Translations under genes and position numbers: made by a program | Origin: Lytechinus pictus | Taxonomy: Eukaryota | Length of the DNA: 64,000 nucleotides | Reading direction: 5' to 3' | NCBI RefSeq assembly: GCF_037042905.1 | Contig: NC_087259.1 | Location: 9,176,001 to 9,240,000, forward strand | Shown here: one piece after another, positions 1-64,000 of the stretch | Layout of the letters: every line of letters begins with the position of its first letter | Position numbering within the stretch: the stretch's first letter is position 1 | The notes under the pieces: model-generated | Told to the model about the DNA's origin: nothing | The model's input: the letters and a program-made list of their open reading frames with translations, nothing else | Database searches by the model: none

Positions 1-400
1 TCTTCTCATTTTATTCTTTCCAATAAGATTGCTTCTCTTCTTGGGTTTTGGTTTCCTTTAATGATGAACGGTTGCCAGCTATGTGTTAAGACAGGTTTTA
101 ATCTTTTCTTTAACGTAATCTTGTTCTTTTGGCAAGAAACGAAACGTTCTGCTATTTGAGTAAAACGCAAACGTGCGTGAGCCAATTTTACTTCAATTTG
201 ATTTTGTGTGTGCGCAGCACAAAGCGAAAGACGAGCTCAGCGCGGTCAAACGGGTCACATTGTTAAGCCCAAGCCTATTTATTATTCTTTAATGACTTCT
301 TGTTTTGATCAGGTATTTGTTCGTAACTCTTTATTCAGGACTCAATGACGGTGACAAGCTGGCAGAGACAGAAGGAAAGAAGGTATTACAAGGTACTCAC

Positions 401-596
401 CGCCATCGGCGGCATCAAGCAACATAGCCCTGCTGGAACGCGAGGCATCAGAAAGAGGACCGCTGGTGATGGTATGGGGTTTGGACCGGTAGCCCGCGGG
501 CTGGAGACTTCGGCGAGATCGTGAGAGGCACCCCTGCGTGCAGCGGGAGCCCGAGTCGTTGTTGTCACAGATCAGAATTGAGCAGTGGACGTAGAC
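401..596 (-). CDS. Gene A exon 31: ZP-C end, furin site, external hydrophobic patch
   Basis: tttcag|[65 protein letters not shown]|gtgagt; 196 nt, phase 0-1. Confidence 0.9.
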
Positions 597-1689
597 CTGA
601 AACGAGAATATACACCAGGAATCACTATGATTTTAAAAGGTAAGACATTACTTTAGGCTTTGATATCCTGATATCAGACACTTGACCTCATATACCAATG
701 AATTATGAAATCCGAAAATAGAGTAGAGCCTAGGCCTAGCCATGTTTTTAACAAATATGGATCTGGATGTAATACAGGTCTCACGCGCGTAAAACATTCC
801 CCCATAGACTTGTGTGTTAAAATGGCACTTAAGAAAAATTCATAAAAAATAAATGTGAAATTAGAGGGTCGAATGTTTACTACCTTTGGATAGGATATAT
901 ATCTGACATTCCATATCTGACCAGAGAAGGGTATCGTAGCCAGCTCATTTTAAAAATAAATCGCCATTTATGAAGATAACTATGATGGGATCAAATTCAT
1001 CAACTGAAACAGTAAAATAGCCCCAATTCTTCCGCCAGTCAAAAAATAGTTCCAAATCATTGATATATCTTCCCAATTTGGGCAAAGGAAGTTCAGTAGT
1101 TACCATTTCTAGAATCAGTGTTAGATTTTGAATCATATTCATACACTTTTGTCAATCAGCAATATCAAATTGAAAAAATTCGAATGGGTTGGGTCGAACG
1201 AATATCTTTAGCCCTCCTGATGTAATTAGGCTCATGGCACCTATATTATATGACCTATGAATTTTATTTTTTTAAATAGCTACTTTGCTATTCTTTTATA
1301 TCTGTACACTCACACTAGCACAAAGAAATGCATTGAAAATGCCTATTTTCTATGCAATGACCCATTTTAATGTGTTACTCATACATGTTATATTCACTAT
1401 ATGGATGTCTACATATCCTACCTGCATATAGCCCAATGGGTGAATGTAATGACAATATATATAGGCCCCTATTCTCCTAGTTATATAATGGTGTATGTAA
1501 ATTTTGTGTAGATATCAGGATACCATAACTGCCCCAAACATAATTACCAGATATACATGAAATTGAATGAGGAAACAAAAGAATGAGAACATATTACTAA
1601 TTAGTACATTTGCACTTGACCTATTATATCAAAATCTTCCTAGGGCTATTGCCTATCAGATGTAAGAAGGAAGAGATACATAAATAGAT

Positions 1690-1724
<35 letters not shown>

Positions 1725-4700
1725 AAGAAAGATAATTTTATAGATGGCATGGCTTATAAAGAGGGGGGGGGGGGCTAGACTAAGATTGGAGCACACAGCC
1801 GCCACCCCCCCCTCCCTCCTTAGTTGAGCACTATTAGATACCTTACCTTACTCTGTGCCTTTTTCTAAATACCTTCTTGAAGGTACCACTCTAGTTCTCT
1901 TCAGTAAAGTTCACAAAGTTCTATTTCCTCTCTACCCCATTCCAAAGAACAATTTTAACATCAGCATTTGTAAAGGTCTTTCTAACATTAAGTAGGTGAT
2001 CATACATTAGCACAAACCAATGATGAATCAGAACATAAAGAGGCCTAGACTCTCATTGACCAGTCTATATGCATTCCTAGGCTTACATACACATACCTAC
2101 TAACTTTACCTGATATATAGCCTTGCTAAGCCATTAAATCCATTTTTGCACCACTTGATGACTAAACATATTGATATCAGTTAGAAATTGTTTGCTACTG
2201 AGGAGTTTGGGCAGGTATTCCATCCACTATAGGGAACTCGCCTGTATTACCTATAGGTCTCACGCGCGTAAAACATTCCCCCATAGACTTGTGTGTTAAA
2301 ATGGCACTTAAGAAAAATTCATAAAAAATAAATGTGAAATTAGAGGGTCGAATGTTTACTACCTTTGGATAGGATATATATCTGACATTCCATATCTGAC
2401 CAGAGAAGGGTATCGTAGCCAGCTCATTTTAAAAATAAATCGCCATTTATGAAGATAACTATGATGGGATCAAATTCATCAACTGAAACAGTAAAATAGC
2501 CCCAATTCTTCCGCCAGTCAAAAAATAGTTCCAAATCATTGATATATCTTCCCAATTTGGGCAAAGGAAGTTCAGTAGTTACCATTTCTAGAATCAGTGT
2601 TAGATTTTGAATCATATTCATACACTTTTGTCAATCAGCAATATCAAATTGAAAAAAATCGAATGGGTTGGGTCGAACGAATATCTTTAGCCCTCCTGAT
2701 GTAATTAGGCTCATGGCACCTACAGTGCAGGACCGTTAGGTATAATGCACCGGGTTAGGAGAGGGCGCAAATGAGTTTAGTCGAAACGTAGGTGGCTTTC
2801 TTCGATCTTGGCTTTAAACACCTCTGGTGATGTACTGCTGACAACTTCGTTAGGGAGTTGATTCCAGGCCAACGTTGTATCCCCCCAAAAAAAAAAAATT
2901 CTTAACTGCTCTGTGTTACAATGTCTTATTGAGAAACACTTGGAGTTATTTGTAACTTGTTTCTCTACCACATTAGTAGCATCAAAGTTTACAAATTTCT
3001 TAGCTTTGATATTACGTTTAGGTCTTGCTTTAATAAGAAATTTATCAACAGGAAATATGCATTTGCATAGGGCCCGTCCCTGAAAGGGGAATGAAACCTT
3101 TGGAACAAGTAGGCTTGTGTCGAAACAAAACAATCAAAGAATAAGAACAAAAAAAGTTTGAGAAAAATCGGACAAATAATGAGAAAGTTATGAGCATTTG
3201 AATATTGCAATCAATAATGCCATGGAGATCCTCCCATTGGCAATGCGACAAGGATGTGGGATGTCACATGTGAACAACTTTCCCTTTGATGGACTATAAA
3301 ATACCCCAAAAATGTATTTTTTGCTTTTTATTATGGTAATACAAACTCTTTATCCATGATATATTCTTAGAAAATCTGTTTTACATGCCCTCCTATAAAC
3401 AGAATACATGATCTCCTGATAGATGTGATAAAAGAGGCAATTTAAGTGAAATATATACTAAAGTAATGGGGAGAGTTGTTCACAAGTGACATCACACATC
3501 TTTGTCGCATTGCTAGTGTTATGATCTCCTTAGCATCAGTGATCACAATAGCTCCATGATTCACATGCTCATAACTTTCTCATTATTTGTCCGATTTTTC
3601 TCAAACCTTCGTTAATCTGTTTCTATGATTTTTCTGTTTTCACACAAGCTATCTTGTTTCAAAGGTTTCATTTTCCTTTAAGTTCTAAAGTGTAAAATCT
3701 TGGCCTACTTCTCTGTCTAATTGTAGGCCTGTAGACTCTAATAGGACATCGGCTAAACTGATTTGGCCTAATATCAATTAGTCGACTTGCCGTTTTGTCT
3801 AAACTACACTTGGGGTCCCGTTGCATAAAAGATGCTATCATGGTGACGTTGCCATCCAATGGTAACTACCATGATAACAACGCTTATCGGCCAATCAGAA
3901 TCGAGGATTTCAGGGAAGATATCATTGAATTGCAAAGTTACCATATTTTACGCAACCGGACTTGGGTTTATACCGAATATCTAATTCTCATTTAATGTCT
4001 AGTTGGTCTTTATTTATTTATTTATTTAGTTATTCATTTATTTATTTGTTTTCTTTTATACTGCAGGGTAGGTCTGTTCAGTTATGCAAAACTGCTTTCC
4101 AAATGCGCCCTGCAGTTAAACAAATAACTCAACATCATAGCAATTCAATTTACCGGTATGTAACATACAAAAAAGTAAAAACAGAATATATAGAGTGAAT
4201 CAGCAACTATCATGGAATCGTTACATCTACATCAAGTTATTCAGTGCAAGGGTCGATCCTTAATGCCATATCGTCATATTAAAAATGCAACTACTAATGT
4301 ATGTGTATTCAATCAAAACGAAATCAACTTGCTCAGAATCTCATGAATTCACCTTTTGTGGTTTTTTTTAAAGTTTCCCTTGCGCCATCTAAGGAATTAT
4401 TTGTTTTCGCAGAAACGTTACTCCAAGGGCCCATATCTTAAGACAATCTTGCAATATCAGTATTTTATAACTAAATAAATTATTCTCTTGGTGGGCAGAT
4501 ACTGAACTTGTTATACGCATTTGTTATTTAAAGCAATATTTAATACATGCATGTGCATATTAATAATTTTTACCACGTAAGCACATCGGAAGTGTAAAGA
4601 GCGGAAATCTTGTAATGATCGGCCTAGTAATTTTCCAAGATTTAAAGTTGGTAATGTGGCATAATGGTGACACGACATTTTCTCCGGCGACAATTGTTCC

Positions 4701-7700
4701 GGGCTCTATTTCGTCTAAGATATAGGGTCAGGGTTGCAATAGAGTCTTATGTGAGGTTTAGGCCTAAATCCACGGTTGAAGTTGGTCATTCCATTAGTGT
4801 GTGTGGAATTTACAGCGGAGCAATTGTCGCCGGAGCAAATGTCATGGAACCGGCGTAATAGCGTATGCTCACCCTATCGTAATCACCAATGAAAGCGAAA
4901 GCAGCGATAGTGAATGCCTTGAATGTTGCAGGAAACCCTGCGTATATGTACGTTGTGCTGTCAACGGCACACCTAAAATACAAAAGAAAAGAAATAAGTT
5001 AACAAACGGCTTAGTTCAAATCAGAATGTTAAGAATGGTGCTTTAAGCAATAAACTTCAGTCGTATACACACAGAGGCGAAAATCTCTCCCAATAGGTAG
5101 GGAGGACAAGGGGCTGGAAAATTTTACTAGCCCCCCCCCCAAAAAAAAGGTTATCAACCCAAATTTCGGGTCATCTTGTCCTAAAATACATGTCTTATTT
5201 CGATTTTGAATGATGTATTTACTTCTTACCATCCAAGACCACAAATAGTAGGGGGGGGGGGGGACAATTGATATTACTATTTTGAGTACGAGGGACACCA
5301 ATCTTATTTCCACCCAATTCTCAAGCCATGGCAGTCAGCAGAAACATGTTTTGAAGCAAGAGACAAAAAATCTAGCATAACACTAAAGATTTCGTAAAAA
5401 TGATCCGATGTAAGATAAGAGAGTCATGCCATTTTAGAGTTCACTTAGTTTTCACAAAACAGTTATATGCAGATCTCAGATATGCAAATGAGAGAGTCGA
5501 TGATGTTCCTCACTATTTCGATTTTTTACTGCAATATTTCATTTTTTAACAGAATTGACAATAAGGACCAACATTACTGAACAATTAAATATGAAACAGT
5601 GATAAATTCACATGTCCAGGGAGGATTACAATTTTGTTCTACATGACAATGAGAATATTTTTAATATACTACAAAGAATAGTGAGTGATGTCATCAGTCC
5701 CTGTATTTCTGTACCGACTAGGACGTGAATGTAACTGTTAAAATTCTTATTTTACATCCGATTTTGATGAAATTTTCGTATTATTCAAATCAACTTTTTG
5801 TTGGGGTAAATTGTCCTTTTTAAAAGTCAAGTCCACCTCAGAAAATTGTTGATTTGAATCAATAGAGAAAAATCAGACAAGCATAATGCTGAAAATTTCA
5901 TCAAAATTGGATGTAAAATAAGAAAGTTATGACATTTCAAAGTTAAGCTTATTTTCAACAAAATAGTTATATGAACGAGCCAGTTAAATCCAAATGAGGG
6001 AGTCGATGATGTCACTCACTCACTATTTCTTTTGTTTTTTATTGTTTGAATTATTCAATATTTCAATTTTTACGAATTTGACGATTAGGACCTCTTGCCT
6101 GAAGCAAAAGAATGTTCAAATAATGGAGTTCCACATGTACAGGGAGGAATGAAACTTCATTTCACATGACAATGACGAGAAAATCAAAATATTTCATATT
6201 TAATATAATAACATACAAAAGAAATAGTTAGTGAGTGATGTCATCAGTTTCCTCATTTGCATACCGACCGAGATGTGCATATAACTGTTTCGTGAATTAA
6301 AGCGAAACTTTAAAATGTCATAACTTTCTTATTTTACATCCGTTATGCTTGTTGAATTTTTCTCTTTTTTTTTCAAATCAAGTTTTTGTTGGGGTGGACT
6401 TGTCCTTTATTATGAAACCAGGAATGCACAAGTACCCATTTTCGATAATGTCATAGCGATGATCATCCATTGGGTCTGATGATCCTGTTGCCCAACACGA
6501 CTCGATGAGAAGGGTGAGGTTTGTGACCGAAGCCAGGTGGATACCAAAGTATAAGGGCGTGCGGAGCGTCACTAGTCCGGAGTCGTTGGCAGGTGTTTGG
6601 AAGTTGGAGCTAGTATACCGTTCCATGCGGAGTGAAAACTCACCATATCCTTCCTGGAGATTGAATATGCATATGAGTGAGAGATTTTGGATGAAAAAAA
6701 TGAAAATCCATAATTTATTGTTCGAAATAAACGTGAAATGAAATACTCCGAAAATTTGCTTTGCCCAATTGATCGTGGGCCCGGCAGCCGCTGCGCAGCG
6801 CCAGATCGACGAGGCTCTATCCCTTTAATCGTTGAACGCCAAACAGGATAGCAGCAACTCCCATCTTTTAAAGTCTTTTGGTCTGACGCGGCGGGGGTTT
6901 GAACCCCCGACCTCCCAGTTGTGAGACGGACACTCTACAAACTGAGCCAACACACCGGTTGTAACTGAGCCAACACACCGGATATGCCTTAGTTGAATTG
7001 CTTTGGGGTCTAATGCGGGATCCTATACCAAGAATGTGGGGAGGGGGAAGTAACCCTGGTGAAAGTGACACTTTTTTCGAGACCTGACTTCTGTGTGGCG
7101 CATCTTATTTATCGTATTAAGTAAAAATAGGTACAGGGGAAAATCAGTTAGAATGTCTATTAAAATGAAACACAGGCCAATCACACCAGGAAACACATTT
7201 TGATACTTGAAGCCTTGAAAATAACAAATATTTGTAGGTGGGACATCTGGAACACTTCCGTGATCGTTGACAGCGTTGGTCCGTTTCTGTATGGTTTTGT
7301 GTTCTTATGAGTCTAACAAAGGAGGAATTCGGGAGAGCTATAAATAAAGGGGGAAGCAATCAGTTGAAATATCAAACATGACAAATGAAAAAGTCGATTC
7401 CTTGACAAATAGACGTTGGAAAAAAACCCCGCCAATCCTCTGATTGAAAGTCTAGTCACTGAACAATTTATATACCCATTGTCTATAGGCCTATTCCTCG
7501 ACAAGATCAAACCTTAAATTAATTATTAACTTGACTATTAAAGAAATGTGGCACTGAAAATGGATTGAACTCACCTCGTCGAATACATATTCCTCGGTCT
7601 GGGGCAGGAAGGACTCGCCAAGGATCTGTGTCCTCTTAAGGTTACAAGTCACAGGGATGTGAAGATAGTGTTCTCTGGTAATGATGGTTCCGTTTTCTGG

Positions 7701-10700
7701 ACTAGGCTTGTAAAACGTCACCGTGTTGGTAAATATTACATTCTCTGCATCTTGCTACATGGCGAAATAGGTTTTAAGGAATCAGGGAACAATGTCAATA
7801 GATATCCTGCTTTATACTCCCCCACTACTCCCTTTAACTACTTTACATCTATCAATATGATCAAGGGTATTTCAAATTTGGTGGATATTTCAAAGATTGG
7901 ATTTGTAATAACTGTAACGTAGCCTGATGACTGTTTTATCAAGACAAAAGAGATACAGACTTTAACTTCGGAATATGACCATGTACATTATGATACAAGA
8001 GGGAGGCCCAGTCGTCCCCGTATCTAGTTAAACACCATGGTTCATGGACATGGTGGGCCAGGAGGTATATAACTATCCCTCGAAGGAAACAATTATATTG
8101 AAAAGTAGGTCTGGCAGGAATGTATGAAGACTTTCGATCATCATACCTCTTGTTTTGTGCCACATCTGTTGTACATGGTGGTGATCGCAACATGCTGACT
8201 GTCGTGATCGTATCCAACACAAGACTCGTCTACAAAATGGACATCGCGGGCGTTGTCACCGATCTCTAGAAGTGATCTGTCCATGATGAGCGTCATTGAT
8301 ACGCTGTCGCAGATCAGTTCAGCTTCTGCAATTAGAAAAAAAGTGGCTTCCATACTTTATTAACTAGTTCTTGTATTTCAAGGAGACCATATCTGTTTGT
8401 AGAGAATCCATATATGTTCTCCTGGGTCTCCTCTTTTTTGCCTTCCTATGAAGAGTCTCCCATAAAAGAACAGTGAAGTGGCAGCTCAAGATGCCCTTAA
8501 TACCATGTAATACAATATATGTTGTTTCCGTCTCGATATTAAATATCTTACATTACATGTGTACTATTAAAGCTAACCTCCGTATTACCCCTGAATTGAT
8601 AACTGGCTTTCTTTTTTCTTTTGGAGGGGGTTGTTCATGATAATCATCTTTGACATGTCTGCGCAGGTTAAGAAAATCACTTTTGATATGTAGGCCTAGT
8701 TGATAATCCTGCAGAGGACTGATTAAAAAATACTACGGACGCCAGAGTAAATTGATTTAATACGGTAGCATAATGGAGCCATTGCCATGCAGTACTGCCT
8801 AGAATAACGAAAACAAAAATCAGATGTACTTACGATCAGGTATACAAATAGCACTGGCATCTTCGCCATGGACACAGTTATGATTTCCGAAACCATTATG
8901 CGGACAATTGAAAATGTGTCCCTCATAGCCGGAGCAACGAACGTCATCCATCCAAATAGGACCAGTACCAGATCCAAAATGGGCATTCCGAGGGGCCGAG
9001 CTGGCGTCACTATAGCCCAGGCTTCTGCAGACAACACGTGCATCTAACACGTCCCAAGAATCGTCACATACGGTTCCCCAAAGTCCATCGTGGTACACTT
9101 CTACTCTACCTTCGTGCGCTTCACCACCATTCACAAGACGAACTGTGCATATAGAATAATAATAATATAGGGTATTTATATTGCGCACATATCCACCTTG
9201 TTAGGTGCTCAAGGCGCTCCTATATTACCCGGCTAAGCTAGGCGTTCATAGCGCACACAGCTTTTTAAGGAATTACTTCCTACTGGTACCCATTTACCTC
9301 ACCTGGGTTGAGTGCAGCACATTGTGGATCAGTTTCTTGCTGAAGGAAATTACGCCATGGCTGGGATTCGAACCCACGACCCTCTGTTCCAAACTCCAAA
9401 GACTAATCCACTGGGCCACAACGCTCCATACAAGGATGTATGGAGCGTTATATGTATACAAGGTATACAATGTATACAATGATTAGGTTGAGCAGCTTAA
9501 TATTTCATAGACTAGGGAGGAAAAAATCTACATTTACCAGATCCTAGAAACAAAGTATAATGAGGATATTACGCCGTCCATGATCCATGCCATCAGTCAA
9601 TGCAAACGACAGTACTGCCATACTCTGGACTTTCGTTTCGGCGGCTGATTCCCTTTGCTTTATGCGAAAGTTTAGAGGTTACGCCTAACCTGAGACTTCA
9701 ATGTGCAATTTCTAGAAATATATTTCATTCATCTTTGATGTATAATAATTCTAATATAAAAAAAATCGCCTCGATGGACAAGGAAGTTATGTAAAAGATA
9801 GTGTTCAGATATAAGTCATTGTTGAATACAATAGAAACCATGAACTTTTGTCCAGAATTCCAAATTATAAAATGTAAGTTAATTGAAGTCCAGTACATTT
9901 GATAACCAATAGTATGATTTTACAAGACTTACCTGTCGAAATTGGTATATCAGTAACGTCAGGCGGGGGCGGGTTAGTTGTGGAATCTTAAAGTAGTGAA
10001 GAAAAAATGTAAAATTAACATGATTGATGTATGTCTTTATTTGGACTGCATTATATAAATCTATTAAAAGAGGACAATGCGAACTGCTTCTACCAACCCC
10101 TATCATGCCTCGTGTAACGAATACCTGTTTCTCACAACTTATGAAATAAAATATGAATAGCTAGGGGTCATGGAATGGGGGCGGGTATTTTCCAGTAACC
10201 ATGGTCAACAGACATAAATATAAGCACACTTTTCGAATCGCATCAAATCAAATTTGGCTCAGCCAGCCTACCATTCTCAGATTCTGATAACTAATCGCAT
10301 AACATTCGGCAGGAATTTGTCTCATTGTGTCATTCATAATTATGATGTGCGATCTAACTTATTTACCTTCAGCTGCATAAACGAGACTCAATCGAAGCTG
10401 AAATCCCGTGTCAGTGACAGATGAATCAGTAGTGAACAGCATCCAACTATTTGAAGAGTTTAGCCTGAAAGAAAATATTGCGTCAAGAATATTTACAACA
10501 AAAAACAGTTTCGCGGTTAAGAATATGACTAAAAATATGGTATTTGTTATTATCAGTAGGCGTAGTAACATAATTGTATCAATGTTCTTATACTATTTTT
10601 TTTCTAGTAAATGTATGCTCTAGTATTTATTAATAATAGTCAGAATCCTTTTTAAATCAGAAACAGGCTGAAATATGAGGTATTTAACATGATGTAGCAT

Positions 10701-13700
10701 GATACAAAAAAACCCGCTGTTATTTTGTTTCTACATTGCTGTGTGAACTAAGCAGTTGTTTAACAGTTTTAAGACGGACAATCAACCTGCCAGAAACGTG
10801 GAGTCTTGTGACCTACTCTGCAACTCTACTCGGCAATTCAAGCCAGCGTTCTCTCATTAACTTGGGCCTCCCTCACTTCTGACCTCTCCAACCCAAGCAA
10901 GTCTTTTCTCATCTCTTCACCTATTCAAGCCTCTCGTCTTTTCTGATTTACAGTAATTTTAAGGACTACACAACAATCGTTTCAGAAAAGAATGTTCTAC
11001 TTTCCAATTTCTCGCCTCTCCATAACACTTCTACTTTTATCAATTTTTATTAGTCATTTTGTATTGTAAACCACTTCCGCGATTGCCCATACCACCATGC
11101 ATGCTTAAGATTTTAAGCAACCATGCATAAGTAATTGAAGAATAATAGATGTTGTTTAAGACTTTAAACACTCGTTTAAAGTGTTTAACAACAGCTGTTA
11201 AGTTCATATAGTAAATAGCGTTGTATACAAATTTTTACTGTTGTGTGACAGCAAAAACACAATTATCAGATTATGTCTCCTATTTGCTACCCTGTCTTTA
11301 CACCATAACAAAAATCAGTTGATCATTTGTATTCTCGATAAATGAAATATGATTCGATATTACTTTTCCTTGAATTCAATATGATTTAACATAACTTGTT
11401 CTCGAACCTAATGTTTGTTTATAAATCAAATTAATTAATAAATCAATTCATTCATCCATTCGTTCATTTTTATATTTACCTAATATATATATATATATAT
11501 TCTCATGAGCTGAATTTATTTGCCGAAAATGTTAACATCCCTAAATCCCCAGAAGTTTCAGTTTGTGTGTCCAAATATATATGTGATAAATTCCCTTTTT
11601 AGCTTCGTTCTGATCGTATATTAATAAAATCTAGGGATAATTTTTCGCCTGTTGCCTTTTAATAATAATAATAAAATGCAATTTATTGGGCGCAATATCC
11701 ATCTCGCAAGAGATGCTCAAGGCCCTCAAGTGAAGGGGAAGCAAAAAATAATAACAAATAACAAAAATATATTTTCCCCGGGACTCACTTTTGGAATACA
11801 TAGATTCAGTTTGTTACTAGTAATTCATACGGACCTCAAAGATCCTGGATGGGATGTTCCTGTCAACGAAGCCAGCACAACACTTCCAGGGGATGATCGT
11901 GATTCTCCAGTCCCGATTATAAGGTAATCATAACCGGACTCAAGATCAAACACCAAGAATTCAACAAGAACATCATATCCCGAAGGAGCCGTAATATACC
12001 AATTATAGTGGACGCTGTTTGAATAATTCCAGGGGTAATTTGGAGACGCGATGATCTGCGGTTGCCCAACAGCGAGAGTCACATTTTCTTCTGTAAAAAG
12101 ATTCGGGGAAAGAACAAATTAGTAAGACTTCATTTCCGATAAGTAGATCTTATGACATATGCTTCGTCTTCAATGTTAAATATATTCATATTTCATATTT
12201 TTTGTAACAGAATATCGAGAATGAGATCATGAATGAACTAAGTAAATAAAAAGATTATCATTACATTTAAATGAAAAATAGTTCGAAGCCTGGGGGTTGG
12301 CGACTATGCCACATAGCTCCCCCACTTGTATTTTTTTGAGGGGGGGGGGGGGGAGGGGTAGATGCATCCCCATCTCTTGCTATCTGCGACCCCTAGATGG
12401 ACAATCAATAGCAAGATGATGTATTAAATTGTATGAGGAGGCAGGTTACTTGGAATTGCCTACCCAGCTCCATGAACACATGGGGCAACCGGTTTTCGAA
12501 GAAACCCGGTTAGGAAAAAGAGAAGATGGTTTGAATCACTTTTTATTGCTACAAGTTTTGAGTGTATGACAAATATTCTGGAATAGCTCCTCTTGCAAAA
12601 TAAAGCCATAGAGTAGCACACATACGTACCTCCTTCGAAGGGCATAGATGTAGTCCATATGTCCCAATATGGTGTACTTGCTGAAAAAAAAGAGAAAATA
12701 ATGTGTTCAATATCAAGACTACATGCAACCCTGTGCAGTTTGAATTGTCTAAATATAATGTACCTAATTGAAATCTAGCAAAAGAATTTTCACACTATCA
12801 TTCCGCGATTGGATTTGATTTTGATTCATTTTAATCACTGAAATATATACTGTACTTAATATAAACAATTATAACATTACAAATATACATATGGACTTGG
12901 GACACGTTCATTAACGGCTGGAAATTTTTATTGGAAGTGAAATACATCGAGCTGCAGAACGAACAGCGAAACAACTATACAGTGCGTCCCACAAAAAACG
13001 AAACCGAGATTTATCATAGCTTAAACACAAATAAAATAGACATTAACGGCTTGAAATTTTTATTGGAAGTGAAATATATCGAGCTGCATCATCACGATTT
13101 ATCATGATAAATCGTCGCTTAATCTCGGTTTCGTTTTTTCTGGGACGCACTGTATAGGCGGAATGTTGTCTGCATTGATGTGGTCTGAATCTAATCATTT
13201 AATCTTACGTACCTGTGGTAGTAATGGCAGGGGGGTCAGGTGTTACTCCTGAAAGTAGATAATTAGAAATTTATGAATATGAAAAATCTGCTTGGCTTCT
13301 AGTGGTGGTGGTGGTGGTAATTTTTTACCTGATTGCTAAGAAAGCATGAATGCTTGTAAGCAAGCAACCAGAGGACCGACGGCTTATGGTCCTCTCCGAA
13401 GGACCGGGTAATGAGGATTAATGCCTTACCAAAGGGCATTAGCGCACCAAGTGGGAATCGAACCAGGGTCATCCCAATACGAATCCCCCGCTCTACCGAC
13501 TGAGCTACCGCGCTTCTGGATAATGCAAGAATAATGATTGGTATTAAAACGCCAAATCGTCATTCTTATGCATGTATATAATATATATATACCGTGTAAG
13601 TATTTAAAAAAAATGAATTCGGATGTCAATGATGCCATAATTCCAAAATCCATTTCAAAACACCTTTTCAGTAATTTACATTATAGTTGTTCAATAAACA

Positions 13701-16700
13701 CCTTTGAGTATTAATCAGTATCAATAAAGTATCAATTTCATTGAAAAAGGATTTGCAAATATGTTTACAAACTCAAGTAGGATTATGACCTCATTGGCTT
13801 CTGGGGTTCATTCATTGCATTTCATGCCTTACTTTGGCGCAAATCAATATTTACATCACTGCAAAGAATACATCCTGATCATCCAAGCGTTAATACATAC
13901 CACATAAATATGGTATCACATTCTTGGGAGAAAATACTCTTTTCAGTCATATAAAATGATTATGCGTTCGTTACATATTTTTTCCTTAAACTGGTGATTT
14001 GTGAGGTGTCAATTTTGTATTATTCACACGGTATATACAATTACATGTGGTAAAAGTTTATGCATAATGATTCGCCATCTAACACTGATTCTAGGAAGGA
14101 TAATCACTGAACTTCCTTTGTCCAAATGAGAAAGAAATGTGACTGCGGAACAAATATGACTATTTTACAGTTTCATGTGATGAATGGGATTTCGTCACAA
14201 GATGTTCTCATAAATGCCAATTTATTTTCAAAATGAACATACCCTTTTTTGGGCAGATATAATATGTTCTATCCACTGCTAGTTATCCATAAGTCCCTCT
14301 GATTTCATCCTTTTTTGCGATTTTTTAAAAGTGCTGTTTTAATACATATCAACACACGTGTCTATGGGGGAATGTCAAAAAAGGAAACAGCTTATTCATA
14401 GCAAAACATACACACCCTCACACACACACACACTTAAAATGAACTAATATGCCCCCCAAAAAACGGTTGGCACCTCTGTATAATGTACATTTTTAACAAA
14501 ATTTAAGTCAGAGTATGGTCATTCTCATAAGAACAAGCACAGTGTGCATTCTGTCTTGAGCGACCCACCTTCCCTATTATGAACAGTGACCCGTGTGATT
14601 AAGAGACTCTCATGTACATACTGAAACTTCTTAAATGTTATGTTTAACAACCCTGATTTGGGATTATGAATAGCCGCCCTATGGCCCCAACAATTGTGAA
14701 TATAACGACCCTGATCTCATTTTGAATTTGCGCACCTTGTGAATCGTCAGCCAAGCTGCAGCTGGGGTAATAATATCCAAGTCCTTTGGAAGCGCATAGA
14801 GACATTATTCATAATCGTGATATGCGCTATACAAGAACTGTATATTATTATTATTATTATCATGATAACGGTTCTTATGAAATATGACCCCCTTCCCGTT
14901 TTATGAATAATTGGCTTTTCCCTTCAAAAGAATAAGAAATATCGAAACAAGGTCGATTTCTGTATAATATAGCTCAAATAAAAGAAGTTATACCAACTTC
15001 CTTTACGAATGTAAACATAGAATAGTACACTGATCTTTATTTGTAAGTACTTCAAAGATACAATCTAGACATTATTCCTGCATTGTTAAACACAAAAGAT
15101 TTAACAGAATCATTCTGTAAATTCTTAAAACAGGAATCTTTCTTTCTCTTATGAATAAATATAGAGATTTCAGCGTTTATCTGTTTCTTTCTCATTTTAA
15201 TTTTTCGGCGATCACGTTTAACATTGCAATTTAAAACGGGCATATAAGCGAACTTAGCGCAATGTAAACTATAAAAATAAAACTCGTTGTCCATTGAGCA
15301 TGAAAACAGAGGCCAACAAAAGTAGATCCTGTGACTAACTGGCCTTTAATATTTTATTTACGGAAAAACCAAGGAAACCCATCAACATTTCTTTAATATT
15401 AATTCAATGTAAACAAAATAGTGTGAGCTCGATCCTATCCAGGTACTAATGTGGGACCAAAGTGTTAAAGTGTGTCACGATAGAGTTAATAATTATGGCC
15501 CACATTGCACCCTTTGATATGTCATATTCTCACCATCATTAGCGCATCGTATTCCAATGTCGTCATAATGGTTGCAATGGTTTACGCCCACGCCATCGTG
15601 ACTGCAGTAGAAAATGCTGGATTCGTTCCCGGTGCAATACACGTGATTGAGCAAGATGTCGCCACTTCCCTCCCCAAAGTAGGCGTTATGGAATACTATT
15701 TCTGCGGATGAATATCCTAGACTTCTACAGACCACGTCTGCTTCGTCCATGCCCCAGCCATGATCGCAAACAGTGCCCCAGGATTCCCCGTGGAAGACTT
15801 CAAGTCGTCCTTCGGCGGGGGTGGTACCATTGACCAGCCGAACTGTCATGAGGATCAATAAGCATACACCAACCTTTTTATTTTAAATGAAATTGATTGT
15901 ATTTAAAACTTATACCGGGTGGGTGTTTCATAAAGCTGTTCGTAAGATACGAATGACTTTACGCACGACAGGTAACCCTTTGTCATGCCAAGCGATATAT
16001 CCCTATGTAATTGAGTTAGGACTAAGATCATGTTCCAGTCATGCGTAAAGTTGTGCGTAACTTAACGAACAGCTTTATGAAAACCCACCTGGTTTTTTGC
16101 AGAAATGAACTATCTGAAAGTAACAAAACAGTCACATGGTTTCACATCGTAAGTCTTCAATATTTTGCCAAATTTGAAAGATCATTTTGTGACACATAAA
16201 CCTTCTTTTTTTTTTACTTGTTTTGACATTCTTGGAAGCAGACTCTCACCAAAAAAATCCAAGGCGGTGTATATATATATATACTTTTTTTCGTATATAT
16301 TAATAATCTATACCTATGTTCAACTGGTACATAATTATGATTCTTCCCTTTGGATCCATTAATAACAGAGTCAACTGATAAAAACTGGCCAGAAGATGTT
16401 AGAAGTTGGAAACATGAAAAGAGCAAGAAAATATTCTGTATAAAAAAATACGGGAGAGAAAGAAATCGGTAGTGATTACCATTTTGGAGGCATCTGACCC
16501 CAATATCATCATAATGGTAGCAGTGGTTGTTGCCAACACCGTAGTGGCTGCAGTCAAATATACTTCCCTCGTGTCCCATGCATGTCACATGATTGAGAAG
16601 AATAGGCCCTGTGCCCTGCCCGAAGTAGGCATTATAGACATGTCCAATATCTCCTGGGAACCCAAGACTTCTGCATACGACGTAAGAATTCGTGCTGTAC

Positions 16701-19700
16701 CAGGAGTGATCACAAACTGTTCCCCAGACGCCATCATAGTAGACTTCAAGTCGACCCTCACTCGGGTTATCCCCATTAACGAGGCGGGCTATGACATTCG
16801 AAAGGATATTGGAAAGGGGTACACTGTTAAACAACCCCTGATTTTTCAGAAAAAAGAAGATTTTTCAGAAAGCAATAACATAATCATTCTGTAAATTCAT
16901 AACACAGGAATTTTTCTGCAATTTAACAGAACAGGTTTGTTTAAAAAGGGGAAAAGGGTGTTTTATTAAAGGAAATTTGTAAGGTTCCATACACCAAATA
17001 CCAATTTCCTGTAATTTACATGATCTGGTAAGATTACAGGTGTTCTCGAGACTCTGCTGCAGGAACTTCTTTTATTTTTAGGATAAATTTTCTAACAGTG
17101 TACAGATTGAGAGTTTTTAGTTTGGACCCTTCCGCACAATATCAAGTGTTTCTTCTTTCTTGGATGAATAGGCAATGGCGTAATTTTCTTCAGCAAGAAA
17201 TTGATGCGTACTGTGCTGCACTCAACCCAAGTGAGTTAATGGGTACCTACGGGAATCAATTACTTGAAATACTTGTGCGCAAAAACTTCCGATGTGGATG
17301 AATAAAGGCGGACTTTGAACTGGACTTTGTAAATGTTTGATCCAATGGAAGACAAATATCTGTGTCGCGGATGCCAGTAAATTCAATTCATTTCAATACA
17401 GCACATGAGACAGAAAGAAAATTGGATGAAAGACTATTCTTACCATCTGGATAACAGACCGCTCCTGCATCTTCATAATGTGAGCAGTGGTGGACACCAA
17501 CGCCGTTGTGATAACAGTCAAAGAGGCTGTCTTCGTAGCCGTAGCATCCGACGTGATTCAACAAGATGGGACCGTCGCCCATCCCGTAGAATGCATATCC
17601 ATGGCTTCTCACAGCGTCTGGGTATCCGATGCTCCTGCACAGTACACCTGCATCCACTACGTCCCAATCATGGTCACAGACAGTGCCCCAGGTACCACTA
17701 TAATATACTTCCACCCGTCCTTCTGACGAGTAACTTCCATTTACTAGACGAGCTACATGAACGGGCAAGACATTTTGAAGGTGTGGTTAAATCTATGTAG
17801 AATTTCTATTCTTATTACAAACTACATGTACATCTATAATTTTGTAATAGTTGGTGGATATAAGAACCTTTGCACGACTCCAAGAAACTGAAGCGAAATA
17901 TTCCTGTGTCTTCCTTAGTAAATCCGCGAATACCGCAGTATAAATGCAGTGATAAATCATTCACCACATTGATATTTTTGAAACCCCTTTTCCCCTTCCG
18001 AATGTTTGATACTTTGAATAATGCATAAACTGTAAAAAAAAAAACATTCATGCGGTTTCAATCATGTATGCATGAAGCTGTATTTCTCAAATCACTGGAC
18101 ATTTATCCTCTACTTCCTTTTACATCTTTAAGAATGAATGGAACGTTACCTGTTTCATTTGGCTGGAGGGGAGAGTCGGTGGTTCCTGTGAATATAACAA
18201 AAGAGTACTTGTTTCACTTTCATAAGGATTTCATTGGCATGCACACCCTGTAACACAGTGCTTACGGTCAGTTGCAATATGACAGAGAGGGAAGAAATCA
18301 AATTGGTATACATGCAAACTGATCTTAATTTGCTGTAAATTTTTGCGATTGACTACAACCTTTGGGTTAGTGTTACCTGCGTAATGATCAGTGTTACCGG
18401 ACATTTTGGAACATTTATAAAGAGTTTCAAATGCAGACATGTTGGAAGACAAACAACAAGAGAAACATGTGGATCAAACCATGTTTAATCGTTGTTTATT
18501 ATCTGATGCACCGGTTTCCCACTGTTATGCCCACTACATTAACATCCTCTGAGATCGCTCGACATAAGTACTGGTGAGTAAAGGAGGAATGATCACTTTG
18601 ATTGACTCCGGTCCGTACAGTTAGAACATTAGCTGATTAGAGATGCCCCCAGTACAATGAAGTGTTTGCGCCATCTACGTTCATTTGCGTAAATATACAG
18701 CGCGTGCAACACATGTGCATTTCTGCAACACTAATTACAGCCTACGTGTGCCCTATACAAATATAATAATCAAATAATTGGATGGGATAAGATATTTCAA
18801 AGGACGTCGTTCTAAATTTATTCAATTTTGAAATTCTCCTCATGCGAAGTAAAGAGGCTTGTTGCTTTGGTTGCCAATATCATTTTGCTTACCTGGATAA
18901 TCTGTTGTCCACCACCATCTTGTATTTGGACTTTCCGTTGTAAATGCTGAAATGAATTCATAAGGAACGCCCCGTTACTTTTTTGGTCCTCATTAACAGC
19001 ACGTGCTTTATAATGAGCCATATAGGTTGATTATCAACAGAATTCCAATCTCTTAAATGATGAAGACTAAACGTTGTTTTAAACGATACGGATGTTTACC
19101 CAGTGAGTCCAAACCCGCTCAACGAAGATGGAAAACAGAGGTCGACGAGGCTTGAAACATATTCTTCATGGACTCTCATTGTGATAGAATGAAACATCTA
19201 TGAAAGCATGTGTGGAATGGGGGGGGGGGGGGGTCAATGCTCGTAAACAAATTGAAATTAGTCTCACACTATTTGTCTGCAATATAAAGGTACGTTTTGC
19301 GACTTTGCGAGATCACCTTGCCTATCACTCATGATTTCCGAAGAACTCTCCTGGAAGCTGCGCCAATCCCAGCCACCACATTTTTATGGTGGCCCTAAAG
19401 GGACATCTCAAATAGACCGAATCGCGAATGTTGACGACGAAATTCACAACGTCGCAAATTCTGTCGTGAAATTCGCGTCGATATTCACGATGTCGCAAAT
19501 TTCCTCCTGAATTTTGTCGCGAATTTCTCGACAAAATTCACGACATGGTGAATTTCGTCGCGAATTATTCACGACACGAATTTCGTCACTAATGAAGTCG
19601 TGAATTTGATTTGCTTGCTTGGGCGGTACGTGCATATGGAACTCTTGCCGAGAGATTTTACCATGGTTTCTATGAAAATGATAGGTCTTAACTTCAAATT

Positions 19701-22700
19701 ATGATCATTTTGTACAAAGTGGAATAAGTATGTAGATTTGTTAGATCTAAGGCTGCACGTGTTTGACTCGAAATCCCAAGCAAGCAAATCAAATTCACGA
19801 CAAAATTGGCGACGAAATTCGCGACGTCGTTAATTTCGTCGTGATAATAACTTCGTCGCGTATTTCGTCAATTTTCGCGACTTGGTCTATTTGCAATCCT
19901 GGGCCACTAGCCCCGTCTATAGAAGATTTACGCCTTGCAAGCTGCAGTGCGTCTACAATTATGTGTTTCGAGTGCAGTAAAAATAACTGATTCGTTTTGT
20001 AGGTACTATCAATGTTGTAGTTCGATTTTTTTTTCTCGAAAATTTCAATTTAGTAATGTAATTTCCTCGATGTTTTTACTTTGAGAGGGCCGAGAATCCC
20101 TTCATTTTTAAGGATTCGTCAGAGGGAAAAGCTTAGAAAGTTGACATAAGCATGATCAGGGAACATATGCAACCAGAAGTGAACCTTGCAAGGCCGCCAC
20201 AAGCTCAATCACTCTCGATGACGGTCTGCTTTCTTAAAATTGCCATTTAATGAATAATACATTTTGTTGATTTTTTTATTATTCTCGATGCTTATATTAC
20301 GAGTATGATGTTATTGATTCTCTTTGTATAATGTTATCTTGTATATTTTCCCCTGATGTGGACAGAGAAATATAATCAATCAATCAGTCAATCAATCAAT
20401 CAATCAATCAATCAAACCTCATCAGGAAGGGCATCATTTTCTGACAACCCCAAAAGAGAGGAAAATGGGTATAACATTTTGTCAGGGGGGGGGGGGGCGC
20501 TCTGACCCCTGACCTCACCCCCTCAGGTATGAAAACGATTGCAATTTGAAACCTTTAAAAGTGCTACAAATCGATTCTATTTAATATTGGTATACATGTA
20601 CATGTAGTTTTGAAAATGTATTCAAAATTTGTTTGAATTATTGATATTGCTCTAATTTAATTGTTTTTAATTATTATTGTATATATATATATATGTATAT
20701 ATATATTCCTTTCTTCGGTTCATTATATCACGGAAGAGGGAGTCCCACTTCCCTAATTACATCACGGGGATAATCTGCGTTCCGCTGAGCGCGGCGTTTT
20801 ACATGGTTCAGGTAAAAGTTGGTCATTCCAAGCAAGTTAGCGCGTAGATTTTAGTTTTGATTTATTACGAGTAGAATACAAAACAAACATACCACGCGAT
20901 TATTTCGAAAGTATAGTGGGAATTATTCGTCCTCGGTTGTACTTGCAAGAATACTCATTTTCACCTCGGAAAAATAGTAATTGGCAGCAGAACCTCGGAC
21001 ATATAATTCCCGCTCTAAACCTGGTATATTTGTATATTATGCTGATAATGGTCTGAAATAAGCTTCTTAAAAGAAACACGCAAAACTGACCCACGCGCAC
21101 GCTTAGAAGCAAACAGGTAAGTTTACTCGTTTTGAACTTGATTGTGCTCTATCAGAATTAATCAATATGATTTTATATTAATTTGTTATTAATTTGAAAT
21201 GTCAAACTACATGAATTACCATAATCGAATGATTTTTTATATGGATTATAAAGCAAATAATCACCGTTTGGTTTCAGTGATTCACTGATTCAACATTCAA
21301 GTCGCTTCGGAAAAGAGACAATGTCCCATCACATTTGGTTACTATTAACATGCTACCATTTCCATGCGAAAAACAGGGAATCATGTGTATTTGGATCCAT
21401 GATTGAACCGGTGGACTACACTCTGTTCAGCGGGCCTTCATTTTCTCATTTATTTTGAAATTCATAGTAAAAATCAGGGTAATACCTGTGTTTTCGTTAG
21501 TAAGACTTAAACGTAGTTGAAATCCTCTATAAGTGACTGAAGAGTCGGTGTAAAACATCATCCAACTTGGGGAAGAATATAATCTAAACAAAAGAAAATA
21601 TTAAGAACAAAATGAACAAAATATACATTAGTATTTCAATAATAAATCATGCTGAATTGTTAGCTGCAATCTGTAATTTATTCACTTATTTATCATATTA
21701 GGCGTGGATCAAGGGGGGGGGGGGCGAGCCGGCTCCGCCCCCCTATTTTTGACAACAAAAAAAAATGTCCTTTTAACTTGAGAGAAACGCTGAAAAACAG
21801 AAAGAAAGTACGATGGAGGTATTATACCCATGTTTAATAGACCAGTTCGTAGTTCATGGACAATTTTGGTCAAATGACCTTTCATTTCTTCAAAGTAAGA
21901 TCAAGGAGGTTTCAAATGAGATGGAGTAAAAGCAAATAAAATCCCTTTGAACAAGGTTAAAAACCGCCAGCAGAAAGTATGTCAGGCATGCACTTTGCTC
22001 AACATCTCTTTCAATTGTGTAGACAAATGATTCCCGCATGACTCCGCAGCTATATGTCATATAGAAAGGGAAATATGCTATTGTGATGATAATTTCTTTT
22101 TCGCCGCATCTGGTTTGGTTATATGTGTAGTACATAATTCGGAGGCATGCGAAAATAAACTATGCAACATGTCCCGAAATGACTCAAATTTATTCCACTG
22201 GGCATGTGCGGGCACTCATCTGGCATATACAATAATGAATAGCAATATTCCACAAACCACATTTGAAACTTTCATTTGCCGCAAACGATCGGAAAAGCGT
22301 TAAAATCTGGTTTCAGTAAAGGTCAAATTCTTACTTTTTCCACTAATTAAAGGTAAATCGATTTAATCAGAGCAAATATCTCAGCGCAATATTGCTTGGT
22401 TATTGATGTCTTGTCATGCGTTCAAATTTCAGTTTGTTTATTCAATAAAAGATGGAAATGAATACAAATGGTTATTCGTAAAATTTCACTCCTCGGATTT
22501 CTTCACTGAAACTGGCGGCTTCGAAGGCGGACATCAAAAAGGTCTTTACTGCTGTTCTTTCTTTTGTGCTTCTTTAGAAATGAACATCTGCCTGAATAAA
22601 TGTTATGCCTGTTGGAACTCCAGTCATAGAATCTTCTTGGCAAGATATTACGTAAGCTTGCCTTACATAGCAGGATGAAGAAATTGAATAGACCAGATGA

Positions 22701-25700
22701 CTTGAATAGCACACCAATGAACACTTTATGAATGTATTTGTTTTATTCCTACTTTGAATGCATATCATAGCATGTTGCTCAATGTACTTAGCAAACTGTG
22801 AAATACCAGTCGTTCGTGGACGCATTGTGGTTTTTGGGGATGTAAATGAAAACCACAATTCAAAAGAATATATAACTAATCAAGACATCAAAGTTGGTGC
22901 TTATCTCATTAGATTTTAAACCACCATGTCACTTTAGTACAAATGACCTTCCTCTGATCATGGACCTATGAAGAGATGGACGATTAACGCGAGCATTTCT
23001 TTGACCCAATGATAGTCACCGTCACCTGGTTATGCGCATCTTAATGAGAACATACTGGTGTTGTAACAATAGCAATTACCATGACTACCAAGGGTATCTG
23101 ATCACTCAAAGACGGAACAGTTTCCCGGTCTTGACTTTTGTTGGCTGATCCCCTGTTTCAGTATGTGCTTTCAGTCAATTTGCTTCATATACGGATCAGC
23201 AAACTTGAGAAGCAGACGATTTTTATGATATAAAATATGAAATTATTCGATCCGCTAACTACCGCTCACACATAAGGACCTCAATAACATTGAAAGATAC
23301 ACGATCTACACATGTTATGTGCCACGTATATCTGGAATATTATGGAGAAACTTGGGAAATTTGAATTTTAAATGGTAAACAATCAATCACAATATTGCCT
23401 CTATATCAAAATATGCAGACATTTCCCCAAATAAAACACATGGAACTAAGATTAACAAAGGTAAACAAAAACTGCACATCGATTATCCATTATTTCATTG
23501 ATTTTCTATCAACTGCGCATATAATTTGTGAAATATAAATGTCCAATAACGAACTAATTCAGTCCCTTCTCACGGTGACGATCATAGGACCAAAGAAGAC
23601 TAGTATGAAGAGAATGTTATTCAGATGACAATTACCGTCACCTGTTAGTGAATTCATTATCTAAGCGATGAATGTCCATCTCTTCATAGGTCCATGCTCT
23701 GATCATGCGTAGAATCTTTTGATCATGCGCAGAAACTACGAACTGGCTTATTTACGGCCTCGTAACTGCCGGTGTACCGGAGGATCCTGCGCCTGGCAGA
23801 TACTGTTCTAGGCACCAAATCCGCCGGCGGATCGTGTTCTACTCCGGCGGATTCAGTACCAAAAAAGGCCACTCTCTTCGGAAGATATTGTTCTTGCGCT
23901 ATCGCGATATCCTTCACTCACATACGTGGAGGTGCCGTGGCCGAGTGGTCTAGGCGGCCTGGCTATACATAGAAAGTCCGGGGTTCGATCCCCGGCCGCG
24001 GCACCTATGCCCGTGAGCCTGGAGGCGTATACTCTGCAACGCTCTTTTATCTTGCTTTCAAATAAATGGAAATGCTATATGCATTAGTGGTAACTATATA
24101 GGTGTGCACTGTTAAAAAAAAATACGTCTTGTAATAAAAAACACGCATTTTTAATTTATTTTATACCTATTAAATCCTTATTATCACAATTTTAGGGATA
24201 AATTGGATACAATATGCATCAATTATGATTGATACAGAGTATTAAATAAAGGCAAACAATGGCAGGATTTTGTAATAAGTTTTTTCAATGGAAGTATAGA
24301 TAATGATCACTGCAAATGAAATTCTTGATTTGCGAAATTCCTATGTATTATTATTATTTCCTTCACATTTTCTCGTATATTTTTTTCCTACTATTTAATT
24401 AGGGCTTATATGAAATTATTATTTATTCATGTTTTGTGAAAATAAAGCTTAGAAGTGACTGTAAGCAGGGTCAGGGACTACCCCTTCAAAGAAAGAAATA
24501 AAAATCAACTTTGAGCGGCCGATCGGGGAAAATATGGGTAATTTTTTTTTCGGCCCCCCCCCTATTGGCGAACGCTGGATCCGCCCCTGCATATCCGAAC
24601 AATACATGCAGATTGATGAATTAGGTAAATTGAATACAAAAACTACCCATACAGTAACCCCTCATAAATTTTGGTAAATCTGTATATTATCAAATTTTTG
24701 GTAAATGAACTTTCTTTTTCTGTTGTTGCGGCGCTTTGTTTTGAAATATTATAATGTGTCATAATTTCGGTGGGATGAAAGGTGTATTCTGCCCACTTTC
24801 TCAAATCAATAAATTATGGACAATAATGTCAATACAAAACGATTTCTTCGCATGTCATGAATTGCGCAAATGTGACAATGTAATGTACCGTAATAAAGTG
24901 GTTTATCAATGTTATGCAAATGTTTTTTATTATTAGTTCTCCAATTATGGATTGCATCAGTGAATCAATGAATCAAATTTGTCAAATTGAAATTTTGGCA
25001 AAGAATAAATGAGACGATGCTTGAGAGAGAAGGAAAGAGGGAGGGATAATGAGGAGGAGGGTGTGCCAAACTAGCAACACAGTAAAAAAAATTATACAAC
25101 GCTGTTTACTATATGAACCTTACAGTAATTGTTAAAACAGTTTAAACAAGTGTTTAAATCTTAAGCGGCAAAGTTTAATTTTCAATATTTAATCTTCAAT
25201 AAATTAAACATGATTGTTTACACTGTTAAACAAATAATGTAAGGTTCATATAGTAAACAGCGCTGTATAAGATCTTAAACAGCGTTTTTACTGTGAATGG
25301 GGCAAATGCCCATCCCCAAACAATATGCCTTGGGTAAGACTGAACGTGAACCTAGGGGGTGGGAGAAGGGACACAGGAGGCATACGCATCCCCTTGTGAC
25401 CCAGCCAGCTCCCGTGTTTTTATACCATCCCCCTTGGAAGTTAGGAGGGATGTTTCTTATGGAATGTTATGGTTTTGTTTTCAATTTTTGTTATACCTCA
25501 TTTGTTTTTGGTAATGAGAACATTTATTGGGATTTTGGTTGTCATTCCTCCAAACAAAATGAATAAATTTTTGAACAATGATACATGAAGTCACCAGTCA
25601 TTAATTTACTTGCCTGTTAGCTATAAATGACTTATCATGGGATAGATTTCAACCAAATATATGATTAGGATCTATATCACTATTGTTTCGCCTGCATAGC

Positions 25701-28700
25701 AGAGTGAGACAATAGGCGCCGCTTTTCCGACGACGGCGTCGTCAAAATGTATTACTGAACATCCTGCCTAAATTGAGGTCACATGACCGAGGTCAAATGT
25801 CAGTTAGTGTCAATGAACTTTATAGACCATGTTGATGGAATCAACATCAAAATCTTAACCGAAGGTTAAGTTTACAAATGCCATCATGACTTAAAAAGTA
25901 TATAGACCTAGTTTATAAAAACTTGGGCAAAAGGGTAGTCTAGTATTTCTGAACATCCTATCTGAGTTTCAGGTCACAATGTTCAAGGTCAAAGGCCATT
26001 TAGGGTCAATGAACTTTGGCCATGTTGGGGGTATTTGTTGATTCTCATAACTTTCAAAGTTTATGGATCTAGTTCATGAAATTTGGACATAAGAGTAATC
26101 AAGCATCAGTGAACATCCTGCGTGAGTTTCAGGTCACATGACCAAGTTCAATGAACTTTGGCCGTGAGGGCCAAATATGAACAATACGGTAATCAAGTAT
26201 CACTCATCGTCTTGCATGGTCACACCATCAAGGTCAAATGTCATTTAGGGTCCCTGCACATAGTATTTTATTATCATATGAATGATGTTTTTGTGAATTA
26301 TTATAGTATAGTCGTTTTCATAGTCAGTACTGCCGCTATATGCAGGCGAGACTGCCAGAGGCGCTCCACTTGTTAATATTATATTCTAAAAGCAAGAACA
26401 TACACAGTTTTTCACCCTTTTCACTTCATCGGGGCCTCCGTACGTACCTCATATCAGACGGTAGAGAAGAACCTGTGAGGGTAGCCAGGGTAGCACTTCC
26501 GGGAGACGACGGGGATTCTCCGATACCAATTCGGAGAAAATCACAGCATGATTCAAGCTTGAAGTCCAGAAAGTCAACTATAACATCGTAGCCTGGAGGA
26601 GCAGTGATGTACCAGTTATAGCGAACGTTGTTTGGATGATTCGAAGGATAGTTCTGAGAGGAGACGGTCTGAGCAACCCCAACCGCCAGAGTCACATTCT
26701 CCTCTGTTGGACAAATGTTAGAAAGTTTCACGTCATTTCACTGAGGATATTCATTGCTGCTACTTATTTTATTACAAGGGATACATATTATTCAAAAAGG
26801 AAAGTGGGGATGTGACATCATCAGCTCACCTAATGCATATTTATGAAGATGTGCATATAACTAATTTTCCAAAATATTTCTCAACTTTAAGATTCGATAT
26901 TTTGTTACCAGACGTTGATGGACTTTTCATCATTTTGCTCTGTGAATTTTAATATATTGGATGTCAATATTTTTCAGACATAAAATGGAGGGATGTAGCC
27001 GTAACTTTGGGTGTAATGGAAATTGAGGATCGGAAGGCAGAGGGAGGTCCAATTTCCATGGTGCGAGATTCAACCTCCTCTTTTATTACACTGTAAAATA
27101 TGGACAAATTTGAAGGATGTGCGTTGTTGGCTCAGTCGGTAACGCGTCTGCCCGTCGAACCAAAGATCGTGGGTTCGAGTCCACCCCGGGCGGATGACTG
27201 AAGCCAGTGCGTTGTGTGTAAACGTCTCTCCCATGTTTCATAGATGCAGGCTATGTTACAATGGAAAACACTCCGTCCCTCGGATAGGACGTTAAATGGA
27301 GGCCCCGTTTAGAGGAGAGTCACCACCTTTGCACGTTAAGAACCCACTGGACTATTCGTATAAGAGTCGGGGGGAAACCCCGGTGTAGTGGTCCACCTGC
27401 ATTCCCCCAATCAGTTATATCGGGAGGAGAGACCTGCGAGTCATAGTGATTCAGTTCGCTTTTCTCCTCCCAGGCACAGGTGCCGCCAAAACAAATTATA
27501 ATAATAATAATAATAATAATACTATTAATAATAACAATGCAAGTGTGTGTCATGTGTGTGGGTTGTTTTTTGTGCGAGTATGTCATGTCAACAATGGCTC
27601 TTAGCAGCACTTTAAATATTGACATGCAATTGTGTCGTGGGAAGACCGTAGATTTTCTTATTTTCCAATAAAACATGCAGAAGAAATTGAATCTTGTTAA
27701 AATCAGTTGATCATTTCACATAACCCATTTCCGATGTCCACCATTTGTTTTCCTTGTCCACTGTTTAACTTGGCAACTTGACGTTAACTCGAATATATAC
27801 GCACCTCCGACGTAAGGTGAGTTTGGTGTGCCCCACACCCATGTTGTATAATCAGGGCCATCTGGGGTCGGTCCTGAAATGAGAAAATCGAAAGGTATAG
27901 GCCTATTTGTTTTGAATATGAGGGACAATGCTTCTCCCCTACCCTCAACGTGATAGAAACGTATTCAAAAGCCGTCGTGCAATACTTTTGAACGCTGGTA
28001 ACCAAATAAACTATGTTTTTTCAAGGTTTCAAGGTTATTCGACAAGGTTTGAATCTGAATGATTATAGGCCTATGCATTTAAAACTGTTATTTGTTCATG
28101 AAATATCGATTTGTGGTTTACTATGACAAGCCCGTAGTCAGGGGGGGGGGGGTGGTTTGGGGGTTCGATTACCCCCCTCCCCTAAATGTTAAATAAACCC
28201 AGAAAAATAGGGGAGGGAAAACAATCTTTATAGGGGACAAAATGCTAGCCATTTTTGAACGATGACCCTTTTTTGTCAAATATTTCGGAGACGAAATGGC
28301 CAAGATTTTAGACCGATCGCAACGGGCTATGGCATTTTATGGGTTGTATGATCTAACAATGGATGTAGCGTTCACCAAACAGGACATGTATGTATTAGTT
28401 CAGCGCGTTTCTGTGTTTTACCATGGACCTATGAAGAGATGGACATTCATCGCTTTAATAGGTGACTGTAATTGTCATCTAAATAAAATTATCTTCATAC
28501 CAGTGTTTTTTGGTCCTATGATCGTCACCGTGAGAAAGGACCGAAGCAGTTCGTGACTGGACATTTATATTTCACAAATTATATGCGCAATAGATAACAA
28601 ATCACTTAAATCATGGAAAATCGACGTGCAGTTATTGATTACCTTTGGTAATCTTAGTTCCATGTGTTTTATTTGGGGAAATGTCTGCATATTTTAATAT

Positions 28701-31224
28701 AGAGGTAATATTGTGATTGTTTACCATTTAAAATGTAATTTTCCCAAGTTTCTCCATAACATTCCAGAAATACGTGGTACATAACATAAATAGATCGTGT
28801 ATCTCTCAATGTTATTAAGGTCCTTATGTGTGAGCGGTAGTTAGCGGATCGAATAATATCATATTTTATATCATAAAAATCGTCTGCTTCTCAAGTTTGC
28901 TGCTCTACATATGAAGCATGTTGACTGAAAGGCACATGCTGAAACAGGGTATCAGCCAACAAAAATCAAGACCGGGAAACTGTTCCGTCTTTGGGTAATC
29001 AGATACGCCTTGGTAGTCAGGGTAAATGCTATTTTTACAACGCATGTATGTCCTCTTTAAGATGCGCATAACCAGGCGACGGTGACTATCATTGGACCAA
29101 AGAAATGCTTGCGTTAATCGTCCATCTCTTCATAGGTCCATGGTTTTACCGAATGTTTTCTGTATTGAATAAGAAGCGGTGAAACGAGTGACATGGACTT
29201 ACTATCGGTATTCCACCACCACCATGGAGTCGTTTGTGGTTGCCATCTATTTTCCGTAGTAGATTCAGGTCCTGAAACAAACAGAAATAGTGAAAAGGAA
29301 TTTTATGATAGTTGATAACTTACACCTATATTCCAACAGGTAAAGCAAACAGGTGACAAACACAGTACTTATAAGAGTACCGAAGTGTGACGTCAGTTGC
29401 CATGGTGTCATGGCGGGCTGGTTCTAAACAGAGTCGCAGAGTACACATTTGTATGACACGCAGGCGACCCGTTCCAAGGACCCCCGTTTTCACAAACATT
29501 TGTAGTTCCCTCCTTTTTGCAATAAGCCCGCTCCAGAGCCCCCATTTTTTGTCTCGCCCGCGGCACATACATACCCCTTTTTTGGTCGAGTACGTGGTGA
29601 AACTCGTGGTGAGGAGATGGTCTGAAAAATAGGCTGCAAGCGATCAAATTCCGATAGCAGTCATTTTCTCCTATGAAAAACACACGCTTTCATTCGGCGG
29701 GTTCATTTGTTTTAGAACCAGGCCGCCATGACACCATGGCAACTGACGTCATCGCTTCGGTACTATATGCATACTTTAATTTACCGTATACCTTCTGTTA
29801 AAATTAAATTAGAAGTGATGGGAGTGAAGAAGACTTACGATCGGTATTCCACCACCACCATGGAGTCGTTTGTGGTTGCCAATTATTTTCCGTAGTAGAT
29901 TCGGGTCCTGAAACAAACACAAATCAGGAAAAAGGGAATTTCATAACATTTAATTCACAGATAAACCTTTATAACATAACGTTACATACATTTGTGCATA
30001 ATATCCGTGCGTTCTTTTACCAAAGGGTCTTTTGTGAAATCAAAGCGGCCTGTCATTGACAAATCATGGGGGAATTGAATCAATGACGAAATTTGCAAAA
30101 GGCCAATTGACTTGCATACTATAATCTGTCCGTCATGAGAGCCTGTCGGACTAATGCGATAAAAGTTCGGACAGCGCAAATTTGACCAAACTCGTGATCG
30201 TTGTTACTTCGGGTTTTCGCAGTTCTAGTTTCCAACAATCCCGATTCCTAGACTCTTAGCAGGTCTCTTGATTGCTAAACCAACTCTTTGAAGTTTTATG
30301 TTTCAAAGTGAAAAAAATGCAGTTTACTTTGGTTGGTTAGTCTACTAACTATTGCTCTCCTACATTTGACCTCCCAGACATGCCGGCGGCTATTACATAA
30401 CACCCCAGGCATGCAGCCGAGTGAAAACTTGAATCCCTTCTCTGTTCCGAGATTGGCCTTGATTTCCCTATGATTTGTCAATGGTAGGTTGCTTTAAATT
30501 AGAAGTGATGGAATTAATGATGTGGACTTACGATCTGTATTCCACCACCACCATGGAGTCGTTTGTGGTTGCCACCAACTGTCTGTAGTTGACTCAGGAT
30601 CTGCAGCAAATTCAAATCATAAAAGGAATATCATAGATCCTTGCTAATGATGTTGCCCTTTGTAACCGATGCGAGGGAACATAGGTAAGAGGCTTTTCCC
30701 GAAAGTGTTTAATCCTTCCAGTGAATATGCCATCACCGTGTTTGGAAGAATCAGGGTAGAGGAAGGAAGAAACGGGAAAGAAAGAAAAAAAAAAGACCAT
30801 AGAAAGGTAATACCTTGGTCACATTTGCTCTACGGCGGCCGTACGGCGAGTCGAAAACAGCCGTTTTATTAATTTTGATTCAAACCACCTAAATGTAGTT
30901 GGACAAACAATGACCATGGTATAAACGAAGAAACGGAACGAAACCTTTATTTCGTGCCCTGTCTTTCCCTCCTTTCACCGTCTTCTGTTTTTTCTTTCAA
31001 TGATTTTTTTGGCTACCCCAGCCCGCCCAAAAAACATGAATTCAGTTGGCTTAGACTTACTATCAGTATCCCATTGTCCAGTTGGTTGAGGCGTTGGTGT
31101 AGAATCTAGAAAGAAATGACAATGAAGAGAAATATAACCGAAAAAGGCATAGCTCCGTATGAATACAGAATAGGAAGAATCAAACCCGGTACTAAACAGG
31201 AACTAAGTTAACAATAGATAAAAT

Positions 31225-31261
<37 letters not shown>

Positions 31262-34200
31262 CCACACACACCTATATATACATACACACATACATATTGT
31301 GATGCCAAGTTAATGTTTGTGGCCATCATGGTCTTAATTTTGCTTCACGAGATGAACATGAATGAAAAAATATGTTTTCCTTGTGTTATTTGAAGCCCAT
31401 CCCAACGTTCATTATGCTCGCATAACTGAAATAGAACAATGAAGGAATGATTACCGAACATCAGTCATAACACTAAAGTGAAACTACTCGTAATTTTTTT
31501 TAACAATTAGGTTTTGTCAGCAATCTTAAATAACAACATTTGAAATATTACGAAAGTGATGTGGCTTTGGATTCCACAGTGAAGTCCAGTCCTGATGTGC
31601 AAATGAGCTTTCCACAAAAACACAATTTGAATAGTACTTAGAAATTGATACAAACCGTTGCAGAATTGGACATAATCATGACAGCAGTCACCGGCTACTT
31701 GACAGATAGAATCGCAGTAGCAACCCCCCATGTTACCGCATCCACAACACCTTTGGCAAGACGTATCTTTTAATAAAGTAATAGAAAACATCAAAGTGAT
31801 ATTAGCCTTTCTAACGGAATACGGCCCCGTATCGGCCTATGCTACCACTGGCATGGTTTCTTTTAAAAAAGGATACAAATTTCTAGATTTTAATGTCAAA
31901 CGACACATCTAAGAAAGGATCGTGTTTAAATGCAGTTCAAAAAATCTAACGCAAGTCTCTCATTGAGTGTTTCTGGTTAGTTGAATATTATTTTGTTTTT
32001 GAAGTTTGCAGTCACATTTGATTGCAACTCCTTCTGCAAAGGTCACCAGGACCCATCGCCTATGTTTCACATTATCATGGTTATTGGTGTAAATATTTTC
32101 TCTTGTAAAATAATTTATTCTCGAACAGTACGGTCATCATTTCTAGTAATGTTAAAGGACAAGCCCACCCCAACAAAAAAGTTGATTTGATTAAAAAGAG
32201 AAAATTCCAACAAGCATAACGCTGAAAATTTCATCAAAATCGGATGTAAAAGAAGATTTTTTTTTACATTCTAAAGTTTCGCTTAAGTTCACAAAACAGT
32301 TATATGCACATCCCGGTCGGTATGCAAATGAGGAAAGTGATGACATCACTCACTCACTATTTCTTTTGCATTTTATTATATAAAATATGAAATATTCTAA
32401 TTTTCTCCTCATTGTCCTGTGAAACAAAGTTTTATTTCTCCCTGAACATGTTGAATTACCATTGCTTAACATTTTATGGTTCAGTCAAGTTGGTCCTTAT
32501 TGTCAAATCTACAAAAATAGAAATTATGTATAACTCGAATAATGAAAAACAAAATAAATAGTGAGTGAGGGACATCATCGATTCTCTCATTTGCATGTGA
32601 CTAAATTGTGCATATAACTATTTTGTGAAAAATAAACGAAACCTTAAAATGTCATAACTTTCTTATTTTACATCCGATTTTGATGAGATTTTCAGCATTA
32701 TGCTTGTTTGATTTTTCTCTATTGATTCAAATCAACATTTTTATGAGGTGGACTTGACCTTTAATGAATGACGAATGATTCAGCGACACCCCATCTATGT
32801 CTAATTTGAATAATGACACGCACTAGCGTACCTAAGGGGGGAGAGGGGGCAGACTGCCCCCCCCTGACGAGTCACAACTCATGCAGGGGACGTACCCCTG
32901 CCCCCCTGACGAGTCACAAGTGATCCAGGGGACGTTCCGCCCCCCATTTTTTTTGCTTGTCAATGTCCTTTATTTGTGGTTGAAGACCTTTTTTTTTTCC
33001 TTGTCAAATTTTTTCGCGGACGAAATATCCTCCAAAAAATTTGCCCCCCTTTTGGAAAAATCCTGGGTACGCCGCTGAGGACACGTATGTAATTCGTACT
33101 GTAGGATGAAAATCTCAATGCAATCTGGATTTGATGTAAATTTTGAAAACCGGCGTTCGCAAATAGTCGCCCATATGAATAAAATGTCATGTACTAACCT
33201 GGGGTTACATGTATGCCGTATGGATTCTGGAAAGTATCTGAATACTGTAAAGTATAGTTGTTGTCATAGAGTGTTGTGAAGCCAATTGCATCCAGATTCC
33301 AATCCGTCCATGCTATAGTGTAATTATTGATGAAAGCCAGGTCGTAAGGATGAATCGAAGATGTCGATAAATGAGTATCCCTGTAGTTGCCCCAAAGGTC
33401 AGCAGATTCGATTTTATCTGTTGAAGCGTCGCACCAGTAAATTCTGCCACCTGTTGGATGTTTTGTGAGCAGTATTAGAGACTAAAAACTGAACAATAAA
33501 GTAAAACCGTCGCCTGCCAGGAAGGATGCTATTGTTAAAATTATCTCAATTTCCCCGCCATTTTTCAATTGTAAAAATTGAAAAAGCTGTCATGACCTTT
33601 TCCTTCTACCATGCAATCTCGAACTTCGATGTGATGTCAGTATGGCGCTACAGGCTACATAACAAAAAAGACGCGAGCACCTTGATTCCAACGTGCTTAC
33701 GCACAAAGACCGATTCGCAACAGTGACCTTTTTCAAGGAACCGGATTGCACATGTTTGTTTCCTTGAAGAAAGATTATTTGAAAACCGAATCAGAAAATA
33801 TCACTGAAGAAAAAATTTTGCTCCTACAGAAAGTGTAAGAGCTTGGATGGAAAAAACCAATACACCACCAGCAGCTTAAAACTTCGGTTAAACAGTTTTT
33901 CTCAAAAAATGTAGATATCGCGCCCATGCGCTTCAGCGGCCTTTTTCCAGAGAGAGTTTAACCCCGGAAGCATCATTTGTGGACACGTTTGCTATCAATG
34001 ATGTATTATGGAAAAACACCCACACACTGAAACGCCCACCCTCCCATTCACCAAACATACCCACATACATTTATTTTGTGTGAATGACCAAATCACTAAT
34101 TTTGTTATTATACAGCTGACAAAAATGCGTGGAGAACCGATATTTGATAATGAAACCTTACCGTAGCTATTGAGATCCAACCCATTTGGCCAAACGACAC

Positions 34201-37200
34201 TGGAGTTAACAATGACACTTCTGTTCCCGCCATCAAGGTTTGCTCTCTCAATTCGTCCTGGGTCACCCCAATCTGTCCAAAACATCACTCTGAATAAGAT
34301 AGAAAATACTGAGGGTTAATAATGAATATTATTTTAAAAAATGATTTGTTGCTGTACTTTATTTATTTGTATTCTTTTAGAGAATCAGGAACTTGGGCCT
34401 ACTGGAGAACGGAGAACTTAAATCACCTCGACCTCCCGAAGATCCATCTTTTCATATGGATTAAATCCCGAAAATCCTCTAAATGTGTAGGTCCGCGTCT
34501 AGTCTATGTCCTGGTCAGACACACTCAGGCGTGTGTTTGATTGAATCCAAAAACGTGGACACTAATCAGAAACACTTCATGAGAAATGAGGACACCCTCA
34601 AACCTTGGACTATCCACGGTAAGAAAGGTAGAGCAAAATAACGCAAGTACACTGTGCATGCATGTGGCAAAGCAACAAAAAAATAACGATGCAATTGTAA
34701 GTTTTCACACCCTAATTGAGGACCTGTCCCCGTTTAGCAGTGAAATATCTGTGTGTGTAATCATCCACGTGTATGTGTATGGTAAAGAGCGCGGGGGGGG
34801 GGGGGTTTACTCACCCCATATTTTTGTGTACAACGATTGCACGTGGCTTAGACAAGTCTGTATTAATGAGAGTTTCCACGTTTGATCCGTCGAGATTAGC
34901 CGACATGATTTGGTCATAGGTTTCATCGGTCCAAAATATTTTACCACGACCCGTATCCAATGCAATGCCTTCTGCTCCTGATGTAAAAAAAAGAGAGTAC
35001 AAGAAAGATGATTGAAAGATAAGGAATGCAAACAGCAAATAAAAAGCTAGGTAAGGGAAATTAAAAAGTAACTATGAAGATTTTTTTAAAGTAAATATTT
35101 AGGGAGCTCTATCTTGATTTTACGTCTCACCTGCATCAACAGCACATCGGCGGCTTCAGTCGTCCAACAATACGACGCTCTACGGATTCATGAAGTCTGT
35201 TAATCTATTGAAAAACCCATTAAATGACAATGAACAGCTGGGAGGTCTTTGTAAAAAAAATCGTCCTAAGATTTGGAGCTGACGAAAAATGGCAAATAAT
35301 GTCGTTTTTTTCCAGATTCCAGGACGAAACTGGTGCTTTGATTCACCATTCTTCCACAATGAATTATTGGTTATTCATTGTCATGAAGGTTTTTTGACAA
35401 TACATTTTCTTTGTTTTTTTAATACGTCGTGCATCGTTTAGCGGAAACTCCCGATTGATGGAAGACTGAAGACACCGATGTGCTACAGATGCAGGTGAGA
35501 CGTAGAATCAAGATAGAATTGATTATCAAACATGACGCGAATTGAGAACAAAGAAAGAAGCACATCATTGATTCGAAAGGACTAAAAGGTGATGATAGAG
35601 AAGATAACGATAATATAAAATAAAAACAAAATAAATACATAGATTGGTATCGACGACAGTGATAGTGTGGTGATGATGATGCTTTTTATAATGAGAGAAC
35701 CGAGGACCGATTTAGAATTGTCGCATGGGGAAAATGAAAAAGATGCACCGAGCAAAGAATCTAATACAGCCTCAAGAATTCTATTTCTGCCGATTTTCTT
35801 GTATTATCCGACACTTCTGCCGTGGTAACGTTGTAAAATCTTGAGAAAACGATCCGAAGAAATTGTTTGCGTTTTGAGGTATTGCTATCGGAAAAGAAGA
35901 TGGCGGGTTGCGCACGGAATGATTTGATGATCCTTTAAAGGTAAAAGACAGTAGTTGCAGCAAACGATTATTTCATGAGAAAGTCTTTTAAATCAAGGTT
36001 AGTTGTCAAAATATTATCTTAAATCTAGATATGGTACATTAATGTAAACTTATCTTTGTAAAATAATGAAATCCCCGCTCTTGTTTAATTGATTGTTTAA
36101 TAATCATAATTGGTAAATACTATACATATATATTGATTAGAGGTTCTCTTTTGGAAACTGATCACACACATTTACTATTAACTAAAATGACATTGCACAT
36201 GCATACCCTCTTTCGATCCATTACTAATCTTTTGCCGATAACTACATTTTTAACCAACTATAATTATTTCATAAAATTGATAATTCTTAAACCAGACTTT
36301 AACTTTGACTTGTAATTCAAATAAACTTTAAATTGTGCGTGAATCATGTATACCTGGTTTAAAATAATTTCTTTATGTTGACATGTCTTCATCATTTTTT
36401 GTTTTTTTCTGTGTATACATTGTATCTGCATGTGTGTAAACCAGTGAAAATAGAATTTCCTTTATTGACAATAAAGTTATTCAATTCAATAATTCAGATG
36501 ATCACTAACACAGAAAAGCACATGTGGGACATAGTATTATTGCTTCGAAAAATACCCGACATTTGATGGAATTCCGTGCTTATTTTGCTCATTTCTCAGC
36601 AATCACGCATTTTCTTCCAAAGGTATTTGGCATATGATTTATTTATACATACAAACACTTTGGTGGTAATTCCATTGGATTCTGTTCGAACTAATTTGAG
36701 ATCGCCGGTTACCATAACTGGTGTTTATCTTTAAATGACTAATTACTTACTGCCCACAGAACTGTCGAGGATCACGCTCTGCATAGTACCATCAATTTTT
36801 GCACGTCGTATCGTTCCAGCCAAGTCGCTCCAGTACACCATACGAGTTTGAGGATCGTAATCCACATCCAGAGGTTGGTTCACCGACCCGATGGGCAAGG
36901 CAGAGAAGGTCAGAGATTCGAAATCTCCGCTGGAAAAGTCGGCCATGAAGATTTTACCCAGTGATTTGTCTGCTACAAATATCATCGCCTCCGCTGTAGA
37001 TGGCATGGGGAACACCGCAAATTAAAAGAAAGGATTACGAGGATACAGTTCAAAGTAAATATAAATTTAAGAATGTGGCCCGGTTATTGCTACGTTTCTT
37101 TTGCTTACTTATTTATTATTATATATCTATACATGTACAAAAAATCTGAAAAAATGCTTTTCAACAATGCCCTGCTGAAAAGAAATAAAGAAAGAAAAAA

Positions 37201-40200
37201 AAAGAATTACATAAATGATTATTAATATTGTTCATGGAAATAATTTCCTATTGACAAAAAATATATATTATTGCGTAGTCAAAAGCACTTTAAGAAAACA
37301 AAGTTTTGGTTATAACCTGTTTTTGTCCCGTGTTTCACGTCTTTCAAAGAAATAGAAATGGGTTCTAAACAGCATTTTTTGTGTTCTACAAGAAACCCCG
37401 TCGGGTTCTTTATACAACCTATGGGGCTTTTGATGGTGAGTAGGTTCCATTAGCAAAATATTGGGGTCTTTTCACCATCAGGAACCCCGAAACTTTATTT
37501 AGAACTATAATCAGTTTTTAAAGAAAAACTTCAAGAGGTTCAAAATACGGGACAAGGTAAGGTTCAAACATCAATAATCTACTTTTATACAGTGCGTCCC
37601 AGAAAAACGAAACCGAGATTTAGCGATGATTTATCATAACTTAATCTCAAATACAATAGACAAATGACCTACCATTGTAAAGCTTAGAATCTCCTCTTTC
37701 ATCTGAAATTACTTAGGGGATACCAAAAAGTCATTTGGCGGGCTGTATCTGGGTTTCAAAAAGAAAACCACATTTTTAAAAAGTTCAATATCTGTTCTTT
37801 AATTTGATACCTCAATTACAGAAAATGGTCAAGAAATAACAAAGTTCTGGTTATTTAAAAAAAAGGCTTGAATTTCAATGATTTCATAAAATGAAGAGGT
37901 TTTACAGGCTAGCGTTCAAACTCACTCGACACTCCGTTTTGTTGACGACCAGCCATGCATTAATTAAGTCTTTTGTTAACCGTGCGATAGCTTCTGTGGG
38001 GAAACCGGTGAAAGCACGTTTATTTAATTAAATTATGGAAATACAAGCATTGTTTCGAGGGAACATAACTTTTTTACTTCTTGACCATTTTCTGTGATTA
38101 CGGTATCAAATAAAAGAGCAGATATTGAACTTTTTAGGCATGTGATTTTCTTTTTGAAATTCAGACACCCCCCGCCAAATGAGTTTTGGGTATCCTTTCT
38201 TCAATTTTTGTTTGCTCACTCATGCGTGAATGAGGAATAATCTAAGTAATATCAGATGAAAGAAGAGATTCTAAGCTTTACATTGGTAGGTCATTTGTCT
38301 ATTGTATTTATGATTAAGTTATGATAAATCATGGCTAATTCTCGGTTTCGTTTATTCTGGGACGCACTGTATAGCGCTTAAAGGGATGGTCCGGGCTGAA
38401 AATATTTATAGCTTAATAAATAGAGTAGAATTCACTGAGCAAAATGCTGAAAATTTCATCAAAATCGGATAACAAATAAAAAAGTTATTGAATTTTAAAG
38501 TTTAGCAATATTTTGTGAAAACAGTCGTCACGAATATTCATCAGATGGGCTGATGATGTCACATCTCCACTTGTTCTTTTGTATTTTATTATATGAAATT
38601 AGGTTTATTCAAATTTTTTCCTCCAAGAACTAGAAAAATTGGATTGACAACTGATTTATTGCATTAGATATTTATTGCTGCAACTTATTTCATTATAAGG
38701 GAGACATATTATTCACACAAGTATGAAATAATGAAAAAAATATGGTTTTATATAATAACTTAAGAAAACAGAAAGTGGGGATGTGACATCATCAGCCCAC
38801 CTAATGAATATTCATGATGACTGTTTTCACAAAATACTGCTAAACTTAAAACTTCAATAACTTTATTATTTGTTATCCGATTTTGATGAAATTGTCGGCA
38901 TTTTGCTCAGTGAACTCTACTCTATGTATTAAGATATGAATATTTTCAGCCCGGACCATCCCTCTAATATATCAGAACGACGTCTCTTATATATTTATTA
39001 TTACCCCGGTCATCGGATCCTGACATGCCCGCGTAAAATATATGCACTTTCTCCAACACGAGTTCCAAGTCTAGATTGCTAGGCATACTACAACCTACCG
39101 GGTACCCATTTAACACCCAGATGGAGAGCGGCAAAGCGTAGATTGACGCTTTGCCAAATGACGCTAGGCCATAGTGGGGTTCGAATGTACATTCAAAATA
39201 GAGTGAACATTTAATGTACATTAATTTGAAATTAAAAATAAGGTGAAAGATACACAGTGATGTAATTTAGCATCCACTCCGTAACCAATACATAAATATA
39301 CGGTTTGGCCCCGAGTGGTATACTGTTCTTTTCGTTTTTATCTACATCAAATGTATACAGCCTACCTGATACATTGCCCGTCGCAGGAGTTGTCACATCA
39401 TAATCTATTAAATCAGAATTTTGAAGTGAAGAAAAAAATAGAGTAAGAGAGGGAGATGGGGAATTCATCTATTACCTAATCATACAGTTCTATAAGGTCA
39501 CCACTATCTTCACCACTATAAGAACGAACATATAACTCTGTATATATTTGATATCCTGAGGAAGCTTCCAAAGCCAAGGCTCTAAAGTGTGACAGAAAAC
39601 TCACATTTTTGGCAAAGAAACATTGAGGTCCTTTAGACTTGCTTGTGTTAACCATGTACACCTCAGTCTGATTTGGTTAAAGTCAAAGTGTCTCGGTTGT
39701 TATATAGGGTTGCGATATGAAACTGGGATTTCTAAAGCTTGGGTTACCGTCACTCCTGGGGGAAAAGGGTGACTATTTGGAGGAGAATAATTTTCATGTG
39801 CGTGTGTGTGTGGGGGGGGGGGGAGGTGGAGATTGATGATAGCGACCAAAATGGGATGTCATATGTATTCCCCATAAGATTAAACAGTAATTATATTTAT
39901 GCCACGTGAAATTAGTAACCTACCCACTGTGCATGATATAACTTGCGACATGTCTGGGTACCAGTAGCTGCTCGGGTAACAGTAAGAATATGTAGAACCA
40001 TTTGTAGCCGAATATCCGGGAGGACACGAAAACTGAACGTACACATACGATGAGTAATATGGTTGATCTGGTGATACTTCCACGTTTGAATCAACATTTG
40101 GAGGCGGGCAGTCTGTTACAAATATCGAGAATATAATTGATATGAAGCGTAAATTTGCAGAAAATGTTGAGATAATAATTTTGTTTTTACCAAAAGGGGT

Positions 40201-43200
40201 TTATTGGTAACCAAAACAACCAGCCGGAGGTAGTTCCTTTTAACAAGCTGCTTTCGCTAATTGGGTTGGGGGAGGGGGACATTTCATTCCACAGGTTCCC
40301 CCATCGGCAGCTAAAAAGTAATTTTGGTTGGTTTCTTTGAAGGGTAGTGTTACATGTAAGTAAATACTAAAGTTTTAAATAACAATTGCTTTTTAGCTTG
40401 GTATCTCATAAACCCTAATCAAGACATGCGATATGTGCGAAGTGCGAGCTCAAAATTTCGGAAATTTCATGGATTTTACGTAGCACAAAGGTTAGGGATT
40501 GATCGCTAATTTCAAAGAACAATTCTGATTGGGTCCTAGTCAGTCTACTGAGCAAAATGCGCATGCAACGATGATCTTGATAGGTCACTCCTTGTAAATA
40601 TTAAATGCTATTGATTTTTTTTCCTGATTGGAAAGAAAGCATGAATGTTTGTAAGGAAGCAACCATAGGACCGACGGTTTAAGGTCCTCTATGAGGAACC
40701 TGGTAATGAGGATTTTAATGCCCTACCAAAGGGCACTCGCGCACCAATTGGGAATCGAGCCCGGGTCACCAGAATAAGATACCCCCGTTCTAACAGCTGA
40801 GCTATCGCGCCTCCTTTAATTTCATTTAAATTCATTTAGCGATTACTTGCTAATCGTTGTTTTATCGTGTTTACGGCACCCTGATCAATGTATGTGATCA
40901 TGGAGAAGATGGGTATCTAACTAATCAATTTACGGAGCGCGAAGCGCGAGCTGAAAGTTTCGTAAACTGGCATAACAAGAGACCTGTTGGTGAATGTTTG
41001 CAGTGATTCACGAAGACGATAAATATTTGTTTATATCAACAATCAAGTAATGAGCGCGCAAAGCACAAGCAAAATTGCTAATATTCAGACCTGACAATTG
41101 AATATTCTAAGCACTTTTTGTAATAATGAACAGGATAAGAATGTAGCTAAACATTCATTAGGAGCGAAAACGCATTCTGAATTTTATCTAGATTTAGACC
41201 TAAAAACGGGGCACTCATTCCGTAATAATGAAGCCGATGGGTATCTTCACAAATTAATTATGCGAGTGCGAAACACGAGCTGAAATTTTGTGATATTCCG
41301 ATCTGAATTAAGCCCCTTTTATTTAAAGAAGAAACGTATCTCAGTAATCAAGGCCAGCATGAGCTGTTTCGTTACTAGACCAAGAAACTGGGCATTCTAA
41401 GCACATTTTATCATAATGAAAATGACGGATATCTTCCTTAATAAATAATACGAGCGCGAAGCGCAAGCTTATTTTATTTTATGTTCCGATCTAAATAAAA
41501 CCCAAAACATTTAAGGAATACTTCAAGCACTCTTTACCGTGTAGGGAAATTGTGAAAAGGATATGGATCACACTTAAGAAATGATGGAAGCGGGAAGCGC
41601 GAGCTGTTTTCATTTTGCATTTTTTAAGGCTAAGACCAAAAATCGGGGCATTCTACCATGGACTTATCCGGTCATCATGAAAATTATCGCTATCTTCTTG
41701 TTATGGGAATGTGGAGCAAATATATTTGATATCCCGATCTACAAAGACAAGGTTTGTAGGAATTCATGAAAAGGAAATGTACCTCATCAAGTAGGAGTCT
41801 AGGACTAATTAGCGCGCGAAATATTTTGATATATATCCTTGAAAAGTATATATTCTAAGCACCTTTTTTGTAATCATGAACACGATTCGTCGGTTGATAT
41901 AATGTTCTTAACAATTAATGCCAGGGCAAAGTGTGAGCCGAAATGTTTGAAAAACTTGACATTAGAATTCATGTTCATAATTATAGAATTCTTAAAGGAG
42001 TAGGCACTATATATATCTTACTAATCAAAATGCGAGTGCACAGTGCTAGCTAACATTTTTTGAAGTACAGATCTGAAAAGGGATATTTTTGCTAACTTTA
42101 TATGGAATACGCGAAGAGGATAGGTACTTGAAAAAATCATATTCAGACCTGAAAACGCGACATTTTACTAACAATTTAAAAGAAATAAAAGTTGTAAATC
42201 AATAAGAATTAAAGCTCGACACGCGAGCTATATCGAATTAAAACGGTAATTTTTGAAGCTTCATTTTGAGCAAGATAATTATATATCCCAAGAAACAGGG
42301 ATTGCGCGAGCACAATTTTACATAGTGACAAAAAACCATTCCCCCCAATTTTATTTTCAAGTCTATCCCTAACCTTATGTTATTCACTTGTCTCTTCCCC
42401 TTCTTTTTTTCCTTTTCGTATCTCTTGTCTCCCTCTTTTTTCATTTTTTTGCGCCTCCAAGGCGGGGGTCGAAGCTCCCTGGACCCTTCATTGCAATAGG
42501 GTCTACGTTAGCTGCATTCTAGAAATGATTATATCTCTTTCTCTAGTTCCTATACAATTGTTGTATTGCTCTCAACTTGAAATGATTAGTTCATTAGGTA
42601 AAGAAAAAAAATGATATTAGCACGTTACCAAATAGGTTGAAATTAAAATAAATACTATATTTCAGTTGTTACACCGATCAGAAATGTATATTCAAAAGGA
42701 TTGACGGTCCAATGCTGTCAAAGTGTCATTAAATCTAACGATTAATCTTCCAATTGGCACGAGTTTGAATGACATATAAGGTCAATATCTAAAAAGGCAA
42801 ACATTTATTCAATTTGCTTTTATTGGTATGCAATTTCATATTTCTTTCACTTAAGCATGCAAAATGTATTATCAAATTAAAAAAGCACAAGAAGTGTTTT
42901 CTTTATGAATGTTGAATAATTTCAATTCATGAATATGCAAACATGTTGGAGAGTACAAAAAATGCTCAGATGCCTTAAATGCATTTAAGGAATCTGGGCA
43001 TTATGTTTTGGTACTCTCTATCTGTTTTGGTACAGTAACGAACATTTTATTTACTTTGAGATTAGATCTTTACCATTTAATGAAATTTATCTTTCAATCA
43101 ACAAACGGTCATCAAAAGAACAACTCGTTTGTGTTCCACTGTCATAACTAAATCACATGTATAAACATACATAATTATACACAACTGAGGTCAACACTAT

Positions 43201-43466
43201 GTATCAACAGCTCCCCATGATATGAATCACGACATGCCAAGAACCAATATATAAATTAAAAAAAAAGATAATGAAGGATAATTTTTTTTTCAAATCACGT
43301 GTTTCAGACAAACAAATAATAGCGATCATAACCAATTATTATTTTTCATTCTGAAAGAAACGAAAAAATTGAAATGATGATAGGATTTCTTACCTTGTAG
43401 GGATGGAGCGCATTGCAAAAGGAAAGAGATGAGAAAATAAAGCAGAAACCCCCTCCGGTCGGCCAT
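401..43466 (-). CDS. Gene A (31-exon model, 3'-incomplete): secreted mosaic protein SP-CCP-YWTD propeller-SMB-Trp/Thr repeats-CUB-3xSRCR-CUB-SRCR-ZP; DMBT1-like C-terminal half
   Basis: Exons joined at GT-AG sites with compatible phases throughout; 4567 nt = 1522 codons + 1. It starts at ATG 43466 with a hydrophobic signal peptide. The last exon seen (401-596) ends at a gtgagt donor, so the gene continues past it, probably off the window. Confidence 0.88.
777..2720. mobile_element. 1.94-kb composite insertion bounded by two 465-bp direct repeats (777-1241 and 2256-2720); 4-bp TSD TACA
   Basis: I found one substitution between the repeats. TACA at 773-776 and 2721-2724; TATA at both inner junctions. 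No TG..CA termini, PBS or PPT. Confidence 0.8.
2725..3060 (-). mobile_element. 3' end of a CR1/L2-group LINE (ORF2 C-terminus and 3' UTR)
   Basis: ...[41 protein letters not shown] fits the non-LTR ORF2 C-terminal motif (FF..T...WN.LP..VV....FK). A short atccag-type tail continues on the far side of the composite insertion (~758-772). Confidence 0.7.
3085..3677. mobile_element. TTAA-type (Kolobok-like) MITE
   Basis: Long TIRs aggggaatgaaacctttggaacaag / cttgtttcaaaggtttcattttcct, followed by ttaa. Confidence 0.7.
3812..3960. mobile_element. Small palindromic MITE
   Basis: ccgttgcataaaa ... ttttacgcaaccgg inverted ends. Confidence 0.5.
4666..4851. mobile_element. MITE with ~35-bp TIRs
   Basis: gacattttctccggcgacaattgttcc / ggagcaattgtcgccggagcaaatgtc. 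Confidence 0.65.
4873..4972 (-). CDS. Gene A exon 30: ZP-C
   Basis: ttttag|(G)[33 protein letters not shown]|gtgagc; 100 nt, phase 2-0. Confidence 0.88.
5340..6406. mobile_element. Two adjacent Kolobok-like MITEs (degenerate ~5340-5817; intact 5824-6406)
   Basis: ttaa-aagtcaagtccacc ... ggtggacttgtcct; same family as 32156-32760. Confidence 0.72.
6436..6653 (-). CDS. Gene A exon 29: ZP-C
   Basis: ctccag|[13 protein letters not shown]...[26 protein letters not shown]|gtactt; 218 nt, phase 0-2; CWAT and IIENGC are ZP hallmarks. Confidence 0.9.
6770..6981 (-). mobile_element. tRNA-derived SINE (5' part)
   Basis: A box TGGCTCAGTTTGT and B box GGTTCAAACCC, followed by non-tRNA body; 18-bp duplication of the 5' end. 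Confidence 0.7.
7575..7754 (-). CDS. Gene A exon 28: ZP-N and interdomain linker
   Basis: atgtag|[41 protein letters not shown]...YVFDE|gtgagt; 180 nt, phase 0-0. Confidence 0.87.
8147..8325 (-). CDS. Gene A exon 27: ZP-N
   Basis: ttgcag|[17 protein letters not shown]...DESCVG...YNRCGTKQE|gtatga; 179 nt, phase 1-0. Confidence 0.9.
8834..9142 (-). CDS. Gene A exon 26: SRCR domain 4 (6 Cys, canonical acidic motifs)
   Basis: [26 protein letters not shown]...PIWMDDVRC...HGEDASAIC; 309 nt, phase 1-1. Confidence 0.95.
9155..9428 (-). mobile_element. Full-length tRNA-derived SINE, family 1
   Basis: TGGCCCAGTGG and GGTTCGAATCC boxes; (TTA)n tail; near-identical copy at 44697-44966. Confidence 0.88.
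9933..9986 (-). CDS. Gene A exon 25: Pro/Thr linker
   Basis: tttaag|(D)[17 protein letters not shown]|gtaagt; 54 nt, phase 1-1. Confidence 0.75.
10367..10464 (-). CDS. Gene A exon 24: CUB2 C-terminal half
   Basis: tttcag|(R)[32 protein letters not shown]|gtaaat; 98 nt, phase 2-1. Confidence 0.9.
11835..12090 (-). CDS. Gene A exon 23: CUB2 N-terminal half
   Basis: ttacag|[23 protein letters not shown]...WYITAPSGY...[10 protein letters not shown]...GSL(R)|gtccgt; 256 nt, phase 1-2; same length as paralogous exon 14. Confidence 0.88.
12630..12680 (-). CDS. Gene A exon 22: Trp/Thr linker
   Basis: tttcag|(A)[16 protein letters not shown]|gtacgt; 51 nt, phase 1-1. Confidence 0.78.
12980..13152. 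mobile_element. Tc1/mariner MITE, 173-bp internally deleted derivative
   Basis: TA|CAGTGCGTCCCA...TGGGACGCACTG|TA; same TIR as 37590-38369. Confidence 0.85.
13213..13248 (-). CDS. Gene A exon 21: Pro/Thr linker
   Basis: tttcag|(G)[11 protein letters not shown]|gtacgt; 36 nt, phase 1-1. Confidence 0.75.
13320..13514 (-). mobile_element. tRNA-derived SINE, family 2
   Basis: GTAGCTCAGTCGG and GGTTCGATTCC boxes; second copy at 40615-40814. Confidence 0.8.
14065..14376 (-). mobile_element. Old diverged inverted copy of the 465-bp repeat
   Basis: tctaacactgattctag...ctgaacttcctttg...gtctatgggggaatgt match the reverse complement of 777-1241. Confidence 0.7.
15534..15842 (-). CDS. Gene A exon 20: SRCR domain 3
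   Basis: [26 protein letters not shown]...ILLNHVYC...HYDDIGIRC; 309 nt, phase 1-1. Confidence 0.95.
15915..16092. mobile_element. MITE (TIR ...TTTCATAAAGCTGTTCGT)
   Basis: Inverted ends; related copy at ~50600-50775. Confidence 0.7.
16480..16788 (-). CDS. Gene A exon 19: SRCR domain 2
   Basis: [26 protein letters not shown]...ILLNHVTC...HYDDIGVRC; 309 nt, phase 1-1. Confidence 0.95.
16822..17100. mobile_element. CACTG-terminal MITE, TA TSD
   Basis: ta|cactgtta...taacagtg|ta. Confidence 0.65.
17444..17752 (-). CDS. Gene A exon 18: SRCR domain 1
   Basis: [26 protein letters not shown]...ILLNHVGC...HYEDAGAVC; 309 nt, phase 1-1. Confidence 0.95.
18150..18185 (-). CDS. Gene A exon 17: linker
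   Basis: tcacag|(G)[11 protein letters not shown]|gtaacg; 36 nt, phase 1-1. Confidence 0.72.
18893..18946 (-). CDS. Gene A exon 16: Trp/Thr linker
   Basis: tttcag|(A)[17 protein letters not shown]|gtaagc; 54 nt, phase 1-1. Confidence 0.8.
19409..19893. repeat. Foldback palindrome with CG-rich subrepeat arms
   Basis: Arms 19409-19623 and 19775-19893 are reverse complements built of gtcgcgaatttcgtc-like units. Confidence 0.75.
21486..21583 (-). CDS. Gene A exon 15: CUB1 C-terminal half
   Basis: gtttag|(R)[32 protein letters not shown]|gtatta; 98 nt, phase 2-1; paralogous to exon 24. Confidence 0.9.
21838..23750. mobile_element. TAG-terminal TIR element (Academ-like?) hosting a P-like MITE
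   Basis: tagaccagttcgtagtt ... aactacgaactggctta; no clear TSD. Confidence 0.55.
22959..23696. mobile_element. P-superfamily-like non-autonomous element, copy 1
   Basis: 23-bp TIR CATGGACCTATGAAGAGATGGAC; 7-bp TSD CTCTGAT. Confidence 0.85.
23928..24020 (+). mobile_element. tRNA-like SINE head (related fragment at ~58734-58800)
   Basis: TGGCCGAGTGGT and GGTTCGATCCC boxes; anticodon arm does not pair. Confidence 0.6.
25078..25295. mobile_element. CACAG-terminal palindromic MITE, 2-bp TSD AA (CMC/EnSpm-like)
   Basis: aa|cacagtaaaa...tttttactgtg|aa with long internal inverted arms. Confidence 0.7.
25683..26374 (+). mobile_element. Helentron/DINE-like non-autonomous element with internal tandem repeats
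   Basis: 5' gtttcgcctgcatagc, subterminal inverse tgcaggcgagac, 3' ccacttgtt; related to 51456-52408. Confidence 0.7.
26448..26703 (-). CDS. Gene A exon 14: CUB1 N-terminal half
   Basis: caacag|[39 protein letters not shown]...[10 protein letters not shown]...SDM(R)|gtacgt; 256 nt, phase 1-2. Confidence 0.92.
27115..27536 (+). mobile_element. tRNA-derived SINE with Deu-domain-like core and (TAA)n tail
   Basis: TGGCTCAGTCGG and GGTTCGAGTCC boxes; core cggataggacgttaaatggaggccccgt...aagaacccactggactattcg...aagagtcgggg. Confidence 0.8.
27805..27873 (-). CDS. Gene A exon 13: Pro/Thr/Trp linker
   Basis: tttcag|[22 protein letters not shown]|gtgcgt; 69 nt, phase 1-1. Confidence 0.78.
28422..29142. 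mobile_element. P-superfamily-like non-autonomous element, copy 2 (inverted relative to copy 1)
   Basis: Same 23-bp TIR; 7-bp TSD GTTTTAC. Confidence 0.85.
29203..29271 (-). CDS. Gene A exon 12: tetra-Trp repeat 3
   Basis: tttcag|[22 protein letters not shown]|gtaagt; 69 nt, phase 1-1. Confidence 0.85.
29376..29764. mobile_element. MITE with ~50-bp TIRs between tetra-Trp exons
   Basis: agtaccgaag..tgacgtcagttgccatggtgtcatggcgg / ccgccatgacaccatggcaactgacgtca..cttcggtact. Confidence 0.75.
29839..29907 (-). CDS. Gene A exon 11: tetra-Trp repeat 2
   Basis: tttcag|[22 protein letters not shown]|gtaagt; 69 nt, phase 1-1. Confidence 0.85.
30532..30600 (-). CDS. Gene A exon 10: tetra-Trp repeat 1
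   Basis: ctgcag|[22 protein letters not shown]|gtaagt; 69 nt, phase 1-1. Confidence 0.85.
31061..31105 (-). CDS. Gene A exon 9: linker
   Basis: ttctag|(D)[14 protein letters not shown]|gtaagt; 45 nt, phase 1-1. Confidence 0.8.
31656..31766 (-). CDS. Gene A exon 8: somatomedin-B-like domain
   Basis: (D)[36 protein letters not shown]; contains the CxCDxxCxxxGDCCxDY SMB signature; 111 nt, phase 1-1. Confidence 0.85.
32156..32760. mobile_element. Kolobok-like MITE, TTAA TSD
   Basis: TTAA|aggacaagcccacc...ggtggacttgacct|TTAA. Confidence 0.85.
32821..33077. mobile_element. hAT-like MITE, 8-bp TSD
   Basis: atgacacg|cactagcgtacc...ggtacgccgctg|aggacacg (TSD 7/8 identical). Confidence 0.7.
33199..33450 (-). 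CDS. Gene A exon 7: YWTD propeller blades 5-6
   Basis: caacag|[20 protein letters not shown]...HPYDLAF...IAWTDWN...NPYGIHVTP|gttagt; 252 nt, phase 1-1. Confidence 0.9.
34162..34289 (-). CDS. Gene A exon 6: YWTD blade 4
   Basis: [42 protein letters not shown]; 128 nt, phase 2-1. Confidence 0.93.
34815..34977 (-). CDS. Gene A exon 5: YWTD blade 3
   Basis: [31 protein letters not shown]...[11 protein letters not shown]; 163 nt, phase 1-2. Confidence 0.93.
35939..36730. mobile_element. Kolobok-like element, TTAA TSD
   Basis: TTAA|aggtaaaagacagt...actggtgtttatct|TTAA. Confidence 0.6.
36751..36993 (-). CDS. Gene A exon 4: YWTD blades 1-2
   Basis: [10 protein letters not shown]...[29 protein letters not shown]...; 243 nt, phase 1-1. 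Confidence 0.9.
37590..38369. mobile_element. Tc1/mariner-type MITE, TA TSD
   Basis: TA|CAGTGCGTCCCAGAA...TTCTGGGACGCACTG|TA; long palindromic arms. Confidence 0.88.
38382..38963. mobile_element. Kolobok-like MITE (AGGGATGGTCCGG subfamily)
   Basis: TTAA|agggatggtccgggctgaa...ttcagcccggaccatccct|ctaa; very similar to 49809-50400. Confidence 0.85.
39366..39404 (-). CDS. Gene A exon 3: Thr/Pro linker
   Basis: long pyrimidine tract...taatag|(D)[12 protein letters not shown]|gtaggc; 39 nt, phase 1-1. Confidence 0.65.
39924..40112 (-). CDS. Gene A exon 2: CCP/sushi domain
   Basis: (D)CPPP...VQFSCPPGY...[12 protein letters not shown]...SCTV; 4 Cys plus the conserved Trp; 189 nt, phase 1-1. Confidence 0.88.
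40430..42240. repeat. Degenerate ~110-bp tandem array (GAGCGCGAAGCGCGAGCTGAAA core) in gene A intron 1
   Basis: Core or variants near 40437, 40935, 41052, 41263, 41451, 41589, 41811, 41921, 42032 and 42214. Confidence 0.6.
40615..40814 (-). mobile_element. tRNA-derived SINE, family 2, copy 2
   Basis: Homologous to 13320-13514. Confidence 0.78.
43394..43466 (-). CDS. Gene A exon 1: start codon and signal peptide
   Basis: agcATGG context; [24 protein letters not shown]|gtaaga; phase 1 matches exon 2. Confidence 0.78.
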
Positions 43467-44069
43467 GCTTAAACTAGGACCCTAAAATGGGCCTTAAAAT
43501 GAATTTTTAATGACGATTGTGCAGTAGGATACAAGTAAAACAAAAACGGGTCGTCTCCAATATCCTACTATCAGGTGAGGTGTTTAAATCGCAGAATGAT
43601 GATTCGAAGATATCGTAGCACTATATTATCGCGAAAAAGCAAGCACTATGACGCAATTACTGAAAATGCATGAACCGATAATGATTGGTCAACAGTGCGC
43701 TTTATGCCGAATTATCATTATCATGCAATATTTCAGTCGCACGTTCTTATATTGACATCGAAATGCTGATTACATTCAGTGAGTTCCTGGATATCTCCTC
43801 AAGGGTGGAAACAGAAGCCGATGTTCTCATCAAAGCATCTAATACACTGCTCATTTCGCAATGCTGAAATTTATAAACGATTATTAGAAATTAATGCCAA
43901 GAAATAAACAAAAATGTTAATAATTGACATTAATAATGCCTTTTATCTTCCTCATCGTCTGCTTCCTAACTGCGAAATTTCAGACTTTTCGCATGTACTA
44001 TGGGGAAACTCTCTACAACGCATATAATGTAATGAATGTTTCTCACAGAAAATGGTGCTGAACCAATGA

Positions 44070-44092
44070 TGTTCATCATTAATAATCATTAT

Positions 44093-44123
<31 letters not shown>

Positions 44124-44300
44124 CATTATCATCATCACAATCATGATCGCCTTCATCATCATCATGATCATCATTATCATCATCACAATCATGATCGCCT
44201 TCATCATCATCATCATTATCAACACGGATGACGATCATCATCACCACGATCATCAGAATCATGAAAATCATACATATACCGATAATAACGATGATGCTAA
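44070..44300. repeat. (CAT/ATC)n microsatellite with a 48-bp internal duplication
   Basis: Visible trinucleotide run; source of spurious His/Asp/Ile-rich ORFs. Confidence 0.9.
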
Positions 44301-44696
44301 TTCTAAAATGTGTATGCCAGCCCCTTTTCATTATTTTTATCTTCATCATATCAATGATTAATACCTTAATAAAAAGCTTTTATAGGAGATTCGACGATCG
44401 GAGAGCAGTGGGTTTTTCCGTCAAGGATATGTGACGTGGCAAACTCAATCTCAGATGAACTGGGAGAGAAATAAAGAATTTTCCCGTACTTTTTATGTTA
44501 TTTTATTATATTTGTTATCCTTATAACTGCTATTATTTTACCATTGTTATTAATATTATTATTATTATCCCTGTTAATATTATTATTATTGTTTATTTCA
44601 TTGTAATATTTAATTATCTTTTTGATTATGCTTACGATTTTAGTATCAGTATTCATATAAGTTTCGTTGTTATGACTATCATGAAGTGAAAAGCTG

Positions 44697-44966
44697 ATAA
44701 TAATATAGGGTATTTATATTGCATACATATCCACCTTGTTAGGTGCTCAAGGCGCTCCTATATTACCCGGCTAAGCTAGGCGTTCATAGCGCACACAACT
44801 TTTTAAGGAATTACTTCCTACCGGTACCCATTTACCTCACCTGGGTTGAGTGCAGCACACTGTGGATCAGTTTCTTGCTGAAAGAAATTATGCCATGGCT
44901 GGGATTCGAACCCACGACCCTCTGTTTCAAAGTCCGCAGACTAATCCACTGGGCCACAACGCTCCA
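44697..44966 (-). mobile_element. tRNA-derived SINE, family 1, copy 2
   Basis: Near-identical to 9155-9428; a 3' fragment also lies at ~60000-60171. Confidence 0.88.
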
Positions 44967-45299
44967 CTGATGATAGCAGTGCAACGATAATGTCGATAAA
45001 ATACCTTTCTACATGTACGTTGTGGCTGCAAACGGAAATTGGTCTCAAGTTGAAATAAATTGGACCCCCCCCCAAAAAAAAAAAGAAACTCTACTGTATT
45101 GCATAAAATGTCCCAGTTATACACAAATTCGTCCAACAAAGAGCCAAGCGCCATTTCTCAAGCACATAATTGTGTATATTTGTTATGTAAAGGATTTTTT
45201 GATTACCCATGATAAAGAGAAATTTCATCTTTTAAGTTAGTCAGTGTAAAAAAAAAATGTATTTTTATCATGTAAAATACATATAGCATAAATATGCAA

Positions 45300-46198
45300 C
45301 GCACCATGTCATCGGCTAATGTCACAACACCGAAAATTAGCCTGCTCGGCGACCGGGCGGCGAGTTTTTAGCTTGAGTGAGCACCACTTACTTTTGAAAA
45401 GTTAGTGAAAAATTATTTGCGCAGAACTTTGAAATAGTTATGCGAATAAAAGTAGACCTTAATCATGAAGAACACGTGGAATTTATCTAGTAAAATTTAT
45501 TTGAAGATATCTTTTACCCTTTTTAATATGTTTCCTTGCCAAAAACACTTCGAAGAGTGCATTGCGCCCCATCCCACTCCCCCACACACCGAGGCCATCG
45601 TGACGATATTTGCTTTACACTGAGCTGTGATTTACATGAAATGGCTTAGGCTTGATTTTCATTTAGTTCATAATTGTCAAGCTTGGGAAAAAGTGTGAAG
45701 AAACAAGTATTAAATGAAAAATGAAATGTAAACCCACTTTAAATGATAAAAACTTAGTGAAAAAAATGGCGGAGATGTCTGATATAAACTTATGTTCAGA
45801 TTCTGTTATGTCCTCAGATCCAGCTGGCACAAAAAGGGTAAAGGTTGTGCTTACTAAGTGTTGAAATTTCAATTTGGGTGGCAAAATTGTTACAAAATGC
45901 TTGAATGTATCCGTTTTATTTTAATTGACTAAAAGTGCAAGGGAAATTTACGATAAATGTTTTGCAGGGTAAGTTTTATTTCGCCCTTTCCCCTTGACAC
46001 AGCGTGAAAACGAGTATTTCTGCGAGCTTTACAAAAATGGACAAAGCTCACTCAAGTGTAACATTCTGTCAAAACTTTTACTTTCATTGGATAGATGAGA
46101 TCCAAACCCTAATTGTATGTGAAAAAATTGCCTACATGTTGTATATTATTTTATTCCCAGGGCTTTTTCAAAGTGTAAACTTTTTTTTATATGCACTG
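45300..46198. mobile_element. Probable Tc1/mariner-like element; right end intact
   Basis: ...ttttttatatgcactg|ta terminus; left end unclear. Confidence 0.4.
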
Positions 46199-47099
46199 TA
46201 TAGTCTCTCACGGAAAATTTGAGCATACGGGTTCAATAGAACTGCAAAATACCGTGTTAGGATTTTTTTACAATATTTAATATTTTGTTCCACATCAACC
46301 GTGGGCCTGGGAAGCGGGGTGCGTAGCGCTCCCTGAATGTTTGGGTGGTATGATTTGAATTCATCAACATAAACATTCAAGTCCCAGTTGAAAACTTATT
46401 TAATCTCCCATTAACAGTTTAATATGTATATTTATTGAGGAGAATTCAAATTCTATTCTTTTTTGTTTTCTATTGTTGTTGTGTCTTGTGTTTATTTTCC
46501 TTGAAGCGCCATGAGCACCGAAAGGTGGACCTGTGGGCTATAATATAATATAATGGGGGCTACTTATATTATAAGTAGCCACCATTATTATTATTATAAT
46601 TTGGCTCCGTTTATCAACTTAAGACATAGGCTAGAGTCACTTATCCCTTTGCGGGACCCCCCAAAAAAAAAAAAAATCTTCATTTGGGAATGGAAACCCT
46701 TCATACTACATGTATTTTGGGGGCTTGCCTCATTATTTTTCAGAGGAATCACCTTGCTAGATGTTTCTCGACAAATATTATTTTGATTTGGGAGTGAAAA
46801 TCGTTATCAGGCCCAGACATCAACCCGGATAGAATGCAAATATTCCGGCTTTGCTGCGATGAGAAACGTCCAGATGCTCCGGTCATTAGCCGATTAATTT
46901 AATCTTATTGCGATAAGTTCGTGGAAAGTTTGGGGCGTGCAATGCCATCGGGGAAAACCCACCAACAATTATAATGATAGAAAGACCATCACACTCTGGC
47001 CATGGAGCTACTAACACTGTCAGATTCCAGTAATTTTATAATATTAACCTACTTCACATTAGATTACGTAAATTTTACAGTCTGTATAGAATCTATAGA

Positions 47100-47470
47100 T
47101 GGTTTATTTCCAATTCGTCTAATGTCAATTCGTCCAATTGCCAACTCGTCTTCTATCATTTGGTTTACCATCATATCGTCCACTCACCACATGGTCAAAC
47201 TTTCGTTTAGTCTAATGCCATTCTGTCTAATAACCAGTTGGTCTAATAGCCATCTAGTCCATATACCATTTGGTCTAATTGGACTAAGTGTTAAAATGTG
47301 CAAAATGAATGAAAATGAAATGGATATTGGACCAACTTTTTGTACTGGTTATGAGACGAAATGGTGATTAGACGAAATTGATGATTGAACCAAACGGTTA
47401 ATGGAACAAATGGTTGTTAGACGAAAATGTTGATGGACGGAATGGCATTAGACTAAATGAAAGTAGACGA
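47100..47470. repeat. Palindromic subrepeat element (gtctaat / ttagac units)
   Basis: Left half built of ttcgtctaa/ggtctaat units, right half of ttagacgaa units; related fragment at ~55310-55470. Confidence 0.55.
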
Positions 47471-49510
47471 GTAGTATAATATTTTTTTACCTTGTAGATA
47501 TGGTTTTAGAGTGATTCTTAGTATAAGACGTCACAGTTGTCAAAATCATTTTTCATGGTTATCTCGCAATGTTGCACCGTCTTCGTTTATGTTGGGACAG
47601 TAGCGAGTTTTCGCACCACAACGAAACCGTTTCCAGGAACATAGAAAATGTATTGTCAAATTTCCCTCATGAGAAAGATCAACCAAGTTTGTGCCGAAAA
47701 GTGATGAATGAAAACGACATTTTCGCCCTGGTCTCTGGACGAACGACATATTTTAAAGGGATGGTCCAGGCTGAAAATAATTTCCGTCAGCTCCGCGACT
47801 TAGGACGAAACTGCTGTTCCGGTTCACCAATTTTCGAGAAAGGCCTCCCAGCTGTCCATTGTCATTTGACGGGCATTTTCAATACATTTACTGCGTTCTT
47901 GAATTCTTTCTGCGTCGCGGTGCGAATTGGTGTCCATTGCACTTCATGTGTTCTTGATGTCCAGTGACATGACTTGCATGAACTGTGCAAACGAAATCGT
48001 TAATTTCCAAAACATAATGATACAAATTTATGTCTTCTGTTATTTGGATTGGGTAAAGCTGCTGCTCTCTGACGTGGGCTCGAACCTCGAACGTGCGTAT
48101 TAATGTGTAACTTTCTCACGAAGCTAGCATTACAAATGACACATGATTGTAGAGGAATGTCGATGCTTTTCAATTCTACACTTTCATATATGATGATGGC
48201 ACACTAAGAAATTTATCACCGCTCAAACTTGAGTTGCAGAACTTTTTTGAGCGGTTAAGTTGGAGAAGGTGAAAAGTGTGAGCAATATGTGTGTTTAATC
48301 TATGCAATGATTGAGTGAAGGGTTTTTTCGACCAAATAAGTACGGACGTCGATATAGTTCCCTTCTGTTCTGATTGGTTAAGACAATACATGCATTGGGA
48401 AGATGTTAGGTGTATATTTATATGGTTGTCACTGTATTATGGCCTGCAAGGCTCGTCATACAGCTCATGGGTTTTTGTCATTTTTGTAGCAGACCTAATT
48501 GTTGCAAATCAGTATCTGAAGTGCAGACACTGTATGAAGTCCTAATATGCTGATTTAGCAGTTTCGTTTTTAGGGCGAAGCGAGTACTTCAAACTTAATC
48601 TATTATTGAGTGTTAACACCATAATCAATTATTGGATCAGTACAAAAATGCAGTATTGTTTAGAGCTTTCCTGATTTAATTAGATCTCAAACGATTCATA
48701 TTTTCTACACAATAAATAAATCACTATATTCATTACAGATAAGCGAGACATTAGTGTCATAAAATTTACATTACATAAATATTTGTGTTTTTTACAAAAA
48801 TTCCTTCCATGCCCTGCATGTTGTATGTAGTAAAACATAAACAATTGTTCTGCGTTTAAAAATACAATATTGATATACAAATAAATATTACAAAGCAACC
48901 TTGAAAACAATAAATAATGCTGACATTTTTCAATGAACCATACATTTTCCACTTTAAGAAAGCTTAACAACTGTCAAAGAACCTGCATCGAATAATTGAT
49001 GTTTTGACTGCTACCACCATGTCCATATTTCGTATTCTTGATAGCAAAAGCAGTTTACCACGTCAATTATGACTATTCCTTTAAAAAACCACACAAATAC
49101 TGCATATTGATTGATATTCAACACAAATTGTGTTGATAGCATAATGATGTAGGGATACAAATAATTTGTTACACGATTTAAAAACTCTTGTGTCAGATCG
49201 CGAAGCCTCGCGTACCATGATTGATTCATTCTCGGAAGCGTCCGATTTGTAATAGTGTAGTGTAGATTGATTTTTATTATGATATCAAATTATGTTCGCC
49301 TTTGAGCTACACACTATTTATATTTCGAAGAATGGTCCGAATCGGATTCGAAATTGGTTAAAAACCGGATTCCTGACGACATTATCCGAACTGGGACATT
49401 ATCCGAACTAGGCCACATACTTAATCGGCAAGCTTCGTGTCAGCGAACATCCAATATGCAGCGAATCACTTTTCGATTCTTCTCCAAAGTTCCCAACGGC
49501 ATTGTGTTTC

Positions 49511-49669
49511 TCATTCAACGAAATTGTACGTTGCCGAGAAACCCAAAGACGATAAGTTCGAATTCGAAAAAAAGTTTATTCTAAGCCGGTTTCCGGACGA
49601 GACGTAACCGAAGGGGACGTGTTGACCACAGTATATGCTGCTGTAAAATCGCTGGTCGAGGTCTTTGAT
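49511..49669 (-). CDS. Gene B last coding exon: CUB2 C-terminal half and stop
   Basis: acgtag|[52 protein letters not shown]; 159 nt. Confidence 0.9.
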   Translation of the reverse strand: MKDLDQRFYSSIYCGQHVPFGYVSSGNRLRINFFSNSNLSSLGFSATYNFVE

Positions 49670-52600
49670 CTACGTTGAAAAGAAAAAAATAAAATGAACA
49701 AAGAAAATTATTAAAAAGTGGTAACATTGCACACTTTTTTTAGGGGGGGGGGGGTGAGACAGTATTGGTTATAGTGTATTTTTGCTTTGCAGTAGTGTTC
49801 TCGATTAAAGGGATGGTCCGGGCTGAAAGTATTCATAGTTTAATAAATAGAGTAGAATTCACTAAGCAAAATGCCGAAAATTTCATCAAAATCAGATAAC
49901 AAATAAAAAAGTTATTGAATTTCAAAATTTAGCGATGTTTTTTTTTAAACAGTCGTCATGAATATTCATTAGGTGGGCTGATGATGTCACATCCCCACTT
50001 GTTCTTTTGTATTTTATTATATGAAATTAGGTTTATTCAAATTTTTTTCTCCAAGAACTAGAAAAATTGGATTGACAACTGATTTAGTGCATTAGATATT
50101 TATTGTTGCAACTTATTTTATTATAAGCATGATAAGGGAGACATATTATTCACACAAGTATGAAATAATGAAAGAAATATGATTTTATGTAATAACATAA
50201 TAAAACGGAAAGTGGGGATGTGACATCATCAGCCCACCTAATGAATATTCATGATGACTGTTTTCAGGAAATATTGCTAAACTTTAAACTTCAATAACTT
50301 TATTATTTGTTATCCGATTTTGATGAAATTTTAGGCATTTTGTTCAGTAAATTCTACTTTATGTATTAAGATATAAATATTTTCAGCTCGGACCATCCCT
50401 TCAAAGGGAAATCATTTAATAACATCCTTAATCATTCAAAAAAAGTTTGGACTTTATCGCTATTAGGGCAAACTGATGTCCACATTATTCTGCTCTCGAG
50501 TCCAATGTCGTAATTAGTAATCATTATATTAGTTACTGCATAAAAAATAATAAATGTATTATTGCACTATTTTTTTTTGGTAGGCTGGAATTAGTATTTC
50601 CAGGGGACCGTTTAATAAAGCTGTTCGTAAGTTAAGAGCGACTTTAAGAATGACTGGTGAACTTTTCGTACGCGGTAAACCATCGGTAATGAATATACCA
50701 TTTACCAATAGAAAGGATCACCAGCCGTTATTAAAGTCGCTCTTAACTTACGAACAGCTTTATAAAACATGCAGGGGTTAAGCTGCAACCGTAGACTTAC
50801 ACTATCCTATATACAACTAACATGGGTATTTACATTCACTACCGATTCAACCGAAGACAAAAAATAACATTGACAACCTCATGGTTTTGCTGTACATGTA
50901 GGTGTGATGATATCCCAATATGGGAGTATACGCAAAGTGCAAATTGTCAATTTACCAAAATGTGATCTCTTGTTGTCGAGCAGAGGAGTGCATCTTCCAA
51001 TTGCAGGTCGAAGTGGTCGAAGTAGAGATTGATTCTGACGTTGGGAGGGGCAACGATGTGATAGACGCACTGCTGGTCGTTCGGGTAATCCGATGGGTAG
51101 TTGGGACTGGACAAGGTACCTGCGTCTTCTAGAAACACCTGGTCGCAGTCTATGTGATAAGAAACAAAAGAGAGTATACTAATGTAGCAAAATAATCAAG
51201 GATTTCGACTGAAAGCGAAAGAAAAGAAACCCCTAAGCATGTGTAAATATTGTGCGTGTGCTTGTGAGGTTGGTGTGAGTGTGTGTCAAGTGTGTGTGTT
51301 ACCAATAGAGAAATGCAGAAAAAGATGGAGAGAGTGAGAATGAGAGAGAGAGAGAGAGAGAGAGATAGGGGAGTACATGTGGAGTAAGGCAAACTGTAAA
51401 TTTATTTATTATGAAAGAAACTATCAAAGAGTGGATATGCTGTGAAATCTATCATAAACAAGTGGAATGCCTCTGGTCGTCTCACCTGCATCACGCGATT
51501 CAATATAGCAGCAGTGCTGATTTTGAAAACTACTATAACTCGCACAAGATGTTCAGTGATACTTGGTTACTCGTATTTCCACGTTTTATGAATTAGACCA
51601 ATACACTTATAGAGATATGATGGCAATTCAACAAATACCCCCAACGTGGCCAAAGTTCTTTGACCTTACATGACCTTTGACCTTGATCATGTGACCTGAA
51701 ACTCGCACAGGATGTTCAATGATACTTGATTACTCTTATGTCCAAGTTTTATGAACTAGACCAACACACTTTCAAATTTATGGCTGTAATTCAACAAATA
51801 CCCCAATTTGGCCAAAGTTCATTGACCCTAAATGACCTTTGACCTTGATCATGTGACCTGAAACTTGCACAGGATGTTTAGTAATACTTGATTACTATTA
51901 TGTCCAAGTTTCATGAATCAGATCCATAAACTTTCAAAGTTATGATGGTAATTCAACAGATACCCCCAATTCGGCCAAAGTTCATTGACCCTAAATGACC
52001 TTTGACCTTGGTCATGTGTCGTGAAACTCATGCAGGATGTTCAGTGATACTTGATTAACCTTATGTATAAGTTTCATGAACTAGGTCCATATATTTTCTA
52101 ATTTATGATGACATTTCAAAAACTTAACCTTAGGTTAAGATTTTGATGTTGATTCCCCCAACATGGTCTAAGTTCATTGACCCTAAATGACCTTTGACCT
52201 TAGTCATGTGACATGAAACTCAGGCAGGATGTTCAGTAATACTTGATTAACCTTATGGCCAAGTTTCATGAACCAGGTCCATATACTTTCTAAGTTATGC
52301 TGTCATTTCAAAAACTTAACCTCAGGTTAAGATTTGGTGTTGACGCCGCCGCCGCCGTCGGAAAAGCGGCGCCTATAGTCTCACTCTGCTATGCAGGTGA
52401 GACAAAAACTATTCGATTGCACGTACCAGATATTGGTATCGAAACTGGGATAAAGCGATACGATAATGTGTACCCTCTGTCGTCTGCTGTTGTTATAAGA
52501 TCGAATTGAAGTATGCTGCCTGTCGATGTCCAGTTGAAATTTGTAAATGAGTTGCATGCACTGTATACATTCTCTTCGTCCTTCACACGGAATAATTCAC

Positions 52601-55600
52601 CTAATACAACAAGAATTGAGAGCGATTCGATAAATAATTATTCCTAGATATTTGATGCTACTGCAATTAATCTTCAGAATACTTTATTTTAATGCTATAC
52701 AAAAATCGAAAATATAGTGAAGAAAACAATAATCATTTTCTCACTGAACCTCGAATTTAGCGGTCCTTCAGCTTTTGACTTTTTATTTTTATTCGAGGCT
52801 GTAACCAAAATAGGCTTCAAAACATGTAATGCAACTGCATGTAAGTCTTAAAATATATTTGATGGAATCAGATATTCAGTCACCCAGCCTCTATAGTATC
52901 TTTTATTTCTATTAATACAATTTAGTACAAATATATTTGCTGGAAAATTGGATGACAATGATGTACAAGCATGTGGATAATACCAGCCTTCGCAATTGCA
53001 ACGGGGACATACTGTACAAATTAGAAAATCCATTAAAAATGCCCTTCAAATCATAATGAACAGCTTGATAGATGTTTTCGTCGAAAATTGGTGAATGGGG
53101 ACATCAGATCGTCCTAAGATTTGAAGCTGACGAAAAAATACAAATAAATGTATGTCGTTTGTCCAAAGTCCAGGACGACACTGCTACTTTGATTAACCGA
53201 CTTTCGACGAAGGCTGTTTTCTCATGAAAGGCTTTTGACAATAGGTTCTCAACGTTCCAGAAAGCGTCCGCGTAGGGATTTGCGAAAACTCGCTAATGAT
53301 GACGGTGATATCAACAATTGCGTACTGACCTAATGAGCAATCTATAGTGACGACTTCGAAATAGACGAGGACCACGTAACCAAGCGGTGCGACGACAACT
53401 ATACTCGACAAAGAGCCATCTGTTGACCCCAATTTCTTAATAGTTCCACGGTCATGTGTGAGAAAATTATCGTCTGAAACAGTGAAGAAGAAATTACCAT
53501 ATTATTGATATCTGGATTTTGATAGTTTGAACTTATATCACGCTGATCATGAGATTTGTAATGATATGAATAATGACAAGCGAAACTGTCAGCGGAATCT
53601 GCTAACTCTCACTCACATAGGACAATATCAATTTTACTTTATTTAATATCTAATTTTGCAAAGTTTACAATGGATAGTTCAACCAGGAAATTGTTTGTAA
53701 AGAAATGGAAATAATGGAACACACGCACGTCATCTCCCAGTTCTTCGTGACATTTATTCAGTCACCATTCCCGGAGCTTCCGTCTACCAGGAACGAAAGG
53801 TTCCTGTACAATTGCAGATCGCAACAGTTTCACTTACCTGGACGAATAGCAGGAGGCTCACTGACTCCTCCGGGTTGAGCCGTTGTCCCCGTGACGTTAT
53901 ATTCCACCGGATGGGAAGAAGATTCTATTGTTAATGGTGTCGTCGTGACGCACTCACATGGCTCCGACGTATGGGGCTTGGGCTCCGGACACTCCTCGTC
54001 ATCAAGTTGGGTCAGGAAATCAGAGCCTGTTCGGCAAAGCGCCAGACGGGTCCTACTAGCACAAGGCTTACACTGTGGAATTACAGACACGGTTTCCTTA
54101 GTCAATGATACCTACGTTTTGTACGGGAACAGAATTGTATTTCCAAGCAAGAGATAATTGAGTACTCGATCTGATTTAATTTAAATAAACTTTTTAAACC
54201 TTGATTACAGGTAGTTATGAACTTTGTTGTCATGTTACCACAATATGCTACAGATTTTTTTAGGGATGCCTTCAAACAATTCCTTGTTATTAGGTATAAA
54301 GTGTCAATCGAAATTCAATTCTTACCATTTGGAAAGTATGGAAAGTATTTGATTTAATTGAACTGTAACAACGCTTATTCTGCTAGATGCGAACTTTCAT
54401 CTAATAATTTCTCTTCTTGCACCATAGAACGGGTTGATTATGTTTTTTTCGAAATCTGAAGTAAAAATGTTCTACCTCAAACCAAAATTTAAAAAGGAAG
54501 AGCGAACCCCCCCCCCCCGCTGTCTTTGTCTTGGCGCTTCCTCATGAGCTTGGGTAACAACAATCGTTCAATGTTTAAGTCAACTATTGAACAGTAATTA
54601 GGGCCTACCTCAGACCAGGAGCTCATCACCCACGTCCCTGGGCAATCAGGCAGGTCTGTACAGGGTTCGGCAGCGTTTGGCTTTTCCGCGCCGTCGCAGA
54701 AAGAGTCATCCACAACCCGAACCCCTTCAACTGCGAAGAGCAGACATACCACGACTCGGGAGCGCACCCCCTCGCCACAGGTGGCACTGCAAGTGGTGTT
54801 CAAGTCCGCCAGGAACCACCTGAATTGATAATTATGGAGAGCATGATTATCAATATGGGACGCGCATCTTGTGGTGCAATCATGATTCATAACAATATCA
54901 GAAGCTCTTGTTGCCAGTGGCTTATATAAAAAGAGCGTTCCAATCCAATCCACTATCTTTATGCTAATTGAAAGCATCCCCCATTATCATCAACAACAAC
55001 AACAACAGTCAAGCTATATGAGTATTCGGTTTAGCACATCTTCTAGGCTATCACAAAAACATGTTGAAATGGTGCCCCTTGAGTCTTTGACCTGGTATTC
55101 TTTCGTTATTCGTAAGATATTTTTTTTCGTCGTTTTTGTTTTTATCATTTTCCCCGTTATCTTGTTTTTCTTTTTGTTCTTCTCATTCTTCCTCCTACTC
55201 TTATCTTGCCCATCCGTGCGTTTCCCTTGTTCTTGTTCTTGTACTTCTTATTCCTCCTCTTCTTATCTTGCTCATCCGTGTGTTTGTTAAAGCAACTGGT
55301 CCACACACACTTCGTCTACGTTCCGTTTGGTCTCACCCCATATGACCTAACCCTACTTCGTCTACAACCAGTTCGTCAACTATAGCCATTTCCCTAATTG
55401 CCATCTACCCATTTTTTTTTTTTTTTTTAGTTAGGCTATACCCACGCTTCGTCTCATATCCACTTGGTCTAAAACCGCATCATAATATACACTGTTAGAA
55501 GAATTGTTTATGAACCAAATATATTACTCTACACTCTTATTCCAACTTCCATTTTCACCTTGGGGGACAATCGTCCTCCCGGCAGGACTCCACGTGGGGA

Positions 55601-58600
55601 ACCGGTCGGCTATTTACGTCGCAGAGGGCGTCGTTAACAAACTGGACACCGACGACGTCGACACATCGAACTACTTCCATTCGAGTACCTACCAATCAAA
55701 TGAATTGAACAAACACTGTTATATTAATTTGCAATTAAAACTGTATAAATTATTTTCTCGTAATAAGGTTCTTTGTGTTTTCTGTTTTGCGTTAGCAATT
55801 CCCCCCAAAACACGAAATGCATGTTCTCAATCTTTGACACTATGATGAACAAACATGGTAAGGGGAAAATAGCTTACCATCGCCACAAGTCACGCTGCAT
55901 TCCCCTCCGGACTTAGCCCAGATGTGAGTAACAGGAGTCGGGGTGGGCGTTGGGTTAACTACACTGTCACTGACGTAGTAGACATAGTGGATATTGGCGG
56001 AAGCTATTCCCAAGGATGAAGCAGCGAAGGCCTGTATTTCTATGGGGTGTAATGTGGGCCCCGCTATTCTGTTCAGAGAGAATATAAAACAAACCAAAAC
56101 CAAACAGAAAAAAAATATTCGGTGTTTGATTGGAAGAATAATGTGAAAACAATGTATATAAACTTCCAAACGTTTCTAAAATGTTGATAAAGGTATGATT
56201 ATCTGATAACGTGAAATATATTGGAATATCATCTTATAGTCAAATCTTACAAAAGTTCGGTTACCATTGAAACACTTTCAATTTACTATTTATTTGTAAA
56301 ACATAGAACTTTCAAGCGTTAAAGTTTTTCTTTTTTATGGTCCATGGCATGTAAAAACACTATATAAAGATTTTATGCTGACCCCATTAATGAGAAGTTG
56401 ATTCATATACAGAAAAAAGAGAGAAAAGGTTGATGCAGATCTTTTTCTTTTGATTCTGTTTGGAATCATGACAGAATTTTCATGTAGAAGCACAGGAAAG
56501 ATCTACAGCATAGGTTTGTATTTCGTGTCAATTTTATCACCCAAGTTTTCAAGGATTTCTACCTTGAAGTTCATAATGATACATTAGTAATGGAGACCCG
56601 AGGATTCAAAATGGGCGTGTTGTCGAAGAGCATTTCATTTTATCAATAAATCGCCGCTAAGACCAAAGAATAACCTGCCCTTTTAATAACGAATAATGTA
56701 CGATGTGGCATGGCTTGTGAACGTGATTGAACTAAAGTCAGATTAAGATTATTGAATCATTCTATTTTCATATTCATTAAAGTTCATTTTCATACTTAGA
56801 TTTACATGTTATGATAGAAAATGAGACTTAGAATACATTAAAGATGATTTTTTATGACCCCAAAAAGTTCAAAATTGTTATCTTTCAATTTTGTTACTCT
56901 TACAGAATGACTTCCTGGCCTTGTGACAGCTGATAATAGACTGTGATGTTCTCAAACCAGTACTCCCATCTTGGCGGCCTGGTCTGACTACTGCCACCGA
57001 TGACAAGCTCTCCGTTTATCATTACATCTGATTAGGTGAAGGAGAAAAGCGACGGATCAGCGAAATGGGAGGAGCGAGGTGATTTTTAGAATATTGGAAT
57101 CTGATGGGCACATTGTACATTCGCACCATCGCATCTTTACATCAACATCAATCACGTGATTTGAGGTATAGTAAATTAGCAATAAAACGTTTTAACAAAA
57201 ATTCGTTATCTCATTTATATGGCTGCAAACTATTGCTTTTCACTCATGTTTTTGGTTAATAGTCGAAATCTACCAATTTCAACGTACATGTAATCTTGTG
57301 CCATTGATCAAAGTCATTCACTGTAAATGATCATCTTGTAAATCCATTCTTACTTTGAAGACCTTACTTGCTTGAATTTCAAAGCGGACTTACCCATGAA
57401 TGTTGAGGTATTTGTATTTACCGCGCTGAATGACGTCACACCTTTTGGGATGGTCAAAAACGTGCTGAATTCTGCATAAAGAAAATACGTAACATACTTT
57501 AATGAACGAAATTCATAACATAGAAAAGGCTGTATTATAAGGACTCTAATTTGTGTAATATATATAACCTTAAGGCTATTTTATGTACCTTGTCCATGGC
57601 TGTTATAGGAGCTATATACTTAATTTTTATCCGATGAACTTTTTAATGAGTGCTATTGCCTCGCTGACCACAGCTCATTGACAATATTTAACTCCGTGCC
57701 TCCTAGTTTATCATGTTATTACCTAGTTTCCTTCGATCATATTTGCCTCGTGAGAGATGAAATGTCTACTTTAAATGTTCGGTTGATTGATAAGGATTTA
57801 TTTCATTTCATTTTTAACAATTAAATTACAAAATTATGCGAAATATATTATGACGTAATAGCATGAAATATAATGTTATTTTGGATAACCTGTGGGATTA
57901 AAGAGAAAATTTTGACTAAAAAGGAATTCGAAGGGTAAATCAAGGACCTTACGTTGTTCGGATAAGTTGAGTTGCAAAGAACCGTCTACGCTGCGACAAG
58001 TTGATCCGTTCCCTCCGCATACCCGGCATTCGTCGAATCTTACGCCGGAGTATTGGTAACCGTCACATCCGAATTCTCGGCACGTCCCCTGCACGCATAC
58101 GCGCATCTCGTTGTAATCCAACGAGCAGCGCGTTCCATCCATATAACCACCATCACGTCGGTCCAATACGCGCACTGTTTCCCCAGTAGCCGAAGCCAAA
58201 TCGGCCTGGCACCATAGCTCACATAACTGATCTCCTATAAAGCAGAATCGTAAAAAGAAATTTACCATTAATATATTTTTATCTATATTTAATTAGGGGG
58301 GAAATCAATCTTTGTTCAATCTTTGTTCAAACTTTTTTTTAGATCATCATGACACACACACGAATGGAAATACATGTTGTATGTTAATGCATTCTTATAG
58401 GCCGACTTTCAAAGTATGATATAAAATATGTGTAAACGTGGTTCTTGAATTCTCCATTTTCCTAGTCCTTTTAACGTTTGCAACAAATTTTCACTGCACG
58501 TGTGTGTCGACAGGCCGACCTTTTTTTTACAGTACACAAAACAATTTTCACTAAATATTACAGTCATATAAAAAAAAGGTAGCGGTGTTAATCGAAGAAG

Positions 58601-60501
58601 TATTAAAACAATCATTTTATCTTAATAAGACAAAACGTCCAGCAATTATGAATAACTTAATATTTAAACCGAGAGTTTCAATGACATAGTGAGAGTTAGT
58701 TTAATCATGTTGATCAGCTAGAAAATCGTGCGAGGTGACGTGGCCGAGTGGTCTAAGGCGCCCAAATACACCATGAAATTCCGGGGTTCGATTCTCAGCA
58801 AGGCCCTTGACCACTTATCTACATTGCTCTTTTATCTGGCATCAAATATATATTTATGCTTTATTGATACCAACGTGTAGACGTGTTTTAAAAAATCAAT
58901 AATAATAACATCACAAAATTTATCAATAAAATAATATGAAAAAGCGAGCAAGAGAGGAAGACAGAAAGGAGGAAAAATGGAACCAGGAAAGATAGAAACG
59001 GGAAACGAAGAAAGCAATTTAAACATACCCACAGAAACCAACTCAATGGAACTTTTTATATACAAGAATAATTTGAATACCTGATTGGTTGTCAGTAGTG
59101 GAGGTCCAGGTTAGGTCAGCAAGACCGTCGTATGGTTCACGACTAGACGACGTACACTGCTCATTACGGAACTCTCTTTGTGTCGTTTCACATGGCTGCC
59201 GGTTAAATTGCCGAGTAAAAAGACAAATTATTGAATAGATATGTAAACCAAATTAAAGTTATTTTCAGATAAAGAAAAAAAATCCTCTAACATTTTGAAG
59301 TATTTTTTTTACCGACTTTAATTCCTATTTCATATCTCCTTTGCCCCCGAATCGTCTTAAGACCAATACCAATGTGACAAGAAGAACAATTGTATCAACC
59401 ATATAAATTGAATTTCTAGATAAATAACTGAAAACTCCATTCATTTGGAATTTCTTTGATAACATTATTTTCCTTTACACCATTATTGATGATACAATGT
59501 ATAAGCCTCATTTAACAAGGTTATCTGTAAAGAGATGTAAGGTGAAAGTCCCAGTGGAAGAATACATTGTATGTACATGTATAAAGGATATTAGTATTCT
59601 GTTGAGAAAAAAAACCAAGAGGTAATGTAATTTACCTGAACGTTACACATGTTGGCTACGATTGATTGACCCTTACAGGATTCCCCTCCGTTTCGTGGCC
59701 TGTGATGATTACATTAAAAATAAAAAGGATATAGAGAATGACATACTTATAAAAAGGGGTAATAATAAATGATAATCCATAGGTCACAGATCAAGGAGTT
59801 TTATGAACAAATACATTTTATAATTTTCTTACATGATTATTCGACATAATAACATCAGAAATCGTTAATGGCTTTTGATATAATTTTTTTCCGCTGGAAC
59901 TATTTCGAATATGTTTGTGATAGCAATGAAGCTGATCATTATATTTCATTTTTGTGTATTATTTTGTTTATTTGGGGTCACCGTTTTAATAAAAAATAAT
60001 ATAGGATTTGTATAGCGCACTTATCCACCTTGCTAGGTGCTCAAGGCGCTCCTATATTACCCCGGCTATAAGCTAGTCTACCGATTCCGGTGCGCACAGC
60101 TTTTTGAGGAATTACTTCCTGCTGGTACCCATTTACGTCACCTGGGTTGAGTGCAGCACAATGTGGATAAATGAACCACCCCAAAATCATGAAAATGGGA
60201 GAGTGGGATCGAAAGAAAGAGTGAGAGGAAGAGAGAGAACGAGAGAGTTCCCTTAGAAAATAAATTTGTAAATTAAATCCTATTTTAAAGGTTAAGGAAA
60301 AAACTTACTCTGGATCATTGCAATACCGGTGTCTCAGCTCAACACCCCCGCCACACGTTCTGGAACAAGGGCCCCATGTCGCGTCCCAAGGGGACCAGCC
60401 CCCGTCGATTGGCGTGTTGGGCCGGTCCACACAGGTGCCCCCGAAACACCACTGCATGAAGAAGAAATATAGTGATAATTGCGCGCGTGTCGGGGCGGCA
60501 T

Positions 60502-60532
<31 letters not shown>

Positions 60533-63500
60533 GAGAAGTTAGGGTGTGTGTGTGTGAGGATGTGTGTGTGTGTGAAAGTGGGGGGATATGTTAGAGTGCG
60601 GGAGGGTGGGTTAATGAGAGTGGATAAGCGGGTATGTGGAAATTTTTAGGCCTGCTTTTCCTTCCTAATTTGGTTGAAATGAAAGATTTGATTTTTTTTT
60701 GCATCTTAAGTTTGACAGGGAAAGATTTGGTGTAAAGTGTATGTGAATTTCCTGTAAAGAGTTGCAAGAGAAACATAGATTTTAAAAATTCTGGGGCACC
60801 TGTCCTCTTGTCTCCGCTGCGTACCAGTTATGCAGCTGTTGTTGCCAAAATACACTGAATCTATACAATATTTGAATTAAAAAATATAGGGTGGTGAATG
60901 AATCGTAAATTGAAGTGATATATACGGTATATTTAGTGAAATGAATGTGTGTGTGTGATTTCGGAGAGGATGTGTCAGGGGGTGTGTGTGAGGGTGTGTG
61001 GGGGGGGGGGGGAAACTTACCTTATTTTCCCCGCAGGTTGTACCGTCTGCGATAGCAACCCCCGTGCGCGAGCAAAGTCCGTTTGGAAATCTACAAAACA
61101 TTTGCGGGCATCGGTCCTGAAGTAATGGAAGACAAAAATTGGATTTACACCTTATTTAAAAACAAAAATCTGAATTACTTAAAATGCAAAGAAATGCATT
61201 TTGCAATTATATTGAACAAACAATTTAGAGCTCCATGTCTTTATCCATTATTATTTAGTCCAGTTCTGACAAAAAATCAGGAGTAGATATCTAAGGGGGA
61301 AAATATTTCCTAGATCATGTAGATATTTACCGTAAGCTTTTTTAATATTAAATTCGCTCTGATAATTATTTCTGGATTTGCGAAGGAGTGTTTTTTTTAC
61401 TATTTTTTTTTACATGGGCGAGGGCAGATTGATGACCTTTCCCAAAGAATCCGCAACTGAATCAAATAACAAGCAACGGTTTTCATAAATCGAGTTTACC
61501 TTACAACAAGGCAACGAAGTTTATACTAATGCACATCGTTTTTGCGAATCATTAAACAGACAATATCTTGATTATGCATTGTATTTTCTTGATAACATTT
61601 AAAAGTAAGTTGCTATTCTGTACAGCAAAGACATAAAGGGGTACTCCAGGCTGAAAACAATATTATTTGAAAAGATAAAGAAAAAGCAAACAGAACACCT
61701 AAAATGTCACCAAAATCGAACAAGGAATAACAAATTTATGACATTGCAAAGATTTGCATTATTTCGGTGAAACAGTTACATTTTTGTATTTATGATGTTC
61801 AATGGGCAAATTGATAATGTCACATCCCCACTTGTCATTTTTTTAATTATTATTCTTATTTATTTACTATCTTTATAAGCCAAAACAATTTAGGCGATTA
61901 TTAAAATGTAAATAGACATGTCCTGCAATGAACTTATATTATTCCATGGAAAGTCTGAAAAGAGTTTCATATTTGGCTTTCGTAGATTTGTCTTAACTCT
62001 TATTTTTATTTGCACGTACTTGGACTCCGTATATAGGAAGGGCTGTGTCCGTGCATGCACCGCTGAAGTACTCCGAGTACTGCAAACATTGTTCATCGGC
62101 GTCGTATATCTCACCCGGAAGTCTCTCGCCTTCAAAGCCAGATAGAACTTCCGGAATGTCATTCAAACAAGTGACGGTCGGATACCTGTAGGAACCAAGT
62201 TTGAAAACTCAATACCTTTTTCACACGTTTATGTAAACTTTCCTTCTAAGATAAAGTTTCAAGCTGATTTTTATTGATTTCAAATCCAAACATAAAGATT
62301 ACAATCAAAATAAATATTAACAATTTTATAAACTTCAAAATAAACTTGAAAGATTATCTAACCATGGCCGTGCACAGAAGGGGGGGAGGAGCAGTTCCCC
62401 CCCCCCAAAAAAAAAAAAAAGTGAAAACTTACATTTTTTACTGAAAATTTTCAAAAAAAATAACCGAAAGTATCCTTCAATAATTCAATTTACAAAATGC
62501 AAAAGTGCTCCAAGGACAAGCTCGATCGCTTTGATCATTCACTTTCGTTTTCTCTCGAAAACGTTTACACGTCCTGCCTCACCAGCAAAATATTTACCCA
62601 TCCCCTTCCCCAATATAGGCTACACTTAACCTTAGTTTAATTTTAAACTGAAGAACGAGGCAATAACCATTTCAAATTAAATAAAAAATGGAAATAAATA
62701 TTTTTGCGATTTTTTTGCTGTTTACCAATGAAAGATCTTTAATCAATCACTTTATAGACCAAACTTTTTCCATTCTGTTTTGCTCATGTTTAGTGCATAT
62801 TGAATTAAGACTTTATAAATAAACATACGTGCCTTGTTGGTGAATCGCAAATAGAACATGTTTTATCATTATCTATTCTGTTTTATGGATTACATGGTCA
62901 TCTATGCATCATTTTCTGTTTGAAATATTCTTAGAGAATAGTTTTACTGACCGGAGAAATGCGTCGAATTGTTCCCTGCTGCACTCTGACCATAGATAAG
63001 AACCACTCCCGCCAATTCGGCTTGATGACATTATGTTTGCCCCGGCAGGACAACCTGTGTCTGCATCGTGTAGCATTCCGACTCTGCAAAGCGTTTGAAG
63101 TCATTATTAACATCAGCCATAATTATTTACTAATTATTCAACTCATCTATATATTAATGCACCCCACATTTGTCGATTTATGATGAATTTCATGGCACTG
63201 TCTTAAAAAAAATTAATATACCTTCACTTGACATTATGTAAACAAGTGATTTTTCCTAACAATGCCATAATAAAAGTTTTGTAAACCTCCCGATTGATTT
63301 TTTCCCTCATGATATTATTCATCCTGCTTCGCAGATTTCATCTTCGTTTATCATTCATTATGTATTTACAACAGCGAATAAAATGATTGGTAGGCTCAAT
63401 TTTATAGCAGGATGGCGGCAAAGGGTAGGCCTACATTTTATTTAGAACGATATTTGGTTGAGTGTACTTACGTGTGGCCAATTTCATGAGCAATGATGAG

Positions 63501-63615
63501 ACCGGATGAAGGGCCATTGTCTTCATTCACTGAGCATTGGTGAGTATCCGAGCATGCACCTCGCAAATTGGCAATCCCCAGTAGGTACTTATTCTGTTTC
63601 AGTTCGATATCATGC
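49511..63615 (-). CDS. ADAMTS13: Gene B (last 18 coding exons, 5'-incomplete): ADAMTS metalloprotease with ADAMTS13-type layout (M-D-T-C-S-3xTSR-2xCUB)
   Basis: Phase-compatible exon chain of 2782 nt ending in TGA at 49511-49513. HEIGHTVGMLHD zinc motif, Met-turn (IMS) and two C-terminal CUBs. ADAMTS identity is near-certain; ADAMTS13 orthology is inferred, so read the symbol as 13-like. Confidence 0.8.
49809..50400. mobile_element. Kolobok-like MITE (AGGGATGGTCCGG subfamily)
   Basis: TTAA|agggatggtccgg...cggaccatccct|tcaa. Confidence 0.85.
50956..51149 (-). CDS. Gene B exon: CUB2 N-terminal half
   Basis: (D)[35 protein letters not shown]...CSTTRDHIL; 194 nt, phase 1-0. Confidence 0.93.
51456..52408 (-). 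mobile_element. Helentron/DINE-like element with ~162-bp tandem units
   Basis: Subterminal inverted gtctcacctgca / tgcaggtgagac; (GCC)n near the 5' end; T-rich insertion site; four TGACCTTTGACCT motifs. Confidence 0.78.
52427..52600 (-). CDS. Gene B exon: CUB1 C-terminal half
   Basis: (G)[18 protein letters not shown]...[12 protein letters not shown]...[11 protein letters not shown]; 174 nt, phase 1-1. Confidence 0.85.
53030..53240. repeat. Dispersed repeat (tcgtcctaagatttg.agctgacgaaaaa family)
   Basis: Related copies at ~35200-35400 (same orientation) and ~47550-47890 (inverted). Confidence 0.55.
53330..53473 (-). CDS. Gene B exon: divergent CUB1 N-terminal half
   Basis: (D)[11 protein letters not shown]...[24 protein letters not shown]|gtcagt; 144 nt, phase 1-1. 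Confidence 0.82.
53838..54072 (-). CDS. Gene B exon: TSR4 end and Thr/Pro linker
   Basis: [13 protein letters not shown]...[16 protein letters not shown], then TTTPL...PAIRP; 235 nt, phase 0-1. Confidence 0.85.
54609..54819 (-). CDS. Gene B exon: TSR3 and start of TSR4
   Basis: [25 protein letters not shown]...[12 protein letters not shown]; 211 nt, phase 2-0. Confidence 0.92.
55559..55688 (-). CDS. Gene B exon: TSR2 C-terminal half
   Basis: (G)[42 protein letters not shown]; 130 nt, phase 1-2. Confidence 0.9.
55878..56068 (-). CDS. Gene B exon: spacer end and TSR2 start
   Basis: [12 protein letters not shown]...IHYVYYV...[16 protein letters not shown]; 191 nt, phase 2-1. Confidence 0.9.
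56904..57027 (-). CDS. Gene B exon: spacer
   Basis: (D)[11 protein letters not shown]...[15 protein letters not shown](L); 124 nt, phase 1-2. Confidence 0.82.
57394..57471 (-). CDS. Gene B exon: spacer start
   Basis: [25 protein letters not shown] (IPxG motif); 78 nt, phase 1-1. Confidence 0.85.
57953..58234 (-). CDS. Gene B exon: Cys-rich domain
   Basis: GDQLCELWC...DGTRC...[13 protein letters not shown]...[13 protein letters not shown]; 282 nt, phase 1-1. Confidence 0.94.
59081..59195 (-). CDS. Gene B exon: TSR1 end and Cys-rich start
   Basis: [38 protein letters not shown]; 115 nt, phase 0-1. Confidence 0.88.
59636..59699 (-). CDS. Gene B exon: TSR1
   Basis: [21 protein letters not shown]; 64 nt, phase 2-0. 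Confidence 0.9.
60309..60451 (-). CDS. Gene B exon: disintegrin end and TSR1
   Basis: WCFGGTCV...[33 protein letters not shown]; 143 nt, phase 0-2. Confidence 0.94.
61021..61116 (-). CDS. Gene B exon: disintegrin-like domain
   Basis: [32 protein letters not shown]; 96 nt, phase 0-0. Confidence 0.9.
62020..62185 (-). CDS. Gene B exon: catalytic end and disintegrin start
   Basis: [11 protein letters not shown]...[12 protein letters not shown]...; 166 nt, phase 2-0. Confidence 0.92.
62952..63083 (-). CDS. Gene B exon: third zinc His and Met-turn
   Basis: [21 protein letters not shown]...[15 protein letters not shown]; 132 nt, phase 2-2. Confidence 0.93.
63472..63615 (-). CDS. Gene B exon: catalytic HExxH
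   Basis: [47 protein letters not shown]; 144 nt, phase 2-2. Confidence 0.95.
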
Positions 63616-64000
63616 CTAGACCATGAAGGTATAAAAACTGTACATCAACTGAGTCACCTTCGTAACCAAAAGTACTAGCATTTTGTTATTGTGGCAAACG
63701 CAATTCCGTTTAAAAGAAATCGGGAACATCACAAACAAACAAAACATTGGTCAGACAAAGCGCGTACTTGTTAACTTTCGTCATACCCTTCTTGTCACAA
63801 GGCGTTCAATCATTCTTCTGCCCGTATTTTGGGAAAGTTTGAGGCTTGTACGTGTAAGCGCAGGACATTCTCAAATATGAAAAACATTACCCAGTTTTAG
63901 GTGTGTGGCAATTTTGATATTATTTTTTATAAATCACAGCATATTGAAGAGATATACTAATATACACTGCACATGTATAATTCAAATTTTATGTACCTTA

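What the first reader, a model, noticed from the sequence alone, without database searches (positions are those of the whole stretch)
401..43466. Unusual mosaic protein: CCP + EGF-less YWTD propeller + SMB grafted onto a DMBT1-like CUB/SRCR/ZP body
Seen: one continuous phase-compatible ORF of at least 1522 aa joins a complete six-blade propeller (IFVAD, VYWSD, IFWTD, MFWTD, IYWCD, IAWTD), flanked by sushi and SMB, to CUB-SRCR-ZP. Established: YWTD propellers of the LDLR/nidogen type are normally flanked by EGF modules, and DMBT1 is SRCR-CUB-ZP only. I know no described protein with this combination. Inference: a polymerising innate-immune or mucosal pattern-recognition protein, or a matrix scaffold. 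Automated annotation may split it or label it simply DMBT1-like or LRP-like.
Basis: partly seen in the sequence, partly recalled or inferred. Interest (0 to 1): 0.8.

Follow-up and report, generated by a model that had tools for sequence, protein, structure and literature searches.

The report
Sea-urchin propeller–SRCR–ZP mosaic gene
One real, spliced gene encodes a secreted or membrane-tethered protein with an LDL-receptor-type propeller at the tip, scavenger-receptor and CUB modules in the middle and a thread-forming ZP module at the base. This domain order was not found described, but it is an ordinary product of exon shuffling in sea urchins.

Summary
On the minus strand, 30 exons with AG/GT borders (43466 down to 401) give one open reading frame of 1509 aa. 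The frame is still open at a donor at 401, so the last exon(s) lie outside the window.

The domain order is signal peptide, Sushi, complete six-blade YWTD propeller with no EGF, SMB-like knot, Trp-rich Thr/Pro stalk, CUB, three SRCR, CUB, SRCR, ZP module, RSRR furin site.

RNA contigs from three runs of two studies link the SMB exon to the first CUB exon through five in-frame mini-exons, across six canonical splice joints. It is one transcript.

No described protein or library entry with this order was found. However, a Diadema setosum locus carries the same four propeller exons directly followed by the same five ZP exons and a transmembrane exon. It is annotated as two truncated genes, one labelled "LRP5-like".

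So propeller-plus-ZP is a conserved echinoid gene type. The window gene is its long form, with phase-1 SMB, stalk, CUB and SRCR units between the two ends. It is not a DMBT1 orthologue, because its SRCRs have 6 Cys rather than 8.

The function (a furin-released ZP filament displaying binding arms) is inferred. I rate this a new variant of a known kind, of moderate interest.

The parts
43394..43466 (-). Exon 1: ATG at 43466 and the signal peptide (aa 1-24). Donor AAG|GTAAGA, phase 1.
39924..40112 (-). Sushi/CCP exon (aa 25-87), with 4 Cys and the conserved Trp.
   Evidence: Pfam Sushi 21.6 bits; borders
37673..37711 (-). Optional 39-nt candidate exon, phase 1-1, between Sushi and the propeller.
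   Evidence: only
36751..36993 (-). Propeller exon 1 (MIFVAD and VYWSD blades).
   Evidence: weak Pfam hit
34815..34977 (-). Propeller exon 2 (IFWTD blade), phase 1 to 2.
   Evidence: Ldl_recept_b 43 bits
34162..34289 (-). Propeller exon 3 (MFWTD blade), phase 2 to 1.
   Evidence: Ldl_recept_b 36 bits
33199..33450 (-). Propeller exon 4 (IYWCD and IAWTD blades).
   Evidence: Ldl_recept_b 32 bits; PDB matches to LRP4, LRP2, LRP6, LDLR and nidogen
31656..31766 (-). SMB-like exon with 10 Cys; its tail fits C-x-C-x3-C-x5-CC-x6-C.
   Evidence: Somatomedin_B 22.7 bits, cut-off 23.1; no PDB sequence hit; RNA joint 31656|31105
31061..31105 (-). Linker mini-exon L1 (45 nt), Thr/Pro-rich.
   Evidence: RNA joints on both sides; in frame
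30532..30600 (-). Trp-rich stalk repeat 1 (69 nt; motif [14 protein letters not shown]).
   Evidence: RNA joints
29839..29907 (-). Trp-rich stalk repeat 2 (69 nt).
   Evidence: RNA joints
29203..29271 (-). Trp-rich stalk repeat 3 (69 nt).
   Evidence: RNA joints
27805..27873 (-). Linker mini-exon L2 (69 nt).
   Evidence: RNA joints 27872|29202 and 26703|27805 in three runs
26448..26703 (-). CUB1, first exon, phase 1 to 2.
   Evidence: CUB 37.5 bits; PDB cubilin and PCPE; lies in RNA contigs of 3.4-3.6 kb
21486..21583 (-). CUB1, second exon, phase 2 to 1.
18893..18946 (-). Linker mini-exon L3 (Thr/Pro/Trp), predicted only.
18150..18185 (-). Linker mini-exon L4, predicted only.
17444..17752 (-). 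SRCR1: single exon, 6 Cys, CDHDW and LNHV in place of the acidic sites.
   Evidence: SRCR 99.7 bits; PDB CD163, CD5L, LOXL2, SR-A and DMBT1
16480..16788 (-). SRCR2, 6 Cys.
   Evidence: 99.1 bits
15534..15842 (-). SRCR3, 6 Cys.
   Evidence: 102.7 bits
13213..13248 (-). Linker mini-exon L5, predicted only.
12630..12680 (-). Linker mini-exon L6, predicted only.
11835..12090 (-). CUB2, first exon (no Cys).
   Evidence: CUB 41.3 bits
10367..10464 (-). CUB2, second exon.
9933..9986 (-). Linker mini-exon L7, predicted only.
8834..9142 (-). SRCR4: 6 Cys, with the canonical CDDSW, DDV and EDA acidic sites.
   Evidence: 115.5 bits
8147..8325 (-). ZP-N, first exon (Cys 1-3). It is 68% identical in protein and 70% in DNA to the Diadema locus.
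   Evidence: ZP-N 19.8 bits
7575..7754 (-). ZP-N end (Cys 4) and the interdomain linker.
6436..6653 (-). ZP-C, first exon.
   Evidence: Zona_pellucida 54.5 bits; PDB ZP2, GP2 and uromodulin
4873..4972 (-). ZP-C, second exon.
401..596 (-). ZP-C end, the RSRR furin-type site (aa 1470-1473) and the [11 protein letters not shown] patch. It ends at a phase-1 donor, so the last exon(s) lie beyond the window.

Best explanation
A single sea-urchin gene on the minus strand has at least 30 exons and gives a transcript of about 5 kb. It encodes a large extracellular mosaic glycoprotein.

Shown here:
- The exons, the open frame and the domain identities.
- The absence of EGF next to the propeller.
- Spliced RNA joining the N-terminal half (Sushi, propeller, SMB) to the C-terminal half (CUB, SRCR, ZP).

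Inferred:
- The protein is made as a membrane-tethered precursor, with the transmembrane exon outside the window as in its Diadema relative.
- It is cut at the RSRR site just after the ZP module, which releases the blocking patch.
- It then polymerises through ZP-N and ZP-C into filaments, as uromodulin, GP2 and egg-coat proteins do.
- From the filament core project long arms: SRCR and CUB binding modules, then an O-glycosylated Trp-rich stalk, with the propeller, Sushi and SMB head at the tip.
- The result is a multivalent surface coat or agglutinin. It could bind microbes or particles through SRCR and CUB, and a protein ligand through the propeller face.

Origin, also inferred: a conserved echinoid propeller-ZP gene took up phase-1 SMB, stalk, CUB and SRCR exons in its phase-1 intron between the propeller and the ZP module.
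For: One gene:
- Six joints with CT..AC ends on the + strand (GT..AG on the minus strand) chain the exons 31656|31105, 31061|30600, 30532|29907, 29839|29271, 29203|27873 and 27805|26703. They come from runs X3, X2 and X20, which belong to two studies. Non-repeat intron stretches have zero depth, so the contigs are RNA-derived.
- All of these exons are in frame.
- Contigs carry about 3.2 kb downstream of CUB1a (3197 and 3199 nt in X2 and X3). In X20 a contig carries 1.2 kb upstream of the SMB exon (table 8).
- The same runs hold both halves.

Domains.

No EGF.

ZP competence:
- The module has 10 Cys and a single R-x-[KR]-R match in the whole protein, placed right after the last ZP Cys.
- The Diadema relative has RTRR and the same KPH..T.GPLS patch at the same place, followed by a transmembrane exon.

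Family:
- Locus L001 shares all four propeller exon borders and all five ZP exon borders, at 39-68% identity.
- The donor and acceptor phases are the same.
Against: - There is no experimental evidence of cleavage, polymerisation or any ligand.
- The C-terminal exon(s) are not in the window.
- SRCR1-3 lack the canonical acidic cation sites, so classical DMBT1-type binding may be limited to SRCR4.
- Both CUBs lack the usual disulphides.
- Contig depth falls two- to 3.5-fold from the CUB side to the SMB side. This could be 3' bias or allele splitting, but a shorter isoform from an internal start is not excluded.
- Each splice link is carried by short contigs through repetitive mini-exons; some have only 23-32 nt on the shorter side of the joint.
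- Tissue and stage of expression are unknown. The one raw-read run (X21) shows no exon coverage.
Confidence: 0.6

Rival explanations
1. There are two neighbouring genes: a secreted Sushi-propeller-SMB protein and a DMBT1-like CUB/SRCR/ZP protein. The joining RNA would be a read-through or a minor chimeric form.
For: Contig depth is lower on the N-terminal side: 10-14 against 23-49. Annotation of the Diadema relative gives two genes.
Against: - Six canonical in-frame joints appear in three runs.
- After the SMB exon there is no stop codon and no terminal exon.
- No signal-peptide exon was identified for the downstream part. The depth falls gradually across the mini-exons, not in a step.
- The two Diadema models are visibly truncated. 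One ends by a 3-codon read-through of a phase-1 donor. The other starts at an internal Met after the first ZP-N Cys.
Confidence: 0.07
2. It is one gene, but a non-polymerising cell-surface receptor or co-receptor. The ZP module would serve as a membrane-proximal stalk, as in endoglin and betaglycan, and the propeller would be the ligand-binding head.
For: The relative has a transmembrane exon. YWTD propellers are ligand-binding heads in LRP4, LRP5/6 and nidogen (established knowledge; PDB matches).
Against: A furin-type site and a GPL patch are conserved directly after the ZP module in two genes that are otherwise about 57% identical in that exon. That is the signature of cleavage-activated polymerising ZP proteins.
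Confidence: 0.2
3. It is one gene whose product is a structural apical-matrix or egg-coat component with no role in microbe recognition.
For: Many invertebrate ZP proteins are apical-matrix or egg-coat components (established knowledge). Three of the four SRCRs have lost the acidic cation cluster (sequence).
Against: Nothing tested here speaks against it. It differs from the best explanation only in what the arms bind. SRCR4 keeps the canonical site, and all four SRCRs keep a GR[VL]EV....WGTVC segment that resembles the bacteria-binding peptide of DMBT1 (PMC3100851).
Confidence: 0.3

Closest known systems
DMBT1 / SALSA / gp340 / hensin (vertebrates)
   Same: - It uses SRCR, CUB and a C-terminal ZP module in one secreted glycoprotein.
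- Short Ser/Thr/Pro-rich spacers are encoded by their own mini-exons of about 20-24 aa, like the SIDs.
- The module units are symmetrical in phase 1.
- The SRCRs keep a GR[VL]EV....WGTVC segment (PMC3100851).
   Different: - SRCRs have 6 Cys, not the 8 of group B.
- There are only four SRCRs, and three of them are directly abutted without spacers.
- The order is CUB-SRCR3-CUB-SRCR-ZP, not CUB-SRCR-CUB-ZP.
- It has an N-terminal Sushi, YWTD propeller and SMB head and a Trp-rich stalk that DMBT1 lacks.
- By sequence, its SRCRs are no closer to DMBT1 than to CD163, CD5L, LOXL2 or SR-A.
Diadema setosum locus OZ188202.1:24572573-24597146 (L001), annotated as 'LRP5-like' (P0065) plus a 335-aa ZP protein
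   Same: - It has the same four propeller exons and five ZP exons, with the same borders and phases.
- The propeller is 42% identical and the ZP exons 50-68% identical.
- The furin site and the GPL patch sit at the same place.
- There is no EGF.
   Different: - There is no SMB, Trp stalk, CUB or SRCR between the propeller and the ZP module, only a candidate 45-nt Thr/Pro linker.
- No Sushi exon was found within 10 kb upstream.
- Its last exon, with a transmembrane helix, is visible, whereas ours lies outside the window.
Uromodulin / GP2 (polymerising ZP proteins)
   Same: It has a C-terminal ZP module followed by a furin-type site and a hydrophobic patch, with N-terminal domains that would project from a filament. 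The ZP-C exon matches ZP2, GP2 and UMOD weakly.
   Different: The arms are made of quite different domains, and sequence similarity is low (E 2e-4 to 7e-3).
LDLR/LRP/nidogen YWTD propellers
   Same: It is a six-blade, roughly 260-aa propeller, collinear with the solved ones.
   Different: It has no EGF module before or after it; Sushi and an SMB-like knot flank it instead. EGF-less propellers also exist in Acanthaster (P0177), and earlier notes report them in this genome.
Echinoderm SRCR superfamily models (PMC10855680, Table S6)
   Same: The Acanthaster set contains SRCR-ZP-TM (Apl087) and YWTD-EGF-SRCRn-Sushi/EGF-TM (Apl093), so the pairwise combinations are already catalogued.
   Different: No Acanthaster SRCR protein combines YWTD with ZP: PF00100 occurs in only one of them, and that one has no PF00058. 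The sea-urchin part of that table is not held in the stored copy.

Membership tests
DMBT1 orthologue group | Group B SRCR domains (8 Cys, single exon) | tested here: not met
   Each of the four SRCR exons has 6 Cys. They are single-exon. The definition is from PMC3100851.
DMBT1 orthologue group | Tandem SRCR-SID array | tested here: not met
   SRCR1-3 follow each other with no spacer exon. Thr/Pro mini-exons exist, but they flank the CUBs and the stalk.
DMBT1 orthologue group | SRCR, CUB and C-terminal ZP in one polypeptide | tested here: met
   The order differs from human DMBT1.
Polymerising ZP-module proteins | ZP-N plus ZP-C with the conserved cysteines | tested here: met
   There are 4 Cys in ZP-N and 6 in ZP-C. 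Pfam gives ZP-C 54.5 bits and ZP-N 19.8 bits, the latter sub-threshold on a single exon.
Polymerising ZP-module proteins | Consensus furin cleavage site after ZP-C | tested here: met
   RSRR at aa 1470 is the only R-x-[KR]-R match in the protein. The Diadema relative has RTRR at the same place.
Polymerising ZP-module proteins | External hydrophobic patch after the cleavage site | tested here: inconclusive
   [11 protein letters not shown] is conserved against KPHAVTNGPLS in Diadema. It is judged only by its resemblance to GP(L/I) patches of known ZP proteins, recalled from memory.
Polymerising ZP-module proteins | C-terminal membrane anchor | not testable with these tools
   The frame is open at the donor at 401. 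About 405 nt of transcript lie beyond the window (table 8). The relative has a transmembrane exon.
Polymerising ZP-module proteins | Filament formation | not testable with these tools
   This needs expression and electron microscopy.
LDLR-type YWTD beta-propeller | Six YWTD-type blades in about 260 aa | tested here: met
LDLR-type YWTD beta-propeller | Flanking EGF modules (the usual YWTD-EGF unit) | tested here: not met
   There is no EGF Pfam hit on the flanking exons and no EGF-like Cys pattern between 31000 and 44000.
Somatomedin B domain | 8-Cys knot matching PF01033 above its cut-off | tested here: inconclusive
   It scores 22.7 bits against a cut-off of 23.1, over the full profile length. 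It has 10 Cys and no PDB sequence hit.

The most novel reading that the evidence does not exclude
Echinoids possess a so far undescribed family of filament-forming ZP proteins whose exposed head is an EGF-less YWTD propeller. The window gene would be its elaborated member. It would carry SRCR and CUB recognition modules and a tetra-tryptophan stalk, possibly C-mannosylated and O-glycosylated, and would form a polymeric surface net that couples microbe or particle capture to a specific propeller ligand.
Probability: 0.3. Interest if true: 0.55.

Novelty: new variant of a known kind. Interest (0 to 1): 0.4.

Why it matters
- It is a clean, RNA-supported example of exon shuffling. Phase-1 modules sit inside a conserved propeller-ZP gene.
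- It shows that YWTD propellers can work without EGF partners at the tip of a ZP protein.
- It flags a gene type that current annotation splits and mislabels as "LRP5-like".
- If the product does polymerise, it offers a simple system to ask how ZP filaments display large binding arms, and what an orphan propeller binds in an invertebrate surface coat.
- It does not open a long-standing question. Sea-urchin SRCR genes are already known for very diverse domain partners (PMC10855680).

Tried and rejected
- Representative-library search with the blade 5-6 exon. No hit exceeded 46% identity, and the top ranks went to multi-propeller LRP-like proteins. Nine candidates were scanned and none had SRCR, CUB or ZP. 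A local phmmer of the other domains against all 150 hits found nothing.
- Full-length homologue search. A search with the Diadema propeller returned only LRP-like fragments and no Sushi-propeller-SMB model.
- Acanthaster P0177, a stand-alone EGF-less propeller. Its neighbour is a GPCR, not a ZP gene, so it is not evidence for the family in sea stars.
- Table S6 of PMC10855680. It took six look-ups to find that the only Acanthaster SRCR-ZP model lacks YWTD. The sea-urchin rows are cut off in the stored file.
- Literature searches for the combination. They found only DMBT1 papers and general surveys.
- Rfam and tRNA scans. They found nothing relevant to the gene.
- Structure prediction of the propeller-SMB unit. 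It was left out because the spliced sequence cannot be given by reference.
- Sushi exon upstream of the Diadema propeller. None was found within 10 kb.

Full report
**What is in the sequence**

- a start codon and signal peptide at 43466;
- a Sushi exon near 40112;
- four exons with MIFVAD, VYWSD, IFWTD, MFWTD, IYWCD and IAWTD between 36993 and 33199;
- a cysteine knot at 31766-31656;
- two CUB domains, each split over two exons;
- four single-exon SRCR domains;
- five ZP exons ending at a donor at 401.

I chose acceptors and donors by phase. Assembling them gave 30 exons, all AG...GT, with 4528 nt, 1509 codons and no stop. The frame is still open at 401, so the gene continues beyond the window.

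That equals a 39-nt phase-1 candidate exon at 37673-37711, which I could not verify.

**Domain identities**

Pfam exon by exon:

| Domain | Score | Note |
|---|---|---|
| Sushi | 21.6 bits | above cut-off |
| Ldl_recept_b | 43, 36, 32 bits | three propeller exons |
| Somatomedin_B | 22.7 bits | full profile length, just under the 23.1 cut-off |
| CUB | 37.5, 41.3 bits | |
| SRCR | 99-115 bits | four exons |
| ZP-N | 19.8 bits | under cut-off |
| ZP-C | 54.5 bits | |

Sequence matches to solved structures:
- The last propeller exon matches blades 5-6 of LRP4, LRP2, LRP6, LDLR and nidogen.
- SRCR1 matches CD163, CD5L, LOXL2, SR-A, Mac-2BP and DMBT1 about equally per domain.
- The ZP-C exon matches ZP2, GP2 and uromodulin weakly.
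- CUB1 matches cubilin, PCPE, C1s and neuropilin.
- The SMB-like exon has no PDB sequence match.

The 262-aa propeller aligns end to end with a 265-aa propeller protein, so it is complete.

A regular-expression scan of all three minus-strand frames between 31000 and 44000 found no EGF-like cysteine pattern. The only cysteine-dense stretch was the SMB exon. The propeller is therefore truly EGF-less.

**One gene or two**

- Runs X2, X3 and X20 hold both the propeller exons (share 0.15-0.20, equal to the exonic fraction of the query) and the first CUB exon (0.87-1.00).
- Laying them on 26300-32000 gave six joints, each with CT..AC ends on the + strand, which is GT..AG on the minus strand. The joints are 31656|31105, 31061|30600, 30531|29906, 29838|29270, 29202|27872 and 27805|26703; three of them fit equally well one base further on.
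- They define five mini-exons of 45, 69, 69, 69 and 69 nt with canonical borders. These keep the frame from the SMB exon into CUB1.
- Non-repeat intron stretches have zero depth in these runs, so the contigs come from RNA.
- In X3 and X2 the contig holding CUB1a runs 3199 and 3197 nt further downstream. My model accounts for 2792 nt down to 401. That leaves about 405 nt for a last exon and 3' UTR.
- In X20 the contig holding the SMB exon runs 1216 nt further upstream. That is enough for the propeller (786 nt), the Sushi exon (189 nt) and exon 1.

The refutation test therefore fails, and the two halves belong to one spliced transcript.

Caveats:
- The chain is assembled from several short contigs that break in the repetitive mini-exons.
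- Depth falls from 23-49 on the CUB side to 10-14 on the SMB side. The fall is gradual, and X2 has two allelic SMB contigs, so 3' bias and allele splitting are likely causes. A shorter isoform is not excluded.
- Mini-exons L3-L7 are predictions.

**The Trp-rich stalk**

The five RNA-supported mini-exons encode a Thr/Pro-rich segment of 107 aa with 19 Trp. It includes three 23-aa repeats containing [14 protein letters not shown].

One search shows that they are real exons of this gene. They resemble DMBT1's SID spacers in size, composition and one-exon-per-unit coding (PMC3100851), but the tetra-Trp runs are unusual.

**ZP module**
- ZP-N has four Cys and ZP-C has six.
- The only R-x-[KR]-R match in the protein, RSRR, lies seven residues after the last ZP Cys. 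It is followed by [11 protein letters not shown].
- These are the features of ZP precursors that are cleaved to start polymerisation (established knowledge for uromodulin and the egg-coat proteins). The anchor itself is outside the window.

**A relative that changes the history**

The best single-propeller match, P0065, is named "LRP5-like" from Diadema setosum. The assembly is identified by PMC13264686.

Its locus L001 holds a second gene model 1.4 kb downstream, on the same strand, with ZP-N and ZP-C. A tblastn of my model on L001 shows the following:
- Four propeller exons have the same borders as ours (39-50% identity).
- Five ZP exons have the same borders (50-68% identity).
- Nothing matches the SMB, CUB or SRCR domains.

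Details of the Diadema models:
- The propeller model ends by reading three codons into an intron past a CAG|GTATAT phase-1 donor.
- The ZP model starts at an internal Met, just after the first ZP-N Cys and behind a phase-1 acceptor.
- A 45-nt Thr/Pro candidate mini-exon lies between the two models.
- The ZP part carries RTRR and KPHAVTNGPLS at the same positions as ours.
- Its last exon encodes a transmembrane helix and a short tail.

The two models are best read as one propeller-ZP-TM gene split by the annotator.

The pairing of an EGF-less propeller with a ZP module is thus conserved between two sea-urchin genes. The window gene differs by units that are all symmetrical in phase 1: SMB, mini-exons, CUB exon pairs and SRCR exons. 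They lie in what is a phase-1 intron in the short form. This fits classical exon shuffling into a propeller-ZP gene, or loss of the cassette in the short form. It fits less well with a propeller grafted onto a DMBT1-like gene.

Another note names the species as Lytechinus pictus. I did not verify that. L001 and the window share only the first ZP exon at DNA level (70% identity), so they are distinct loci and probably distinct species.

**Is it catalogued?**
- No paper in the library holds the combination.
- The 2024 survey of SRCR genes reports 123 partner domains (PMC10855680).
- Its Acanthaster table has SRCR-ZP-TM (Apl087) and YWTD-EGF-SRCRn (Apl093). PF00100 occurs in only one Acanthaster entry, and that entry has no PF00058. 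The sea-urchin rows are not in the stored copy.
- The representative library of 1.84 billion proteins has no entry above 46% identity to the blade 5-6 exon. Neither this gene's N-terminal part nor a close orthologue seems to be present there.
- I could not run an architecture search on full-length proteins.

**Relation to DMBT1**

The gene shares the domain vocabulary and the spacer mini-exons. It fails the defining SRCR type (6 Cys rather than 8) and the SRCR-SID array, and the domain order differs. It is DMBT1-like in design, not a DMBT1 family member.

SRCR1-3 read CDH.W and LNHV where SRCR4 and DMBT1 have CDD.W and DDV. Canonical cation-dependent binding may therefore be confined to SRCR4.

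**Mechanism and verdict**

Shown: one gene, its exons and domains, the spliced RNA, and a conserved relative.

Inferred: a membrane-tethered precursor is cut at RSRR and assembles through its ZP module into filaments. The arms of those filaments present SRCR and CUB modules, with the propeller head on a glycosylated stalk.

Whether it serves defence, particle capture or matrix structure is open.

Sea-urchin genomes are known for such mosaics, so this is a new variant of a known kind. The modest added value is that it uncovers a conserved, mis-annotated propeller-ZP gene type.

Noticed in passing
window 27805-31105 (minus strand): The tetra-tryptophan mini-exons noted separately (s1-329242) are real exons of this gene. 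There are five in-frame units, each with canonical splice joints in RNA contigs from three runs. Three of them are 23-aa repeats containing [14 protein letters not shown].
   Followed up: yes
window 17444-17752, 16480-16788, 15534-15842 and 8834-9142: SRCR1-3 carry CDH.W and LNHV where SRCR4 keeps the canonical acidic CDD.W and DDV. This agrees with note s1-329277. The His/Asn replacements could mean a different metal or ligand preference.
   Followed up: partly
window 27064-27636 and 26300-26490: An intronic repeat has very high RNA depth in the rRNA-depleted run X21 (up to about 2900 on one strand), while the gene's exons have none. Nearly all reads differ from the window at fixed sites, so they come from other copies. 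Many molecules end at 27126. There is no Rfam match.
   Followed up: partly
window 6884-6956 (minus strand): A tRNA-like element (Rfam tRNA, 34.4 bits) that ARAGORN does not call. It lies in the intron between ZP exons and is probably the head of a tRNA-derived SINE. Similar SINE-like ORF fragments recur at about 9300-9500 and 44800-45160.
   Followed up: no
window 677-1151 and 2198-2630: Two near-identical copies of a repeat, with identical 68-aa and similar 77/91-aa stop-free stretches, lie in the last intron. They match the 'cointegrate-like insertion' noted as s1-329253.
   Followed up: no
L001 10001-22521 (Diadema setosum OZ188202.1): The public annotation splits what looks like one propeller-ZP-TM gene into two truncated models. 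The first is named 'LRP5-like'. Its start codon is a 2-codon exon and its stop is an intron read-through.
   Followed up: yes
L002 10001-18072 (Acanthaster planci DF978554.1): A stand-alone EGF-less YWTD propeller gene has the same four-exon layout as the window's propeller. Its neighbour is a GPCR, not a ZP gene.
   Followed up: partly

What the first reader, a model, noticed from the sequence alone, without database searches (positions are those of the whole stretch)
773..2724. Cointegrate-like insertion: TACA-[R]-TATA-cargo-TATA-[R]-TACA with swapped target-site tetramers
Seen: two 465-bp direct repeats with one difference. The outer flanks are both TACA and the inner flanks are both TATA. 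Removing the unit restores a continuous LINE-like 3' end (minus strand ggtcctgcacTGTAttacatccagatcc), so the 1.94 kb appears to have arrived as one block. It has no TG..CA, PBS or PPT, so it is not an ordinary LTR/TRIM. R has only weak TIRs (GGTCTCACGCGC vs GGTGCCATGAGC) and also occurs solo and diverged at ~14065-14376. Inference: the pattern is what results when a circle carrying R at a TATA site fuses with a chromosomal R at a TACA site, or from replicative cointegrate formation (IS26-like translocatable unit). A composite transposon is the alternative. Either route lets a non-autonomous animal element carry ~1 kb of unrelated DNA.
Basis: partly seen in the sequence, partly recalled or inferred. 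Interest (0 to 1): 0.72.

Follow-up and report, generated by a model that had tools for sequence, protein, structure and literature searches.

The report
Known KolobokP transposon copy, non-autonomous
The 1.95-kb "repeat-cargo-repeat" block is a real single insertion, but it is an ordinary non-coding copy of KolobokP, a DNA-transposon lineage published in 2022 from this same sea urchin, whose members always carry two ~465-bp direct end repeats around their own TATA-bounded core.

Summary
The structure is as described: TACA, R (777-1241), TATA, core (1246-2251), TATA, R (2256-2720), TACA. The two R copies differ at one base.

The cointegrate reading fails. The same R-TATA-core-TATA-R unit occurs at many other loci. 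Each copy has its own 4-bp target-site duplication (TACT, AGCA, CTTG, TGAA and others), while the inner TATA never changes. The inner tetramers are therefore fixed element sequence, not a second target site. Their likeness to this copy's TACA is chance plus a weak TNNA target preference.

The "cargo" is a repeat found wherever the element is found, not unrelated DNA.

All structural hallmarks match KolobokP (Kojima and Bao 2022, PMC9587614):
- ~450-bp long terminal direct repeats (LTDRs) with GG...CC ends and short imperfect inverted repeats
- 4-bp duplications
- solo LTDRs, multimers, and core-core junctions that keep a single TATA

That paper lists KolobokP-N1 and KolobokP-N2 from Lytechinus pictus. 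Its printed consensus sequences match R and the core by eye. Two earlier reports of this scan reached the same family on other DNA of this genome.

Verdict: already known, low interest.

The parts
773..776 (.). Left copy of the 4-bp target-site duplication (TACA)
   Evidence: The same tetramer lies at 2721-2724. 14 of the 17 aligned monomers, this copy included, have their own matching 4-bp duplication, and one further copy (ATCG) was seen.
777..1241 (+).
   Evidence: Solo copies have exact ends and 4-bp duplications. By eye it matches the published KolobokP-N1/N2B_LyPi LTDR consensus.
1242..2255 (+). Internal region (INT): TATA, then a 1006-bp non-coding core with a (GA)n run and a G-run/C-run hairpin, then TATA. 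No ORF longer than 49 aa lies inside it.
   Evidence: It is a multi-copy sequence always bounded by TATA. By eye it matches the published KolobokP-N1/N2_LyPi INT consensus.
2256..2720 (+). Right LTDR, 465 bp, one difference from the left one (2658 A versus 1179 T)
2721..2724 (.). Right copy of the target-site duplication (TACA). It is also the first four bases matched by the flanking multi-copy repeat.
14052..14375 (-). Old, diverged LTDR-like relic (68% identical to R positions 18-374), with no recognisable ends
   Evidence: About 2000 candidate places in the genome resemble it, and the scored ones are about 67-77% identical to it.

Best explanation
This is one non-autonomous monomer of the KolobokP lineage of Kolobok DNA transposons, in the KolobokP-N1/N2_LyPi group described from Lytechinus pictus. 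Its layout is LTDR-INT-LTDR.

Each 465-bp LTDR carries the transposase-recognised ends: GG...CC termini and a short imperfect inverted repeat. The left end of the left LTDR and the right end of the right LTDR therefore look like the two ends of a single LTDR. From this I infer that a KolobokP DDD/E transposase supplied in trans moved the whole 1944-bp unit and made a staggered 4-bp cut at TACA.

The inner TATA tetramers are a fixed part of the core. The core is the non-coding remnant of both ends of the autonomous element's internal region.

Shown here: the architecture, the family-wide 4-bp duplications, the fixed TATA, and the existence of solo LTDRs and multimers. Inferred from the literature: the enzyme and the transposition chemistry.
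For: Family behaviour
- 17 clean monomers were aligned, this copy included. 14 have perfect, locus-specific 4-bp duplications (TACA, TACT, AGCA, ATAA, AGTA, CTTG, CTAA, TGTA, TATG, ATCA, TCAA, TGAA, TACA, TCAA), and the inner tetramers are TATA in nearly all. One further copy (ATCG) was seen.
- 18 of 23 solo R copies have perfect 4-bp duplications of varied sequence at exactly the GG...CC ends.
- Exact-word counts in the genome: R 5' end 119, R-TATA-core junction 44, core-TATA-core junction 4, R-NNNN-R 0.
- Tandem multimers exist, with occasional core-core joins that keep one TATA.

Match to the published family (Kojima and Bao 2022, PMC9587614)
- KolobokP has LTDRs of about 450 or 660 bp with 11-18 bp inverted repeats and RR...YY termini, TSDs of 3-5 bp, solo LTDRs, (LTDR-INT)n and LTDR-(INT)n-LTDR forms, and a core that starts and ends with TATA, with one TATA at core-core joins.
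- Its Table S1 lists KolobokP-N2_LyPi (1904 bp, LTDR 465/464, TSD 4, TIR 16) and KolobokP-N1_LyPi from L. pictus.
- The printed LTDR and INT consensus sequences match R and the core by eye, including the last ~45 bases of the LTDR and both core ends.

Autonomous-type gene in this genome
- The genome holds 106 matches to the His-Me finger endonuclease family PF05551, which autonomous KolobokP elements encode. There were 0 matches in 14 control genomes.
Against: - I could not align R and the core to the published consensus by computation. The only copy available is machine-read PDF text with stray letters, so that comparison is by eye.
- No autonomous copy with R-type LTDRs was recovered. The two long R...R spacings found are nested insertions, and the insert in L062 is a LINE.
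- An exact 23-base LTDR-end word did not fall near any His-Me hit on the listed contigs C1-C21 and part of C94; 157 further matches were not listed.
- Both LTDRs of a monomer share subfamily variants, which simple cut-and-paste of a composite does not by itself explain.
Confidence: 0.93

Rival explanations
1. The monomer formed at this locus in two steps, which is the first reader's model and Fig. 5b1 of the KolobokP paper. A solo LTDR first inserted at TACA. Later an extrachromosomal LTDR-INT circle recombined with it, giving LTDR-INT-LTDR with the old duplication unchanged. It would still be a KolobokP element.
For: The end product is identical in sequence to whole-unit transposition, so this locus alone cannot exclude it. 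The authors propose such circles. Solo LTDRs are common. A few monomers have rather different LTDR pairs: L044 with 12 differences, and L047 with 7 differences, 3 of them at informative sites.
Against: Recombination between a circle's LTDR and a resident LTDR would make the two resulting LTDRs differ at every site where the parents differed. The family mean between copies is 1.9%, about 9 sites. Here they differ at 1 site. In 10 of 17 monomers no other sampled copy is closer to either LTDR than its partner is. The tetramer 'swap' is not evidence for this model, because TATA is fixed family-wide.
Confidence: 0.05
2. It is a non-autonomous LTR retrotransposon (TRIM/LARD-like). The two R copies would be LTRs regenerated from one RNA template by reverse transcription and inserted by an integrase.
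For: This was my working model up. It rested on the 4-bp duplications, on solo repeats with matching duplications, on intra-element R pairs being closer (0.9%) than inter-element pairs (1.9%), on all subfamily variants being shared by both R copies of an element, and on no site separating 5' from 3' R copies.
Against: The termini are GG...CC with a 12-16 bp imperfect inverted repeat rather than TG...CA. There is no TGG primer-binding site after R1 and no purine tract before R2 in any of the 17 copies. Core-core joins without a repeat between them occur. No R-flanked element with reverse transcriptase was found. R and the core match by eye the published consensus of a family whose autonomous member encodes a DDD/E transposase.
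Confidence: 0.02

Closest known systems
KolobokP-N2_LyPi and KolobokP-N1_LyPi (non-autonomous KolobokP families of Lytechinus pictus; Kojima and Bao, Mob DNA 2022;13:24, PMC9587614)
   Same: Same species. LTDRs of 464-465 bp, TSD of 4 bp, imperfect TIR of 12-16 bp, GG...CC ends, a core of about 1 kb starting and ending with TATA, and the (GA)n and G-run features inside the core. The LTDR ends and both core ends agree by eye with the printed consensus.
   Different: This copy is 1944 bp against the 1904-bp N2 consensus. The difference is mostly in simple-repeat lengths. Its LTDR and core look closer to the N1/N2B variants than to N2 proper. The published N1 core reads as a core dimer with a ~580-bp insert, whereas this copy has a single core. 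No computed alignment was possible.
[quoted passage not shown]
   Same: Homologous LTDR of 466/467 bp. Its core starts and ends with sequence recognisably related to the two ends of this core (by eye).
   Different: This copy has no coding capacity; the longest ORF inside the core is 49 aa. It must be mobilised in trans.
Bacterial composite transposons and IS26 translocatable units
   Same: Two direct copies of a terminal module, each with its own inverted-repeat ends, bracket a middle segment. The modules also occur solo. The family's authors discuss circular one-module-plus-core intermediates.
   Different: Here the transposase is encoded in the middle of the autonomous form, not in the flanking modules. 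The inner tetramers are fixed sequence, not locus-specific target duplications. No cointegrate signature was found at this locus.
TRIM and LARD non-autonomous LTR retrotransposons
   Same: Direct terminal repeats, short duplications, solo repeats, tandem multimers and concordant repeat pairs.
   Different: No TG...CA, no primer-binding site and no polypurine tract. The repeats have terminal inverted repeats. The partner enzyme is a DNA transposase, according to the literature.

Membership tests
KolobokP (Kolobok superfamily DNA transposons) | LTDR-INT-LTDR architecture with direct terminal repeats | tested here: met
   R 777-1241 and R 2256-2720 lie in direct orientation around a 1014-bp core. 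The same layout is seen at 16 other aligned loci.
KolobokP (Kolobok superfamily DNA transposons) | LTDR length constrained to about 450 bp or about 660 bp | tested here: met
   The LTDR is 465 bp. Table S1 gives 464-467 bp for the L. pictus families.
KolobokP (Kolobok superfamily DNA transposons) | Termini 5'-RR...YY-3' and short (11-18 bp) perfect or imperfect TIRs on each LTDR | tested here: met
   The ends are GG...CC. 8 of the first 12 and 11 of the first 16 terminal bases are complementary. The ends are fixed by the duplications of 18 solo copies.
KolobokP (Kolobok superfamily DNA transposons) | TSDs of 3-5 bp without strong target specificity (4 bp for the L. pictus families) | tested here: met
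   The duplication is 4 bp in 14 of 17 aligned monomers and 18 of 23 solo LTDRs, with varied sequence. There is only a weak T at position 1 (15 of 33) and A at position 4 (20 of 33).
KolobokP (Kolobok superfamily DNA transposons) | Solo LTDRs, (LTDR-INT)n multimers and LTDR-(INT)n-LTDR forms, with core-core joins that keep one TATA | tested here: met
   Solo copies are shown. Arrays lie at C7:31.69-31.72 Mb, C9:14.32 Mb and C3:68.97 Mb, with core-TATA-core joins.
KolobokP (Kolobok superfamily DNA transposons) | Sequence homology to the published KolobokP-N1/N2_LyPi consensus | tested here: met
   Compared by eye only, against machine-read PDF text that contains stray letters. The LTDR 3' end of about 45 bases, the LTDR 5' part, the core start and the core end all agree. 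No computed alignment was made.
KolobokP (Kolobok superfamily DNA transposons) | [quoted passage not shown] | tested here: inconclusive
   PF05551 gives 106 matches in this genome and 0 in 14 controls. None could be tied to an R-type LTDR by an exact 23-base word. The transposase itself was not searched for. The paper reports 10 complete KolobokP-1_LyPi copies.
LTR retrotransposon (TRIM/LARD) | TG...CA LTR termini, a tRNA primer-binding site after the 5' LTR and a polypurine tract before the 3' LTR | tested here: not met
   The termini are GG...CC. The core starts TATATTATATGACC and ends TGTATTACCTATA in all 17 aligned copies, with no TGG and no purine run adjacent to the repeats.
IS26-like cointegrate or translocatable-unit product formed at this locus | Inner tetramers are a second, locus-specific target site | tested here: not met
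   The inner tetramers are TATA in nearly all of the other copies, whatever the outer duplication.

The most novel reading that the evidence does not exclude
The two LTDRs of KolobokP monomers are kept alike. Every subfamily-defining variant sits in both LTDRs of an element. The intra-element difference is 0.9% against 1.9% between elements. The C7 multimer also shares its LTDR haplotype with four dispersed monomers and four solo copies. If this is more than shared ancestry plus gene conversion, it would mean that new monomers are regularly regenerated from a single-LTDR template, either a homogenised multimer or an LTDR-INT circle. That would be the first sequence-level evidence for the replication pathway that the family's authors could only propose.
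Probability: 0.2. Interest if true: 0.4.

Novelty: already known. Interest (0 to 1): 0.1.

Why it matters
For this locus it matters little. It is a routine copy of a published transposon family lying in intergenic or repeat DNA, and it should be masked as KolobokP in annotation.

The general lesson is that a tetramer shared by the two inner junctions of a repeat-core-repeat unit cannot be read as a target-site duplication until other copies have been checked.

The family itself remains mechanistically open: whether it uses cut-and-paste or a circular intermediate, what the His-Me nuclease does, and why multimers form. The concordance of LTDR pairs seen here is a small datum bearing on that question.

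Tried and rejected
1. LTR/TRIM model. I held this until on the strength of the 4-bp duplications and concordant repeat pairs. I dropped it because there is no TG..CA, primer-binding site or polypurine tract, and because the KolobokP paper describes exactly this architecture in this species.

2. Search for an autonomous partner through unusual R...R spacings. Only two were found. One has a 3.2-kb insert in the core with no long ORF (L061). The other has a LINE with APE and RT domains inserted in an R (L062).

3. Linking the His-Me nuclease loci to R-type LTDRs with an exact 23-base LTDR-end word. There was no co-location on any listed contig, C1-C21 and part of C94. The word instead revealed long 1445-bp-period arrays of the non-autonomous family.

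4. Rfam scan of 500-3100. It gave only sub-threshold miRNA-like hits on the G-run/C-run hairpin at 1747-1833.

For that reason the empty paralogous site, the old R-like family and the 4461-bp arrays were not inspected.

7. No computed alignment to the published consensus was made. That consensus exists here only as typed, machine-read text with no reference id.
Full report
**Observation**

- TACA at 773-776
- a 465-bp repeat R at 777-1241
- TATA at 1242-1245
- a 1006-bp middle segment at 1246-2251
- TATA at 2252-2255
- a second R at 2256-2720
- TACA at 2721-2724

The two R copies differ at one base, T at 1179 against A at 2658. The R ends are GG...CC, with an imperfect inverted repeat of 8 of 12 and 11 of 16 bases. 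A 68%-identical relic of R lies at 14052-14375 on the minus strand. There is no TG..CA, no TGG-type primer-binding site after the first R, and no purine tract before the second R. No ORF longer than 65 aa lies within the unit; the 65-aa ORF is inside each R, and the longest ORF inside the core is 49 aa.

**The unit is a family, not a one-off**

A search of the window's own genome found R and the middle segment as abundant repeats, with 2721 and 1375 first-look candidates. In the fetched loci the same R-TATA-core-TATA-R unit recurs.

17 clean monomers were aligned, this copy included. 14 have a perfect 4-bp duplication that differs from locus to locus: TACA, TACT, AGCA, ATAA, AGTA, CTTG, CTAA, TGTA, TATG, ATCA, TCAA, TGAA, TACA and TCAA. 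One further copy, with ATCG, was seen. The inner tetramers are TATA in nearly all of them.

Solo R copies end exactly at GG...CC, and 18 of 23 have perfect 4-bp duplications of varied sequence.

Exact-word counts in the genome:

| Word | Count |
|---|---|
| R 5' end | 119 |
| R-TATA-core junction | 44 |
| core-TATA-core junction | 4 |
| R-NNNN-R | 0 |

Tandem multimers of R plus core occur on C7 (31.69-31.72 Mb), C9 and C3, and occasional core-core joins in them keep a single TATA. Target sites show only a weak T at position 1 and A at position 4.

The inner TATA pair is therefore fixed element sequence. Its likeness to this copy's TACA duplication carries no information about a second target site.

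**First working model and why it changed**

The 4-bp duplications and solo copies suggested a non-autonomous LTR element. Several results supported that model:
- The two R copies of an element are closer to each other (mean 0.9%) than R copies of different elements are (1.9%). In 10 of 17 elements no other sampled copy is closer to either R than its partner is.
- No alignment column separates 5' from 3' R copies.
- Every subfamily haplotype is carried by both R copies of an element and also by solo copies.
- Substitution-only diversity is similar in R (about 1-4%) and in the core (about 2-6%), so the two evolve together.

But the termini, the inverted repeats, the missing priming sites and the core-core joins do not fit reverse transcription. 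No R-flanked coding element turned up either. The only two long R...R spacings are nested insertions, and the one in L062 is a LINE with endonuclease and reverse-transcriptase domains.

**Identification**

A literature search led to Kojima and Bao 2022 (Mob DNA 13:24, PMC9587614). They describe KolobokP, a Kolobok DNA-transposon lineage with a composite-like LTDR-INT-LTDR architecture:
- LTDRs of about 450 or about 660 bp
- RR...YY termini
- their own 11-18 bp inverted repeats
- duplications of 3-5 bp
- abundant solo LTDRs
- (LTDR-INT)n multimers and LTDR-(INT)n-LTDR forms

Lytechinus pictus is one of the listed hosts. Earlier notes of this scan name this genome as L. pictus.

Table S1 of the paper gives these L. 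pictus families:

| Family | Length | LTDR | TSD | TIR |
|---|---|---|---|---|
| KolobokP-1_LyPi | 4984 bp | 466/467 | 4 | 16 |
| KolobokP-N1_LyPi | 3486 bp | 464/465 | 4 | 12 |
| KolobokP-N2_LyPi | 1904 bp | 465/464 | 4 | 16 |
| KolobokP-N2BDR_LyPi | LTDR only | 461 | 4 | 16 |

The printed consensus sequences are machine-read PDF text with stray letters. By eye they match R over its 5' part and its last ~45 bases, and they match the core at both ends and through the (GA)n and G-run region. This copy's LTDR and core look closest to the N1/N2B variants. The published N1 core reads as a core dimer in which one core carries a ~580-bp insert. That arrangement is also seen in loci L042, L043 and L048.

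The autonomous KolobokP-1_LyPi core begins and ends with sequence recognisably related to the two ends of this core. The 'cargo' is therefore the non-coding remnant of the element's own interior, not captured DNA.

**Mechanism**

Shown here: the whole 1944-bp unit sits between a 4-bp duplication, as do its siblings elsewhere.

Inferred from the family's biology: a KolobokP DDD/E transposase supplied in trans recognises the left end of the left LTDR and the right end of the right LTDR. These are the same ends as those of a solo LTDR. It then inserts the unit at a staggered 4-bp cut.

The genome holds 106 matches to the His-Me finger endonuclease family PF05551 that autonomous KolobokP elements encode. 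Most are 143-146-aa open frames in tandem arrays of about 4461 and 4348 bp period, and none appear in 14 control genomes. I could not tie these to R-type LTDRs.

It gives the same end product and cannot be excluded for this locus. However, it predicts that the two LTDRs differ wherever the two parents differed. Here they differ at one site.

**A small extra**

All eight LTDRs sampled from the C7 multimer carry the same subfamily haplotype as four dispersed monomers (L019, L054, L057, L058) and four solo copies. This is compatible with multimers serving as sources of monomers whose two LTDRs are alike. It could equally be shared ancestry.

**Flanks**

The right flank 2721-2960 is a repeat. 48 candidate matches were found and 40 scored, and most of the scored matches start at query base 1, the TACA. 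The left flank is nearly unique. The element therefore lies at the edge of that repeat. 'Restores a continuous LINE-like 3' end' is only partly borne out.

**Limits**

- Reads could not be consulted.
- No further genome DNA could be fetched.
- No computed alignment to the published consensus was possible.

**Verdict**

The element is already known. Two earlier reports of this scan, on other DNA of the same genome, reached the same family.

Noticed in passing
G000 C8:21258305-21295988, C5:35922827-35969261, and unplaced contigs C109, C157, C174, C200, C214, C219, C273, C361: There are 106 matches to the His-Me finger endonuclease family PF05551. Most are intact 143-146-aa frames in long tandem arrays with periods of about 4461 bp and about 4348 bp. 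These are possibly multimers of autonomous KolobokP, but no exact R-type LTDR-end word falls in the arrays on C5 or C8.
   Followed up: partly
G000 C94:1209-67673 and C17:18038817-18050348: These are long arrays with a 1445-bp period of the LTDR variant ending CTCGTGGCACC. At least 47 units fill the unplaced contig C94. This is satellite-like multimerisation of the non-autonomous family.
   Followed up: no
window 2721-2960: This is a repeat with 48 candidate matches in the genome, most of which start at the TACA at 2721 and are up to 96% identical. Read on the minus strand it ends ...CCTGCACTGTA, and the window also has an A-run at 2886-2899. Its class was not determined.
   Followed up: partly
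window 3080-3682: Nested inverted repeats lie here: arms 3080-3203 with 3559-3682 (84% complementary) and 3203-3284 with 3469-3550 (82%). This looks like a foldback or MITE-like element next to the insertion. The ~580-bp insert in the published KolobokP-N1_LyPi core resembles this sequence by eye.
   Followed up: no
L062:3988-8283 (G000 C2:35.286-35.291 Mb): A LINE with an intact 1019-aa ORF (Exo_endo_phos plus RVT_1 domains) is inserted into an LTDR at about position 43.
   Followed up: partly
L051 (G000 C12:11.066 Mb): This is a core-LTDR form lacking the left LTDR. It reads TATA-core-TATA-LTDR-TATA. This is what the KolobokP paper attributes to excision of one LTDR together with a 3-4 bp micro-deletion.
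   Followed up: no
window 1747-1833: A G-run and C-run hairpin sits inside the core and draws only sub-threshold miRNA-model hits. It is conserved, with length variation, across copies.
   Followed up: no

What the first reader, a model, noticed from the sequence alone, without database searches (positions are those of the whole stretch)
27805..31105. Tandem mini-exons encoding a tetra-tryptophan mucin-like repeat ([14 protein letters not shown])x3
Seen: three 69-nt phase-1 exons, none called in the ORF track, each with a (TGG)4 run. The [14 protein letters not shown] core is invariant, although exon 10 differs from 11/12 at synonymous sites and in the preceding residues. Only short intron flanks remain similar. 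Related Trp motifs recur in other linkers ([25 protein letters not shown]). Established: WxxW is the DPY19 C-mannosylation consensus, met by WWWW and WDIW, and Thr/Pro tracts are O-glycosylated. Inference: a sticker-and-spacer segment for self-association, gel or adhesive formation, or glycan/lipid stacking. I know no named domain for it.
Basis: partly seen in the sequence, partly recalled or inferred. Interest (0 to 1): 0.75.

Follow-up and report, generated by a model that had tools for sequence, protein, structure and literature searches.

The report
Tryptophan-cluster linker mini-exons in urchin glycoprotein
Three duplicated 69-base exons in a sea urchin DMBT1-like surface glycoprotein gene each add a 23-residue Thr/Pro spacer ending in four tryptophans; they look like real exons, one is shown spliced into RNA, they belong to a small Lytechinus-specific family of tryptophan-cluster linkers, and their biochemical role is untested.

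Summary
On the minus strand, three 69-nt phase 1-1 exons (30532-30600, 29839-29907, 29203-29271) have CAG acceptors and GTAAGT donors. Each encodes [22 protein letters not shown]. RNA-like contigs from two samples splice the CUB exon to exon 27805-27873 and that exon to mini-exon C at exactly these sites. Exons A, B and the upstream QWDTD exon show only exon-sized coverage, and no junction was displayed for them.

The host gene (about 40.1 kb down to 0.4 kb of the window) reads Sushi, YWTD, SMB, five linker exons, CUB, three SRCR, CUB, SRCR, ZP. This is a DMBT1-like mosaic, so the exons are best read as counterparts of DMBT1's 20-24-residue SID spacers.

What is unusual is 18% Trp. The module is not unique. 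The neighbouring paralogue, annotated in Lytechinus pictus, carries mini-exon linkers ending in WWQNTD, RWRWNTD and RWWWRTE. L. variegatus has seven tandem copies where L. pictus has about two. In those copies the exons are conserved, mostly through synonymous change, while the introns have diverged.

WxxW, the C-mannosylation motif, occurs only in the tetra-Trp variant and in YWDIW, so it does not define the family. No orthologue of this gene could be reached.

Verdict: a real, lineage-restricted new variant of a known kind of linker, with unknown biochemical function.

The parts
30532..30600 (-). Mini-exon A, 69 nt, phase 1-1. It encodes (N)[22 protein letters not shown].
   Evidence: CAG acceptor, GTAAGT donor and an open frame. 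The bin holding its 5' part has small RNA-contig depth, while repeat-free intron bins read 0. Its junctions were not displayed.
29839..29907 (-). Mini-exon B, 69 nt, phase 1-1. It encodes (R)[22 protein letters not shown].
   Evidence: Splice sites and frame. It is 65/69 identical to C and 57/69 to A. Exon-sized depth in X1 and X2.
29203..29271 (-). Mini-exon C, 69 nt, phase 1-1. It encodes (R)[22 protein letters not shown].
   Evidence: Its donor is verified by RNA-like contigs: the joint 27873 to 29203 skips 1329 nt with GT..AG on the minus strand, in X1 and X2.
27805..27873 (-). Linker exon D, 69 nt, phase 1-1. It encodes (R)[22 protein letters not shown] and lies immediately before the CUB domain.
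   Evidence: Both of its boundaries are verified by joints in X1 and X2. It is homologous to the PGWWTPTN(S/Y)PPV(G/E)E linkers that precede CUB domains in P0003 and P0036.
31061..31105 (-). Linker exon U, 45 nt, phase 1-1. It encodes [14 protein letters not shown].
   Evidence: TAG acceptor, GTAAGT donor and an open frame. Small exon-sized depth in X1 and X2.
31657..31764 (-). Somatomedin-B domain, coded just upstream of the linker run.
   Evidence: Pfam PF01033, E 5e-4, below the curated cut-off. The same Cys pattern is seen in the SMB domains of P0003 and P0036. RNA-contig depth of about 135 nt in bin 31649-31800.
26448..26703 (-). First exon of the CUB domain, just downstream of the linker run.
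   Evidence: Pfam PF00431, E 3e-9. The joint 26703 to 27805 appears in X1 and X2, and contigs of 905 and 3408 nt cover it.
18893..18946 (-). Related linker mini-exon R, 54 nt. It encodes [17 protein letters not shown] and lies before the three SRCR exons.
   Evidence: Predicted from splice sites and frame only. It matches the repeat profile (place 9194900-9194944 of contig C15). It was not checked against RNA.
12630..12680 (-). Related linker mini-exon Y, 51 nt. It encodes [16 protein letters not shown] and lies before the second CUB domain.
   Evidence: Predicted from splice sites and frame only. It was not checked against RNA.
378..40110 (-). Approximate span of the host gene: Sushi, YWTD blades, SMB, linkers, CUB, three SRCR, CUB, SRCR, ZP-N/ZP-C, and a C-terminal exon resembling the membrane-anchored tails of its relatives.
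   Evidence: Pfam hits on exon ORFs. tblastn of P0146, P0034 and P0036 against the window.

Best explanation
The three exons are tandem duplicates of an interdomain linker mini-exon in a large DMBT1-like extracellular glycoprotein gene of a Lytechinus sea urchin. The genome is inferred to be L. pictus. Each exon is 69 nt and phase 1-1, so it can be gained or lost without breaking the frame, and each adds one 23-residue unit. Together with exons U and D they encode a 106-residue, Cys-free, acidic segment between the somatomedin-B domain and the first CUB domain. That segment is 22% Thr, 18% Trp and 16% Pro, with 13 acidic and 4 basic residues. Shown here: the exon anatomy; splicing of C, D and the CUB exon in RNA-like contigs; the domain context; the same module as annotated mini-exons in the neighbouring paralogue; a change in its copy number between L. 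pictus and L. variegatus; and exons conserved far better than their introns. Inferred: by analogy with the 20-24-residue SIDs of DMBT1, the Thr/Ser/Pro parts are O-glycosylated and held extended as a spacer. Each unit then displays a terminal Trp cluster, the conserved element of the family, as an aromatic contact site for glycans, matrix partners or other copies. The number of such sites is set by exon duplication. In this gene the cluster has grown to WWWW, which creates one canonical C-mannosylation acceptor (WxxW) per unit. My odds: real linker exons of this gene about 0.9; all three included in mature mRNA about 0.75; O-glycosylated spacer about 0.6; Trp clusters as binding or association sites about 0.3.
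For: RNA: joints 26703 to 27805 and 27873 to 29203, GT..AG on the gene strand, in two samples. Depth times length in the exon D bins equals the exon length exactly. Bins holding U, A and B have small depth, while repeat-free intron bins read 0. Context: SMB, CUB, SRCR, ZP-N and ZP-C Pfam hits, and the Sushi-to-C-terminus map. [quoted passage not shown] It maps exon by exon at 95-100% to the same contig, 50-60 kb from these exons, with each unit as its own 63-66-nt exon. L. variegatus locus L007 has seven tandem 63-nt phase 1-1 copies with canonical splice sites. Those exons are 55-62 of 63 nt identical, while most flanks are near random; 5 of the 8 variable codons change only synonymously, and the two flanking Trp codons of each cluster are invariant, only the middle codon switching CGG/TGG (R/W). 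A differs from B at 5 synonymous and 3 non-synonymous codons, with none of the latter in the core. SIDs are 20-24 residues, Ser/Thr-rich, O-glycosylated, extended and variable in copy number (PMC3100851).
Against: The junctions U-A, A-B and B-C were not displayed, so inclusion of A and B rests on depth alone. The one raw RNA run laid (X21) had no reads on this gene. X1 and X2 are labelled only 'RNA? (a guess)'; the spliced joints are what argue for RNA. No annotated protein of this gene and no orthologue was found, so conservation is shown for the paralogous module and not for these exons. The core is 41/42 nt identical between A and B, although 4 of 5 conserved degenerate codons just upstream differ (Fisher p = 0.02). 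That fits gene conversion or an RNA-level constraint as well as it fits protein-level selection. Nothing tests glycosylation or binding.
Confidence: 0.72

Rival explanations
1. The Trp runs exist chiefly as C-mannosylation acceptors: DPY19 mannosylates the first Trp of each WWWW and of WDIW, and this modification explains why the motif is conserved.
For: There are three WxxW sites in the 106-residue segment and WDIW in exon Y. Two DPY19 loci in the genome score above the Pfam cut-off. The consensus W-x-x-W/C with the first Trp modified is established (PMC8433626, PMC9989928).
Against: The related units in the paralogue and in L. variegatus (GWWQN, RWRWN, RWWWN, RWWWR, PGWWTP) have no Trp or Cys at +3, so the family's conserved feature is not the consensus. 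Known substrates are mostly folded TSR and cytokine-receptor modules. Entry into the secretory pathway is only inferred here, because no signal peptide exon was identified.
Confidence: 0.25
2. The exons are cassette or copy-number-variable exons. Only some of A, B and C enter a given mRNA or allele, so stalk length varies between isoforms or individuals, as in the DMBT1 SRCR/SID region.
For: The exons are symmetric in phase 1-1 and of equal length, so any subset keeps the frame. Copy number of the sister module is 7 in L. variegatus against about 2 in L. pictus, with one decayed copy. DMBT1 alleles carry 8-13 SRCR-SID units (PMC3100851). Only the junction of C is documented.
Against: A, B and C all have strong splice sites, and the bins holding A and B show depth in both samples. 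The two RefSeq isoforms of the paralogue differ by a linker-plus-CUB block, not by skipping of the Trp-cluster units.
Confidence: 0.2
3. The Trp run has no function of its own. A neutral spacer exon was duplicated, and the run arose from mutation bias (CGG to TGG at CpG, or slippage of the TGG triplet) and is merely tolerated.
For: The sister units switch between CGG and TGG at one position, giving RWRW or RWWW. (TGG)4 is a short triplet repeat. The near-identity of the core at the nucleotide level could reflect gene conversion.
Against: A Trp cluster is kept in every one of about 15 units across two genes and two species, while neighbouring codons change synonymously and introns diverge. In the sampled DMBT1-like proteins of other animals, inter-SRCR linkers hold 0.8% Trp and no clusters, against 18% here. 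The P-WWWW-N-T-D coding pattern occurs nowhere else in 812 Mb.
Confidence: 0.12
4. These are not exons at all, only chance open frames or a decayed repeat inside a long intron.
For: No annotated protein of this gene was recovered from the protein collections.
Against: The donor of C and both sites of D are used in spliced contigs. All three units have canonical sites, the same length and phase, and an open frame. Homologous units are annotated coding exons in the paralogue.
Confidence: 0.03

Closest known systems
SRCR-interspersed domains (SIDs) of vertebrate DMBT1 / gp-340 / salivary agglutinin
   Same: Both are short (20-24 residue) Ser/Thr-rich spacers repeated between extracellular modules of an SRCR-CUB-ZP glycoprotein. 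SIDs are reported to be O-glycosylated and extended, and their unit number varies between alleles (PMC3100851). Here the units are 15-23 residues and lie in a gene with the same C-terminal CUB-SRCR-ZP logic.
   Different: SIDs sit between SRCR domains, whereas these sit between SMB and CUB, or before SRCR and CUB blocks. In 35 DMBT1-like proteins sampled, inter-SRCR linkers had 0.8% Trp and no Trp clusters, against 18% Trp here. No sequence homology to SIDs was shown. That each SID has its own exon is my recollection and was not checked here.
Trp-cluster linker mini-exons of the neighbouring paralogue (L. pictus XP_063966472.1 and XP_063966471.1) and its L. variegatus counterpart (locus of XP_041482233.1)
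   Same: They share the module plan: an acidic Pro/Thr start, a lone Trp, a TTP/TPT stretch, then a cluster of 2-4 Trp or Arg/Trp followed by N/R-T-D/E at the exon end. They are 63-66-nt phase 1-1 exons arranged in tandem in a Sushi/CUB/SMB/ZP gene.
   Different: Those clusters are WW, WRW or WWW, never WWWW. The units are 21-22 rather than 23 residues. They are 45-55% identical to unit A. The junction residue is Glu there and Arg here.
C-mannosylated WxxW motifs (TSR Trp ladders, cytokine-receptor WSxWS, mucin CysD domains)
   Same: The W-x-x-W spacing is met once in each tetra-Trp unit, in an extracellular-type protein, in a genome that has DPY19.
   Different: Those motifs lie in folded, disulfide-bonded domains. 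This segment has no Cys and looks unstructured. The motif is not conserved across the family.
Mucin PTS tandem repeats
   Same: Both are Thr/Pro-rich, repetitive and probably O-glycosylated.
   Different: From general knowledge, PTS arrays are long and usually coded in one large exon. Here there are 106 residues in five mini-exons, with 43% Thr+Ser+Pro and many Trp.
Trp/Pro-rich antimicrobial peptides (indolicidin, tritrpticin)
   Same: Both have dense Trp with Pro.
   Different: Those peptides are short, cationic and released by processing (general knowledge). These units are acidic, with 13 acidic and 4 basic residues, and are embedded in a mosaic protein.

Membership tests
DMBT1-like SRCR/CUB/ZP mosaic glycoprotein (host gene) | Group B SRCR domains, each coded by a single exon | tested here: met
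   Four exon ORFs hit PF00530 at E 1e-27 to 3e-33, each over a single open frame.
DMBT1-like SRCR/CUB/ZP mosaic glycoprotein (host gene) | CUB domains and a C-terminal zona pellucida domain | tested here: met
   Two exon ORFs hit PF00431 at E 3e-9 and 8e-11. ZP-C (PF00100) scores E 1e-12. ZP-N is weak at E 1e-3. The ZP and tail exons align to urchin 'DMBT1' proteins at 60-85%.
SID-type interdomain spacer | A repeated motif of about 20-24 residues rich in Ser/Thr, lying between extracellular domains | tested here: met
   The units are 23 residues. The whole segment is 43% Thr+Ser+Pro, has no Cys, and lies between SMB and CUB. The definition is taken from PMC3100851.
SID-type interdomain spacer | Dense O-glycosylation and an extended conformation | not testable with these tools
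   This needs glycoproteomics or biophysics on the native protein.
SID-type interdomain spacer | Sequence relatedness to vertebrate SIDs, which are Trp-poor | tested here: not met
   Sampled inter-SRCR linkers had 0.8% Trp and no clusters, against 18% here. So this resembles a SID in role, and homology is not shown.
C-mannosylation substrate | A W-x-x-W/C acceptor motif | tested here: met
   Sites at residues 31, 54 and 77 of the 106-residue segment, and WDIW in exon Y.
C-mannosylation substrate | A DPY19 transferase encoded in the genome | tested here: met
   PF10034 matches above the cut-off at two loci, on contigs C13 and C4.
C-mannosylation substrate | The motif is conserved in related units | tested here: not met
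   The paralogue and L. variegatus units read WWQN, WRWN, WWWN and WWWR, with no Trp or Cys at +3.
C-mannosylation substrate | Mannose actually attached to Trp | not testable with these tools
   This needs mass spectrometry.
Lytechinus Trp-cluster linker module (family proposed here) | A 45-69-nt phase 1-1 mini-exon with a Thr/Pro-rich body and a terminal cluster of 2 or more Trp followed by x-T-D/E | tested here: met
   A, B and C align with three units of P0036 and with exon R. L. variegatus has seven such exons. The profile search finds further copies only in this two-gene cluster of the genome, though it missed A, B and C themselves; the coding-pattern searches likewise hit only this cluster.

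The most novel reading that the evidence does not exclude
The Trp-cluster unit is an undescribed functional module: a glycosylated Thr/Pro spacer that presents a compact patch of 2-4 exposed, possibly C-mannosylated tryptophans. On this reading it serves as a multivalent aromatic binding or cross-linking site in the ZP-type extracellular polymers of toxopneustid sea urchins. Valency would be tuned quickly by exon duplication: three units here, seven in the L. variegatus sister gene.
Probability: 0.25. Interest if true: 0.6.

Novelty: new variant of a known kind. Interest (0 to 1): 0.45.

Why it matters
Linkers between extracellular domains are usually treated as inert Ser/Thr/Pro spacers. Here a linker family keeps a dense tryptophan cluster under apparent purifying selection. 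It is coded in freely duplicable mini-exons, and its copy number differs between sister species. If the clusters are contact sites or C-mannosylation targets, they would be a natural example of aromatic sites set at regular intervals along a glycosylated spacer in a secreted matrix or pattern-recognition protein. WWWW in an unstructured context would also be an unusual DPY19 substrate. On the practical side, the case shows that 63-69-nt repeated exons are missed by ORF tracks and broken by k-mer assemblers. If the Trp clusters turn out to have no special role, this is simply lineage-specific linker expansion in a very large urchin gene family.

Tried and rejected
1. I looked for the gene's own protein or an orthologue and found neither.
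- The ZP-C exon against 1.84 billion representatives gave at best a 70%-identical S. purpuratus YWTD-SRCR-ZP protein with no linker region, and the paralogue's L. variegatus counterpart at 62%.
- Three word-index searches returned only the paralogue (P0003 linker+CUB region; P0036 linker region) or were swamped by multi-SRCR proteins (P0034 SRCR+ZP).
- The length filter blocks exon-sized queries from reaching full-length proteins.
- The S. purpuratus locus of P0034 was withheld.
- The L. variegatus orthologue of this gene lies beyond the 10-kb flank of L007, and I could not walk to it without exact neighbouring proteins.

2. RNA evidence is limited.
- The single read-laying run showed junctions only for C, D and CUB.
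- The k=31 contigs stop 32 nt into exon C, plausibly because A, B and C share a 38-42-nt identical block. That explanation is my inference.
- The raw RNA run X21 had no reads on the gene.
- Run X5, from the second species, had no contigs on the mini-exons at 90% likeness or more. That is uninformative.

3. The profile search of the own genome did not list A, B or C themselves. I relied on pattern searches instead.

4. Pfam found nothing on the linkers, and Rfam and tRNA scans found nothing in the region.

5. Full-text searches for WWWW/tryptophan, C-mannosylation plus sea urchin, and Lytechinus plus DMBT1 found nothing describing such linkers.

6. I rejected an antimicrobial-peptide precursor reading because the units are acidic.

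7. I did not run structure or complex prediction.


Full report
**Observation**

The gene lies on the minus strand. (TGG)4 occurs three times there, at 29213, 29849 and 30542, against 0.01 matches expected in shuffled sequence. Reading the reverse strand gives three 69-nt units:
- A, 30532-30600
- B, 29839-29907
- C, 29203-29271

Each unit follows a pyrimidine tract plus CAG, is followed by GTAAGT, and is open in phase 1-1. The peptides are [44 protein letters not shown] and [22 protein letters not shown]. The codons split across the junctions give Asn (U-A) and Arg (A-B, B-C and C-D).

The repeat finder sees a 154-nt family with spacings of 636 and 693 nt and 73-74% identity. Similarity is concentrated in the exon and about 50 nt on either side. 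The rest of each intron is filled by inverted-repeat elements.

A and B differ at five synonymous and three non-synonymous codons. All three non-synonymous differences lie in codons 6-8, and the 14-codon core has a single synonymous change.

- U, 31061-31105, [14 protein letters not shown]
- D, 27805-27873, [22 protein letters not shown]
- R, 18893-18946, [17 protein letters not shown]
- Y, 12630-12680, [16 protein letters not shown]

**Are the exons spliced in?**

I had one search for sequencing runs and one laying of reads. No run holding the stretch is on record as RNA. However, contigs from two samples of one species (X1, X2) carry two joints, 26703 to 27805 and 27873 to 29203. Both have CT..AC on the plus strand, which is GT..AG on the gene strand. 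These joints splice the CUB exon to D and D to mini-exon C at exactly the predicted sites, so those contigs derive from spliced RNA.

In the two bins that hold exon D, depth times bin length equals 43 and about 25 nt at the contig's depth. That closely matches the exon's 43 and 26 nt in each bin.

The bins holding B, the 5' part of A, U and the SMB exon have small non-zero depth. Repeat-free intron bins (27486-27666, 28029-28390, 31106-31648) read zero.

The contigs stop 32 nt into exon C. A k=31 assembler would be expected to break there, because A, B and C share an identical block of 38-42 nt. That explanation is my inference.

The junctions U-A, A-B and B-C were not among the joints displayed. 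Inclusion of C is therefore shown, and inclusion of A and B is only supported. The raw RNA run X21 had no reads on this gene.

**The host gene**

Exon ORFs hit these Pfam families:
- Somatomedin-B at 31.66-31.76 kb (weak, below the cut-off)
- CUB at 26.4-26.7 kb and 11.8-12.1 kb
- SRCR at 17.4-17.8, 16.5-16.8, 15.5-15.9 and 8.8-9.2 kb
- ZP-N at 8.1-8.35 kb
- ZP-C at 6.4-6.6 kb

tblastn with urchin relatives adds a Sushi exon at 39.9-40.1 kb, YWTD blades at 33.1-34.3 kb and a C-terminal exon at 0.4-0.6 kb.

The gene thus spans about 40 kb and reads Sushi, YWTD, SMB, U-A-B-C-D, CUB, R, three SRCR, Y, CUB, SRCR, ZP. [quoted passage not shown]

The spliced U-A-B-C-D segment is 106 residues long. 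It is 22% Thr, 18% Trp and 16% Pro, has 13 acidic and 4 basic residues, no Cys or Lys, almost no aliphatic residues, and three WxxW sites.

**Organism and relatives**

The window is contig C15:9176001-9240000 of an 812-Mb genome. C15 is 31,298,000 nt long. That is the length recorded for the contig carrying P0036, NCBI 'DMBT1-like isoform X2 [Lytechinus pictus]'. P0036 maps exon by exon at 95-100% to C15:9114282-9132000 on the plus strand. I infer that the genome is L. pictus and that P0036 is a neighbouring paralogue, not an orthologue.

The annotated P0036 protein contains the same kind of unit:
- TTSDPWSTNRTTPTGWWQNTD
- EPTADPWTDRPTPTRWRWNTD
- QPTSDPWTDRPTPTRWWWRTEG
- the CUB-preceding linker PRTEEPVTNPGWWTPTNYPPVEE, which matches exon D

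Each of these is coded by its own 63-66-nt exon. An alignment of these units with A, B, C and R shows the shared plan: an acidic Pro/Thr start, a lone Trp, a TTP/TPT stretch, then a Trp or Arg/Trp cluster followed by N/R/T-T-D/E at the exon end.

In L. variegatus, the locus upstream of the P0036 counterpart (L007) holds seven tandem 63-nt phase 1-1 exons with canonical splice sites. They encode (E)PTADPWTDRPTPTRW[R/W]WNTD. L. pictus has one intact and one decayed copy at the corresponding place.

Among these copies the exons are 55-62 of 63 nt identical, while most 120-nt flanks align near the random level. The orthologous pair between the two species has 62/63 in the exon against 85-89% in the flanks. 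Five of the eight variable codons change only synonymously, and one position switches between CGG and TGG, giving Arg or Trp.

The module is therefore a conserved, selected coding unit with unstable copy number.

Within the L. pictus genome it appears confined to this two-gene cluster:
- The P-WWWW-N-T-D coding pattern occurs only at A, B and C.
- WWW-T-T-D occurs only at R.
- P-T-x-W-x-W-N-T-D occurs only in the paralogue.
- The profile search finds only cluster members, although it did not list A, B and C themselves.

**What it probably does**

The nearest concept is the SID of vertebrate DMBT1. SIDs are Ser/Thr-rich motifs of 20-24 residues between SRCR domains. They carry most of the O-glycans, are thought to be held extended, and sit in a region whose unit number varies from 8 to 13 between alleles (PMC3100851).

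Position, length, composition and copy-number behaviour all match. I therefore read A, B and C as spacer exons that lengthen the stalk between the N-terminal Sushi/YWTD/SMB part and the CUB/SRCR/ZP part.

The Trp content does not match. In 35 DMBT1-like proteins from other animals that the searches returned, inter-SRCR linkers held 0.8% Trp and no clusters. No Pfam family covers the units, and full-text searches found no description of them.

The conserved Trp cluster at the end of every unit suggests a contact function. Candidates are aromatic stacking on sugars, on a partner or on other copies. That is inference only.

**C-mannosylation**

The consensus W-x-x-W/C with the first Trp modified is established (PMC8433626). 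It is met once per tetra-Trp unit and in YWDIW, and the genome has two DPY19 loci.

The sister units (WWQN, WRWN, WWWN, WWWR, GWWTP) do not meet the consensus. C-mannosylation may therefore be a property gained by this variant, but it cannot explain why the family keeps its Trp cluster.

**One unexplained detail**

Between A and B, four of five conserved degenerate codons in PESTT differ, but only one of nine in the core does (Fisher p = 0.02). This points to gene conversion confined to the core, or to a constraint on the RNA such as exon definition of a mini-exon, acting in addition to selection on the protein.

**Limits**

No orthologue of this gene and no annotated protein for it could be retrieved. 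Exons R and Y are predictions from sequence alone.

**Verdict**

The feature is real and accurately described. It is a lineage-restricted, Trp-cluster variant of the familiar Ser/Thr/Pro linker exon in a DMBT1-like gene, expanded by tandem exon duplication. It is moderately interesting. The unusual part is the conserved tryptophan patch, whose function remains open.

Noticed in passing
window 27126-27520: A roughly 360-nt interspersed repeat ending in (AAT)n sits in the intron between exon D and the CUB exon. The own genome gives at least 2174 first-look candidates, and the listed copies are 95-98% identical. In raw RNA run X21 it has about 3000-fold depth on one strand against about 100 on the other, and 267 molecules end at 27126. 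It has no Rfam or tRNA match. It looks like a young, actively transcribed SINE-like element.
   Followed up: partly
window 29388-29751; 28420-29144; 30037-30500: Inverted-repeat (MITE-like) elements fill the introns between the mini-exons. Their arms are 41 nt at 98%, 34 nt at 88% and 39 nt at 79% complementary. All have contig depth in the hundreds to thousands in both species, and variant internal sequences appear as 'letters between' joints at 29439/29620.
   Followed up: no
L007:566-5493 (L. variegatus, GCA_018143015.1, CM031029.1): Seven tandem 63-nt Trp-cluster mini-exons lie here, where L. pictus (C15:9124920-9125184) has one intact and one decayed copy. Two pairs of the L. variegatus copies have 88-99% identical flanks and so are very recent duplications.
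   Followed up: yes
window 49500-63600, minus strand: An ADAMTS-like gene with TSP1 repeats and a CUB domain lies directly upstream of the DMBT1-like gene on the same strand, judging by ORF translations. The scan also noted it as s1-329231.
   Followed up: no
window 18150-18185 and 13213-13248, minus strand: Two further candidate 36-nt phase 1-1 Thr/Pro mini-exons without Trp ([11 protein letters not shown] and [11 protein letters not shown]) lie near exons R and Y. They are predicted from splice sites and frame only.
   Followed up: no
window 13303-13317, plus strand: A (TGG)5 run lies on the opposite strand to the gene. In that frame it is flanked by stop codons, so it is not part of the linker family.
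   Followed up: partly

Follow-up and report, generated by a model that had tools for sequence, protein, structure and literature searches.

The window, a stretch of 64,000 nucleotides from Lytechinus pictus (NC_087259.1, positions 9,176,001 to 9,240,000), carries the 3′ two thirds of a gene named 'ADAMTS13-like' by RefSeq, and this gene is very probably an intact and transcribed member of the ADAMTS13 clade, with an mRNA spliced as annotated and a CUB pair homologous to CUB1-2 of ADAMTS13. Positions 63615-49511, on the minus strand, correspond to exons 8–25 of the 25-exon gene; in the spliced model, coding exon 8 opens at base 63615 and the stop codon in exon 25 closes at 49511. Coding exons 1–7 lie outside the window, up to 16.3 kb past its end, and encode the signal peptide, a prodomain of ~250 aa and the first half of the catalytic (M) domain. 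The spliced product, of 1327 aa, was found to be identical to the NCBI protein P0152, 'ADAMTS13-like [Lytechinus pictus]', which was reproduced exactly by 25 GT-AG exons from the window and the upstream flank. Additionally, Logan contigs from runs X1 and X12, belonging to two studies, joined exons 24, 23, 22 and 21 exactly at the annotated splice sites. Zero read depth over the window exons was recorded in two deep, rRNA-depleted raw RNA runs from L. pictus (X16 and X17), suggesting that the gene is expressed in a restricted manner or at a low level. The intact frame across the 25 GT-AG exons, the spliced contigs and the conservation among echinoderm classes speak against a pseudogene or an artefact of annotation, and this reading was rejected. 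An Rfam search of positions 49000-64000 gave no match. The coding exons located in the window, with the evidence for each, are the following:

63472..63615, minus strand: coding exon 8, aa 401-449, M domain with the Cys-less loop (spliced model; Pfam Reprolysin_3; alignment to 6QIG)
62952..63083, minus strand: coding exon 9, aa 449-493, VGMLHD, Met-turn and end of the M domain (spliced model; Pfam)
62020..62185, minus strand: coding exon 10, aa 493-548, start of the disintegrin-like domain (spliced model; Pfam)
61021..61116, minus strand: coding exon 11, aa 549-580, disintegrin-like domain, ADAMTS_CR_2 (spliced model; Pfam)
60309..60451, minus strand: coding exon 12, aa 581-628, end of the disintegrin-like domain and first half of TSR1, with WSPW and CSRTCG (spliced model; Pfam)
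59636..59699, minus strand: coding exon 13, aa 628-649, second half of TSR1 (spliced model; alignment to human ADAMTS13 D-T-C-S)
59081..59195, minus strand: coding exon 14, aa 650-688, start of the Cys-rich domain, PCETTQREF (spliced model; alignment to human ADAMTS13 D-T-C-S)
57953..58234, minus strand: coding exon 15, aa 688-782, Cys-rich domain and start of the spacer (spliced model; Pfam; HMMER alignment to PDB chains)
57394..57471, minus strand: coding exon 16, aa 782-808, spacer (spliced model; Pfam)
56904..57027, minus strand: coding exon 17, aa 808-849, spacer (spliced model; Pfam)
55878..56068, minus strand: coding exon 18, aa 849-913, end of the spacer, without the RY..Y exosite motif, and start of TSR2 (spliced model; alignment)
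55559..55688, minus strand: coding exon 19, aa 913-956, TSR2 (spliced model; Pfam)
54609..54819, minus strand: coding exon 20, aa 956-1026, TSR3 (spliced model; Pfam; covered by RNA contigs)
53838..54072, minus strand: coding exon 21, aa 1027-1105, TSR4 and Pro/Thr-rich linker (spliced model; Pfam; RNA-contig joint 53473/53838)
53330..53473, minus strand: coding exon 22, aa 1105-1153, first half of CUB1, divergent, first Cys pair lost (spliced model; homology; fold; splice joints)
52427..52600, minus strand: coding exon 23, aa 1153-1211, second half of CUB1 (spliced model; homology; fold; joints 51149/52427 and 52598(+2)/53328)
50956..51149, minus strand: coding exon 24, aa 1211-1275, first half of CUB2 (spliced model; Pfam CUB 3.8e-14; RNA contigs)
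49511..49669, minus strand: coding exon 25, aa 1276-1327 and stop, second half of CUB2 (spliced model; Pfam; RNA contigs)

The complete protein consists of a signal peptide, pro, M, D, TSR1, Cys-rich and spacer domains, three further TSRs, a Pro/Thr-rich linker, CUB1 and CUB2. The original prediction, which read M-D-T1-C-S-T2-T3-T4-linker-CUB-CUB-stop with an intact motif, was borne out, every piece being found on the minus strand where it had been placed; of the M domain, however, just the C-terminal half lies within the window, the first half being encoded in the exons beyond its end. Pfam searches of single exons and of the whole protein returned Reprolysin, ADAMTS_CR_2, TSP_1, ADAMTS_CR_3, ADAMTS_spacer1, three TSP1_ADAMTS and one C-terminal CUB, the latter being CUB2 (1e-21 on the whole protein). 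The zinc motif HEIGHTVGMLHD is intact and split across exons 8 and 9, and the Met-turn (NIMSS) was read directly in the sequence. A Reprolysin domain with HExxHxxGxxHD and a Met-turn, followed by disintegrin-like, TSR, Cys-rich and spacer domains, identifies the product as an ADAMTS protease (M12B, adamalysin branch). The prodomain matched Pep_M12B_propep and presents furin sites (RRRR/RNRR), and the D-T-C-S region matched that of human ADAMTS13 at 3e-53. The four motif likenesses to human ADAMTS13 that had been pointed out were recovered residue for residue in HMMER alignments to 6QIG, 3GHM and 3VN4. In the alignment the M-domain loop was found to lack the Cys pair of most other ADAMTS proteins; nevertheless, the same Cys-less loop occurs in ADAMTS2/3/14, so this likeness, although real, is not diagnostic of ADAMTS13 alone. 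CUB1 had been described as divergent and devoid of its N-terminal Cys pair, and indeed it was not detected by Pfam in the L. pictus protein, the Cys loss being visible in the alignment and specific to echinoids. By homology and fold, CUB1 is a CUB domain.

The affiliation of the gene was evaluated in a maximum-likelihood (ML) tree of 69 M-to-spacer sequences, from which the CUB tail was excluded and in which ADAMTS clades 6/10, 17/19, 1/4/5/15, 12 and 20 were not included. Vertebrate ADAMTS13, the CUB-bearing ADAMTS proteins of echinoderms, amphioxus, a hemichordate and a molluscan Haliotis/Bulinus group formed a 100/100 clade of 29 rows with a branch length of 0.5, and ADAMTS2/3/14 was found to be its sister (96/95). 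A grouping of vertebrate ADAMTS13 with ADAMTS2/3/14 that leaves out the invertebrate proteins was rejected by the AU test (p 6e-5); the branch order inside the ADAMTS13 clade was not settled by this tree. The M-to-spacer identity of the urchin protein was 32-36% to ADAMTS13, versus 27-32% to ADAMTS2/3/14. In exon-wise searches of the L. pictus genome with ray ADAMTS13 and the urchin protein as queries, which were swamped by TSR exons, no other place in the genome matched the Cys-rich domain of ADAMTS13 as well as the Cys-rich exon of the window. Echinoids possess at least two further paralogues inside the same clade and, as judged from these sequences, the urchin gene is therefore a co-orthologue of vertebrate ADAMTS13, not a one-to-one orthologue. 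The 100/100 clade, the AU test and the homologous two-CUB tail support the proposal that the gene belongs to an ADAMTS13 lineage older than the vertebrates; the MDTCS region did not fall in another of the sampled clades, the placement that had been named as implying an independent gain of CUBs.

The tail, although unused in the tree, gave a single collinear HSP spanning the two CUBs when aligned with amphioxus (4e-30), with Haliotis (5e-26) and with the C-termini of vertebrate ADAMTS13 (1e-11 and 1e-10). An AF2 model of the tail (pLDDT 91, pTM 0.87) presented two beta-sandwiches, and among the PDB matches 7B01, human ADAMTS13 CUB1-2, was the only one to superpose both domains (TM 0.72, rmsd 4.0 over 226 columns). 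On the basis of the collinear alignment and the superposition of the predicted model, the urchin CUB pair is homologous as a unit to ADAMTS13 CUB1-2. Sea urchin genomes abound in CUB domains, which are mobile there, the orthologues carry inconsistent names at NCBI (ADAMTS1-like, 6-like and 16-like), and the similarity scores to vertebrate ADAMTS13 are just slightly above those to ADAMTS18, all of which might suggest a member of another ADAMTS clade that acquired its CUBs by exon shuffling of its own and resembles ADAMTS13 by convergence. Such an independent gain is nevertheless very unlikely and close to refuted, given the M-to-spacer clade with the AU test behind it, the collinearity of the tail over both CUBs with the vertebrate tails and an inter-domain geometry that is that of vertebrate ADAMTS13. 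A database search with the tail alone returned just echinoid orthologues and multi-CUB proteins such as cubilin, a word-index effect that is no measure of taxonomic spread.

The sea urchin egg bindin receptor, EBR1, is itself an ADAMTS with TSR and CUB repeats (PMC13672419), which raises the alternative that the gene is a short member of that family, acting in gamete recognition instead of as an ADAMTS13-type protease. An EBR1-like locus is present on the same chromosome (C15:29.65-29.72 Mb), and the single catalytic-domain exon compared from it was most similar to ADAMTS13-clade members, from which EBR1 seems to belong to this clade. That locus is, however, a separate gene 20 Mb away, and the EBR1-family feature, a long TSR array followed by alternating TSR-CUB repeats, is absent in the urchin protein, which has three TSRs and two adjoining CUBs, a compact tail kept in all the sampled echinoderm classes and in amphioxus. 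An egg bindin receptor identity thus has very little probability, and the gene is better regarded as an ADAMTS13-type protease.

The product is predicted to be a secreted, active zinc endopeptidase of the extracellular space, probably synthesised as a zymogen and processed by furin-type convertases in the secretory pathway. By analogy with other ADAMTS proteases, exosites in the D-T-C-S domains would set the choice of substrate, and the rigid CUB pair may serve as a protein-binding module. The suggestion of an ancestral CUB-spacer autoinhibition was not supported, since the residues of the vertebrate latch, R660, Y661 and Y665 in the spacer and R1326, E1387 and E1389 in CUB2 (PMC8051872), are replaced. 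In the alignments the echinoid spacer reads FAASSLG at the position of YR(K/R)YGxEY, and the urchin CUB2 presents V, R and N at its three positions. With the vertebrate-type latch absent, an ADAMTS13-style global latency is not to be assumed. Predicted-complex docking of the Cys-rich domain and spacer (aa 654-885) against CUB1-2 (aa 1100-1327) gave a score of 0.25, with the mark at 0.34, which is evidence neither way. These replacements also bear on the idea that a haemostatic role was already in place in echinoderms, with the protease trimming a large, multimeric glycoprotein of adhesive function in the coelomic fluid as a forerunner of VWF cleavage and with CUB-spacer latency established. 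The clade membership, the conserved D-T-C-S and CUB1-2 modules and the YRxY-type spacer motif partly kept in amphioxus and the Haliotis/Bulinus group speak for this scenario, but the echinoid spacer and CUB2 residues oppose it, as does a literature search in which no publication was found to name a sea urchin VWF orthologue, and it is regarded as improbable.

ADAMTS13-like genes of sea urchins have been in the literature since 2006 (Angerer 2006, as cited in PMC4448532; also PMC4349717) and the gene bears the RefSeq name, so that it was already known; annotated and with its family assignment published, the gene itself adds little. The one point that is possibly new is a bilaterian origin of the two-CUB tail. 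The published origin of CUB-bearing ADAMTS lies at the base of the deuterostomes (PMC4349717), whereas the Haliotis proteins and a relative grouping with Bulinus fall inside the 100/100 clade with their tails aligned over both CUBs, which points to the bilaterian ancestor. The reading favoured, with some reserve, is that the ADAMTS13 body plan (M-D-T-C-S, few TSRs, CUB1-CUB2) descends from this ancestor, that vertebrate ADAMTS13 is a fast-evolving offshoot in which the long prodomain disappeared and TSRs and the spacer-CUB latch were added, and that EBR1 is a repeat-expanded paralogue within the clade. The molluscan tails and the apparent placement of EBR1 bear on the published deuterostome scenario, preliminarily at the present sampling. 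Additionally, the value of the gene is that it makes the ADAMTS13 clade tractable in an invertebrate, and in one described as a genetically enabled model; it could show which role the protease had before VWF-based haemostasis and whether capture of the substrate or inhibition of the enzyme itself was the earlier task of the CUB pair.

Compared with vertebrate ADAMTS13, the protease that under shear cleaves VWF within its A2 domain (6QIG, 3GHM, 7B01), the urchin protein shares the clade, the M-D-T-C-S order, the M loop without Cys, the motifs PCExTQxEF, GDxLC and CRxFGCDG and the tandem C-terminal CUB1-CUB2 in the same relative orientation (TM 0.72, the urchin side being a model). It differs in its long prodomain with furin sites, the human propeptide being unusually short (PMC4448532), although some vertebrate ADAMTS13 entries also have ~200 residues ahead of M. 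Three TSRs lie between spacer and CUBs in the urchin, versus seven (T2-T8) in vertebrate ADAMTS13, and the human hallmark of eight TSRs in total is missing; TSR number also differs among vertebrates (PMC8051872). The urchin protein lacks the vertebrate spacer insertion along with the R660/Y661/Y665 motif and has lost the CUB2 latch residues. Its CUB1 lacks the first disulfide, unlike that of vertebrate ADAMTS13, whereas its CUB2 keeps the second disulfide and is a canonical Pfam CUB, the vertebrate CUBs being undetected by Pfam. Orthologues with the same tail were found in Strongylocentrotus purpuratus, Diadema, a crinoid, a brittle star, sea stars and a sea cucumber. The S. purpuratus 'ADAMTS13' (P0153), with the same length and architecture and identities of 82% (M-to-spacer) and 80% (tail), is the direct orthologue; in the SD motif of CUB2, L. 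pictus has Asn, whereas S. purpuratus and Diadema have Asp and retain the E..D..D pattern. The amphioxus ADAMTS (P0050/P0271) and the Haliotis/Bulinus group (P0114, P0081) have the same plan of pro-M-D-T-C-S, TSRs and CUB-CUB and tails that align with the urchin over both CUBs, but, unlike the urchin, retain the full set of four cysteines in CUB1 and a YRxY/F-like motif in the spacer; extra ShK domains are present in P0081 and P0110. The procollagen N-propeptidases ADAMTS2/3/14, of the sister clade, have the Cys-less M loop in common with the urchin, but no CUBs were found in the sequences sampled, PLAC being listed for just a few. EBR1, in turn, combines an ADAMTS N-terminal part with TSR and CUB modules, as the window gene does, but extends over several thousand residues with many TSRs and alternating TSR-CUB repeats, whereas the window gene has a fixed two-CUB end.

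The stretch (G000:C15:9176001-9240000 of an 812-Mb genome) is AT-rich eukaryotic DNA, and its minus strand carries a series of short open segments translating to pieces of an ADAMTS protease. Segment by segment, Pfam recognized the C-terminal half of reprolysin, ADAMTS_CR_2 (disintegrin-like), TSP_1, ADAMTS_CR_3, three TSP1_ADAMTS repeats and one CUB in two halves. In the 29 kb past the window end, the prodomain, furin sites and first half of the catalytic domain were found as further exons. The Cys-rich exon, used as a database query, retrieved a 1296-aa Diadema protein collinear with all exons, which in turn retrieved 'ADAMTS13-like [Lytechinus pictus]' (P0152, 1327 aa) and 'ADAMTS13 [Strongylocentrotus purpuratus]' (P0153). 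A purpose-written spliced alignment reproduced P0152 exactly with 25 exons, every intron being GT-AG, and the span originally predicted, 49511-63615, is precisely that of exons 8-25.

Features of the gene (spliced alignment to P0152) and of its product P0152 (Pfam)
63615-49511, minus strand: exons 8-25
64328-80330 (window numbering continued past its end), minus strand: exons 1-7
Residues 53-142: propeptide
Residues 298-504: reprolysin
Residues 516-588: disintegrin-like domain
Residues 601-651: TSR1
Residues 654-767: Cys-rich domain
Residues 772-881: spacer
Three repeats: TSP1_ADAMTS
Residues 1212-1323: CUB

The membership of the gene in the ADAMTS13 lineage, as originally proposed, was evaluated in an IQ-TREE analysis (LG+C20 PMSF) of 69 metalloprotease-to-spacer regions over 586 columns, including echinoderm, hemichordate, amphioxus, Haliotis/Bulinus-group, cnidarian and sponge proteins and vertebrate ADAMTS13, 3/14, 16/18, 8, 9 and 7. 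The L. pictus protein fell in a 29-row clade with 100/100 support and a branch length of 0.5, comprising 11 vertebrate ADAMTS13 proteins, nine from echinoderms (P0152 included), the Haliotis/Bulinus group of four (Haliotis, Bulinus and two others) and a looser grouping in which amphioxus, one hemichordate and a second echinoid paralogue occur. A grouping of vertebrate ADAMTS13 with ADAMTS2/3/14 apart from the invertebrate proteins was rejected by the AU test (p 6e-5), with the caveat that the tested group was chosen once the tree was known. Branching order within the clade was not resolved in this maximum-likelihood tree. Its sister was ADAMTS2/3/14 (96/95), a relationship already proposed by Brunet et al. 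(PMC4349717). The motif pairs given in the original prediction were all recovered in HMMER alignments to PDB chains: a 21-residue urchin segment paired with a 22-residue human ADAMTS13 segment, a 16-residue urchin motif lay opposite human AEMCNTQACEKTQLEF, and GDQLC and CREFGCDG stood beside human GDALC and CRTFGCDG. The disintegrin-to-spacer region matched human ADAMTS13 at 3e-53, a ranking that alone decides nothing on family because few other ADAMTS ancillary domains are in the PDB.

The CUB1-CUB2 tail supports common descent independently, since it was left out of the tree. Residues 1085-1327 gave a single collinear HSP spanning both CUBs with amphioxus (4e-30) and Haliotis (5e-26), and likewise with vertebrate ADAMTS13 at its very C-terminus (1e-11 and 1e-10). 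The AF2 model of the tail (pLDDT 91, pTM 0.87) comprised two beta-sandwiches, and its Foldseek PDB matches were all CUB proteins; only 7B01 (human ADAMTS13 CUB1-2) superposed both domains together (TM 0.72, rmsd 4.0, 226 columns), whereas the others reached about 0.45. In a 22-row alignment of two-CUB tails (A1), the second disulfide of CUB1 and the first of CUB2 were invariant, and only the three echinoids missed the first CUB1 Cys pair, in agreement with the predicted absence. Pfam detected a terminal CUB in amphioxus, Haliotis, P0081 (a Haliotis/Bulinus-group member with ShK domains) and every echinoderm member, and none in a ray ADAMTS13 at 1e-3; the divergent CUBs are those of vertebrates. 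In A1, CUB2 of S. purpuratus and Diadema keeps the acidic E..D..SD pattern that forms the Ca2+ site in canonical CUB domains; in L. pictus the last position is SN. The CUBs of human ADAMTS13 bind no Ca2+ (PMC8051872).

The CUB1 exons are part of a spliced mRNA, since a 547-nt record in Logan contigs of two RNA runs from two studies (X1 and X12) joins 51149|52427, 52598(+2)|53328 and 53473|53838, which are introns 23, 22 and 21, with the CT..AC ends expected for minus-strand GT..AG. Two deep raw RNA runs gave zero reads on the ADAMTS13-like exons; expression is therefore not ubiquitous. Intron 23 (window 51300-52430) holds a tandem array (51537-52110, 163-bp unit x3.5) overlapped by a 192-bp repeat. 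Coverage of this repeat region reached about 2000-fold in two rRNA-depleted RNA runs; nearly all of the reads were plus-strand first mates, mostly 95-99% identical and with loose ends rich in A. Rfam gave no match for the region, which resembles a dispersed repeat family that is highly transcribed.

Two further L. pictus genes touch on the clade. An EBR1-like gene lies on the plus strand of the same chromosome, about 20.4 Mb away (G000:C15:29652001-29662000, L005, and 29712001-29722000, L006), with a prodomain, a catalytic exon bearing HEIGHSLGMYHD and the Cys-less loop as in the ADAMTS13-like gene, then many TSR exons in a row and at least one CUB exon. A single catalytic-domain exon was compared, and it most resembled members of the ADAMTS13 clade (hemichordate, Bulinus, vertebrate ADAMTS13), so EBR1 may be a repeat-expanded paralogue of this clade; the gene at C15:29.65-29.72 Mb appears to fall within it, a placement for which better sampling is needed. 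A third L. pictus gene of the clade (G000:C9:25286412-25297056, minus strand) is the orthologue of S. purpuratus P0179 (NCBI 'ADAMTS4', 902 aa, without CUB); its relative in Diadema, P0167, has a single CUB at the end.

The finding of an urchin ADAMTS13-like gene, confirmed here, was already known from published sea urchin genes and the RefSeq name ADAMTS13-like. A passage in Kelwick et al. (PMC4448532), citing Angerer 2006, mentions two ADAMTS13-similar genes in S. purpuratus, and echinoderm papers list 'ADAMTS13' transcripts. Brunet et al. (PMC4349717) placed non-vertebrate deuterostomes at the root of the ADAMTS13 group and dated the gain of the CUBs to the base of the deuterostomes. Proteins of the Haliotis/Bulinus group fall within the clade and share the tail of the urchin protein, which suggests a bilaterian origin, a point for which better sampling is needed.

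About 200 residues precede the catalytic domain in ADAMTS13 of Mobula (P0202), Heptranchias (P0211), Sminthopsis (P0166) and frogs (P0168 and P0189), far above what an unusually short propeptide leaves. In P0202, the one entry checked, Pfam found no propeptide domain. Possibly not all vertebrates share the short propeptide; alternatively, the models of the long entries may carry extra 5' exons.

Compared with vertebrate ADAMTS13, the urchin protein has a long prodomain with furin sites, three rather than seven TSRs past the spacer, and a spacer without the vertebrate insertion. The spacer-binding CUB2 residues R1326, E1387 and E1389, invariant from man to fish (Kim et al., PMC8051872), are V, R and N in L. 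pictus, and FAASSLG occupies the position of the vertebrate spacer motif YR(K/R)YGxEY. The ancestral CUB-spacer autoinhibition raised as a possibility in the original prediction is thus not supported for the L. pictus protein, because both the vertebrate-type spacer motif and the CUB2 latch residues are replaced. Unlike the urchin protein, amphioxus and the Haliotis/Bulinus group retain a YRxY/F-like spacer motif.
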